Part shown: positions 1-64,000 of the stretch, one piece after another
How the letters are laid out: the number at the start of each line of letters is the position of its first letter
Numbering within the stretch: position 1 is the stretch's first letter
Notes under the pieces: generated by a model
What the model saw: only the letters and a program-made list of their open reading frames with translations
The model's database searches: none
What the model was told of the DNA's origin: nothing
Assembly: GCA_028534125.1 (NCBI GenBank)
Contig: CM052816.1
Location: 7,380,001-7,444,000 of the forward strand
Length of the DNA: 64,000 bases
DNA from: Lama glama
Taxonomy: Eukaryota
Reading direction: 5' to 3'
Position numbers and translations under genes: made by a program

Positions 1-139
1 TACAAAAGCAAGTGTGTTCTTAAATTTTGTGACCTAGGCTTCCTGCCTTGCCTGACCCTAGTCTTAGCTCTAATCCACACAAAGACTTGTACTTACCTGT
101 TCACAGCAAACAGCTTAATAAAGCTAAATTAGTAACAAC

Positions 140-510
140 TCAAATATTTATCAATAGGTGAATTGGTAAACAAATTGTGGCATATATAGCAGGAAGGAGC
201 TACTGATACATGCAAAAACATGGATGAATCTCATTATGCTAAGTAAAAAAAAAAAAGCCAGACACAAAAAACTACATACTATGTGATGCAGTTTACATAA
301 ATCTATAGAATGAGCAAAAACTAATCTAGTGACAGAAGGCTAATCAGTGATTGCTTGGGACGTGTAGGATGGGGGTTGACAGCAAAGGAACACAAGAGAA
401 CTTTTTGAGGTGGTGTATCTTGATTGGGATGATGGCTTCATAGGCTTATATGTTTGTCAAAACCATTACCTAACCAATTAAAATATGTGAACTTTATTCT
501 GTTTAAAATC
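140..510 (+). mobile_element. Old L1M 3' fragment
   Basis: ctactgatacatgcaaaaacatggatgaatctc..aagccagacacaaaa. Confidence 0.75.
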
Positions 511-639
511 TTAGTTTAAAATTTTTAAGGAGATTACCAGACATCTGAGAAAAGCTTCTAAGGTAAAAGTTAAAAGGTTAATCAATTGGACAAACACATG
601 TAAGCACCTTGGAAGAAACTACACAAAACATAAGAGTAC

Positions 640-821
640 AGATTGTGGTCCCTGGACCAGTAGTATCAGCATAACCTGGAAACTTATTGGAAAGACACAT
701 TCTGGAGTTCCACTCCACATTTACTTACTGCATCAGAAATTCCAGGAGTGGGGCCCAGCAGTCTCTGTTTCAACAGCCCCTCCAGGTAATTCTGATGCCC
801 CTTCATGTTGGAGAACCACTG
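640..821 (+). mobile_element. MER5A-like DNA transposon
   Basis: gtggtccctggaccag..ccctccaggtaattctgatg..gagaaccactg. Confidence 0.75.
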
Positions 822-1024
822 CCCTAAGTATCCTCAGAGAGGCAGGGCATTGCAGTCATGAAATAAAAACAATGTGCTTTAAAAAAGAATATCTTGAGAA
901 AAAATTGAAATATAAATTTTATATTTTAGAATTAATTTTAAATTAAATTAAAATTTGGAAATCTAAAATATAACAGAAATTAAGACTCAAATAGAAGAGT
1001 AAGAGGATAAAGATAAGGAAATGT

Positions 1025-2800
1025 GTTCATTTTTTCATTAATAATTATTTACTGAGTATCTTTGTGCCAGGTTGTAGGAATACAACAGATGACAAAATAG
1101 ACAAGAATCATTGCTCTTGTGAAGCTTATATTTTAGTGGGAGGAGACAGACAACAAAAATAACTAAGAATAAGTAGCAGGTGTATCTGCTATGGAGAAAA
1201 ATAAATCAGGAATATGGAAGAGGCAGTCTAGGGGCAGAGGGAAGGGGTTGCAATCTTTTTAAATAATCAAGGAATCGCTCGCTGAGAAAGTGATAGGTAA
1301 ATAAAGGCCTGAAGTAGGTGAAGAAACATGCCTCGTGAACTTCTCTGGGGAGAGCATTCTAGGCAGAGGGAATAGCATGTGCCATGTGGTGGGAGTGTGC
1401 CTTGCCTATTTGAAGAAAGACAAGGTCGTCAATGTGGCTGGAGCAGAAAGAGCTAAGGGAAGAGAAATACGTCAGGTCAGAGCAGTGACAAGTGGGTGAA
1501 AATTATACAGCGTTCTGTGAGCCACTTTCTTAAGGCTTTTATTCTGAGTGATACGGGAAGATATNNNNNNNNNNNNNNNNNNNNNNNNNNNNNNNNNNNN
1601 NNNNNNNNNNNNNNNNNNNNNNNNNNNNNNNNNNNNNNNNNNNNNNNNNNNNNNNNNNNNNNNNNNNNNNNNNNNNNNNNNNNNNNNNNNNNNNNNNNNN
1701 NNNNNNNNNNNNNNNNNNNNNNNNNNNNNNNNNNNNNNNNNNNNNNNNNNNNNNNNNNNNNNNNNNNNNNNNNNNNNNNNNNNNNNNNNNNNNNNNNNNN
1801 NNNNNNNNNNNNNNNNNNNNNNNNNNNNNNNNNNNNNNNNNNNNNNNNNNNNNNNNNNNNNNNNNNNNNNNNNNNNNNNNNNNNNNNNNNNNNNNNNNNN
1901 NNNNNNNNNNNNNNNNNNNNNNNNNNNNNNNNNNNNNNNNNNNNNNNNNNNNNNNNNNNNNNNNNNNNNNNNNNNNNNNNNNNNNNNNNNNNNNNNNNNN
2001 NNNNNNNNNNNNNNNNNNNNNNNNNNNNNNNNNNNNNNNNNNNNNNNNNNNNNNNNNNNNNNNNTTGGGTTGATACAAGCAAGGGCAGAAACAGGGGGAC
2101 CAGTTGGGAGGCAGTTGAAGTAACCCAGGATCAGATTGTGATGACTTGACAAGCGTGATAAGCAGTGAAGGTGGTCAGTTTCTGAAAATATTTTAATGGT
2201 AGGTTGGAAATATTGATGGACTGGAAGTGGAGTATAAGAGAAAGGAGACAGATACTTTGGCCTTAGCAACAGGGAAGATACAGCTGCCTTTAACAGAGTC
2301 AGAAAGACAAAGGCAGGAACAGTTTCGGTGGGGAGCAAAGGGAGACTTTGTGAAGTGCCTGTTAGACATCCAAGGGAAGAGGTCAGGTGGCCATCGGGAT
2401 GGTTGTGGAGAGAGGAGGGGTCCAGCCTAGAGATAAAAATGCGGCCTTTGTCAGCACTGTTGATGGTAGTTAATAAGCAAAGAGAGTAGATGAGATCACC
2501 AAGGAAGTGAGTACAAATAAAGATGAAAGGAAACCCTAAAATCAAGTCTAGAGGAGGACAGAAAGATGACTAGGAATGAGCAAAAGGAACCACAAAGACA
2601 TGGTCACTGAGCTGGGAAAAACCAGGAGTGGTGTTATCTTGGAAGCCAAGTGAAGAAAGTTTTTCAAGGAGGTGAGGGACTATGTCAAATTCTACTGCTT
2701 GGTCATGTAAGAAGAGGACTAAACACAGACTGCTATATTTAGCAAAGTGTGACCATTGATGGTGTTTAAAAGAGAAGATTTGATGTGGTGGGAGTGAAAG
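1025..2800 (-). mobile_element. LINE-2 fragment spanning the first gap
   Basis: Purine-rich antisense L2 signature on both sides of the gap. Confidence 0.7.
1565..2064. other. Assembly gap (500 N)
   Basis: N run. Confidence 1.
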
Positions 2801-3019
2801 CAACTCTGCAGAGAATTATTGGCCAACATCGTTTATCTATATCCCAACCCAGCACCACCACCACCCTGATTATCTGTTCCCAATGCCCCTGCACCCTAAA
2901 TTCTCTTGAAGCAAATTCCAGACAGGTACTCTTAGTGGAAAAAAAGTGAAGAGAACAGTGATACAGCTTTTTGTACAAAAGGAGGGGATATATTTGTATT
3001 GATTGTAAATGTCATAGGA

Positions 3020-3390
3020 GTCCTGCCCAGTTTCTTCTTTCACTCTCTGTATCTTCTTTCAGGGTCCCTTGGGTCCCTAATCCATTTCCTTTGTGTCCTA
3101 TGACTGATGAGGACTTGCGGGAGTGTAGACCACAGTCAGTTACTTAAGTGGGGTGGGAACAAAAGGTCAGCCCTCTTACCTCAAGGCGGGACCGGCTCTA
3201 TGATGTAACTTGTGCTCCAGAGCTCTCCGTGGATTCAGGCTGAAGCTGGTCTCCAGCTGAGACTGCATCCTCACTTAGCCTTTCTCTTTTTCCTCACTTT
3301 AGCTTCCCTCACGCACCTTCTCCTGTGAACACTCCCTCAGTAAATGACTTGCTCAAGAAAGAAACCCTATCTTAGTTTCTCATTCTAGGC
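3020..3390 (+). mobile_element. LTR16-like ERVL LTR
   Basis: tgctccagagctctccgtggattcaggctgaagct..actccctcagtaaatgacttgc. Confidence 0.6.
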
Positions 3391-6184
3391 ATGAGGCATT
3401 ATCCCCATTTTCCGGATGAGGAAAGCTTTAGTAAGGTTAAAGACACTTACCCAAGGTAACTTGGCTAATCAGTGTTAAAGCCAGAATTCCAGTGACCAGG
3501 TACTTAACCATCTCACTACATCTACCAGTCACCAGCACCCGCAGCTAGTGAGGCAGGAGAGTGGAGAATGCCATCAAAGTGCAGAGCACATGCAGGAGCA
3601 GAAGAAACTGAGCGGACCCCTCCCCAGGTTATGAGTATTGTGGCGAAACTAGTGAGATAACAACTTCCCAGCCTCCCATAGTGCCAGGCATGTGACGTGA
3701 CCTCTTGGGCTGGACCTCCCTGAGCCTCTGCTGCCTCATCTCAGCCAGAAGAGGGTCTGATGGGTGTCGGAGCATTTGGTGCACTGTAGATCGGTATCCC
3801 CACACGAGATGATTCTCATTACTCTCACTGTGGACCTCTCAGAGGAGGGAAAGACCTGGTTCGCAAGGGGGAACGTGCCTATTTTGCCTCTGTGGGATCT
3901 TCACTCAGGAATTGGAGTTGTTCGGCCTCATGAGGATGGGGAGGGGCAGGGAAGCTGACAAGCACCTTAAAGGAAGGAAAGCTCCTGTCCTGGGTGTGTC
4001 AGAGGAACCCCAAGAAAAGTGATGACAACGATAGAAAGAACTCAGTTCACTGAGAGCTTGCCATGTGCCAGGTGCTGTGCTGCATGCTTTGCAAACTCAT
4101 TTACTCCCCCCAGAAATCCTATGAGGTCATTATTTTTAATTCCACTTAATAGATGAAACCCAGGCAAGGAGACAGGAAAACGGTGCGTGAATGTAAGCGA
4201 TAAAGCCAGGAGTCAAGCGTTCTTTAACTCCAGAGCCAGTGTTCTTAAAAAAAATATTGTGAGTTGAAACCTATTTTTTTTTTATAAATTAAATCCATAC
4301 TCACCCTTTGTGAGTCTAGGCATCTTCTTTCTTCTTTCCTTTCCCCTTCTTTTATCAACACGGATCTGCTCCTTCCTGTTTTTCCTTTTAGTTGTTTCTT
4401 GTCCTTCCCCTTTATTTTCTTTTTCTTCTTTTCACATCCTTAGACATAAAGAGAGAGAGGGATTTTTCCAGGGCTCCTCCTTTAACTGTTGATTATCAGG
4501 GCACCTCTTTTAACTGTGGATTTTCAGAACTGGAGAGCCCCACCTAGAGTTAGTCAGTCCAGCCCCTCATCCTTAGTAGAGAAACGGAGGTCTGGAGAGG
4601 AGGGGCAGTGCACATGTCTTATGTTTCTTTGCTCTGACTTCCAAGCTCTTAGCCCCCTGCGTCATACAGAGGTTACAGAATAGCTTACATAGAATGGTTG
4701 CATTTGGTTAAGGAAAAAAACAAAGCAAAGCAGGCTACACAACACAGTCTCTGTACACATATCTGAATTACAGGAATATAAGATGGTGTAATATTAAAAT
4801 GTAAATCAAGTTCTACTTCCTATGCAGAATTTAGAGTATTTAGAATTCCACTTGAATTTAAAATTTCATGAGGTATCCCATAATAAGCTGACTGATGCTC
4901 AAGAGAGTGAACTGTAAACTGTGCTGCACTTTGGCTGGAACACAGAAGCGCCCACCCACTTTTGTCAGAAGCCAGAGAGAAATGCCATTGTTCTCGTGGA
5001 ACTTCTGTGGGTGGTTTGAATAATTTATTAGCTATAGTATAAGCATTCATTGTTAACTTAATTTAAAATATTCCATAAGCCATAGCAATATAATTTAGGA
5101 TTCATTAAGTGGCACAAATTCTGAAAAATTAATTTAAAAATCCTTCATTTTGGAATGAAAACTAGAAGAGGTAAATTGCTATAAAGAAAGCTAAGCACGA
5201 TCATGCTAGGACGTCCTGATGACTAAGGGGAGTGCATCCTGTAAAGTAAATTAGCAACACAGTTGAAATGAAAAGTAGCTGTTAAAGCAAGGACCCCGCT
5301 AAGGGAACAAACAGCACCTCAGATACTAGGAAAAGTGCTGGTGCCAGATGAGCACACTATGATGTGCCTCTGAGCTTAGCTCTTGTGATTTTTGGTGATA
5401 AGAAAGGAGATAATGATGATAAAATGTTTTACCACTGGTACTTTTCTGGTAAATAAAGTATGTTTAGAAAAAAGAATGTATTACAAAGTAAGAGACTTAT
5501 GCACTGTAAAGGCCCAAAGAAAAAATTTGCAAGCTGTTCAAAAGCCCATCCAGAGAATCCAGTGGCACCACTCTGATACCTGGGTTAATGCATGAGGGAT
5601 GAGGAATTCTGCAGGGACACAGAACTGGAGGGCATATGTGAAAAGATGCCAAAGGAGTACCTCAGTCTGACAACCTGAATTAACCTGCAGGCAGCACTGC
5701 AACTACAGGAACGTCAGTGCACGTGTATGGAAACCCCAGTAAGCAACTTGGAGTCAAATGCTGCCACACAGGAGCGCGTCAAAAGAACAGGCTTTAAAAC
5801 TTATTAGATTGCTTTAGTGTAAAGAAGACTTTGTCAGTGGTGTGCAGTAGCCCATGGGGTACCATAAACGGCTTATAGCAGTGCTGAGATATTGGTGCTT
5901 TTGCCCTGTGGAACAGGCAGGTGGGTCCTAAGGTGACTGGAGTGTCTGAGACAATTACCTCTAGTCATGAGCAGGCTTGTTCTTTTATCCTGAGGATCTA
6001 TAAAGTGTTATCACTTTCTACAAGTGTTATATGAAAAAGATTCGGAAGCACTGGATAAGTAAAGTGTTCATACTGGAGATACTTTTGAAAATGAGAGGGG
6101 CTGTATTGATAATTTACACCAGGACACCAGACATATATATATGTCTGGGTGTATATCTATATACCTATCTACATATATATATCT

Positions 6185-6222
<38 letters not shown>

Positions 6223-6261
6223 TTAGTGGGTCTGTTCCAGGTAAATTGGGATGTACGGCAG

Positions 6262-6695
6262 AGTAGGCAGAATAATGGCCCCCCAAAAAATGTCCAGATC
6301 TTAATCTCTACAGCCTGTGAATATGTTACCTTAGGTGACGGAAGGAACTTTGCAGATGTGATTAAATTGAGGATCTTGACAAGAGGAGATTATCCTGGAT
6401 TGTCCAGGTGGGCTTAATGTATTCACAAAGGTTCTCACAGGAGGGAGGCAGGAAGGTCAGAAAAGAGAAGATGCTGTTCTACTGGCTTTGAATGGAGGAA
6501 GAAGCCACAAGTCAAGGGAATGCGGGAGGCCTTTAGAAGCTGGAAAAGCGAAGAAGTAGATTCTCCCGGGAGCAGCCCTCCTAACTTCTTGATTTTAGGA
6601 CTTCTGACCTCTAGCACTGTAAGATAACAAATTTGTGTTGTTTTAATCCACAAAATGTGTGGTAATTTGCTACAGCAGCAATAGGAAACTAACAC
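6262..6695 (+). mobile_element. MLT1 (MaLR) LTR
   Basis: gtaggcagaataatggcccccc..tttgctacagcagcaataggaaactaaca. Confidence 0.85.
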
Positions 6696-7390
6696 AAATA
6701 CTATTAATAATTTATAAGAAGTGTATCTTTTTTTAAAGAAGTGTATCTTGATGCTTATATAATTTTAAAAGGTACAAAGATAAGTAAAAAGGAACTGAAA
6801 CAAGAAGATCATTTTATCAAGAGAAGTGGCAGAGGTCAACAGGTGTATATGTTCATCTAACATCAGGTTGATAAGTTGAGAAATATGTTGAGAAATACCA
6901 CTGAAGTGTATTGTATAGAGAGATGGAGAACTAAAGAACTAAAATTAAACTGATTTTTTAAAAAAGGGATAGTCCCTGAAAGAGGAATAGAGAGGGTCAG
7001 ATAAGGAGACTCTGGCTTTTTATTATAAATTCTTTGGTTAAAAATTTTAGTTTAACTATGGGCATCTTTTTAAAGATGTGAATATTAGTTTTTAAAGTGA
7101 AACTGTGTTGTGGGAAGCTTCTAAGAGCTTACTCGGCTCAGGTTTTCCAAAGCTGAAGCTTCCAGTCTACCTGAAACCAGCTTACAGCTTCCACCTCACC
7201 TACAGACCCTCCCCTAACCTCTTACTCAGCTAACAGCTTCCTTGATGTCAGTCGTGGCACCAGACAGTGACAAGTGGTAGGTCCTCCTGAAGTAAGGCAG
7301 GAAAAGGCAGCCTTGGATGAGGGATATTCCCAGGATTGGGCCCAGGCACTCTAAGAGATCTGGAGCAAACCCACTAAACCCCATCTGTAG

Positions 7391-7490
7391 GGTGGACAGA
7401 CCTTAGGGCTACCTCACAATGGTAACAAAGGACCTGGGAGAGCTTACAAGAGAGAAGTGCCTCCTTTTGCCACTGAAAAGACACATGTTG
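7391..7490 (+). pseudogene. SLC36 pseudogene, exon 2 remnant
   Basis: ctgtag| then QTLGLPHNGNKGPG (cf. SLC36A1 QTLIHLLKGNIGTG, same spacing) and CLLLPLKRHML (cf. GLPLAVKNAGIL). Donor degraded. Confidence 0.55.
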
Positions 7491-7995
7491 TGGAGCCCAA
7501 AGGGAGGTGCTGAGGCTAGCTCTGCCACGTGCTAGCCAGTTCCTTACATCTGGGCTTCTCGTCAATGAAATTAATAGGGGAGGAAGTTCATCTCCAAAAT
7601 CTTTCAGCGCCATGAGTTCTTCTTTCCCTACTTCAGCCACATTCCTCCCTCCAAAGATGACTGGATGGGCCCTCAGTCAGCCACAAAGTTATTATATATC
7701 ACACTTTAGAATTTCTTTGAGATGGTCTGCTGCAACCCATTCATTTTATATATGAGAAACTGAGCTTCAGAGAGACAAAGGTATTTATTTGTTCAAGGTC
7801 ACACTGGGTAAAAAGTGTGAGAACCTCTGGATTCTCCTCTGACCCCTCACTTAGACCCTAAGGTTCTGTGGTCACAATTTGCCATATGAAGGTACAGAAT
7901 GGTACCTGTTTAATATGCAAATAAATTTTGTCTGAGTTTTTTCAAATGCAGTATAAGATGCCATTATGGAAAAAACATATTTAAAAATGAGTGGT

Positions 7996-8516
7996 TGTGT
8001 TAGTTTCCTATTGCTGTGTAATAAATTACCACATACTTAATGGCTTAAAATGACATACATTTATTCTCGTGCAGTTTCTGTGGGTCAGGAGTTCAGGGGG
8101 TCGTCTGCTTATAGGGGCTCACAGGCTGCAGCCAGGTGTAGGCTGGGCTGCTTTCTCACCTGGAGGCACAACTGGCAAAGAATATTCCTCCAAGCTTGCT
8201 CAGATTTTTGGCACAATTAATTTCCTTGCCATTGTAAGACTGAGGGCCCCGCCTTCTTGGTGGCTGTCAGCTCTTAGCCATGTGGGCTTCCCAACATGGT
8301 CACTTACTTCTTTAGAGCCAGCTAGACTTGGAGGTCTCTGTAGTCTGCTAGTAAAACAAAATCTATATGACATAATGTGACATTCCATCACCTTTGCCAC
8401 AATCTGTTGGCTAGAAGCAAGCACAGGTCTCATCCACACTCAAGAGCAGAGGATAAACAAGAGCATGAACACCATGAATAATAAGGGAGGTAGCATCTTA
8501 GAGTCTATCCACCACA
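7996..8516 (-). mobile_element. MLT1 (MaLR) LTR
   Basis: tgtgttagtttcctattgctgtgtaataaattaccac..gtctatccaccaca. Confidence 0.8.
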
Positions 8517-8569
8517 GTGGTGAAAATCGTAAGTGTAAAAAATATTAAAATTTCTACTCATGTCATGGC

Positions 8570-9230
8570 AAGTGATAAGAGGGCTAAGGTTTAGCCATTG
8601 GATTTGGCAACGGGGCGTTGTTGCCCTTCGCAAGAGCAGTTTCAGTGAAGTAACGAGGATGAAAGTTGGCTGAGGTAGATTCAAGAGAATGGGAAGTGAG
8701 AAACTGGAAGGAGTAAAGACAACTCTTTTAAGGACTTTTGTTATGAAGCAGAGCAGAGAGATGAGAGATTTAAGGTACTATGGTATGCTTATATGTTCAT
8801 GGGAATGATGCAGTAGAAAGGGAAAGTTTGATGATGCAAGAGAGAGGGAAGGATCATTGCAGGAGAAGGCTCTTGAGTGAGTAGATGACAACAGATGAGA
8901 TCCAGTGCACAAGACAGAGGGACTTAGAACAGGATGAGAAAGGCTCAACTATTTTCCTGGGAGAAAAGTCCTAGTATACGGATTCAGACATATGTCAGTG
9001 GGTAGATTTAGTGGCTGGAGGATAAGGAAGTTCTCTTCTGATTGCTTCTATTTTCTCAATGAAGTACGAACAACGTCATCAGCTGAAAGTGGAAAGGGAA
9101 GAGTGGTAGACATCTGAATTGAGAGAAGACATAGGGAACAGTCCCCTTGAAGAGTGGAAGAGTAGCATAAATAAGACAAGGAGAGGATTTGCCAGGTGGT
9201 GCTAGGACCCACCTGAGGTTGTGTGCCAGC
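8570..9230 (-). mobile_element. LINE-2 fragment
   Basis: ccattggatttggcaac..agagcagtttcagtgaag. Confidence 0.65.
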
Positions 9231-11169
9231 TGCCAGGCCCTGGATGGTGCCACCCTAGGAATGCTCCAGCAGCCCCTGGGGGAGGCCTACCAACTCCTCC
9301 ACCAGGTGTCCTCCTGCTTGGAGGACATCAGTGGGATCTCATAAGTCTCCTTACTTCCCCAACAGGAGTTCTTGAGCCTGAGATCTTGTACCTAGGGACT
9401 TTTATGAGAAATTTTCCCTTCTTCTTTCCAGTAACTCAAGGAGCTAAATCTTGACAGACAGGCAAAGAGAGGTGCAGAAAAGTTGTGTTAAGGGCAAAGA
9501 TAATGCTCCTCAAAGATAATTCTTGGATCCAAAGCATAACTCTGTAGGGGTCCATTTATTCAACATTATTGCTTTTTTTAACTGCTTTATTGAGGTATTG
9601 ACTTACATCCCATAAAACTTAGTCATTCTGAGTGTACAGTTCAATGAATTTTTAATAAATTTACAAAAGTTATGCAGCTATCACCACGATCTAATTTTAG
9701 AACAAGTTTCATTGCCCTAAAAGAAACCTACCCATGTGCAGTTACTCCCTTCTCTGGCTCTTTTGAGTGTCAGTTTTCTCACCTGTAAAAATAAGTATTG
9801 ACATTCTACTTATTGGAAAGATTCAATAGTGTATGCAAAGTTGTTTTGTAAATGTTAGAGTACTTGACACTTAAATTGTTGGTTTCCACTGTTATTTTTA
9901 GCATAATTATTGGTTAATGATTACTTTTGTCTTATGTGTCTCCCTAATCCACTAGTCTTCTTAGGAATTTCATAAACCTCATGAAATTGTGGGCAAATTT
10001 TAATGACTAACATCTGCTCTTTCTCTGAGAGGATCAGTTTATCTCATGAAAAAGAAAGTTGTGATTCAAAAAAAGAAGAAAAATTATAAATTTTCTGAAC
10101 AGTCTAGTTGAATGATAACCCTTTCATTTCTCCTTTGACTTAGAAGTCCATATTATCTCTCCCTAAATTTAGCCTTCTTATCTCCGGAGATCAGCTCCTA
10201 AAGTCTGTTCTCTGCCTGTCCTTCTCCAGTAGCATTGAAATCTCCACACCCTCCACCCTCTGAAGTTTGATGTGCCCTCTGGGCTGTGTCTTTGTTCTCT
10301 GTGATGTTAGAGATGACTGGAAGAGTGTCCGTGCTCAGACCCATTTCCTGTCTAACATAACGTACTTTTATTTTATATTCTCTATTCTCCTCTCCCAGGC
10401 AACAGAGCCTGGAGGCTCTTTCTGCAGAGTGCTTGGTGGGGGAAGGGCAGAGGAGTCTACCTTCTTTGAATCCTGATGCCATCACTAACCAACCCTGTGG
10501 CTTTGGTTAAGTTCCCTAAGCCTTAGCTGCCCCATTTGTAAATGGGGCTAATATTGGAGGTTCTGTAGGTTAAATGAGACAATAGCACTTAGCAAACACC
10601 TCAATTGTCACTCTAATTAATTACTCTTATCTTAGGAAATTTTTAGAAAGTTATGCTCCCAGGAAATAATGCATAAAACCTTAAGAACTGAGAGACCCTT
10701 GATAATTGCAAGCCCACTTTACACAAAGAGAAAATGGACCTAGAGAGAGGAAGGGACTTGTCCCAGGTTGCACAGAAAACCAGAGGCAATGGCAGGATGT
10801 AAACTGGGCACTGAGCTCCCAGCACAGGGCTCGTTCCATTGCCTCACAAGCCATGTTCAAAAAACTTTTTTTTAATAATGGTTAGTATCATTTTCTTTGC
10901 AGTTATCATGAGCACAAATATATACAGCAACTAGTATACTACTAATCTCTTGTGCACTGATGGAGCCCATGATGGGAGGGCTTGGTGCCCATTCTTTATC
11001 CTGTTTCTCTTTTCCTTTTGGCCATTTACTGCTCAGCCCTGGTCTACTCTTGTATTTTATTGCACTGTAGTGTCCATGTGAGACTAGTTATATACTTACA
11101 TCATTAATAGTATCAAACTACAGAGTTCTTAGTCCCCCTGTCTATATTTCTTAAATATTCAGGGTTTTT

Positions 11170-12297
11170 GTTTATTTTAATACACTTTGTTTCTTTCAGA
11201 ACATTTTCGCTTCTCAGCAGCATTGCCCAGAAAGTATACGGAAAGTTGAAGAGGTCATGTGTACTCTGCCCTGATTCACGCACAGTCTCCCCCACTGCCA
11301 ACATCTCACAACAGAGGGGTACATTTGTTACTGTTGGTGAACCTGCAGTGACACATCATTATCACCCAGAGTTCATAGTTTACATTAGCGTTCGCTCTTG
11401 GATTTCATGAGTTTGAGCAAATGTATGACACATATCCACCATTATTTATCATAACAGAATAATTTCACCACTTTAGAAATCCTTGTGCTCTGACTAATCC
11501 TCCTTCTCCACACTCTTGGCAACCACTGATCTTTTTACTGTCTCTATAGTTTTGCCTTTTCCAGAATGTCATATAGCTGAAATCATAGAGTATGCAGCGT
11601 TTTCAGATCAGCTTCTTTGACTTAGTAATATGCATTTAAGTCTCCATCATGTGTTTTTATGGCTTGAAAGTTCATTTCTTTTCAGTGCTGAATGATATTG
11701 CACTGTCTAGATATATAACAGCTTATCCATTCACCTACTGAAGGACACCTTGGTTGCTTCCAGGTTTTGGTAGTTACTAATAAAGCTGCTATAAACATTC
11801 ATGTAAGGTGTTTGTGTTCAGGTAAGTTTTCAACTCACTGAATAAATACCAAGGAATGCAATTGCTGAATCATATGGTAAAAACGTGTTTGGTTTTGTAA
11901 GAAACCGCCAAACTGCCTTTCAGAGTGGCTTGGCTCTTTCGTACCATTGTGCATTCCCACCGGAAATGTATGAGGGTTCCTGTTTCTCTACATTCTTACA
12001 GTGCTTGTTGTTGTCAGTATTCTGAATTTTGTTCATTCTAACAGGTGTGTACTGATATCTCCATGTTGTTTTAGTTTGCACTTCTCTGATGACATATGAT
12101 GTGAAGCATCTTTTCATATGCTTTTTTGCCTTCTGTGTATTTCCTTTGATGAGCTGTCTGTTGAGGTCTTTTGCCCATTTTTTAATCAAGTTGTTCATCT
12201 TATTGTTGAGTTTTAAGAGAGATAACAGTCCTTTTTCAGATATGTCTTTTGCAAATATTTTCTCCAAGTCTATGGCTTGTCTTCTCATTGCCTTGAC
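11170..12297 (-). mobile_element. Old LINE-1 (L1M) 3' fragment
   Basis: ORF2 C-terminal-like peptide (KKWAKDLNR..HMKRC) and L1M 3'UTR. Confidence 0.85.
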
Positions 12298-12376
12298 AAA
12301 TTTATTTTCATCCTATGTTTTTCATCCTAACATATCTACTAAGCTTCCTTCCTTCTGCCCATGTCCCCATCTCCAG

Positions 12377-12463
12377 TTGGGTCTTGTCAGCCTGTAGGTG
12401 ATAGGCCTGTGGCCGTGCACTGCATGGGTCTCCTAGCAAACTATGCCTACCACTTTGCCACTG
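12377..12463 (+). pseudogene. SLC36 pseudogene, exon 3 remnant
   Basis: ctccag|LGLVSL*VIG/VAVHCMGLLANYAYHF..|gtgaga vs SLC36A1 [30 protein letters not shown]. 87 nt, one stop and frameshifts. Confidence 0.9.
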
Positions 12464-12625
12464 GTGAGAGTCTCTGAGCCATCTCATGAACAAGACTTTG
12501 CTATAGTTCTACTGCCAGGTTTTGCCAGGTCTCCTGCTATCTCTCTTTATACACATACCAGAACAAGTCCTCTCAGTTGTGCTCCATCAGCCAAGAGTCT
12601 GTTCCACCACTAGAGTAGTGTCTGT

Positions 12626-12710
12626 GGGGAGGGAAATAGTTAAATGGTAGAGTACGTGCTTAGCATGCATGAGGTCCTGGGTTCAATCCTCAGTACCTCT
12701 ATTAAAAAGA
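12626..12710 (+). mobile_element. Camelid tRNA-derived SINE (Vic-1-like, short)
   Basis: GGGGAGGGAAATAGTTAAATGGTAGAG..GTCCTGGGTTCAATCCTCAGTACC, A-rich tail, TSD agtagtgtc. Confidence 0.85.
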
Positions 12711-13343
12711 AAGTAGTGTCCCTTTTTCTCTTTCAACATACACAATTTTAAAATAATATTGAATATGTTTTTCAAAGTCTGCAAGATTTTTTAAATACCC
12801 TATTTATGTTTATAAATTACTATACATAATGTTTATATTTATATTTTAAAGGCCTGGATTAACTACACTACACTGTCAAAAGTAGTTATTTCTGAGGAAA
12901 GAAGTGGGGAGGAGAATTAGATTGGGATGAGGTGGAGAGAGAATCTGAATCGGGACGTTCATTTTTACTTATATGCTTCTATACCATTTGACCCTTTTAT
13001 AATAGCATTCACCACTGCTGTATTTTTTTAACTAAATGAAAAAAAAGTTAACATTCTTTCTCATTTCCCTGAAGTCCTGATTTGCTCTTAGAACTATGAA
13101 ACCCTTCGCTCCTGGTCAAAACCGTTGTACCAGAAGGTAGCATGCATGATCATCTTCATTGCTAGCACAAAGACCAGCAATTTGTGTGGAGTCAGGGAAG
13201 CAGCAGGGTGTAATAGGAAAATCACTGTTTGAGAGCCTGGAGACTCTAGATCAGGTCTTGAATCACTTGTGTAAATTGAAGTACTCTGTAAACATCTTTA
13301 CTCATCCTTATTGGCTCTGTTCATTGTGGGCCTGTCTGAGCAG

Positions 13344-13444
13344 AAAGAGCCTCACACCAAGGCAAGCAGGATCAAAGTGTAAGATGTGGGTGGCGGAGGC
13401 CCTGCAGCTCCAGTGGCTTCAGCAGCTGAGGCCAAGAAGCCAAG
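13344..13444 (+). pseudogene. SLC36 pseudogene, probable exon 4 remnant
   Basis: cag|...MWVAEALQLQWLQ...|gtacat has the same M/EA/WL spacing as SLC36A2 MHGLEANPNAWLQ and lies between exons 3 and 5. Confidence 0.45.
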
Positions 13445-13619
13445 GTACATACAAGTACAAAGGGAAATGGGGCCAGCCTAAGGAGGCCCCAGGGCAATCT
13501 GAAATGGCTCCTGACCCTGAGCATCAGGGGATGCCAGCCAGCTTGCAGTGCTCAAAGTCAGATGGATCCTGTGTGTACTTCCTAGAAGGTCAGTTTCCTA
13601 GAAGGAAACCAGCTTCCCA

Positions 13620-14200
13620 TTCACTTGTTAATTCATTCATCCACTTACTGAACAAGTATCAACTGAGTCCTTAATATAAACAAAGCACCACGCTAGGTGC
13701 TGGGGAGATAAAGGTGAATAAAATAGGCATGATCCCTACCTTGATGGAGTTTTACGACCTAGCAGTAGAGATAGAAAATACGTAAGAAAAAGAGATAGAA
13801 AATAATAAGAAAAGAAGTAAATGAATAATTATGTATTAGGGTAAGAGCTACAGGTGAAAACCTGTCTGAAGAGGTGAAGTTTAAGCCAGGATCTGAAGGT
13901 CAAGAGCCAACTAGTTGAAGAGATGTGGAAACGGTACCAGCAAAAGGCCACGGAGTGGGAAGAGCCCTGAGTACTCAGGTAGCTGGCGAAACATCCTGAG
14001 TGAGGAGGAAGAGACGTAGAAGGAAAGAAAGGAAGGGTATGCTGGAGCCAATCATGTGCTAGAATGTTATCCTAAGAGCAGAGAGGAAAGCCTCATAATG
14101 TCCTAAGCAGAGGAAGGGCATGATATAATCAATAATTTTAGAAAGATCGCTTCAGCTGCTTCAAAGACCATAGATTAGAAGGCCAAGAGAAGAAGAGATT
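13620..14200 (-). mobile_element. LINE-2 3' fragment
   Basis: ttcattcatccacttactgaacaagtatcaactgag.. L2 tail in antisense. Confidence 0.65.
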
Positions 14201-14613
14201 CATTCCATGGGGAACGGGATGGCCAGTACTGAGCAGAGTGTTTAGTGTCCAGATCAAGTCAGAATTTGCGGGCAGGGGACAGAGACTTCCTTCTCCAAGT
14301 AGATGAGATTGAGCAGCAGATAATGGGATAGGGAAGCCAAGGCAGGCCCTCAGCTCCATAACTACCTGGACACAGAGGTTCTGCCTGGAAACATACCTGG
14401 ACACAGGTGAACACAGGTGTCAGGGCATTCCTGCCCCTTCTTGAGCTGGAGGAGGTTTGAGGCTGCCACAAGGCTTTCTGCCTGCAGCTATGGGCAGCAA
14501 GGGCATCCAGGCAAGAGGGGTGAGGCAGAGGCTAATAACACCAGCACACTGGGTGGCCCCATATTTTCTCTGCCTTCTCTCTTTATAACAAATCATCTTT
14601 TCCCAACACCCAG

Positions 14614-14696
14614 GTACAATCATGTTCTTCTTCCTGTTTATGGACCAGCTGAGATTCTGGTTGTTCCTCATGTTTGTGGTAGATAACTGTGAACAG
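14614..14696 (+). pseudogene. SLC36 pseudogene, exon 5 remnant
   Basis: cccag|G-Y..MFFFLFMDQLRFWLFLMFVVDNCEQ|gtaggg vs SLC36A3 [29 protein letters not shown]. 83 nt. Confidence 0.8.
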
Positions 14697-15224
14697 GTAG
14701 GGCAGAGCCCTGGTGTAGAAATAAAAGGTGACAGGAGGTATCCCAGCTTGAGCTTTGAGCAGCTCCCTCCAAATCAACCTAGTTAGTGAAAGCCTAAACA
14801 ACTCAGCTTTCGCTTTGGACCCTCTAAGGCCTTATCTCAAAGCAGCGTCATATAAAACTGAGCATACCTTGTCTACTTGAGAATTTTCAAGGTCTCCCTT
14901 TTGGACAAGATATATTCTAATCTGGCTCATAAGACTCTGAGTAACCTGGTCCCCATCTACCCTCCAGTGTGATCTTCCACTCTTCTCCTGTGCTCTGACA
15001 CATCTGAGCTATCTGCTGCTCCCAAATATATCCAGCTTTCCCACCCCTGAGCCTTTACTTCTGCTCTTCTTCCCACATGCAGTGTCCGGCCTCCTTCCAC
15101 CTCCTCCTCCTTCCTCTCTTCCTCCCTCCCTCTCTCTCTTTCTGTATCTAAATCATGACCATTCTAAATGCCCACCTCCTATGGATATTGTTCCCTGATC
15201 CTCATTGCAGAATCACCACCACCA

Positions 15225-16085
15225 TTAGTTTATAATATATAAGTTTCATGTATACAACATTAGGCTTTGACTTCTGCTCACCACCGAAAGTTTGGTTTCC
15301 ATGAATCACCATACAGTGGACCCCCTTTACCCATTTCACCCTCCCCAAACTCCCTTCCCCTCTGTTCTTTGAATCTACATGTTTGTTTTTGTTTGGTTTG
15401 ATTTGTTCTCTCTCTCTCTATGTATACATATATATCTGTTCTACACATGAGTGAAATCATACAGTATTTGTCCTTCTCCATCTGACTTACTTCACTCAGG
15501 GTCCGTACATGTTGTTGGAAATGGCAAGATTCCATCTTTTTATGGCTAAGTAGTATTCCATTGTATGCATTTACCACATTTTCATTTTCCATTTATCTGT
15601 TGATGGGCACTTGGTTTGTTTCTATGTCTTGGCTATTATAAATGATGCTATGACAAACAGAGGGGTGCATATATCTTTTCAAATTAGTGTTTTCATATTT
15701 TTCAGATGGTAGAATTGCTGAATCATGTGGTAATTCTGTTTTTAATTTTTTGTGGAACTTCCATACTATTTACCATAGTGCTTGCACATAATGGCTGCAA
15801 CAGTGAGTGTTCCCTTTTCTGGACATCCTCTCCCACACTTGTTATTTCTTGCCTTTTTAAAATAATATCCATTCTAACAGGCCTAAGGTGTTATCTCATT
15901 GTGGTTTTGATTTCCATTTCCCTAAGAATTAGTGATGTTGAACATCTTTTCATGTGCCTATTGGTCTTCTGTATATCTTCTTTGGAAAAAAGTCCTTTTA
16001 GCTCCTCTGTCCATTTTTTAATTGGGTTGTTTGTTTTTTGTTGTTGAGCTATATAAGTTCATACGTGTGTGTGTGTGTGTATTTA

Positions 16086-16128
<43 letters not shown>

Positions 16129-17237
16129 CATATATTATGAATTCTTACGGATAATAGATATTTCTGATATTAACCCCATATCAGATATATGATTTGCAAA
16201 TATCTTCTCCCATTTGGTAGGTTGTCTTTTTGTTATTGATTTCCTTTGCTGTGCAGAAGCTTTTCAGTTTGATGTAGTACCATTTGTTTATTTTTGTTTT
16301 TGTTTCCCTTGCCTGAGGAGACATATTCAGGAAGACATTGTGAAGACCAGTTTGAAAGAATGTATTGCCTATGTTTTCTTGTAGGAGTTTTATGGTTTCA
16401 GGTCTTATATTCAAGTCTTTAATCCACTTTGAGTTGTTTTTGTGTATGATGTCAGATAGTCTAGTTTCTTTTCTTTTTCTTTTTGTTTTGTTTTGTTTTG
16501 TTTTTGCATGTGGCTGTTCAGTTTTCCCAACACCATTTATTAGAGAGACTATCCTTTCTCCATTGTATGTTCCTTCTCCTTTGTCATAAATTAATTCTCC
16601 ATGTATTGTGGGATTTTTCTGGGCTCTCAGTTCTATTCCACTGATTTTTGTATCTGTTTTTCTGCCAATACCATGATGTTTTGATTACTATGGCTTTTTA
16701 ATACAATTTGAAATCAGAGAGTGTGATACCTCTATCCTTGTTCTTATTTCTCAGGATTGCTTTCTATTTGGCAGTCTTTTGTGGTTCCATATAAACACTA
16801 GGATTTTTTGTTCTATTTCTGTGGAAAATGTTGTTAGGATTTTGATAAGGAATGTGCTGAATTTGCAGATTGCTTTAAGTACTTTTAGCAATGTTAATTT
16901 TTCCAGTCCATGAGCATGGAATATCTTTCCATTTATTTATGTCTTCAGTTTCTTTAAACAATGTATTACAGTTTTTAGTGTATAGGTCTTTCACCTCTTT
17001 GGTTAAATTGTTCCTAGATATTTTATTCTTTTTGTTGAGATTGTTAATGGGATCGTTTTCTTAATTTCTCTTCCTGCTAGTTCATTGTTATGTATAGAGA
17101 TACAACAGATTGTTGTATGTTGATTTTGTACCCTGCAACTTTACTGTATTCATTTATTACTTTTAATAGCTTTTTGGTGGAGTCTTTAGGGTTTTCTATA
17201 TATAAAATCATGTCATCTGCAAATAGTGACAGTTTTC
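15225..17237 (-). mobile_element. LINE-1 3' fragment with internal (TG/TA/CA)n microsatellite
   Basis: Minus-strand ORF2-like peptides (IRPETIKLLQENIG, IKLKSFCTAKE) and L1 3'UTR. Confidence 0.9.
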
Positions 17238-17990
17238 AAACTCTGATACTGATCTGCCATTTACTTTTTCTCTTGCTTAATAATAGATCATGGACTCATT
17301 GTACATAATTTATTTACCAATTTCTTATTAATAGGTATCTGTGTTATTTCTATTTTATTTTATTTTATGTTATTGCTATTATAAACAACACTGCAAAGAG
17401 AGTCCCCAAAGATAATTTTGCTCTCTTTATATTTTCTCTTTGCTTCTTCATGTTTTCTGTCATCAGCAAACAAATATTTTGTCATCATCAAAAAAAACTT
17501 TAGTTGAAAAAAAGTGAAGTGTCTAAGCTTTTTCTCTGTCTCTGTTCAGAATTTCACTCTAAGTTCTCTTTCAGTAAATGAGTTCATTTATTCAACAAGT
17601 ACGTATTGATTATCAGCCATGTGCTGGTCATATTGTTAGCTATACAATTGTGCACAAACTGAGTAAGGTCCCTACCTTTGAGAAACTTACATTCCAGTGG
17701 AGAAGACACATCTTGCTAGTGTAAAATTATAATCTATAATAAGTCTTACTGAGGAAATGGGCTGGGTACTCTGATCTAGTTTATGGGGTCTGATCTAGTT
17801 TGGGGGAGCACTGTCTCTGAAGGCTGAGCAGTGAAAAACTAGGTTGAGAGAGAAGGAAAACGTTCTTCAGAGGAACCTGCAGTGGCCTGGTGCTTCCGAG
17901 GGCTGTTGCTTTGCAGGAAAGGCTTTAGGGCTTGGGGATTGGGACAGGCAGATAGCAGCTGAGGTTCAAGGCATCCTTTCTTATCTGTAG

Positions 17991-18176
17991 ATGATTGAGC
18001 CAATGGGATTGCCAGAGCAGATGGGTCATGAATCCCACACCCCTGGATGTCTGCATCTGTGCAGTGTGGGCACTTCCCTTCCTGGTGCCACTGTGTTCAT
18101 GTTCATCCGGAACCTCTGAACCCTGTCAACCTTCTCAGTGCTGGCCAACATCCTTATCTTCCAGCACCTCCTGCAG
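17991..18176 (+). pseudogene. SLC36 pseudogene, exon 6 remnant
   Basis: ctgtag|MIE..ANG..PTPLDVCIC..LPFLVPL/MFIRNL*TLSTFSVLANI..LIFQHLLQ vs SLC36A1 [53 protein letters not shown]. Donor lost. Confidence 0.9.
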
Positions 18177-18869
18177 ACAGTTTCCTCACCCCAGGCTATT
18201 GCCTTTTTAGGTGTGTGTGTGTGTGTGTGTGTAACAAAAGCCTGGAAACACACCCTCCAGCCTGTTAACAATGATTCCCTCTGGGGAAGGAAATTTCAGG
18301 TTGGATTGTGCTTTTTTATATACATCTGTATTTTTTGGCTTATGTACAGGATTGTCACACAGAAAAGTTCTTCCACTGTTTTCCTAATAGAACATTTCTC
18401 TATTTTTTTAATGCCCAAACTGCATAGAATGAATGTCCAATTTTTGCATACAGAGTTTTGTAGAAAATGTTTACATTTATGTCTCCAGACTCAATACAAC
18501 ATGTTTGACAAAGCAGTCTTTGGGAAATGTCTTGAGACATTTCTTACATTGTCTTACATTCTAGACACAGTCAAATGTTAGAATCCCACACAGACAGCTT
18601 AGAAAGCAGAACAGATGTCCACAAAGAGGATGTGGAAGATGTTACTGTAGACAAAGCAACTTTTTGTAACAAGCATATTAATTTGTGTTCAGTATCACAT
18701 TGTAAGCATTTATAGCCAAACATCACAGTTTATTAATTACATACAGACACTTTACTGAGTTTTAGTTATGTTTCAAAATCTGGCTAAGTGGGATTGGTGT
18801 GCCATGTGACATAATTTGTCCCATTCAAAATAATAGGAACTTGATTATCAATTAGCATGCTTGCACAGA

Positions 18870-19400
18870 GCAAATTTTTAGGAGCAGATTACTGATACTA
18901 AGAAGGGCTCCCCGCCCACAAGTAGGTATTTTGTTATCAGGGAAAAAGTATAAAAAGGACTCTCATTCACTCATCCTAAAGTAACTGGTGAACAAAAGGA
19001 AACTGTATGAGAAAGATTCTGGGAACTTTCATGGAACAATCAAACCCCAAGAAGAATCCTGAGACAGTCAGGCTTAGGAGCAGACACACCCAGGAGTCAG
19101 GCCACGTCAGGGCTTCCAGTGCCTCCACTTAGGTTGGCTCTGTGTATTTTGATGTGAACCAGCTCTGCTCATAACTCCTGAGCTTTACATTTTACCATTT
19201 TAGGCACCAGAAGGAAACTAATCTGACATTCTGTCTGGTCCCAGTAATCCAGGGAAGGAATTAATTCATTGGTTCAGCTTGGGTCAGGTGCCACCTTTCA
19301 ACCAATCATCCATAGTTAGGAAAGTGCTTATAGAAATCACAACTAATACAGAGGTGTGGTCAGGTCACCTCAGAGAAGGGTTGCTGAGCAGATAATCCCT
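18870..19400 (+). mobile_element. Old MLT1 LTR
   Basis: cattggttcagcttgggtcaggtgccacc..accaatca. Confidence 0.55.
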
Positions 19401-19692
19401 TAGACATCCATGACAGAACTTGAAGAAAGAAAAAAGAAATCAGGAATAAAGACTGGGCAGAGTTCATCTGTAGCCTTCAGTTTGGCTCATTCAAGAGGCA
19501 CACAAACTTCCCCCAGACATCTACCACGTGTGGGATCAATTAAGGAGAGACTTGAAATGTGGATATGAGTCCTAGCTGCAACTCACAAGTCGTGTGACAC
19601 TGGATAAGTCATGCTTTTAGAATGAGACGAATAATTCCTCTCTTGTTAAGCTGTTGTGGTGAAAATCTACTGATGAGAACCCAGTGGTTCTT

Positions 19693-19736
19693 AGGCAGCA
19701 GAGTGAGTTTAGTGAATACAAGTGGAGACCCTAGAG
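19693..19736 (+). mobile_element. MIR SINE 5' end (continues at 44372)
   Basis: ggcagcagagtgagtttagtgaatacaagtggagaccctagag resembles the MIR head up to CTCTGGAG. Confidence 0.5.
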
Positions 19737-19803
19737 CAGTGGTCCTCAGCCAGGGGTGGTTTTGGCAATGTCTGAAGACAATTTGGGTTGTCACTAGTAG
19801 GAG
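19737..19803 (+). mobile_element. MER20 (hAT-Charlie), left half
   Basis: CAGTGGTCCTCAGCCAGGGG..TTTGGCAATGTCTGAAGACAATTTGGGTTGTCAC matches the recalled MER20 5' part. Preceded by TSD ccctagag (19729-19736). Confidence 0.85.
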
Positions 19804-19963
19804 GGTAGTCACCACACACCAAAAAGATAATCATGGTGTTGCCAATCAGAGACGTCACGTACATAAGCAGGAATGCAGAAAATAGAAGAATTTCTACTTC
19901 TTTTTTATTCTGAAATCCTAGAAGGATGAACTCAGTGACTGTGGTCTTGTTTATGTGATCCAT
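19804..19963 (-). pseudogene. N-terminal half (N-terminus plus TM1) of a split olfactory receptor gene
   Basis: MDHINKTTVTEFILLGFQ..LLMYVTSLIGNTMIIFLVCGDY, then abrupt switch to MER20 sequence. Upstream polypyrimidine/AG acceptor at about 19981. Confidence 0.92.
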
Positions 19964-20047
19964 AATGTTCCTACTTGCCCCTGGTATAATACAAAAGAGG
20001 AGGATATGATTCGTTCTTTCATCTTAACCTTGGAAGTACCCTACCTA

Positions 20048-20547
20048 NNNNNNNNNNNNNNNNNNNNNNNNNNNNNNNNNNNNNNNNNNNNNNNNNNNNN
20101 NNNNNNNNNNNNNNNNNNNNNNNNNNNNNNNNNNNNNNNNNNNNNNNNNNNNNNNNNNNNNNNNNNNNNNNNNNNNNNNNNNNNNNNNNNNNNNNNNNNN
20201 NNNNNNNNNNNNNNNNNNNNNNNNNNNNNNNNNNNNNNNNNNNNNNNNNNNNNNNNNNNNNNNNNNNNNNNNNNNNNNNNNNNNNNNNNNNNNNNNNNNN
20301 NNNNNNNNNNNNNNNNNNNNNNNNNNNNNNNNNNNNNNNNNNNNNNNNNNNNNNNNNNNNNNNNNNNNNNNNNNNNNNNNNNNNNNNNNNNNNNNNNNNN
20401 NNNNNNNNNNNNNNNNNNNNNNNNNNNNNNNNNNNNNNNNNNNNNNNNNNNNNNNNNNNNNNNNNNNNNNNNNNNNNNNNNNNNNNNNNNNNNNNNNNNN
20501 NNNNNNNNNNNNNNNNNNNNNNNNNNNNNNNNNNNNNNNNNNNNNNN
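20048..20547. other. Assembly gap (500 N)
   Basis: N run. Confidence 1.
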
Positions 20548-20899
20548 GTCAAACCTCAGAAACACAACATCTTTTTCCCTGTAATTCTAGCAGGAGTCCC
20601 AGGGCCAGCTCTTATTGACCTGACTTGGGTCATGTGATTATCCCTTATTTAACCAGACCCTGTGGCACTGAGTGGCTGGATTACGGTTACATGTCTACTC
20701 CTGGAGCCCAGGACTTGGTTCAGTGCTGCTCAAATCATGTGAAATAAGAGTTGGGGAGGAGTGGTTCCATGAAGGAAAAATCAAAATACTGGTAGTAAAA
20801 TAAAATAAAATAAAAAAAAACAGGGAAGAAAAAAAAAAACAGGGAAGGATGCTAGACAGGCATCTTTTTTGGGGTAATAGAAGCAGTCTATGTCTGTGA

Positions 20900-21265
20900 T
20901 TCTGAAACTGTGTTAAGGCACCTCCAAGGAGCTGCTGCAAGCTCACGGGAGCACTGGGGGATAATTTAAATTTTCAAGGGAAACACAATGACATCTGTCA
21001 CACACCCCTTAAACTACTAACTTGAAGGAGTTCACAGCTGTACATTAGGTTACGCTATGTTCTTTTTAAAGATGTCATATCTTTGTGAAGTTGGATTTTT
21101 GGTGGTCTCTGATTGAAATGAAGAACTAAGTGAAAATTGGTTTGGGACAAGAAATGGGGCAGGCAGGGTCCAGTCTAATCCAAAAGTTTAAGGATTTGTG
21201 CAGGGCCTGACAGGCACTCACATCAGTAGATAATTTCGCTTACTTCAGAATGAAATAAAAATACT
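20900..21265 (+). mobile_element. hAT-Charlie-type DNA transposon fragment
   Basis: Resembles recalled Charlie internal sequence (gaaatggggcaggcagggtccagtctaatccaaaagtttaaggatttgtgcag); subfamily uncertain. Confidence 0.45.
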
Positions 21266-21289
21266 TTTGCCAAAAACAAACAAACAAAC

Positions 21290-21600
21290 AAACAAACAAA
21301 ATAACAAATACATGTATGTATTTGCATGACTGGGACATTGTACCGTACATCAGAAATTGACATATAGTAACTGACTGTACTTAAATTTTTTTTAAAGTTA
21401 AAAATAGAACTACCATATGATCCAGTAATCCTACTGCTGGGTATATATCCTAAGAAAATGAGAACAGAATCTCCTAGAATATCAGCACCCCATGTTCATT
21501 GCTCTTGTAGCATTATTCTCAATAGCTAAGACATGGAAATAACCATAGTATCTGTCAAGGAGGAATAGATGCAGACAATGTGAGATTGAAATTATATATA
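21290..21600 (+). mobile_element. L1 3' fragments
   Basis: Short L1 tail followed by atagaactaccatatgatccag..catggaaataacc. Confidence 0.7.
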
Positions 21601-23838
21601 TGTTGTGTATGTGTAAATTTATATTCACATTTTAACTATGCATTTACACTGCTGTTAAAATTTCAGCTACATCTCAAGAAAAATTGCTCTGATGGTTGTT
21701 GGGTGATTTGGCCAGGTTGTCTCAATGACTGTGAGTTTCACAGATGAAAGGAGAGAAGAAGAAAATAAATATATATTCATCCCTTACTTTTTCCAAGGGC
21801 AACAAGCCCTGATAGTGTTCAAGAGAAAATATATGCCTTCATCAAAATATTAACAGCCATAAATTTGAACAGTCCTGTATCTCCAAGGCAGGTGAGAACA
21901 CACCATCCAACAATTTCATCCAGTTTAAATAATTCTTGACTTTAAGATCTTGAGTCCTACAAAGTTCACCCAAAACAGTACGGGGAAGACACACAGACAA
22001 ATCCTATGATTTTCTTGTACTTTAAGGACATTTTTTTCCTTCATGTTACAATTACTTCATGTTAAAATGAACAAGCATAGAATGTTCTAGAGCTTCTAGA
22101 ACTTTTTTTCCCTTTTAAAAAAATTTCAACAACCTTTTCCATTACTGGCTTAGGTCTGATTTGTAGCAAACTTGGTGAGACACCCTTTGTTTCCAAAAGG
22201 ACAAAATTAGACTCCAGGGTGGTTTACTAAAACAGTTATAACACCAACTTCTTTATGAATGTTGCATTCAAATAAGTGGTTAACTATAAAATAAATACTT
22301 GGGAATCTGGTATGTAAAATGAACAATGGGTTGAGTTCTTAATATTTTCTTTAACTTTATATGGTATTATATTAACAAATCTCATGTATTCTGTTTTTAT
22401 ATGATGAGAACTTGATTCTTTCATACCACATACAAACTTAGAGATACAGAATAAAATATGGGATAAAAAAAATAACCAAATTTCAAATTTGTAGTAGCAA
22501 CATAGTGTTATTATTTCATTTCTTTCTTCAGGTATGCATACATTTTCTGACTCTTTCTAGAATTAAATAATTTTGGAAAATCTATTTAATCTCAGACATC
22601 AAGTCTCAGTATGTTTATATTATGGCTCATGGGGCATAAGCAGACACAATCAAGCTAACATTTGATAAAAATTTTTAAATGACTTCGAGATCAGTAACAA
22701 TCCAGAGGAGAAAGTGACAGGGTATTTTTGAATAATACATGAATACCCCACGAGTGATGTGATTACATCACTTAGCGATAATGGAAAGACAGAATGCAGG
22801 TAAGAGGAGCATGGAAGATACTGAACGCCAGAGAGTGAAGGGAGGATGAGAAATGTAGAGACTGGGGATATACTAATTGTGATCACCAGAATGGAGGTTA
22901 AATTTTAATATCAACTGGGATGTCTGAAGTGGGACACAATTGTGGAGAAAAGTATGCATGATTTCTAACTAAGAGCTAGAACTGAGAGAAAATGTTCCCA
23001 TCTCTACATGTGACAAGAAGAGGGAATGGAAGGGAAGTGTGTGCAATCTAGTCAGAAACTACGGCTGTCTTGCCAAACTGAATGGAAGGGCTGGGCTTCA
23101 AGGCAAAGCAGAGTCTAGTTTCACAAATTTTTGTTTAAGTAGCTGAGAAACTTTAACAAACACACAAAGCAGTAATTAGACGTGTGTCTGTGCTTGGTAT
23201 GAATTAAATGATACGTTCAGTTTTGACCATGTTGAGGCTAACATGACGGTAATACAGTGAGCTGGACTGGATGTCTAAATTAGAGACACAGAAAATTAAG
23301 TGTACTCCTGGACAGGACAGGGAGAACTGATAATGAAAAGGGTCATAGGAAAAGGGAGAGAAACAGGGAAATGTAGAGTAGGTGGAAGCTAAAATTGAGG
23401 AAGCATGAAATGAAAACATGAAGGAGAAATACCACATTCAGTCAGTCAAATAAGGGTAAGAAGTATCAAGAGTGATCTATAGATACATATCAATCTAGAA
23501 ACAGATAAAAACATACAGTTGATATAAGGATATGGATATGACTATAAATCCAAGGTAACTTACAACAGGCTCAGTTTATAACTGTTATCCTGGTAAAATT
23601 ATTAACAATTCTCTGCTGACTCTCAGAAATGTGAAACTTCAGGTGACAAAGTTCCAGCAGATAAAGATCAAGACATACAAATACAGGAAACTAATTTTAT
23701 ATATATCTGTGCATGTGTGTGTGCAAAAATTTCTCTGTGTAGGTAGTAGGTATTCCACATACAGCAATTTTAAAATGTTACATGTATTATTTCCAGGAAT
23801 TGACTCTAAAGTGAACACTGAATCATTCCCTTCTAAAA

Positions 23839-24775
23839 TTACACTTGCTGCAAATGTGCCCTATGACATAACACCCTTCTGACTGCTCCTTTCACCTCTG
23901 TGTTTCTCAGGCTGTAGATCACGGGGTTTAACATTGGAGTAATAACTCCATACAGCATGGAGATGAGTCTGTCTCTTGCCGGGGAGTGCTGGCTGGAGGG
24001 GCGCACATAGGTAAATATTGTCATGCCCCCAAACAGACAGACCACCAGAAGGTGAGACGCGCAGGTGGAAAAGGCTTTACGCTTCCCTTCCACTGACTGC
24101 ATCTTGAGGATGGTAGATATGATGTAGAAGTAAGAGATGAAGGTGACCAGGAAGGCACTGCTCCCCAAGATACCGGCTTCCACCAAAATAAGCATTTCTG
24201 CCACGTAGGTGGATGAGCAGGAGAGGGCCACCACTGGTGGGATGTCACAATAGTACTGGTTAACTCGGTTGGAACTGCAGAAAGAAAGGCGGAATGTGGA
24301 CACTGTATGAATAAGGGAATTGAGAAACCCTGCTGCCCAGGTCCCAGCCGTCAGCTGGACACAGCGAACCTTGGTAATGATGAGGTTGTAAGAAACAGAT
24401 GGCCACATACCGATCATAAGCCATGACAGAGAGAAGGAAGACTTCCGTCCCCACCAGGGCTACAAGAAAATAAAGCTGCAAAGCACACCCAACAAAGGAA
24501 ATGCTGTTCTTCTCAGTCAAGAGGTTCTCCAGCATCTTGGGGACAGTAGTTGATGGGCAGAATATGTCCAAGAGGGATAGATTTGCCAAAAAGTAATACA
24601 TGGGTGTGCGCAGTTTTGTCTCAGTCCCAATGGCCAAGAGAATGGCCCCATTTCCCACCAAGGTAAACTGATAGATGATCGCAAAGACCACAAAGAGAGG
24701 GTAGCGCACCTCAGGGAGGTCAGAGAGCCCTATGAGGACAAACTGAGTCACTGTGGTTTGATTGTAGACGTCCAT
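23839..24775 (-). pseudogene. Olfactory receptor (OR5V1-like by eye) with one frameshift
   Basis: MDVYNQTTVTQFVLIGL..LRTPMYYFLANLS..MAYDRYVAICF / YNLIITK..KAFSTCASHL..PMLNPVIYSLRN. The PLR of the PLRY motif is missing at about 24391 (about 8-nt deletion; total 937 nt). Confidence 0.9.
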
Positions 24776-25021
24776 CTCCTCTGCACATGAGGGCCTATCT
24801 GGAGGGAATGTAACCACAAACACAGGTTAAAGAGCCAAAGAAGCTAGTGATGAGAAATTCTTGTGTAATGCTTCGTGTGTGCTTGATGAGGAATTCTGTT
24901 AAAACTATACTTTAATTAGCGATTTTGATTATTACAACCACTCTTAAAGACATCTCCTGTGTTTGTCATCCTCAAAAGATTCATTCTTAGTTCCTTATCA
25001 AGAGGAATCGCTCTGAGAAAC

Positions 25022-25536
25022 TGTAACAGAAAAGAACAAATCTGATTCCGTATTAGATCTGTTCCTTTGGCTTTAACCCTGGGCCCTGTTTTCTAGGCTT
25101 AGTCTTGCCAGCCCTGCACCTTTTGCAAAAGAATGTTGCCTTCAGCCTAAAGTATACAGGAGGGCCTATTCTCAAGGCTCTGACCTTTAAGGGTATTAAC
25201 ACTTTTGCCCCTGTATAAAGATGACAAGTTGCAGAATAGAAAATAACATTTGTTTGTTAGAGATTTTTCCAGGGGCACCATGACCTGACCCACAGCTGCA
25301 AGAACAAAGGATTCCTACACCAAGAAGTTTGCAACAACCAGCCATACTCCCTCCCCTTTTTAGTATAAAAGGAGCCTGTATTAAGACTTGGGGAAGATGG
25401 TTCTTGAAGACATTAGTCTGCCATCTTCCCAGCCTTCCGGCTTTCCAAATAAAGTCGCATTCCTTACCCCAACACCTTGTCTTCCGATTTACTGGCCTGT
25501 CATACGGTGAGCAGAATGAGTTTGAGATCAGTAACA
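25022..25536 (+). mobile_element. Solo ERV1-type LTR with 4-bp TSD
   Basis: TG..CA termini, TATAAAA, AATAAA, TSD aaac on both sides. Confidence 0.88.
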
Positions 25537-28500
25537 AAACCAAGGCAATGTTTCAAAATCTGTCTTCAATAAAACTTGTGATCCCTTCAAGAATGCTTGA
25601 GATTTCACAATTCAGTGACAGCGGATGGTGTGTTTCTCGTAACTGCTTGGGCAGTTACTTTATTTGGCTCTGTATTACCTCAATGCGTACAGTTTTATTG
25701 CACTATCTCAATTCAAACTATCTTGAAGATAGAATCTGTACATTATCCCTTGATAGCCATACTGGATACCAACACATTGTATGAAAATATTTCACTAAAT
25801 GATTTTTGAATAAAGCAATGAATGTTACTTTACCTGCTCTGACAAAGTGCTTTTATTTACTAGTAGAAATAAATATGGAAATGCTTTCATAAGTTCAAAA
25901 TCATAATTATTTAAATATCAATAAATATGTAGTTTCCAGAAAAAGATACTGTAATAAAAATTAAATTAGCCTATAAAATATAAGTTAAACTTGGTTTGGG
26001 TCTAAATGTGACCCAAACAAGAAACAAATACATTAATATTCATTTTCTTTACTTTTTCAAATGATATATTTCACCATGTGTCTAAGGATATTTCAAGAAA
26101 TATAGGACTTAAAAAATTATGTATGTTTGAACACATTGGTGATACTAACTCTTATTTAATTTTATAATTGCATTTGTGTGTATCTTACTAGTCCACATAA
26201 TCATAGTGTTTATGATAGTTACAAAAATGACTCTAATTCAAGATCTACAAATCAATACCTCTATGGATTTTTTTGGTCACTTTGAAAAGTAACTTTTTTT
26301 TTTTAATATCACATGTGTTATAGCAAAAGATGATTAGAAAATAAAATGCTAAAGTCACTTTCAGTGGTCCCCCTTCCACATTTATTTTGCCTACTGGAAA
26401 TTGTTAATGATTTCTTTACTGAGATAAAATATATTAGTATAAATAATATAATTTATGCACAATGATTTATTTATACACATGAAATGAAATTACTTTCTGT
26501 CACTTTTTGCCCCATGCAATATTGAAATAAGAATCTCTGAGACACCTTGGGAGATATTTTTACTCTTTCTACAAGCAGTGCCAAATCTGTGCCAGATGCT
26601 CAGGAGAAAACCAAACCAAACAGAACAAAACTTTTATCAGTAATACTCAAGTGGTGATATTTAGAAAAGAAAATTACTGTGATAAACACAAAGTGTCTGG
26701 ATAGCATTAGTCACTCAATACAAGATGTTTAATGAGTGAATTAAGAAGATCAAAACAAAAACTTCTACTGTGTCAGCTCTCAAATTCTCAAATTTCCAAG
26801 ATTATATAAAGCTGTTCAGTTTCAGCTCATCTACATCTTATAAACTAATATTTTGAAAATAATGCAGATTTCTGAAATTTTTAAGTGAACTTTCCTTATA
26901 CGAAAAATTAGTAACTTGAGACAGTAAATATTAAGTTTTATATTAAATACGCATTTTCCTTTATACCCACGCTTACTAATTTGACTCATTGATTTTTTTA
27001 GCAAGGATTATGAAAAGTAAGTCAAAAACATCCGACAAACACATAAGGTAGTTCTACATCAGGTTACATAATTAATATGCATTTTTTAAAGCATAATAGA
27101 CTTTCTCTAAATTGTGTAATTTATCACTTAACATTTATTAAATCAAATTCATGGTCTTGGCATACAGAATGCAGAATTTGTATATCTGGGGTGGGAACTT
27201 TTTCTTGTATTAACAAAACCCTCCTTTTAAATCAAATATAATTGAAGCTTAGGTATTTGCCATATAATTAGAAAACTGGGTGCTTTTTCAAATAATGTGT
27301 TGTTAAGGAAGGTCTATAACATTTCTTATTAACCCAAGAGACTGGCAGCACATATTTTAGAGAATCAAAGAAATTCTTACGAAGTACAATCTCTCACCTC
27401 TTTTGTGAAATTAATTGGTGTAAATATAGACATATGTATATATGAGGAATCCTGGTTGAAATCAGTTTTTTGTCATAAAAGGCCAAACACATAATGAGAA
27501 TTGGAATTAGGGATGTGTGGCTTAAGATGAGCCTTCTCTTGGAATTACCCAGAAAACATCTTTTTTATTATTTATATATGACTTACTGTCTTGCACATGG
27601 CAAAACTCAAGTGTACTATACATGAGGCTTTTTCCTTTAGCATATAGTCACTTCAAATTTCCACTATATAGAGAAAAAGAAAATTAGTTAATTAAGTAAG
27701 AAAAATCACTGAGAAATGTTAGATCGTAAGATAATTCAAAAATTATAATTTATTTAGCACAGCAATATCAAAGAAATACTACATTTAAAATTTCTCTTAA
27801 AATCAGAGAAAGTTTTTTGTTAAACAATATTGCTAAAGAAATTCTATAGTCTTGATTTTTAACTCATGAAGTAATAGCCAATAAAATAAATCAAAAAATC
27901 CCTCATTAAGTTTACTATCTGCACCAGCTTTGTGACATCTTTGTTGCCTGTAGGCTTCATGTAGGTTTCCCCAATTTTCTAGAGAATGTACATTCAAAAC
28001 TATGGGTCAGAAACATTGATTTGGATACAGCAGCATTTCCATACAGAGGTTTTGGGTGCACACTTGTGTGGGTATGCACAACTTTTAGGACTGAAATGAA
28101 ACAGTTCAAAGCATTTATACAGACACCCATTCTATCATATTTGAAATTTCTCACCTGATCTTACCCATAAAGCATTCATTTTTAACTCATTTGTTAAATG
28201 CGTACATCTTCTCACCCTATTAACATCGTTACAAACACCCAGTTGTTTACCTTAGCTTAAAAAGTCTAGAATTTAATGTACAACTTTCTAGCCCTTTCAG
28301 TGTCAGATACCAGCATTCACTAAGAAGAAAGTAAAACGCTCCAGCCCCCACAAAAGTCTCGGTAAATAAAAGCAAACTACTCACTACTCACTACTCAAAA
28401 TACACACCTAAAGAAGGTGCTATTTATTCTGTAGTTTATATTATGCCCACTTTTCCCCAGGGGGGAGACCATAATAAGGACTAGAGAGAGAATAAAGCGC

Positions 28501-30569
28501 TCTTCTTCGAAATCCAAACAACTACCATCCGAACAATGGACACCTATGAGTAATAATAGGCACTTATCGTACCGTTAGCCAATTTAATGTAAGTTTAAAA
28601 AAATTGCTAAAATAAGTGGAATGAAAATTTTGCTCTTTGTAATTGCCTAGAGTACCATTAAACAAAATATTCTCCAGTAATTGAATTGCCAGACCAAGAG
28701 GAAGAAAACTGATGTTACAGCATTTTTCCATAATCAGAGTAATGATTCTAGCATGGTGTGATTACACCATGCACTTGTTAAAATTTGCATTTTTCAAGAC
28801 AGATAAACTATTTGTGTGCAGTAAACACATTTTTTTATATGGTTTAAGACTACCCACGTGAAAAGTTGTTACAACCATTTGGACTCAGATTTAGTGGAAT
28901 TTCAAACTTATTTCAACCTGTAACTGCTAACTCAATTTTCCAGAAGAATGTTTTTAATTAAAAATAATTTAGATCTACAAATTTCAAAAATGTATGTGTA
29001 TATAGAATGATATATATGTTTAGTAAATCCAGGTGAAGGGAATATAGATGTTCATTATGCCATTTCAATTCTTCTGTAACGTACATTTTCAAAATAAAAC
29101 GTTGGAGAAAAATCAAGCAGAAACAGAAAAATGACACAGGGAAAATTCAGTGCAATTCACTGATGCCCACATGCCTACTCAACCATTCTATTATTGTGAA
29201 AAGAGCAATTATTATTTAACTCTATATTGTGCGGGGGTTTGGGGTTTGTGTATTTGCTTGTTTGGGAAATATTCTATTCCTACTTCCCCAGAAAAATTGG
29301 CTATCTGGGCTGCTTCTCTGCTTTTTTCATTTTTTAAATATGTTACTGAAATTTTGGAAGATCTGTAATATCTTTTTAGATCTTTACATGGTTCCTGTTG
29401 TAGTTTATGAAATAGGTTTTACCTTCAGTTGCTTTATATGTTACCCTGACATTTTAGGGCTTCAGACAATAGGGATGAATACCCTATTACCTACACATTT
29501 CTTCTCAAATCCTTTTTTTCTCTCCTTTCCTGGAAGTTGGCTGATCATATATTTGGAAATCATGATACTTTGAATCAAAAAATGCCTCTCAAAAGTAGTG
29601 CTTAAGAAAAATTAAGTTTTTATCCTTTTTCCACGCTAGTCCGCTGCATCTCCCTCCAACCATTCTATCAGGGATCCTGACACTCGGAGAGGAAGAAGGA
29701 AACGTAAAGTGATTTGAGCTTAGAAAACCTTTCCTGAAAGCAGTTCTACAAAATTCCAGTTACTCTATATTTGAAAGAGTTCAGTTATCTGACTACCCTG
29801 GAGATGCCAGGGAGTCCTGGATACACTGTTTTCATCTGAGGCAGCGCTTTGAAAAGCAATCAGAAATTTCAAGGACTGAATATATTCTAAGTTCTTATTT
29901 AGTTTAATTATAGATATATACATATCTTTCCAAAGTAATTTTATATACATATCTCTAAACTGTGTATGTTCATACCGAGGTGAAGTATTTGACAACTATC
30001 AGGTTTACATAACATTCCAACCTCCAGAAACTTTCATCTGTTACTCTGGTAAATTATGACTTGCTCACAAATATTTTTTCTCCTTCTTAAGATAGGAGTA
30101 GGGGTGGAAAGATAGAACTCCCCATCTATATGTCATCAACAAACATGTCTTCTGAACGAATGGTTCTCATTTTCAGCCTTCCTTTTAGCTAGATGGAACA
30201 ATCTGATGAAATTCAGGTTAATGAGTATTATCAAATTTGGTGTTTGTATGATCCATGTCATAGTTATAAAATAATAGGTAATTTACCTCTAAACTCCTAT
30301 TCTTAACACCCTTAATGTTTCTATATTATACCACTGTAATTTAAAATTTTAATGTTCATAAATATTTCTTTAACTTTCATTATTAATTCATATTAACATT
30401 CACATATGGACATGCTCTTCTGTATTTCTCTCCCCAAGCAGGATGCATTACAGCTATAATTTCTGTTCATTATCATTATTTCCTTTATCATTATTATTAA
30501 AATTCCTATTAAAATAAAAATCCATAAAAAGAGCATATAAACAAAATGTAAATCTTTTCCTCAATATTT

Positions 30570-31780
30570 TAAATTACGCATTTTAATTAACATTACAGTA
30601 AAATTGACTCATTTTTTGCTATACTATTCTATGAATTTTATCACTTGTGTAGATTCCTGTAATTAACCACTACAATCAGAATACAAAACAGTTCCCCCGA
30701 CCCTCAAGCCCTCTGATACTCCTTTGTAGTTACACTGACTCCATCCATAACTCCTGGCAGCTATCTGTCTACTCATCACTGTAGTTTTGCTATTTGGAGT
30801 ATGTCACATACATAAAATCAACAGTATGTAACCTTTTGAGACTGCTTCCTTCACTCAGCACAATTCTTTTGGAACAAGTGATTACACATACCTGCAGTTC
30901 ATTTTTATTGCTAAGTAGTATTTCATTTTATGATGTATCACAGGTGGTTTGTCCAATCCTCACTTAAGGACATGTGGACTGTGTCCTGATTCTGGTGATT
31001 ATGGAGAGAGTAGCTGTAAGTTTTCACATACAGGTTTTCCTGTAAATGGAAGTTTTAACTTCTCTCAAATACCTAGGAGTGTGGTATCTTGTGATATCAT
31101 ATGATTAATGTATCTTTAACTGTATAATAAACTGAATTTTTCAGAGTGGTCATACTATATTACACATTACCATCCAATGCGTGAGACTTCCAATTGTCAT
31201 ATGCCCTTATCATCCTTTGGCATTATTCCTATATTGTATTTTAATAATGGTTTCTCGTGTTACTTCAAATTTGCATTTTCATAGTGGCTACTGATTTTGA
31301 ATATGTTCATGTACTTATTTGTCATTTCTTTACCCTCTTAATGAAGTGTCTATTAATTGCTTATTTTCTACCTCTTTAAGTATTGAGCGATTTTTATGTA
31401 TTCTCAGTGCATGTCCATTGTCAGAATGTCCTTTGCAAATACTTCCTTCCAGTGTATCTTTTACCTCCATTCTGTTATCATTGGTTTTCGCAGAGATTTA
31501 TTTACAGTTTGTTTGCTCTTATTAAAATTCTGTCTAGAGCAGTTTTGAGTTCACAGGAAAACGGAGGGGAACATACAAAGACTTCCTGTATACTTCCTAC
31601 CTCCAATATCAACATGTATAGCTTTCCCATCACCAACGTTCCTAATGACAGTGGTACAGGGGCTGCAATGTTGTTTTGCCAACAACAAATGAGTTCCTTG
31701 CAAGCACTTGGTGTTATCAGTGTTTTGGCTTTGGTCTTTCCACTAGGTGTGTAGTGGGATCTCAATGTGGGGTTTTTTTG
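30570..31780 (-). mobile_element. Old LINE-1 (L1M) fragments
   Basis: Typical L1M 3'UTR and ORF2-end motifs on the minus strand. Confidence 0.7.
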
Positions 31781-31816
31781 TATATATATGTATTTTTTAT
31801 TGAAGTCTAGTCAGTT

Positions 31817-32232
31817 TGTAATAGAAAAGAACAAATCGGATTCTGTATTAGATCTATTCCTTTAGCTTTAACCACTGTGCCCTGTCTTCTAGACTTAATA
31901 TTGCTAGCGCCGCACTCACGTAAAGATAACAAGTTGCAGAATAGAGAATAACGTTTGTTTTGTTGGAGGGTTACAGGGGCACCATGACCTGGCCCATGTG
32001 GACAGCTGCAGGAACAAAGAATTCCTACCAAGAAGTTTGCAACAACCAATCACACCCCCTTCCCTTTTTTAATTAAAAAAGAGCCTTAATTCTGACTTGG
32101 GTAAGATGCTTCTCCAAGATATTAGCTGGCCATCCTGCCGGCTTCCTGAATAAAGTCACTATTTCTTGCCCCTCGTCTCCCGATTTATTAGCCTGTCGTC
32201 CTGCGAGCAGAATGAGTTTGGACTCAGCAACG
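31817..32232 (+). mobile_element. LTR of the same family, internally deleted, without TSD
   Basis: Aligns by eye to the 25022 LTR. Left flank agtt, right flank (g)cttt. Confidence 0.85.
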
Positions 32233-33732
32233 CTTTTAGATTTGGGAACCCATGTGAATGTGTTACCTGTTTATAATTCAGTAAATACATTTTTATCGAA
32301 ATGCTCCTTTGCCGGAACCCAGTCAATTCTGTTAAATCAATTACAGCATCACAATAGCCTCTCCATCATCTGTTCTCACCTCCAACACATATCCTGTCAC
32401 CACCACTGTCCCCACTCTGCAATTACCCTGGGAAGAAGTAGGATGCTTTTTAAAAATTACATATTCTTTATGTTTTAGAACCAAACTTTCTAATTATCAA
32501 TTTATAGTCATAAATCCTTATAAATGCAAACTGCTTTCAAACATATGGTCTAATTAGGTCATTACAACACACCTGTGACAGTTTATTTGTTTTTAGCCCC
32601 ATTTTATAGAAAAGTGAAGCTGTAAGAAACTAAGGGCCTTGCCCAAGGTCACTCCTCTGGAAATGACAGGGCAAATCTCCATCGTCTGAAGAACAGCTGA
32701 CATTCCTTCTGATGCCGCTTGGAGGTCGGCAGCTTCCACACCATCCTTCCCGTCTCCAAAAAGGGAAAAAAGGAAAGATGACAGGAGGCCTTTGACGGAT
32801 TTTATTTCCATCCCCTGACATTCCAAGACAGACTGATGTAAGCGTGGTTCAGTCTGGGTCTTGGTCCTGGGGGGGGACAGTCCTGGCAGAGAGAGGAAAA
32901 TAGCCAACTGGAAGGAAGGAAAACGTTCCTGGCTGGTGTGGAGAGGTCCCTGCCAGTAAACGGGACGGATGCTCCAACTTGCCACAGACATGCCCCAAGG
33001 TCCCATTAACACCATGGTGCTGAACCAGAAAGACGCTGCACACTTAGGTAACACTGCCGACTTCCTGGCAACTTTCAAAAGCAAGACTGTTTCTACTGAC
33101 AGAGGTGTGGGTGGGACGTTTGAGGATGGAACTGAGAATGGGAGGGAGGGTTTGGCAGCTGAAGATGGAGTTGCAGGGCGCCCTGGGTGTGCTTCTCAAA
33201 AAGTTTCCCTATGTAAGATTTTCCTCCGGTTCCATTTCTTAACCTCCTGACCGACTCTAGAGTCCCAGATTCACGTGATGCTAGCCATGAAAAGAATGAG
33301 ATGCGCCCTTCACAACTGTTGCCTGGAGCCATGGTGGAAGCCGACTGGGGGCTCAGAACAGTAGCAGCAATAGTCGAAAGGACAGCTTGTAACCAGAATT
33401 TCTCATCATCTAAGTACGGTACATAATACAAGAAAGCCGTGTAACATGCAACATCCAAGGCCATTCATAATGGTCTCCAACATGTGTTCTGATTACCAGA
33501 AGTCTGTCACCACGCCTCCTAGCGGAATAAGGTGACATGGATAGCTCCTCTGATCTCTTCTGATACATCACCCAGGAAAAACACAGACTGCTTCTGATGC
33601 AACATGACGTATTTATCCCAGGCAGGAGAGAAAATTGGATGCTCAACCATCACACAGAAAAGGCTGAGAATTTTTATTTTTTTTTCCCTGAAGAAAGAAA
33701 TAAGTAATTGTCAATAGCTCTTTTGACAGCTT

Positions 33733-33762
33733 CAATTCACAATTCACAATTCACAATTCACA
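33733..33762. repeat. (AATTCAC)4 heptamer tandem repeat
   Basis: Seen directly. Confidence 0.9.
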
Positions 33763-35274
33763 ACTACTTTCATGACTCCAGAGGTTGTAAAAAGCATCAT
33801 AAAATGTAACAGCTTAAATTTACCAGAAAGCCAACTTTGTTTAGTCTCACCCTAAATTCTCAGATGAACTTGCAAATTTCACTTAGCTCTGATGTGGTAC
33901 CTTCCCAAGAGGCCAGGAGATAAAGATAGAAGGAGCCAAGTGTGAGGTCCATCAGCTCCAACACCTAAATTCGGCTCCATGGCAGCTCAGCCAAATGGAA
34001 GAGCTCATTTTCTTCCTCCCAAAGCTTCTGATTCTTAGAGCAATGCAGCACGCCCACCCTCTGTTATCGAAGAGACCCAGGTGATGAAAGGGAAAAGGAA
34101 TTCTCCCCTAGATTAACATTGGACCACCAGAAATAGGACCATCTTCGCACTGAAACAGTTCTCCATGGCCACATTGTTCTATTTCCTTCTAATGACGGAA
34201 GATCTAATTCCAGGGAAATGCTAATAGCTTCATTATGTGGCCACAGGGCTAATCAATTACATAGCTAAAGAGTTTGGGGACTGAGCTATGAGGTATTTTT
34301 GGAACAACATCTGACCCCTTGATATAAATCTATTGTTACCAAGTGTAAGTAAAACTCACCAATTGGAGAATCAAAGGACAAGACTAAAGATTTCATGTGG
34401 AATATGGTCGCGTCTGACTCAGGCTCACTCTTGGTAAGTCCAGTTCAGTGTGGAGTGGGTGCTGGTACAGCCTAAAAGGGTGAAAAAAACGCAGGTGCTT
34501 GGAACCATGTTGGGAGCAAAACATAGGACAGGTGCTCAGAAAATTCTGGCAACCCATGGAGGAGGGGTCAGAAGAGTCTAGGAGTCTCTGTCAGGAGGGT
34601 AGCCCTACAGAAGGAACCCTTGGTGATGTCAGGCAAGTAAGGATCAACAGTTCTCCTTAGTTGGACGCACCCGCCCACGATGAGAAGTTTCTGTGCAAAG
34701 AATATGAAGAGAGTCACCAGGTGTCAGAGAGGTTCGCAAGAACAAGGCCACTATGCTAAGCCACCCACAGGGCAAGAGACGGACACTTCCCGTGAGGCCA
34801 TCACGGATGGGCGGAAAGAAGCCACCTGACATGTGCAAGTTGGTTCATGAGCCCATAAAGGAAGTCCCTGTCCCAGGAGACACCCACATCCCTACATCAG
34901 AACTCTCTCCAGCGGTCTGCCACGTCATCCTAAAAACATCTCAGATGGAGACTGGGAGCCGTGGGGCCCCCGCCTCACCTGACCTGGTCCCATCATCATC
35001 CCAGCTCAGTTGTGGCAATGCCACTCCTTTGGCAAAGTGACGGTCTTCAAAATGTCCCTGCAACTCTGGCATCTACCCCAGATTGGAAGATCCCTTTTAC
35101 ATTTTCATGCGCAAAATTATCCTGACCCTTATGTTCCACAATTACGTTGCTCATCCTATAACTCTATGTCTTAGCAATTATACGTAAGAATCATAGAAGT
35201 GTTCGATTTAACAATTACTTCATTTCCTTGAGGACTTTTTCCTTCCTCTTAGAAAATTCCTTAGATCGTTAGAC

Positions 35275-35277
<3 letters not shown>

Positions 35278-35315
<38 letters not shown>

Positions 35316-35345
35316 GTAATAATAGTAATGATAATAATAATGGTA
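35278..35345. repeat. (AAT)n microsatellite
   Basis: Seen directly. Confidence 0.95.
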
Positions 35346-35751
35346 GTAGTCACCGTGCCTCGCAGGTACCGAGTGCTTACTCTGTCCGGCACTATGCTAA
35401 AGGCTTTACACATTTACGTTTCCTACATCATTAAATCACATCACATCAGCCCTGCAGCATAGGTGCCATTATTGTTTCCATTTTACAGAAGAGGACACTG
35501 AGGCACAGTGTGCCAACTTTCATCCCATCTTGTTCCCTCACTTTGTGAGGAGCCACGCCAAAGAGTCAAACCTCAGGAACCCAAAGTTTATGAGCAGCGT
35601 TTGTTTACTGCTGGGAGCGAGGGGGCTGAGGGGAGGATGAGACCAGTCTGGGCTTTTGGGAACAGTCTCTTGACTTCCTAAGTCACAAAATTCACACAAG
35701 AGGTAGCTACTCTATTATTTTCCTGTGGCACAGGGAACAGCCAGCTTTTAC

Positions 35752-35925
35752 CTTACTATCTTCCTGGATCTCCCAGTCACTGGAGAAACTCACCAGTTGC
35801 TGCCCTCGGGAAAGCTGGAAAACTGGAAAAGGCTGGAGAGCATCCTTCTGTTCCCCTGAGTGTCGGGAAAGACGGCATCTTGGAAAATGACTCCATGAGG
35901 CTAGAGGTTATCCTTTTCATCCATC
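35752..35925 (-). pseudogene. CCDC3: CCDC3 unprocessed pseudogene, second coding exon
   Basis: cattag|G MDEKDNL*PHGVIFQDAVFPDTQGNRRMLSSLFQFS../GQQLVSFSSDWEIQEDSK|gtaaaa vs human MDENYNLLPHGVNFQDAIFPDTQENRRMFSSLFQFS..GQQLATFSSDWEIQEDSR. Confidence 0.93.
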
Positions 35926-36452
35926 CTAATGGAAAAGCGGGGGAAGCAGAGCTGTAGACTGGACAGCCATGGGGAGGACCATCTTGAATCAAGTCAGAGA
36001 AGACTGTGACAGTGTTGCCAGGTACACAACACTGTCTCCCACAGAGGACTCTCAGCAGAGGAGCTATTTCTAATGGTTTCTCGGCCTCATGCTGCATGAG
36101 TCCATCCTTAAGGTTTTCAAAACCCCCTCTAAGGATAGCCCAGGAGATCACCTACCCCTGGCCCTGTGGCCAGCAGACGGCTCAGTCTGGCTTGAACACC
36201 CTTCCCCAGAAACCCTCTTCTGTCCACCAAGCACAGGAATCATCCTTGTTTCCCCAAGTCTTAGCCAGAGGTACTCAGGCTCTTTGCACAGACTTCAGGA
36301 GAAGCAGGAAGGAATAAACAGTACAAGGGAAGGGGCCCACGGCATATTTGAACATTTCAGGGACAGGAGTCCCTGGTTCCGAATAAAGGTGCCCTCGATT
36401 TGTCACGCAAGTGGGCCGAGGGGGTGCTGTGGGTGGATGGCGGCGGGCTCAA

Positions 36453-36830
36453 CTGAGGAAAAAAGAATAGGAGTAATCGTGAACCACGGTGTGGTGTGAG
36501 AGTGACATGAAAAGTAGCCCAGGCTGGTGAGGTTGGGCCTGGAGCCCACGGGCACCTGGAGCATGATGCCCCCACGCCTGGTCTCAGAGCATTTCCATCT
36601 CTGCCAAGTAGAGAGCCCGCCTTCCTGGCCTCATACTGCCAGGACAGGCAGTTGCACAGGCCTGGCACCTCGTGGTGCAGCGCCAGCACCTTGGGGTACC
36701 TGATCGTCCCGGCCAGCTCGGCGCGGCAGCCCCTTGCTCAGGGGTCTGGACTCGGAGGGCTGCTGGCAGCCTCGCGCGGTCCAAGCCAGCCGGGTAGGCA
36801 GCGCGCGGAGAGCAGCAGCGGGCGAAACTG
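36453..36830 (-). pseudogene. CCDC3: CCDC3 unprocessed pseudogene, first coding exon
   Basis: CQQPSESRPLSKG/CRAELAGTIRYPKVLALHHEVPGL..AEMEML*DQAWG/MLQVPVGSRPNLTSLGYFSCHSH/TVVHDYSYSFFL vs human CQLPSEWRPLSEGCRAELAETIVYARVLALHPEAPGL..AEVEMLCDQAWGSMLEVPAGSRLNLTGLGYFSCHSHTVVQDYSYFFFLR. ATG lost, about 5 indels, TGA at 36584-36586, donor GT>TT. Confidence 0.92.
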
Positions 36831-37290
36831 CTCCCGCTCAGCGGGAGCGGGACGGGGAGGCGGGTGCGCCGCGCCCGGGGCGCACTAGGCAGGGGCGCAT
36901 GGCGGGAAGCCCGGGAGCAGGGGCGCCCGCGGCGGGGAGCCCTGAGCGCCCGGCCCACGGCGCCGCCCTGCGGGCCCCGGAAGCGCAGCTCTGGGCTCTG
37001 GGCTCCGGGCTCCGCGCGCCCCTCTCTCCGAAGCCGGGCTCACCCAGCCGGCCCGCGCCCCGGACACTTCAAAAGGGGCGCGGGGCGCGCCGGCTGCTGC
37101 CTCCTGCTGCCCCCCACGGGGGGCGTGCGCAGAGGCGGCAGGGGCAGAAGTGGGGAGCCGGCCAGGGGCGCGCGAGGTTCAGGCTCGCTAGACGCGCAGC
37201 GCTGGATGCTTGGGGGGGTCCTGGGGGATGGGGGGTGGCGGCTCCGCGGAAAGTCAGTGCCGGGAGCGTGGCCCCGCCTGCCCTACTGGG
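36690..37290. promoter_or_regulatory. CpG island (promoter region of the CCDC3 copy)
   Basis: Very GC- and CpG-dense ~600 bp over and upstream of the CCDC3 start. The only such island in the window. Confidence 0.8.
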
Positions 37291-37985
37291 TCAAACCTTT
37301 TCAGGCTTAAAGCCTGCTCCAGACGCAGCATCCTAAAAAGATCGCAGTCAATGGCCGTGATGACTCTAGCTACGCTTTTGTATTTTCTATGAAGTTCATT
37401 TAAAGTCAAATACATAGACATTTGACTTTGCAGAGGTTAACTAGGAAATTCAGAGTCTTCTAATAAAGTTTTCTAGATTGTCCATCTGCTTATAATAATG
37501 GTCTTAGGAAAGCCTTAATAAAAGATTTGAAAAGCCAAAGCCATAGTGCTCCAATTTTCCTACATCTACGTGATTTCATGATTTACATAATTTTAACTTC
37601 CAGATTTGGAAGATTTTACATCTGAGGAACAAAATAGGAAGCAAATTCCAAACAGCTTTCCACAAGTGAGCAAGCGAAACTGACCAGACTCAAACTGCAG
37701 TTTTACCTTTATCTCTAAACTCAGCAGTTCCCTTTCCCTCCAAATTTCCTTAACTGCTACTAGTGTAGTAAGAAGAAAAAAAAGGATTTTTAAATAAATA
37801 TGTATACTATCTTATGTATTCATACATCACACGTGTACATAATATCATGCATGTAATATACATATCATCAAGGAGGTTACCCCTTATGTTTCCTTCCAAA
37901 AGTTTTATTCTTTCAGGTCTTACGTACAAGTATTTAATCCATTTTGAGTTGATTTTAGTGTATGGTGTAATTTCCAGTGTCATTC

Positions 37986-38504
37986 TGTTACCAACTCCAA
38001 ACTCATTCTGCCCACCACACAACAGGCCAATAAATCGGGAGAGGAGGTGTTGGGGCAAGGACTAATGACTTTATTCGAAAAGCCGGCAGACCAAGAGGAT
38101 GGCAGACCAATGTCTTGGAGAACCATCCTCAAATCAGAATTCAGGCTCCGTAAACACTAAAAAGTGGAGGGGATGTGGTTGGTTGGTGCAAACTTCTTGC
38201 TGTAGGAATTCTTTGTTCTTATAGCTATCCTCCTAGGTCAGGTCATGGTGGCCCCTGTAAAACCTCTAACAAAACATGTTATTTTCTATTCTGCAACTTG
38301 TTATCTTTATATGAGTGCAAAAGTGTTAATATCCTTAAAGGTCAGAGCCTTGAGAATAGGCTCTCCTGTCAATTTCCGGCTAAAGGGAACATTGTTTTAC
38401 AAAAGGTGCAGAGCCAGCAAGACTAAGCCTAGAAAACAGGGCACAGGGTTAAAGCCAAAGCAACAGATCTCATATGGAGTCAAGATCTGTTCTTTTCTAT
38501 TACA
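37986..38504 (-). mobile_element. Solo LTR of the same family inserted in an L1 fragment
   Basis: Reverse complement of the 25022 LTR, TSD attc on both sides. L1 sequence continues across it (about 37870-38560). Confidence 0.88.
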
Positions 38505-38654
38505 ATTCTTTTGCGTGCAGCCGTCCGTTTTACCCAGCACATTTGTTGAGGGGACTATCACCAGCATTCATTGGCTTCAGAACCTCACCTCCCATCATCA
38601 CAAAATCTCTCTTCATCTTATTAAAGAATGAATTCAGGAATCAAAATTGGCAAG

Positions 38655-38850
38655 ATTTTTTTTCACAAGTTCTTAAACTGTGGCAAGATACACATAACAG
38701 AAAATTTATCACCTTAACCACTTTTAAGCGTGCAGATCACTGACGTCAACTTTCACATTGTTGTGGGGCCATCATCACCATCCAACCCTGGAACTCTGTT
38801 CATCTTGCAAAACTGAAACTCTGTACCCATTAAACACTAAATCCCATTTC
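38655..38850 (-). mobile_element. L1MB-like 3' end
   Basis: cacataacagaaaatttatcaccttaaccacttttaag..aactgaaactctgtacccattaaac. Confidence 0.75.
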
Positions 38851-40489
38851 CTCTACTTACAACTCATTGGGCTTTGGCCTGAGCAACTGGAGAGACTGTG
38901 GTCCCCTCTCTTCTCCTGTACTTATTACTGCTGTTCATCTTTTGATGGCATTTCCCTTGACTTGACCAAACTGTCCTTCAATGCTTATTTTAACCCCATG
39001 TTATAAATATTGCTAGTTGGGCTCAGACATGGTGGTTTACTTGGGACAGCCACCTACATACAACCCACGGTGATTTTTAGTTTCAGAATTTTCCTAATGC
39101 CTACTGCAGGGTGCTGGTGTTTCTCATCCCCTAGTGGCTGATGTTTAGGGTTACCTAAAGTGAGCATCTAATCCCTAAATTCACTCCAAAAGTCATGATT
39201 TCCACGGCTATGACTGCAAAAAAGACAAAGGAAATTTAAAATATTAAGGGGTTTACTGTCCCTATTATCATTTGTTTAAGAACTTTCAGGTTGCAAAGTG
39301 CTTTTTTTTTTTTAACCATACATTGTCACATTGCCTCACCTCCACAAACCGTCTAAGGTAGTTATTTTCATGCTATTTTTCAGAAATGAGGAAAGTGAGT
39401 CTGAAAGAGAAAGTAACTTGACGAAAGTCACGCAAATGGTCCAGTCTCTGTCCCCGCTCATCCCCAAAAAGGGAGATGTTGAAGTTGCAGGAAATCCGAA
39501 ATGACTACCATCGTTACTTCCTTGAAAAATAATAATTCCAAATAAACTAACTGACTGAGCTTTGGTTACAATTTTAATTTGGTTGAGGGAGGTTCAAGCC
39601 TAAACTTCTCATCTCCATCTTACTTATTTGGTTATTTGAAAGACTGCCATCTTGAAAACTTACTTAAATATTCTCATTTCTTCTTATATTGTTTCATTCT
39701 CTTACCATAACTTGATAGTTAGCTTCCTCTTCATTCCTGTGCATAAATTTAACTGCTTGTCAGCCGTAGAAAACTGATGTTCCTTTTCCTCTTAAATGGT
39801 CCTAGTGCCTATCAGATCCTCTCCAGCTTCCCTGCATCTTTCTGCATCTGTGGCACAGAAATACACAACTGTACCATGTACTGAAGTGGTAAAAATCTCA
39901 CTCTGCCCTTGTTTCTCATCAGATTTTCCTCCAGCCCCCTTCTCTTTATAATTGGCCCCCTTTCAGCTCTCAGGGCCTCAGCACAAATGGTTACTTTAGG
40001 GACAAATTGAAATTATAGGAAATATTTTGTGTTTATCCCTCATCCTCCCTCGACTGTCTTTTTAATATTGATCAACGTAGCATAAGGAGTTTTTCTGGGG
40101 TTTCCTCCTCATGAGCTGGACCCTGGGGTCCATCCTGGGGCTCTGTCTGCGGCAGCTCCCAAGCCATGAGTCTCCTTTGTCTTTCACGGGAACTGATGGT
40201 GCACTTGGGGGAGGGGAGGAATGAGCAGATGTGAGCAGCTATCTTCAGGTTGTAGGGGAGAGAAAATGTTCCATTTTCAGATCCCAGAGTCCTTCCATCT
40301 AGCCAAGGGTGACCCTGCTTTCAGGACAGCCACATTCCAAACGCCAGGTGATGCGTGGAAATCAAGAGACTTGTGGAAAGAGGGGGTTCTCACCCATCAT
40401 TAGCTGTGTGAGAGTCTGTGTTGAAGAGAAGGGCCTTGGATCTTTGTAAAATCCTGTGGAAATCTTCTGACCCCTTTCACACTGAGTCT

Positions 40490-40995
40490 TTTTTTTTTAA
40501 TTGAAGTTTAGTTGATAGACAATATGATAGTTTTAGGTGTACAGCAAAGTGATTCAATTATACATATATTATATATATGTTCTTTTGCATTATAGGTTAT
40601 TAAAGATGTTAAATATATTTCCCTGTGCTCTACAGTAGGTCCTTGTGATTTATCTGTTTTATATATAGTAGTGTGCATCTGCCAATCCCAAACTCCTAAT
40701 TTATCCCTTCCCCCTCTTCCCCTTTGGTAACCATAAGTTTGTTTTCTATATCTGTAAGTCTGTTTCATTAATCAGTTTATTCGTATCATTTTTTTAAAGA
40801 TTCCACATATAAGTGATATCATATGATTTTGTCTTTCTCTCACTTACTTCACTTAGTATGATAATCTCTAGATCCATCCTTGTTGCTGCAAATGGCATTA
40901 TTTCATCTTTTTTAGGGCTGCATATTATTCCATTGTGTATATATACCACATCTTCTTTATCCAGTCATCTGTCAGTGGACATTCAGGCTGCTTTT
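40490..40995 (-). mobile_element. LINE-1 3'UTR (artiodactyl type)
   Basis: Poly-T start, ctttggtaaccataagtttg, gattccacatataagtgatatc. Confidence 0.85.
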
Positions 40996-42199
40996 TAAGT
41001 TATCACAAGTCTCAGTCCTACTGACGTCTCTGGAGTGCTGTGTGTTTTCAGTTCAGTTTCTTCATGAGCTGTCACTGAGTCTCCAGAGTTCAAGAAGAGA
41101 ATGACTCCTCTTCACACTCATCCCTCCACCTGCTTCTCTCCCACTGCTCATCCTTCCCTTCCTCACAGAATACCTTCTCTGCATTAATTTTTTTTTCCTG
41201 TCTTCAAAGTCTCTTTAACATGGATTCTCTTGTTGCCAAAAAGTATTTTGGTACATCTACCCACAAATCCCTGCATCATGTTGTAACCATACACTTGGCC
41301 ATTTCACATGATAACCTCTGTAGATAACTGACCTGCACAGACAGCTTGGTATCCCCTCCCCCTCCCCCCAAGTGTGGGCTGAAACCCTACCGGGAATTTA
41401 AATTTGTGACTTTTAAATTTGTGAGCTGCCCATTCTTCTCTCCCCCCTGGTTCTTTGCTGATAAGCTCTTCCTTCCCCTGTAATAGAAGCTTTGGAGGCA
41501 GGAACAAAAGTAGCTTCCTGTTCTGCCTCAACTGTTTACTATGCTTAATTAATTCATCTATGGTGATTTCTATCTTTATTGGCCAGGATTACATTCATAT
41601 TCAAAAACTTAGTTTTCAGCGATGGTTTTATAGTCTAAAGTATTTACCAGAGTAGGTCTGGCTTTGATGACCAACTCCACAGAAAAGACTGCTATTTACC
41701 ACCTTTCAGTCACTCAAGAAGCAACACAGGTGGTGGTGGAGGATTGTGACCGCTTGGGCATAAAAGGCAATTGGTTTCCCACTGTGGAAATGAAAAGGCA
41801 GATCTGGCACCATCGGTGTCTGTGATGCCAAGGTATGTGTGACAAACAAAAAGAGAACAATGGAAGGTTAAGTTTCAAAACATAATAAAAGCATAGGATC
41901 TAGTATACAAAAAATGACCATGCTTTTGGGGACTTCCTTCACCTGATGTGAAGTAAAGATGAAAGAAGGGATTGGCCAGCATGTCCAGAGTTTCTGGTTT
42001 TGCTGTTGTATGGCTCTCATACACGTTATATGTGGGAAAGATCTCAAAATGCCTTCCCCAATGAGTCCAGTCTTCTGGAAATTTTCTTCACTGTGAGAAC
42101 CAAACACAGTCAGTTGGCATCTGGAAGTTAGGTAAATGCCACTTTAACCTTCAGGAAGCATCAAGAATTAGCAAACTGTGGGAACCCACTCTCCCTCTT

Positions 42200-42720
42200 C
42201 TCCAACTGCATTGGCCAGATTCTTTGGTTGTTAAGTATGGAAAGCCCAATGAAAAACTGGCTAAAGGAACATGGGAAGGAGTTTATTCACCAACAAGTGA
42301 AAGTCCCAAAGAGAGCAAGCTTCGGACTCTGGCTGGATTCAGGGGCACAGATCACTCTCTCCATCTCTTAGTTCCACTCTGCTCTGTTTTGACTCCATTT
42401 TTAGGTTCTTACCTCATGGTGGCAAGATGGCTGCCAGAGATCACCATCTTTTATCCTCTCCTCTCATTAATCCCAGTTGGAAAAGTCCATCTCTCTCTCT
42501 CTCAAGGGTTTCAAATTCTAAAGAAGTCCTGAGAATTGAGTCTGATTTGGACTGACTGGATCATGGTCCCCGCTCTGAACTGTGGCTAGAGAAGAGGGCT
42601 TTCGTGTTGATATCGGCCACACCTGGATCTCGTGTCTACCACTGGAGCCAGGCCTAAATCACCTGGACCAAGAGGAAAGTGAGGGTGGGTGTTTTAGGAA
42701 GCCATCAGTTGCGTTACCAA
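42200..42720 (+). mobile_element. Old MLT1 LTR
   Basis: ctcatggtggcaagatggctgcc..tgatttggactgactggatcatgg. Confidence 0.6.
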
Positions 42721-43244
42721 AAGGAGAGAGCCTGGATCTCCTACAGGTGAAACAATGAATGTCCACTGGATCAAGTTACAGCCACAGCTGCCTTGATGGA
42801 GAAGCTGGTTTGTTCTAAGGCATGCAGCTTTTTCTACAGCTTCTGGAACTGACTGCACTGAACTCACCCAATTGAGATCCCTCCCACTGCTCTCCTGGAC
42901 AGCTGTGCCCATTGCTGTAAGTTTGTAACTCATGTTATCACTTCTCACTTACACAAGCTTAAAAAAAAAAAAAAAAAAAAAGAAAGCTAGACCATAATTT
43001 TTGGTGTATGGGTGTGAGTGCCTGGGGACAGAGGTTAAAAGAATTGACTTCATAGTTCAAGGTTAGATTTACTTTAGGAATCACATTCAAGATTCTGTCA
43101 GCCCTGGGCCTCAGGGAGGAGGGTGAAAGGGAAGGACCGGGAAGGACCTTCTCTGAGAGGAAGCCCCCTGCCCTGTGTTTCTGGTCTTGAGATGGCTGGC
43201 TGGGGTGGGGTCTCTGCCCCACAGCTCTCGCCCTCCCACCCTCA

Positions 43245-43744
43245 NNNNNNNNNNNNNNNNNNNNNNNNNNNNNNNNNNNNNNNNNNNNNNNNNNNNNNNN
43301 NNNNNNNNNNNNNNNNNNNNNNNNNNNNNNNNNNNNNNNNNNNNNNNNNNNNNNNNNNNNNNNNNNNNNNNNNNNNNNNNNNNNNNNNNNNNNNNNNNNN
43401 NNNNNNNNNNNNNNNNNNNNNNNNNNNNNNNNNNNNNNNNNNNNNNNNNNNNNNNNNNNNNNNNNNNNNNNNNNNNNNNNNNNNNNNNNNNNNNNNNNNN
43501 NNNNNNNNNNNNNNNNNNNNNNNNNNNNNNNNNNNNNNNNNNNNNNNNNNNNNNNNNNNNNNNNNNNNNNNNNNNNNNNNNNNNNNNNNNNNNNNNNNNN
43601 NNNNNNNNNNNNNNNNNNNNNNNNNNNNNNNNNNNNNNNNNNNNNNNNNNNNNNNNNNNNNNNNNNNNNNNNNNNNNNNNNNNNNNNNNNNNNNNNNNNN
43701 NNNNNNNNNNNNNNNNNNNNNNNNNNNNNNNNNNNNNNNNNNNN
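43245..43744. other. Assembly gap (500 N)
   Basis: N run. Confidence 1.
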
Positions 43745-44278
43745 TGGACAGAGGGAATTCTAAAGATTGTAATGATAATGTACGTGTAAGACAGTCCTGT
43801 CAGGAGCAAGGAACCCAGTACCAACACAGCAGAGGAGACAAAGTCAGCCAGTTCAGCCAGAGAGATATCCGCACAGACCAGCTTTAGCACAGGGGCACTG
43901 TCACAGAAAAAGTGATTGATTACATTTGGCCCACAAAAGGGCAGAGGAGCACTTAATATTGCTGATGCCAAAATTGACAAAAATGCACCTCCGTAAGATC
44001 CCAGAAGCAATGATACGCATGTTTTCTTGTTCATGATGATGGTATACCTTAGTGGGTTGCAGATGGCAACGTACCGATCGAAGGACATGACAGCCAAGAG
44101 GAAGAATTCTGTGGATCCCAAGAGAAAGTAGAAGAAAGACTGTGCAAGGCACCCCATGAAGGATATTGCTTTGGTGAGAGAAAGTGTGTTGGCCAGCATC
44201 TTAGGCACCACTGTGGACGTAATGGCAACCTGGAGAAAAGAAAGATTGGATACAAAGAAATACATGGGTGAATGCAGT
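43745..44278 (-). pseudogene. C-terminal part (TM2 onward, running into the gap) of the same split OR, family-6-like
   Basis: LHSPMYFFVSNLS..MSFDRYVAICNPLRY..NHFFCD..SYTYIIITIFRIPSV with no stop or frameshift. Its 5' side abuts MER20 sequence rather than TM1. Confidence 0.92.
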
Positions 44279-44371
44279 GCAATTAGTGCTTGGAAGCCAG
44301 GGACACAGTTAAACATCCTGCAATGCACAGGGCACCCTGAATGTCAGTAGTGCCAAAGCTGAAAAACCATG
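44279..44371 (+). mobile_element. MER20 (hAT-Charlie), right half
   Basis: GCAATTAGTG..GCCAGGGACACAGTTAAACATCCTGCAATGCACAGG..AATGTCAGTAGTGCCAAAGCTGAAAAACCATG matches the MER20 3' part, resuming within about 10 nt of where the left half stops. Followed by TSD ctctacag (44372-44379). Confidence 0.85.
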
Positions 44372-44590
44372 CTCTACAGCCGAGTTACCTGAATTCTGTT
44401 TATAGTTCTACCACTTCAAAGTTTGACAAATTACGGTACTTTCCTGTGCCTCAGTTTTCCCCTGTGGAAAATGAGACTAATACTAACACTTACCTCCTAA
44501 GGCTGTTGTGAGACTCAAACGGATTAATACATGTAAAGAGCTTAGGCTCCTGCCTGGTACACAGTTAAGTTCTCCTTAAATGTAAGCTGT
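44372..44590 (+). mobile_element. MIR SINE body and 3' end
   Basis: ctgtgcctcagttttcccctgtggaaaatgag..cttacctcctaaggctgttgtgag..atgtaaagagcttag..tgcctggtacacag is the MIR core and tail. Confidence 0.8.
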
Positions 44591-44594
44591 TATC

Positions 44595-44990
44595 TCCCCT
44601 AAACCTGGCTAAGCATCAGAATCGCTTTAAGACCTTGTCTAGTAACAGATTCCCAAGCCCTGCCTCAGTTGTACTGGATCTGAATCTTTGGAATTTGGAA
44701 TCCAGGAATCTGTGAGGTTTTTAGAGTTCCCCAGCTGATTCTGATGATCAGCCAAGTTTGGGAGTAATTACTCTGAAGCACTGCTGTGAGGAGTGGTCTT
44801 CAGACCAACCGCGTCAGCAGCAGCTCAGAGCAGTGCCACCCAAACTCCAGTGTGCACACGAACCACCTGGGAACATTGACAATGCAGGTTCCGATTCAGG
44901 AGTCTGGGTGGTACCTGAGATTGTGCTTTCCCAACAAGCCCCCAGGTGAGGCCGATGCTGCTGGTCCTCTGAGCACACTTTGAGTCACAA
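44595..44990. mobile_element. Two MER5-type DNA transposon fragments
   Basis: catcagaatc..ctgattctgatgatcagccaagtttggga and ccaggtgaggccgatgctgctggtcc..cactttgag. Confidence 0.65.
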
Positions 44991-45272
44991 CACTCTAAAA
45001 GTCCTTTATACATGCATGTTGTGGTTTCCAAGCACTCAGTAATGCTGCTGACCACAAAGCCTGTTGAATGCCAAAGGGCTGAGCTTCCACCATTTCTCCT
45101 TTTCAAGAGCCAAAAGCAAGGCAAAGATAGGATGCAGCGTGTGAACTCTGCAGGTAGTCTTTATCACATGAGGGCCCCCCTGCCCAAGCAACCGTGGAAA
45201 CCCCCCAGGAGATCAATGCTCCCCTGGCTGGGAAAGTGTCTCCCTGCTCCCAGAAAGAAGAAAAACCTTCAG

Positions 45273-45355
45273 AGGCTCCTGGGGTCCCATTTGCTGTCAA
45301 TAACCTGGAGATTATCTTGTTTACAGTGAAGTTTTAGTGGTTGCTCCCTACCATG
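45273..45355 (+). pseudogene. SLC36 pseudogene, probable exon 7 remnant
   Basis: ttcag|RLLGSHLLSITWR..(Y.LF)..ATG|gttagt vs SLC36A1 [20 protein letters not shown]...GM. Confidence 0.45.
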
Positions 45356-47478
45356 GTTAGTGTCTGTTGAAGAGCATTGCTCTCAAGTGTCGGATCTCAC
45401 CAGCCTCCAGGATTCTGTGTCCTTGGAGAGACAAAGATAGGACTGGACCAGGAAGTCCTTTAATTCAGTAGCTTTTCAAAGTGTGCCTCCATGCCTCTGA
45501 TGGTACAAGTGATAAACTTAGTGGTGAGATGAGTAATGCTTGTTTACTTTCTTAAATTATGTATTTGTGTTGATATGTTCTATTCATGGTGATTTAGAGT
45601 TGCACTATAATACTTCTTCCTAAAATCAATTTCCCTTTAAAACAGACTTGATGAGAAAAATAATACAGGTAGAACATATATATGATAAATGACTTTCATT
45701 TCAGACATGCTGTTTTAGTTCAACTTCCTTGTTTTACAGAAGGAGAAACTAAAGCAAGAGAGGCCCTCAACCTCAATTTTCTTATCCTTAAAGATAATAA
45801 TCCCTGCTTTCAGGATTGTGGTGAGAATTAAACAGTGCGTTTAAAGCACTTTGCATATTGCCTGGCCTATCATACGAACCAAAGTAATAATAGCTGCTCA
45901 CATTATCTGTATTAGATAAGGGACCTTGTTAATATGACCACCATTAGTCTTTCTGAGCCTCTGGCTCCCCATCTGTAAAGTGAAGGCATCAGATGAGAGG
46001 ACTGAGCATCTCTGGCCATCCAGCTCCCTCATCCTTTAACATGCCAGAGAAAAAAATACCTGACAGAAAGCTATGGGGTGTTAAACAAATCTGCTTTTTT
46101 CAATGGACCTCATTTTGTCCATCTGTAGAATGGGAGACCTGAAAACATCTGTATGACAATCCCAGCCAACAAGTAAACCTACTTAAACACCATGGTGTCC
46201 ATATTTAAAATCTGTTTACTTTGGTATGCTCTTAATTGGCACGTTTGGGTGCTAGATCTGTTTTCATCCAGCACTGGAAAAAAGTCAGCGCTAAAAGGGA
46301 ACTTAGCAAAGGTTTTCAAATATTTTCTTATCCTTTGAACTTTTGAGTGAAATCACAAGAGGAACACAATCTTTAAAACACATCAGTTATTCTCATATAG
46401 CTCAGAAAAAAATACATGCACACCACATATGGGTGGGGGGTGTGTGTGTGTATATATGTATGTAGTATATATATGTAAAATGCACTCACATCTACACACA
46501 GAAACTGAGGGCTAGAAGCAATCTAGTCTAAGAGCATTAGGCTGTCAAATCCCAAAGCCAAGGCTTAAGCCCTCATCTCTCAGCTTCCAGACCAAATGTC
46601 CCGTGTCAGTTGCTCCTTCTGGTCTTCCTCTTTTATCTTCAGTTTTCTTTTTAGTTCTACTTTTGACAGGATTATCTCTGGATCTCCCCATCACCAACTG
46701 CCCCACTGCTCCCTACACACACACATTTCACACCCCCCACACACACACCCCACTCCTCCCAACACACGAGTAAGGCTGCCTGAACCATTATTCGGAGCTG
46801 ATGCCCCCCCACTACTACTCTGAGATACAGAATTACTGATTATAGACAGCTGGAGCTGGAATAAAGGATGAGCATTGTAGAGAGTTTTCTAGACAACTAA
46901 CTCATACCATGTATAAGGAAACAATTTCTTCAGTCCAGGTGCCAGTGCAATTTATATTCCTTTTCCATCCTTTGGACAGGAGCTGCTGCATATTTTGGTG
47001 TATCAGAAAGTCTCCCCTCTACCCCCACACAAAAGGAACCGAAGATTATACTGTAGTCTGCACACCTGTGCTTCCAGACCTAAAATTAGGGAAGGTGCTC
47101 CTCCTGGTGGTCAGAGCCCAAAGCACAAGTCCTGCAAAGACATCAGCTTATATATTTTATCAGTAATGTCTATAACAGCAACATTTTATCGGTAATTTCT
47201 ATTATCATCAACCCTGGCCACAGGGCTGCTCAGAGGTGGAGTCCTTCCTGCGCATGGAAGAGGATACCTGAGTGTGGCTGGCTGGACTCAAAGTCCCCTA
47301 AGGTCTTTTTAGTGGTTGACATTGTTATAATTCAGCAGTTTGTTGTGCCTAGTGGCACCACGTATTGGAGCTTGCTTTTTCTTTTCCTCTGTCAAACTTT
47401 TTCATGACTGAAATTGATGAATTTAGAATGATAACATAAATGGAGATCACTGTGTAATTATGGCCACTCCATTCACAG

Positions 47479-47640
47479 GTTTTGCTTCTGGAAAACAAGA
47501 TGTGGGACTGTGCCCAGTTTCCGCTCATCCTATTTGGGGGGATGTTGGTGATCACCACCCAGGACCTCCGAGGCCTTGGACTACCTCAAGTTTGGGGCCA
47601 CCACCCAGGTGAGCATCACCCTCAACCTCCCCAACCTCTG
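47479..47640 (+). pseudogene. SLC36 pseudogene, exon 8 remnant
   Basis: cacag|VLLLENKMWDCAQFPLILFGGMLVITT../..[19 protein letters not shown](W)|gtgaat vs SLC36A1 [46 protein letters not shown]. 162 nt, frameshifted. Confidence 0.93.
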
Positions 47641-48804
47641 GTGAATGAAGTCCCAGCCTCAGAGCCGGAAAGATGACGTGCAGAGGGTGGCTGGCATCCC
47701 CTCGTTAGAAGGGAGTAGCAAAGACATGAGTGAGAATTGTCTTAGCATAGAGAAGAATGCCAGGAAACTGTCATGGAAAACCATGGAAATTAGTGGACTA
47801 GGTAAATCAAGAGACCTGGATTCTAGTTTAACACGGCCATTAATTCTCCTATCTTCTAAGTAGGATACTTCTCTTCTCCTCTCAGTTTCTCCATCTACCA
47901 AACAAAGGGATTAGACTAAATGATATCTAAAAGCCCTCCCAGCAATGACTGATGTTTAGTCAGATTTCTTTCCTCCTTTGCAAGTGACTAAAATCCAATC
48001 CAATTTTTTAAAACAAAAAAAAAAGTCCATGTGTATATGTAACTTCAGGCATGGCTGGATCCAGCTACTCAAGTGGTATCCCCAGGACTCAGTCTCTTTC
48101 CATCTCTCAGGTTTGTTTTTCTCTGCGTGGGCTCTATTCATGTTCACTCTTCACACACAGTACACAGTGGTACATGACTGCTAGCACCCCTCATTATAGG
48201 CCTTTCTCTCAACAGCCTTAGTGTAAAAAGCTTTTCTATTTCAAAAGGTCCATTAAATCCTTGGGATTAATTTTGTACACCTGAAACTAATATAACATAA
48301 ATCAACTTTACTTCAATTAGAAAAATAATAATAACAGTACTTGCTTCATGGGGTTGTAATTAGAAATAATCTATGTAAGCTCAGTGCTGAGAAGTGACTT
48401 AGAAGTGACTCAATAACTTTTGGTTATTATTAATAATATCTCTCCCTGAAAATGCAATCATGTCATTTTTCTTTCTTAAAAAAAAATCTAAACCAAGATA
48501 CCTTTTTTCTTGTGTATATGACCTAATTGATTTTTGGCTACTATAAATTAATAGCCCTAAAGAATAGAAATTCTCATTCATAATCTAATGTGTGAATAAA
48601 AATGTTTGGAAAAATATAGTGTGACCACTTGGATTTAGTTTTCTGAGTAATTCATACTCATCATTAACAAGGAGAATGAATAGCACATATTTATTGAATG
48701 TTTCCCATGTGCTAAGTAGTTTACAGACATGATCTCATTTGTCCTTATCATAGCTGCATCTACTACGCGTGGAAGATACAGAACCTCCCGACATGACTTG
48801 GAGA

Positions 48805-48805
<1 letters not shown>

Positions 48806-48869
<64 letters not shown>
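48806..48869. repeat. Long perfect (CA)n microsatellite followed by an MLT1 3' piece
   Basis: About 30 CA units seen directly. Confidence 0.95.
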
Positions 48870-48871
<2 letters not shown>

Positions 48872-49593
48872 CGGCCCTCTACAGGAGAGCTCTCATCAGG
48901 GGCTGACCGTGCCAGACGCTGACCTGGGACTTCCAGCCCCCGGAATTTGTGAGAAAATAAATGTTAGTGTTTAAGCCACCCGGCCTGCTGTACTCTGTTG
49001 TGCAGCTCTAGCTAAGGCACAGGCACTTGTTCTGCTTGTTCTCCTTCTTCCTGGTCCTACGGTAGCATTCAGCATATGGTAGGGACTTGGCAAATATTTG
49101 TTGAATGAATGAAATAAACTTCCTGTTTTTACTGCATTTCAGGGTGCTTGGGAAGTGGTGAAAACAACAAGGCTGGGAAGTCAGGAGACCTAGGCTGGGT
49201 TATAGTCTCAGTCCTGCCATGGCACCACTCTTAACTCACTGTGTCCCTTCCCCTCTTGGGCCTCGGTTCCCTGATTGGTGAGATAGTACTGCTCAACAAG
49301 ATGACCTTTCAAGTTCCCTCTAGTAATGAAGTGATATAATAAAAATAGCCCCCCTCTCTGGGGCACTAACTGTGATTCAGGTCCTGTACTTGTCCCTTTT
49401 CTCATTGAATCCTCCCTTTTGCCTGGAAAACAATAAATGCACTCATCATTTCACAATGAGGAACCAAAGGAACAGAGCTTTGACTAACGAGAAAGGGGAG
49501 GAGTACTCTTAGCATTAAAACAGTGTCCTTTATCCCGAGATGCGTCCTTCAGCATTGAGGGGTTGAAATGTTCTTTGTTTTAAGAAATAACAG

Positions 49594-49741
49594 TTATGAT
49601 AAATCACAGAGAAAAAAATGTGACAATGAGTGTGTATATGTCCATGAATGACTGAAAAATTGTGCTGAACACTGGAATTTGACACAACATTGTAAAATGA
49701 TTGTAAATCAATAAAAAATGTTAAAAAAAAATAAAAAATAA
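49594..49741 (+). mobile_element. Young, strongly 5'-truncated L1 3' end
   Basis: A-rich tail and perfect 12-bp TSD aagaaataacag. Confidence 0.75.
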
Positions 49742-63073: not shown

Positions 63074-64000
63074 GTGAGTGCTTTTTTCTGCCATCCTCAT
63101 TTCTGCCTTCCAGCCTGGAAGCTTGCAGTGGCGAAAACCCCAAGGTGGGTGTGTCTGGCCCACAAGCCATCGTGCAGGAGCCTCAAAAGATACAGTCAGA
63201 GGCTGAATCAAGTTGAGAGCTTAAAGAGGCAGAAGGGAAGACTACCAGAAAGCCCTTAGGATATAGTGATCCACTCTCCAACTCGTGCAGGTGGTGAACC
63301 TAAGACAAATTACCCAAGGACATGCACTGGCTCATTGGCAGGATGGCGGCTGGAATCTAGTGGTGGCTCTAGAGTCTGTTTGTTTTTAGTTGAGGTATAG
63401 CCCTGGAGTCAGATTTGTTCCTGGCCAACTCTAATAATGTTGGGGAGGGGGGCAGAATCCCCGGCTTCTTGGAAGAGAAGGTGACACTTGAGCTAAAACC
63501 ACAGGTACCCAAGCATTTCCTCTTCCTTGCCTCCTTCCTGCAGTTCCCTGGGCTTCTACTTCAATTGAGAACTGCAGTGACAATGTCTAAAGCGCAGTAT
63601 GTGGAAGAGTCTGTGTTTGAGGGGAAGCGGGGGATCCCTCACAGTGCTTTCTAACCGTAACAAGGAGGGGTGTACTCAGAGGGTTTCTGCAAGAGAACCA
63701 AGCTACCGGGCTCCCGCCTCCTTTGCTTCTACCACTCAGGCAGCATGGCTAGTTCACTGAGGAAAAATAGTTGGGGTGGTTGGCATAGTGATAAAGTTCT
63801 GCACTTTAAGAAGAAAATGTTGACACCATCGGTACAGTAGAAAGAAAACTTGCGTCCACATTGTGATTCTGCTCCTTCCTTCTCTATGCCTCCGTTTTGC
63901 AAAACAGGGATAAATTGGTGGCAGTGTGAATTTAAGGAGGTTGCCTGTGGAAATTAAATCTGAAAGGTTGTGCGGGAGGGGGGGCCAGTGTGCAGCAAGG

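Follow-up and report, generated by a model that had tools for sequence, protein, structure and literature searches.

The window analyzed here, a 64,000-nucleotide stretch of the llama (Lama glama) genome, contains two junctions at which part of an olfactory receptor (OR) gene is fused to part of a dispersed repeat. At the left junction (19803/19804), the + strand reads ...GTCACTAGTAGGAG|GGTAGTCACC..., and a MER20-like repeat of hAT type is fused to the N-terminal half of an OR6M1-like receptor. The left part of the repeat (19737–19803, + strand) is collinear with the 5' portion of each of six full-length copies (L012–L017) and is preceded by ccctagag (19729–19736), a possible 8-bp target duplication. 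(The repeat is dispersed in the genome; its family is presumably MER20, a hAT-Charlie non-autonomous DNA transposon.) The N-terminal piece of the receptor (19804–20047, − strand) is the tail of the left contig. Its coding sequence runs from a start codon at 19963 to 19805 and comprises 53 codons ending in VCGDY, with another 84 bp of 5' flank. This piece is 97.2% identical to positions 687–933 of L002, an unplaced contig that carries an unsplit paralog. At the protein level, it matches an alpaca OR (P0008) at 52 of 53 residues and L002/P0013 at 51 of 53. By itself, the 53-residue half had no match in a Pfam scan.

At the right junction (44277/44278), the + strand reads ...GAATGCAG|TGCAATTAG..., and the C-terminal half of an OR is fused to the remainder of the repeat. 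The OR6M1-like C-terminal piece (43745–44277, − strand) is the head of the right contig. It has 177 open codons, from LHSPMYFF to ...FRIPSV, and matches the Pfam family 7tm_4 (E = 5.9e-30). It is 95.7% identical to positions 933–1450 of L002, and its protein matches P0008 at 171 of 177 residues and L002/P0013 at 167 of 172. The best named relatives of the OR pieces are camelid receptors annotated as OR6M1-like, 6E1-like, or 49-like (95–97% identity). The gene for P0013 sits on a 40.3-Mb record, compared with a length of at least 78 Mb for the scaffold that contains the window. The right part of the repeat (44278–44371, + strand) is collinear with the 3' parts of L012–L017 and is followed by ctctacag (44372–44379), which could be the other target duplication. 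Both junctions, including the minus-strand OR ending in VCGDY on the left and the OR that resumes with LHSPMYFF on the right, are as a first-pass annotation of this sequence had described them.

The two breaks are reciprocal almost to the base. In L002, which is 96–97% identical to the pieces, both OR break ends map to position 933: L002 reads GACTACC-GT-CTGCAT, the N-terminal piece stops at ...GACTACC, and the C-terminal piece resumes at CTGCAT. Rejoining the ends of the insert thus restores a continuous donor sequence (relative to L002) with 2 nt (GT) missing, in agreement with the earlier estimate of about 0–2 nt. The same full-length public ORs (P0008 and L002/P0013) are the best matches of both halves. 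The repeat halves are likewise collinear with all six of the full copies elsewhere in the genome, and at most about a dozen bases, possibly a few, were lost at the repeat break. This bears out the claim that deleting the block would restore a single repeat; the name MER20 is provisional, and the 8-bp sequences that may be its target duplications, ccctagag and ctctacag, share 6 of 8 positions. There is no inversion, as both repeat parts are on the + strand and both OR parts are on the − strand. The order A1-B2...B1-A2 (A, flank; B, OR) is therefore present at the base level, as had been proposed, when checked against L002 and the other repeat copies. Both junctions sit inside contigs and do not coincide with gaps. 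They show 0–2 nt of microhomology, and neither a target-site duplication nor a poly-A tract was found at the two joins.

The block between the junctions had been described as 24.5 kb of continuous DNA, a description that overlooked two scaffold gaps of 500 N each. The first (20048–20547) begins 244 bp inside the left junction and the second (43245–43744) lies 533 bp inside the right junction. Because these gaps break the continuity between the junctions, the 24.5-kb size, the OR/CCDC3-copy content, and the proposed donor order ([32.2–44.3 kb][19.8–31.8 kb]) are putative. Within contigs, just 244 bp of OR DNA on the left and 533 bp on the right are joined to the flanks. At the contig level, the left OR tail is contiguous with 18 kb of flank and the right OR tail with at least 20 kb. 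The second gap truncates the C-terminal half of the OR, and no contig of the assembly contains the last ~80 codons of this half. A correct scaffold would require this gap to contain those codons, the 3' flank, and at least 400 bp that extend the middle contig (L075/L076). The first gap is expected to hold at least 153 bp more of OR upstream DNA (L011) and, on the side of the middle contig, at least 648 bp (L070) and an inverted repeat of ~327 bp (L079).

Walks through the assembly graph (199-bp overlaps) from all four gap edges found no path that joins the OR tails to the middle contig. The left tail extends by 60 bp (L010) or 153 bp (L011) and then reaches a dead end, and the right tail has no predecessor in the graph. 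A collapsed repeat was considered as the reason that the right contig starts where it does and was rejected: its first 199 bp are not identical to L002, with the nearest difference 53 bp in. From the middle contig, the extensions run into the inverted repeat (L079), a two-way fork (L071 and C221252, of which C221252 is a further predecessor of L070), and a knot of 16–17-bp edges. Neither a circle-closure junction nor a donor locus was identified. Scaffold order alone suggests that the two junctions are linked in cis.

The middle contig (20548–43244) is a separate mosaic of 22.7 kb whose position comes from scaffold order alone, and it may or may not belong to the insert. Its first segment, 20549–21273, is 97% identical to a site at 15.62 Mb of C34, while 32299–36122 is ~78% identical to C32 at 16.53 Mb and 38565–42948 is ~82% identical to C32 at 2.32 Mb. 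There is a CpG-rich stretch at 36.3–37.4 kb. An LTR-like repeat of ~520 bp occurs in three copies (25019–25540, 31816–32231, and 37996–38507). The region at 31.8–32.2 kb, a candidate circle-closure junction in the earlier annotation, coincides with a partial copy of this repeat and with a shift in GC content. The contig also carries an OR5V1-like (OR5AE-type) receptor pseudogene (23839–24826, − strand) in two frames, with a frameshift near 24390. The two frames match 7tm_4 (E = 1.7e-23 and 1.5e-20), and the best match is an OR from Camelus bactrianus (95%). We considered C34 as the donor, as the left end of the contig and its 648-bp extension match C34:15619809–15621194 at 97–98% identity. This was ruled out: the match covers only 1.39 kb, has sharp ends, and does not overlap L002. 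No OR was found within the 20 kb examined around this C34 site.

Matches to the OR6M1-like and OR5V1-like genes lie on chromosome-length contigs of equal size in about 10 species, but on different scaffolds of 0.4–3 Mb in three others. This pattern is too indirect to link the middle contig with the OR tails.

Two other elements of the first-pass annotation concerned what surrounds the junctions. SLC36 pseudo-exons had been placed in the flanks. The flanks (5.8–19.6 kb and 44.7–58.1 kb) have 333 ORFs of 45 or more amino acids; we scanned 237 of these, and none of the 237 had an amino-acid-transporter domain at E ≤ 0.01, although short or decayed exons could escape such a scan. The only Pfam matches among these ORFs were to remnants of L1 reverse transcriptase. 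A copy of CCDC3 had been suggested within the block, and none of the 19 ORFs of the middle contig outside the OR had any Pfam match (a weak test). The repeat had also been placed inside a single MIR. Short collinear words from one and the same segment of that element occur in both flanks (E = 0.09–0.3), a hint that there are two MIR copies and not a single interrupted one. As a whole, the earlier interpretation is partly supported.

We checked the right junction with k-mers in the contigs of four public runs (X2, X4, X7, and X13). The junction k-mers are present at single-copy depth in three of the four (X2, X4, and X13), which carry three organism labels and come from three studies. In these runs, the flank contigs (with depths of 14.5, 11.2, and 5.9) start within the OR, 30, 29, and 29 nt from the junction, and continue through the repeat; these 29–30 letters on the OR side are just under the 31 required for a bridging call. 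X7 has no cover at 44284–44430 and gives no evidence of the junction's absence. Because the k-mers occur in independent data under three organism labels, the right junction is not an assembly chimera. No alternative predecessor, such as an empty-site allele would give, is listed at the flank side in X2, X4, or X13. Within the llama assembly itself, we found neither a second copy of the flanks nor an empty-site contig, and the flanks are single copy.

The OR side is deeper. In all four runs, the k-mer depth of the OR piece is ~4-fold that of the flank (57.7/14.5, 42.1/11.2, 41.4/10.4, and 23.6/5.9–7.5). In X2 and X7, loose ends at 44277 continue into the N-terminal half, that is, into an unsplit OR, at 6- to 14-fold the flank depth; in X2, the unsplit path has a depth of 96.4 versus 14.5 for the junction path. 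There is no loose end at 44277 in X4 or X13, so the unsplit form is seen in X2 and X7 only. The public OR contigs also extend 580 bp beyond 43745. The OR6M1-like gene thus appears to represent a multi-copy family that the assembly has collapsed. Intact donor sequence is still present in L002 and, as the unsplit form, in X2 and X7. The claim that an OR gene was split by the event is only half correct, given the depth that points to several copies and the unsplit copies that remain.

The permuted insertion is real, probably old, and apparently fixed, and we lean toward a circular intermediate as its best explanation. DNA from an OR6M1-like locus, apparently multi-copy, would have been inserted into a MER20-like repeat at a non-OR site in a camelid lineage. 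The ends of the insert meet at one point of the receptor gene (with 2 nt missing) and the two sides of the target at one point of the repeat. The simplest route to this arrangement is that a circular DNA and the chromosome were each broken once and their ends then ligated by non-homologous end joining, with 0–2 nt of microhomology. Such a circle might stem from excision at the OR locus, or, if the copies are in tandem, from recombination between neighboring OR copies. We infer that both junctions are on one chromosome and bound one continuous insert; the circular origin of this insert and its content are likewise inferred. The flanks within the window have no other OR-like sequence, and yet an OR-bearing contig was placed between the two OR tails; we assume that the scaffolder used no gene content, as is presumably the case. 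More speculatively, a circle from an OR6M1-like array might have been reintegrated by end joining at this unrelated non-OR site, become fixed in a camelid lineage, and possibly seeded an OR-bearing island that holds several of the ~4 collapsed copies. We offer this fuller scenario tentatively.

Other mechanisms could give permuted ends. First, there might have been no circle, but template switching (of the MMBIR/FoSTeS type) or two independent breaks: the MER20 end would be copied from one OR copy and the return switch would be made from a second copy at that same fragile position. With a multi-copy OR, two different copies might each have broken separately at a fragile spot. The 4- to 14-fold k-mer depth on the OR side suggests several near-identical copies, in which the same position would be available many times, and 0–2 nt of microhomology fits either mechanism. 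This seems fairly unlikely because the ends agree to within 2 nt of one OR position, which would be an improbable coincidence for two independent switches, and because we know of no hot-spot motif at the break site.

Second, the MER20 site and an OR locus may have undergone a reciprocal translocation, as a balanced exchange yields exactly A1-B2 and B1-A2. The two derivative junctions would then sit on separate chromosomes, or at distant sites, and only the scaffolder would have brought them together. Consistent with this, the adjacency of the three contigs comes only from scaffolding over fixed 500-N gaps, and the tails reach dead ends. However, a scaffolder that relies on contact data would not normally juxtapose flanks from different chromosomes, and the scaffold has a small OR-bearing contig precisely between the two flanks, so we consider a translocation unlikely.

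Third, the junction pattern is symmetric, so the OR locus could be the host: a circularly permuted segment of 38 kb or more from the flank locus (A2...A1) would have been inserted into the receptor gene and the contig order would be wrong. Indeed, what is physically joined to the OR tails is only the 18 kb of left flank and the 20 kb or more of right flank. This mirror arrangement is quite improbable because the flank is single copy, with no donor copy carrying an intact repeat in the genome. It is the OR side that is deeper in k-mers and that has intact copies remaining, as expected of the copied partner.

Fourth, chimeric contigs might have been assembled from misjoined reads of the OR family and the repeat, as both junctions are less than 550 bp from contig ends and involve a collapsed multi-copy family. 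An artefact of this kind is very improbable given that the right junction recurs at flank depth in three other runs from three studies. Also, reciprocity within 2 nt is not expected of chance chimeras, and no word shared at the joins is long enough to mislead a graph of the K=200 type. Finally, a retrocopy of a circular RNA from the OR exon would also be permuted, and the coding region is a single exon (as in the L002 ORF), but this is hardly credible because collinearity between the left tail and the genomic paralog extends 237 bp upstream of the ATG (84 bp from the contig, 153 bp from L011), the public OR contigs run on past 43745, and the joins have no poly-A or target duplication.

If the more speculative scenario above, a circle from an OR6M1-like array that was reintegrated here, is the correct reading, this locus would be a natural evolutionary example of the dispersal of OR genes between chromosomes by extrachromosomal circular DNA (eccDNA). 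When OR genes move to new chromosomal sites, the event is for the most part still labeled "segmental duplication" with no mechanism specified. A clean case would supply a concrete mechanism, namely a circle from an OR locus followed by end joining at a new site. The sequence as it stands proves only the two reciprocal joins. A practical lesson is that, where a junction in a collapsed gene family lies next to a scaffold gap, long reads should confirm it before claims are made about whole blocks.

To our knowledge, fixed germline insertions via a circular intermediate have been documented at very few mammalian loci, of which KIT in cattle is the textbook example. The details of its A1-B2...B1-A2 junction pattern were reportedly set out by Durkin et al. 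in 2012, in Nature 482:81. A search of literature listings found no report on the llama locus. Serial translocation of KIT by circular intermediates in color-sided cattle is mentioned in passages of PMC12235870 and PMC3784456. As at cattle KIT, the event here is germline, the insert is permuted relative to its donor (A1-B2...B1-A2), the donor is intact elsewhere, and the joins are of a blunt type with no target duplication. In contrast to cattle KIT, the interior of the insert is unassembled, the donor is a multi-copy OR family, and the linkage in cis comes from scaffold order. Also, the event here is apparently fixed across several related organisms, whereas the KIT translocation segregates within a breed, and no phenotype is known for the insertion here.

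The reintegration of eccDNA into chromosomes, and the formation of circles from tandem repeats, are discussed in parts of PMC9527254. Our proposal is similar in that a circle would be excised and then reinserted by end joining at an unrelated site, and repeat arrays are a known source of circles. The documented cases are mostly somatic or from cancer, whereas the insertion here would be germline and evolutionary, and the tandem OR array is hypothetical. Finally, the locus resembles ordinary segmental duplication of ORs, in that OR6M1-like copies that are 96–97% identical lie on different contigs and the neighboring contig is a mosaic of duplicates of 78–97% identity. Ordinary segmental duplications are collinear with their source, whereas the ends here are permuted around one point in the gene.

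The pair of joins that bounds the block is real and is reciprocal to within 2 nt. On the + strand, the left join (19803/19804) reads ...GTCACTAGTAGGAG and then GGTAGTCACC..., and the right join (44277/44278) reads ...GAATGCAG and then TGCAATTAG... As the first-pass annotation had proposed, the start and 53 codons of an olfactory receptor (OR), ending VCGDY, lie on the minus strand directly right of the left join, and 177 open codons from LHSPMYFF lie on the minus strand directly left of the right join. The latter piece matches Pfam 7tm_4 (177 codons, E 5.9e-30) and is cut by the gap at 43245-43744, with ~80 C-terminal codons absent. No OR-like sequence was found in the flanks of the window.

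The sole other close copy of this OR in the same genome is an unsplit gene on the unplaced contig C174880 of 2,153 bp (L002). L002 positions 687-933 match window 20047-19801 (97.2%), and 933-1450 match 44277-43745 (95.7%, with one 15-nt indel). Across the break, L002 reads GACTACC-GT-CTGCAT (D-Y-R-L-H); the N-terminal piece ends GACTACC and the C-terminal piece begins CTGCAT, so that rejoining the ends does restore the OR, with 2 nt lost relative to L002. An alpaca OR protein (P0008) agrees with the N-terminal piece at 52/53 residues and with the C-terminal piece at 171/177. The halves therefore do not have their best matches in different ORs. Among named proteins, both the nearest and the best-fitting are camelid "OR6M1-like/6E1-like/49-like" (95-97%), and orthologs in non-camelid mammals are at 85-91%. 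The L002 reading frame is open, and its 317-aa product is the same as P0013, a named alpaca protein. This intact OR6M1-like gene lacks 15 nt, in frame, in the DRY/IC2 region (ICNPL-----TRKK), and the 3' end of L002 enters a young, very abundant repeat (>2,000 first-look candidates, 92-94%).

On the flank side, the joins interrupt one repeat, which we take to be MER20. Its left piece matches dispersed copies elsewhere in the genome, and the computed junction of left and right pieces is collinear with six full copies (L012-L017). Relative to these, the left piece is the 5' part of the element, the right piece is the 3' part, and the break has cost the element no more than about a dozen bases. 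The proposed integration without a target-site duplication also held up: the insertion joins show no target duplication, and microhomology amounts to at most GG, at the left join. The flank is single copy, and neither a second flank copy nor an empty site was found in the genome assembly. Two other proposals for the flanks were not confirmed. First, SLC36 pseudo-exons had been described, but none of the 237 flank ORFs scanned (of 333 with at least 45 aa) matched a transporter domain. Second, a single MIR had been proposed, and the flanks share short collinear words from the same part of that repeat, a weak hint at two copies rather than one split MIR. Inverted L1-type remnants that are 71% similar and have RVT_1 matches also lie in the two flanks (15439-17236 and 55882-57600).

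Both junctions of the block at 19.8-44.3 kb lie within contigs, and the block consists of three pieces parted by 500-N runs. These are the final 244 bp of the left contig (19804-20047, the left tail), a separate 22.7-kb contig (20548-43244, contig B), and the initial 533 bp of the right contig (43745-44277, the right tail). The window (C1:7380001-7444000) has three such runs (1565-2064, 20048-20547, and 43245-43744), and each junction is no more than a few hundred bases away from the end of its contig. The assembly (2.35 Gb in 1,072,352 contigs) has adjoining contigs that share overlaps of exactly 199 bp, as is characteristic of assembly graphs of the K=200 type. In this graph, the left tail ends at a branch to two contigs that are two SNPs apart (L010, +60 bp, and L011, +153 bp); both are collinear with the upstream DNA of L002 and then dead-end. 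Beyond these and the left tail, L002 1-533 has no further match in the genome. The right tail has no predecessor contig, and the C-terminal part of the OR and its 3' flank are assembled in L002 only.

Contig B leads on its left to L070 (+648 bp), which has two predecessors (L079 and C221252), and the 199-mer shared by contig B and L070 has a second successor, L071, with 852 bp of unrelated sequence. On its right, it leads to a two-allele bubble (L075/L076, +400 bp) and then a tangle of edges adding only 16-17 bp. L079 (C103121) consists of the reverse complement of the last 327 bp of L075 (99.4%), 7 bp, and the start of L070. Contig B is thus enclosed, at the gaps 20048-20547 and 43245-43744, by an inverted repeat at least 327 bp long. 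The 847-bp edge left of contig B has two predecessors and two successors and is therefore a collapsed two-copy segment. The extensions of contig B match neither the OR tails nor L002, and contig B is tied to the junctions by scaffold order alone.

Contig B contains a frameshifted OR5V1-like pseudogene (23839-24826; best match 95%, a Camelus bactrianus OR). Window 20549-21273 and L070 together form a 1.39-kb duplicated segment with sharp ends (97-98% to C34:15619809-15621194, on another scaffold); its divergence resembles that of the OR copies. There are three copies of a ~520-bp LTR-like dispersed repeat, probably a solo LTR (25019-25540, 31816-32231, and 37996-38507; 84-89% to many genomic copies), of which one is inverted and one, at a step in GC content, is partial. 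GC climbs from about 0.28-0.38 to 0.42-0.63 near 32 kb, and the putative circle-closure site placed by the first-pass annotation coincides with this step and the partial repeat. Old duplicates of C32:16.53 Mb (32299-36122, 78%) and C32:2.32 Mb (38565-42948, 82%) are also present, and the unplaced contig C112486 is a further relative (75-81%). A CpG-rich stretch (36300-37400; GC 0.67, CpG observed/expected 0.74) lies amid AT-rich OR-type DNA, and its ORFs showed no recognisable protein family. The CCDC3 copy suggested earlier was not confirmed: contig B ORFs outside the OR gave no Pfam match (a weak test).

Eighteen of 23 listed public runs contain 0.87-0.97 of the sampled words of 18600-20047; these 18 cover six organism labels and nine studies. 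Four runs, all as k=31 contigs, were compared with 43745-45200 (X2, X4, X7, and X13; four labels, four studies; X2 may come from the source animal). In X2, X4, and X13, flank contigs include the adjoining 30, 29, and 29 nt of the OR, respectively, and from there cross the repeat with the depth of the flank (14.5, 11.2, and 5.9), so join-spanning 31-mers were read in these runs. (The 29-30 letters on the OR side are 1-2 below a 31-letter "bridging" rule and are the maximum for a k=31 contig leaving a multi-copy node.) X7 had no cover at 44284-44430. The join tested here, the right one, is common to three other organism labels. On the flank side, the listed contigs of X2, X4, and X13 have no branch leading to an empty-site allele. 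This suggests that the insertion is homozygous in all three, with the reservation that contigs of this kind drop rare variants.

The OR side appears to be a multi-copy sequence. Its contigs are at about 4-fold flank depth in all four runs, and its last 139 bp are at 7- to 14-fold in X2 and X7, although depth taken from contigs reflects copy number only roughly. In X2 and X7, a loose end at 44277 continues as ACGGTAGTCACCACACACC..., the sequence of the unsplit gene, and the unsplit path in X2 has a depth of 96.4 versus 14.5 for the junction path. The OR is the copied partner, since its raised k-mer depth fits the presence of several copies and since intact forms of it persist. At 43821, 43990, and 44232, each of the four runs has the letter of L002 and not that of the window, so several copy variants exist; the right tail may be a minor variant or a mosaic of several copies. 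Divergence from L002 by substitutions amounts to about 2-2.8%, which makes an old event probable.

One event in which a circle recombined with the chromosome would yield both joins at once. Because it accounts for both, we rank insertion of a putative circular DNA first and lean slightly towards it. Template switching on an OR array is a possible alternative, as is a reciprocal translocation whose derivatives were scaffolded together. It is also possible that the OR locus was the host and that a circularly permuted piece of the flank was inserted into the receptor gene. The presence of the right-junction k-mers in X2, X4, and X13 makes a simple chimera of the assembly unlikely.

Our literature search found no paper on this C1 locus. 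The insertion that we favor resembles the KIT rearrangement of colour-sided cattle, where the order A1-B2...B1-A2 is reportedly the junction logic for circular intermediates. PMC12235870 and PMC3784456 cite that case as a translocation by a circular intermediate (Durkin et al., 2012), and PMC9527254 describes the reintegration of eccDNA and the formation of circles from tandem repeats.

Follow-up and report, generated by a model that had tools for sequence, protein, structure and literature searches.

A solo LTR at the seam between an antisense LINE tail and a partial CCDC3 duplicate in an olfactory-receptor region

The solo LTR at 31817-32232 (plus strand) is a true seam joining two unrelated DNAs, and its flanks come from different insertion sites, because the left flank is a LINE tail, the right flank is sequence of CCDC3 intron 2, and the tail never resumes beyond the LTR. 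It is the homologies of the flanks, and not the state of the target-site duplication (TSD), that give the seam its significance. The element is probably a recombinant (inter-element) solo LTR in an ordinary chromosome, formed when unequal homologous recombination deleted the intervening DNA; judged from sequence comparison, LTR-LTR homologous recombination is most likely what made the join, and a deletion is most likely the form that it took. The window, which is the whole stretch of 64,000 nucleotides analyzed here, was placed by a search of its own genome at C1:7380001-7444000, an internal slice of scaffold C1 (102,007,837 bases). The initial annotation had regarded this LTR as the closure point of an excised circle that arose by LTR-LTR recombination. 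No circular topology was found, and the recombination origin stands as the best reading of the seam.

The LTR, its family and its target sites

The exact span of the LTR falls within the interval 31780-32260 proposed for it in the initial annotation. The element is complete, is 416 bp long, starts with TGTAAT and carries an AATAAA at 32149-32154. It ends with GCAACG, compared with GTAACA in other copies, so that its last base is G for A; a changed terminal dinucleotide is also found in three of 27 other family copies. The LTR is without the 91-bp block of both sister LTRs in the window, and two deletions, of 8 bp and 6 bp, are peculiar to it. In its own genome, 39 non-self matches are 78-82% identical to it (the best 40 of 4277 first-look candidates were scored, including the LTR itself), and it lies at a distance of about 0.10 from its relatives.

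The sister LTRs were said to have perfect 4-bp TSDs, and this was confirmed for both: the copy at 25022-25536 (plus strand) is bordered by AAAC/AAAC, and the copy at 37986-38504 (minus strand), which belongs to the subfamily carrying the 91-bp block, by ATTC at 37982-37985 and 38505-38508. The local density of the family is high, at three LTRs in 13.5 kb. The family shows TG...CA termini together with a 4-base duplication, and from the length of the duplication we take it to be ERV-type and class I-like. By eye count, the TSD of 27 other family copies is perfect in 11, matches at three of four positions in 10 and at two of four in 4, and is ambiguous in 2. With the sisters included, a perfect duplication is present in 13 of 29 copies and a three-of-four match in 10. 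A 4-base duplication can be taken as the insertion rule of the family, since three or four of the four bases are kept in both sisters and in 21 of the 27 others.

The LTR at 31817-32232 was reported to have no matching TSD, which is borne out. It is preceded by AGTT (31813-31816) and followed by CTTT (32233-32236), or by GCTT on the assumption that the LTR has lost its final base, and either right-hand reading agrees with AGTT at two of four positions. Unrelated 4-mers are expected to agree at two or more positions in about a quarter of cases. Taken alone, the two-of-four match is weak evidence and is not distinctive, because 4 of the 27 other copies, ordinary-looking ones, show it too.

Origins of the two flanks

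The left flank had been described as the start of an antisense L1 tail that does not resume on the right, and comparison with other loci and BLAST both support this. Two LINE pieces precede the LTR on the minus strand. The older, an L1-type fragment at 31695-31785, is a high-copy repeat, for which 242 candidates share about 80-85% identity across 70 bases, and it ends at a GTGG plus T-run site; its part 31707-31768 matches 12004-12066 of the window and maps through the inverted repeat I9 to approximately 57114-57176 of the sense LINE of the window, which bears RVT_1 at 55301-56056. The younger is the first 31 bases of a LINE 3' tail (31786-31816), a T-run followed by ATTGAAGTCTAGTCAGTT, and it is cut by the LTR. 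At three loci (L027-L029) the motif ATTGAAGTCTAGTCAGTT opens after unrelated flanks and then runs on as TACAATGTTGTG..., and the continuation at L029 matches the 3' region of the RT-bearing LINE in the window (57606-57679, 89%). The flanking AGTT belongs to the LINE tail itself: L027-L030 share the motif ending CAGTT and extend it as TACAATG.... A BLAST search with the continuation TACAATGTTGTG returned other LINE tails in the window and nothing between 32233 and 40600.

On the right of the LTR, 32233-37863 (minus strand) is a disabled, intron-containing partial duplicate of CCDC3, with 78% identity to C32:16528726-16537062. Two exons are present, exon 1 at about 36455-36827 and exon 2 at about 35745-35936, separated by a short intron 1; about 1 kb of promoter and 3.5 kb of intron 2 are retained as well, and a CpG-rich block at 36500-37499 has a CpG observed/expected ratio of 0.69-0.82. 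The intact CCDC3 gene at C32:16.53 Mb is the located source of this side. Its exon 1 matches named CCDC3 proteins with an E-value of 4e-77 and 96-98% identity; tblastn with a named CCDC3 protein shows both exons of the copy to be interrupted by in-frame stops and frame changes, and those at C32 to be intact. Pfam returned no match to the CCDC3 exons, even the intact ones, and the gene name rests instead on the comparison with named proteins. By homology, introns, promoter and disabled frame, the copy is a duplicated (non-processed) CCDC3 pseudogene. A processed pseudogene, i.e., a retrocopy, is ruled out, since intron 1, part of intron 2 and the upstream DNA are colinear with C32. Among the papers listed by a literature search pairing CCDC3 with pseudogene or segmental duplication, none names CCDC3.

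Both with C32 and with four unplaced contigs, homology begins at 32233-32237. At the junction C32 has ACTTTTAGATTT and the window has (G)CTTTTAGATTT; the flanking CTTT is ancestral CCDC3 intron-2 sequence, for which C32 reads ...TATACTTTTAGATTT.... Neither C32 nor any of the four unplaced paralogs extending as far as the junction point has an LTR there; all read straight through it, and the CCDC3 paralogs go on for at least 1.5 kb further left. The possibility that the right flank is proviral internal sequence, with the LTR as a 5' LTR, was rejected because the paralogs are without an LTR and the flank is CCDC3 intron. The initial annotation had called for a donor locus in which two LTRs bracket the segment. 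A donor of the right side was found in CCDC3 at C32, and the predicted bracketing LTRs are absent from it. Colinearity of both sides in a donor had been named as evidence for a simple local change; the DNA preceding the LTR shows no colinearity with the C32 locus, in favor of a seam.

These flanks bear directly on the simplest alternative, an ordinary solo LTR whose duplication has merely decayed. The two-of-four matches of the four other copies give it some basis, but the LINE tail is not resumed after the LTR and the right flank agrees with the CCDC3 paralog up to the LTR edge, so that the flanks differ in origin; moreover, converting an AGTT duplicate into the observed right bases would take three adjacent changes that also recreate the paralog sequence. 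We consider decay extremely unlikely. Another explanation is a single aberrant integration, in which the ends of one provirus joined two host sites, the DNA between them was deleted, and intra-element recombination later left a solo LTR. The same final anatomy would result from one insertion instead of two, and the flank and TSD data fit it equally. Retroviral integration that joins two host sites is rare, however, the normal duplication in 21 of the 27 other copies and in both sisters speaks against it, and the CCDC3 copy must already have lain close by. This course of events appears very improbable.

Formation of the seam in a mosaic of duplicated blocks

The far edge of the CCDC3 block is of a different kind. 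The 16 bases at 37864-37879 could be attributed to neither the CCDC3 copy nor the LINE, and C32, the only paralog examined at the homologous right boundary, has no LTR there and reads through. Then follows a LINE fragment at 37880-37985 (minus strand), of which 37885-37966 matches 56743-56662 (reverse) and 16370-16452 of the window. It runs in the same direction as the fragment at 31695-31785, with which it is colinear, and in LINE coordinates it lies about 370 bases nearer the 5' end; at locus L017 both pieces are colinear and 1165 bases apart. After the minus-strand sister LTR, a further stretch of this fragment was read directly at 38509-38564 (minus strand), which is putatively LINE by its likeness to L1 sequence and had no BLAST match to the LINE copies of the window. 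The left edge of a second duplicated block, 38565-43104, paralogous to C32:2323024-2327685 (82%), is another homology breakpoint. The neighborhood is a mosaic pieced together from duplicated blocks whose breakpoints lie in repeats. A search with 43745-54000 of the window returned mainly LINE copies and nothing further, and Pfam gave no useful match for 101 open frames (32.6-47.9 kb and 60.9-64 kb).

At a circle junction, a TSD-less LTR between unrelated DNAs would look alike locally, but the window is internal to a 102-Mb scaffold, the LTR sits in a 22.7-kb gap-free contig, no LTRs bracket the donor at C32, and the adjoining block 38565-43104 comes from C32:2.32 Mb, which points to a mosaic within a chromosome rather than a single excised segment. 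We give next to no credence to the window as an excised circle closed at this LTR. The local description on which that model drew is accurate: OR-type DNA on the left and CCDC3 exons on the right are both present, and composition shifts at the LTR, from a GC content of 0.34 (30001-32000) to 0.44-0.55 (32001-38000).

An artifact of assembly, in which a chimera was joined through the LTR, was considered as well. The 2.35-Gb, mammal-type assembly is fragmented (1,072,352 contigs), 500-N gaps lie 11 kb from the LTR on each side (20048-20547 and 43245-43744), and near-identical unplaced or remote sequences match the edges of these gaps. On the other hand, the LTR is at most 82% identical to any of the 39 non-self copies scored, which leaves no path for repeat collapse. 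In public runs, 81-92% of 148 sampled words from a 1.5-kb stretch over both junctions are kept in 19 runs (7 studies, 5 organism labels), word shares that count against a chimera and are no proof of contiguity over the junctions. A search for the reciprocal product with the CCDC3 intron beyond the junction returned only C32 and unplaced small contigs among the best 40 of 87 first-look candidates. Five small contigs were checked; all belong to the unplaced CCDC3-intron family (88-100%), and among these best 40 no contig carries the missing partner flanks. A chimera accordingly has a very slim chance of being the explanation. The reciprocal hybrid LTR that had been predicted as an alternative state of the donor was likewise not found among the same best 40 of 87, none of which lay on C1.

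According to the favored reading, inter-element recombination, one copy of the family would first have inserted 31 bases into the LINE tail, with AGTT as target. A second copy in the same orientation would have inserted, with CTTT as target, in intron 2 of a nearby CCDC3 duplicate, which before that insertion would have been a DNA-level copy of the 5' part of the gene. Unequal homologous recombination between both LTRs would then have removed what remained of the LINE together with the exon 3 side of the CCDC3 copy, leaving a single LTR with its left flank from the first insertion and its right flank from the second. Any circle formed would have been an excised by-product, now gone, and the C1 locus would be the chromosomal scar. 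With a crossover inside the LTRs, both LTR ends are expected to be kept to the base, as they are here except for the last G for A. A nearby partner is plausible because three LTRs of the family lie within 13.5 kb. The LINE fragments on both sides, colinear, in the same orientation and about 370 bases apart, fit events within a few kb. In one report, TSD-less solo LTRs are attributed to inter-element unequal recombination (PMC4668562).

There are counterpoints to this reading. On this reading the LTR would be a hybrid (mosaic); in the 5'/3' comparison called for in the initial annotation, made as identity in four LTR segments, all nine comparison copies followed the same course along the LTR, with no switch of nearest relative and no mosaic signal. 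The altered last base, right at the junction, would be more naturally predicted by a non-homologous join than by a crossover. In such a join, a normal LTR insertion in the LINE tail would have been followed by an end-joined duplication-insertion or a deletion that broke at the last base of the LTR. The G for A at the seam, the end-joined appearance of the other edge of the block (the 16 bases at 37864-37879) and the mosaic surroundings all suit it. But a chance break within one base of the LTR end would be expected roughly once in hundreds to thousands, and the CTTT of the right flank would then be a mere coincidence. A non-homologous join is, in our view, unlikely.

A repair event primed by LTR homology would account for other features. 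A break beside an LTR in the LINE tail of the OR cluster would have been repaired by means of an LTR in a CCDC3 copy elsewhere, a course that seems rather improbable, and the details supposed for it, in which 5.6 kb of the downstream flank of the donor LTR was copied and end-joining then attached the far end to the same LINE, are doubtful to a like degree. It would be consistent with a LINE that is the same on either side and lacks only about 370 bases, with the far junction, which looks end-joined, and with the similar branch lengths of the LTR and the CCDC3 copy. It requires, however, a donor with an LTR at the CTTT site, and none is present in C32 or in any of the four unplaced copies extending that far; since an LTR insertion cannot be removed precisely, such a donor would have to be lost or unassembled. 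Re-insertion of an LTR-recombination circle is a variant of this repair and is still less likely.

As for age, the branch of the CCDC3 copy in the window is about 0.085 substitutions per site, and the LTR stands at about 0.10 from its relatives. At a typical mammalian neutral rate, these would make both roughly tens of millions of years old.

Significance and relation to known systems

The premise that a circle needs explanation was false, as the window is ordinary chromosomal DNA. As a lesson of method, the absence of a TSD on an old LTR says little when taken alone, and flank-by-flank comparison with independent source copies can reveal a rearrangement seam. The locus is a further case in which dispersed LTRs and LINEs shape an olfactory-receptor region into a mosaic of duplicated blocks, and it documents there a dead 5' fragment of CCDC3 with a CpG-rich promoter. 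No functional consequence is apparent for the seam or the CCDC3 copy. If repair primed by LTR homology were the true course, gene fragments could be transferred duplicatively from one chromosome to another, with dispersed solo LTRs as seeds.

Several known systems resemble parts of this locus. The ordinary solo LTR left by recombination between the two LTRs of one provirus (PMC6298018) is alike in that a single LTR remains; it keeps both original junctions and the duplication, whereas the junctions of the LTR in the window belong to different sites. Non-processed pseudogenes from segmental duplication (PMC2978362) are comparable with the CCDC3 copy, in which promoter and introns are retained while stops and frameshifts disable the reading frame; the copy differs in that it holds the 5' part only and has one edge set by an LTR. 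In the recurrent translocation between HERV-H elements (PMC3292815), dispersed copies of one retroviral family likewise serve as substrates of non-allelic homologous recombination; that event is recent with both products observable, in contrast to the one old junction in the window, which would most simply be a local deletion. Inter-element LTR recombination is itself an already known type of event. From the recombinant solo LTRs of that kind, the LTR described here differs in being mammalian and ERV-type, tens of millions of years old by the above estimate, with its parents gone and its hybrid nature presumed. With them it shares a complete LTR, non-matching flanks from different insertion sites and, most likely, the loss of the intervening DNA.

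The LTR and its family

The element at 31817-32232 (+ strand) is a complete solo LTR, as defined by an own-genome search and by its termini. Its family is represented by at least 4277 first-look candidates in the 2.35 Gb searched, and its identity to the family is 78-82% (39 non-self matches among the best 40 scored of the 4277). Family copies begin with TGTAAT and end with GTAACA, and this LTR ends with GCAAC followed by G, carries two small private deletions and lacks a 91-bp block common to both sister LTRs of the window (25022-25536, + strand; 37986-38504, - strand). Three LTRs of the family are found inside 13.5 kb (25022-38504).

The initial annotation described perfect target-site duplications (TSDs) around the two sisters and none around this LTR, and both observations were confirmed. 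The sisters are bounded by the 4-base duplications AAAC (25022-25536) and ATTC (37986-38504), and the LTR at 31817-32232 is flanked by AGTT (left) and CTTT (right), alike at only 2/4 positions. The survey by eye covered 27 other copies (7 loci from the first search and 20 further chromosomal matches), and the other 12 of the 39 non-self matches stood outside it, of which unplaced contigs carry nine and C33, C24 and C10 the three chromosomal ones. Eleven copies had perfect TSDs, 10 matched at 3/4 and 4 at 2/4, and 2 were ambiguous, one lying inside a microsatellite and one having an altered 5' end. A 2/4 match is found in about 15% of ordinary-looking family copies and is reached by unrelated 4-mers with a chance of about a quarter, so the TSD test by itself decides nothing.

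Origins of the two flanks

The left flank (31786-31816) is a T-run, a short TA-rich stretch and then ATTGAAGTCTAGTCAGTT. In three loci of the same genome (L027-L029) this motif starts directly after unrelated DNA and runs on as TACAATGTTGTGTCAATTTC... In L029 what follows the motif shows homology to the 3' region of the sense-strand LINE of the window (55008-57679, + strand; RVT_1 over three open frames, 55301-56056), which serves here as the coordinate ruler. This identifies the motif as the antisense 3' tail of a LINE. Its continuation had no match between 32233 and 40600, though other LINE tails in the window match, which agrees with the earlier description of an antisense L1 tail that does not resume on the right. 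The tail follows an older antisense LINE fragment (31695-31785) that ends at a GTGG+T-run site, and at a fourth locus, L030 (C37:52101900-52103500), the motif comes after the same older LINE sequence. LINE tails begin independently at this site in the window (31770-31790) and in L030, which suggests that it is a preferred LINE insertion target; a start at a T-rich site would fit target-primed insertion as in L1 biology.

On the right, homology to five other places begins at 32233-32237; one is on C32, from 16528726, and the other four are the unplaced contigs C112486, C160659, C180079 and C391070. The homologous block ends at 37863 (C32:16537062), with 74-84% identity, and by homology to C32 it is a partial CCDC3 duplicate (32233-37863, - strand). 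Named CCDC3 protein aligns, with stops and frame changes, to copies of exon 1 (36827-36455, - strand) and exon 2 (about 35936-35745, - strand). Both exons are intact on C32, where exon 1 aligns with named CCDC3 proteins (E 4e-77, 96-98% identity); the named-protein search found no exon 3 in C32:16504000-16553999. The window copy keeps the promoter, intron 1 and 3.5 kb of intron 2, so it is a DNA-level duplicate, and a retrocopy origin is ruled out. The CCDC3 exons mentioned in the initial annotation and the composition shift it noted at the LTR are both real, the shift being accounted for by a CpG-rich block at 36500-37499 (GC 0.60-0.72, CpG observed/expected 0.69-0.82).

Several further features of CCDC3 were observed. 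Intron 1 is about 2.8 kb on C32 (16532707-16535490) versus about 0.5 kb in the window (35937-36454), and about 2.5 kb (C32:16532937-16535430) has no counterpart in the window copy. The four unplaced contigs belong to an intron-2/5' family with more than 30 contigs of 200-700 bases, whose members are 88-100% identical mutually and about 76-83% identical to C32; this family may reflect a collapsed region or one that was amplified recently. In a protein-atlas feature search, the N-terminal CCDC3 domain in C32 exon 1 (1492-1866 of locus L024) had agrin NtA and NTR/TIMP clusters as its closest neighbours (scores 0.89-0.90), which is a lead only.

All five paralogs run on leftward past the equivalent of 32233, for at least 1.5 kb where contigs allow, and none has an LTR at that point. 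At the junction C32 has ...CATTTTATACTTTTAGATTT..., against ...CAGCAACGCTTTTAGATTT... in the window, so the window CTTTTAG is ancestral intron sequence up to the LTR edge. AGTT, on the left, belongs to the LINE tail itself. A duplicated AGTT could have become the right junction only through three adjacent substitutions that by chance restored the paralog bases. Each flank being native, the two are not decayed copies of one target, and a decayed TSD is rejected. On these alignments, the flanks stem from two different sites, with the LTR on the seam and both of its ends kept.

Genomic setting and age

Old duplicated blocks form a mosaic here, set in LINE-rich olfactory-receptor DNA. An olfactory-receptor pseudogene occupies 23839-24826 (- strand; two open frames, Pfam 7tm_4 E 1.7e-23 and 1.5e-20), and no long paralog of the left side (20548-31816) was found. 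Past the equivalent of 37863, C32 continues into DNA missing from the window, where 16 bases matched to no source (37864-37879) are followed by an antisense LINE fragment split by a sister LTR (37880-37985 and 38509-38564). The latter piece, which has no BLAST match to the LINE copies of the window, is putatively LINE by its likeness to L1 sequence. The fragment at 37880 shares its orientation with the one at 31695-31785, and the two are colinear, separated by about 370 bases in sense-LINE coordinates; in the comparison locus L017 both pieces are colinear and 1165 bases apart. A second duplicated block (38565 to at least 43104), without Pfam matches, adjoins this 162-base LINE remnant at its left edge and is 82% identical to C32:2323024-2327685, upstream of which C32 is unrelated to the window. 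On C32, 14 Mb separate this partner from CCDC3. Elsewhere, an Rfam tRNA match (12630-12701, + strand, 39.9 bits) overlaps a repeat also present in L029, so that a tRNA-derived SINE is the probable source, not a tRNA gene.

Distances over 1659 gap-free CCDC3 columns were 0.191 (window-C32), 0.244 (window-unplaced) and 0.265 (C32-unplaced), so that the window branch comes to about 0.085. Against 7 relatives the LTR shows about 85% identity, compared with about 88% among those relatives, which places it about 0.10 from the family root. Judged by these divergences, the duplication and the LTR insertions are old and of similar age, and hence a recombination between LTRs would be so too.

The own-genome search placed the window at C1:7380001-7444000 (assembly of 1,072,352 contigs). 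The initial annotation regarded the LTR as a candidate closure point of a circle, which is not supported, since the window is an internal, arbitrary slice of a 102,007,837-base, chromosome-scale scaffold in a genome of mammalian type. It contains three 500-N gaps (1565-2064, 20048-20547 and 43245-43744), and the seam sits in a 22.7-kb contig without gaps; hence there is no circular record and no permutation needing explanation. The inner gap edges (20549-21273 and 43745-44277) are 96-97% identical to C34:15620462-15621194 and unplaced C174880, which may reflect recent duplication or problems of scaffolding. For 31300-32800, 81-92% of sampled words were present in 19 runs (7 studies, 5 organism labels), which reflects word presence and not contiguity. 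That the seam is an assembly chimera is highly improbable, as none of the 39 non-self matches scored exceeds 82% identity to the LTR and no orphan partner flank was found (40 scored of 87 candidates).

Origin of the seam

Exact LTR ends on both sides of a two-source seam are the outcome given by a crossover inside two homologous LTRs. The LTR-LTR recombination put forward in the initial annotation, here deleting the DNA between, is the best available reading and a fairly probable one, and it is not proven. The CCDC3 fragment would first have come to lie near or inside the older LINE; one LTR would then have inserted into the LINE tail at AGTT and a second into the intron at CTTT, and unequal recombination between both would have deleted the intervening DNA. 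This history requires no lost donor and agrees with the local family density (three copies in 13.5 kb) and with the same LINE on both sides. An end-joined junction striking the LTR end by chance is favoured by the altered last LTR base but needs a large coincidence, and is unlikely. A repair copy primed by LTR homology is also unlikely, as its donor would have to carry an LTR at CTTT and none of the extant copies (C32 and four unplaced) does, and a single aberrant integration is very unlikely.

Recombination between LTRs, the preferred reading, has a precedent in PMC4668562, which attributes solo LTRs without duplications to inter-element recombination. Ordinary solo-LTR formation preserves the junctions (PMC6298018), whereas the flanks here come from two sites. 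The LTR at 31817-32232 is an ordinary example of an already known kind of rearrangement scar.
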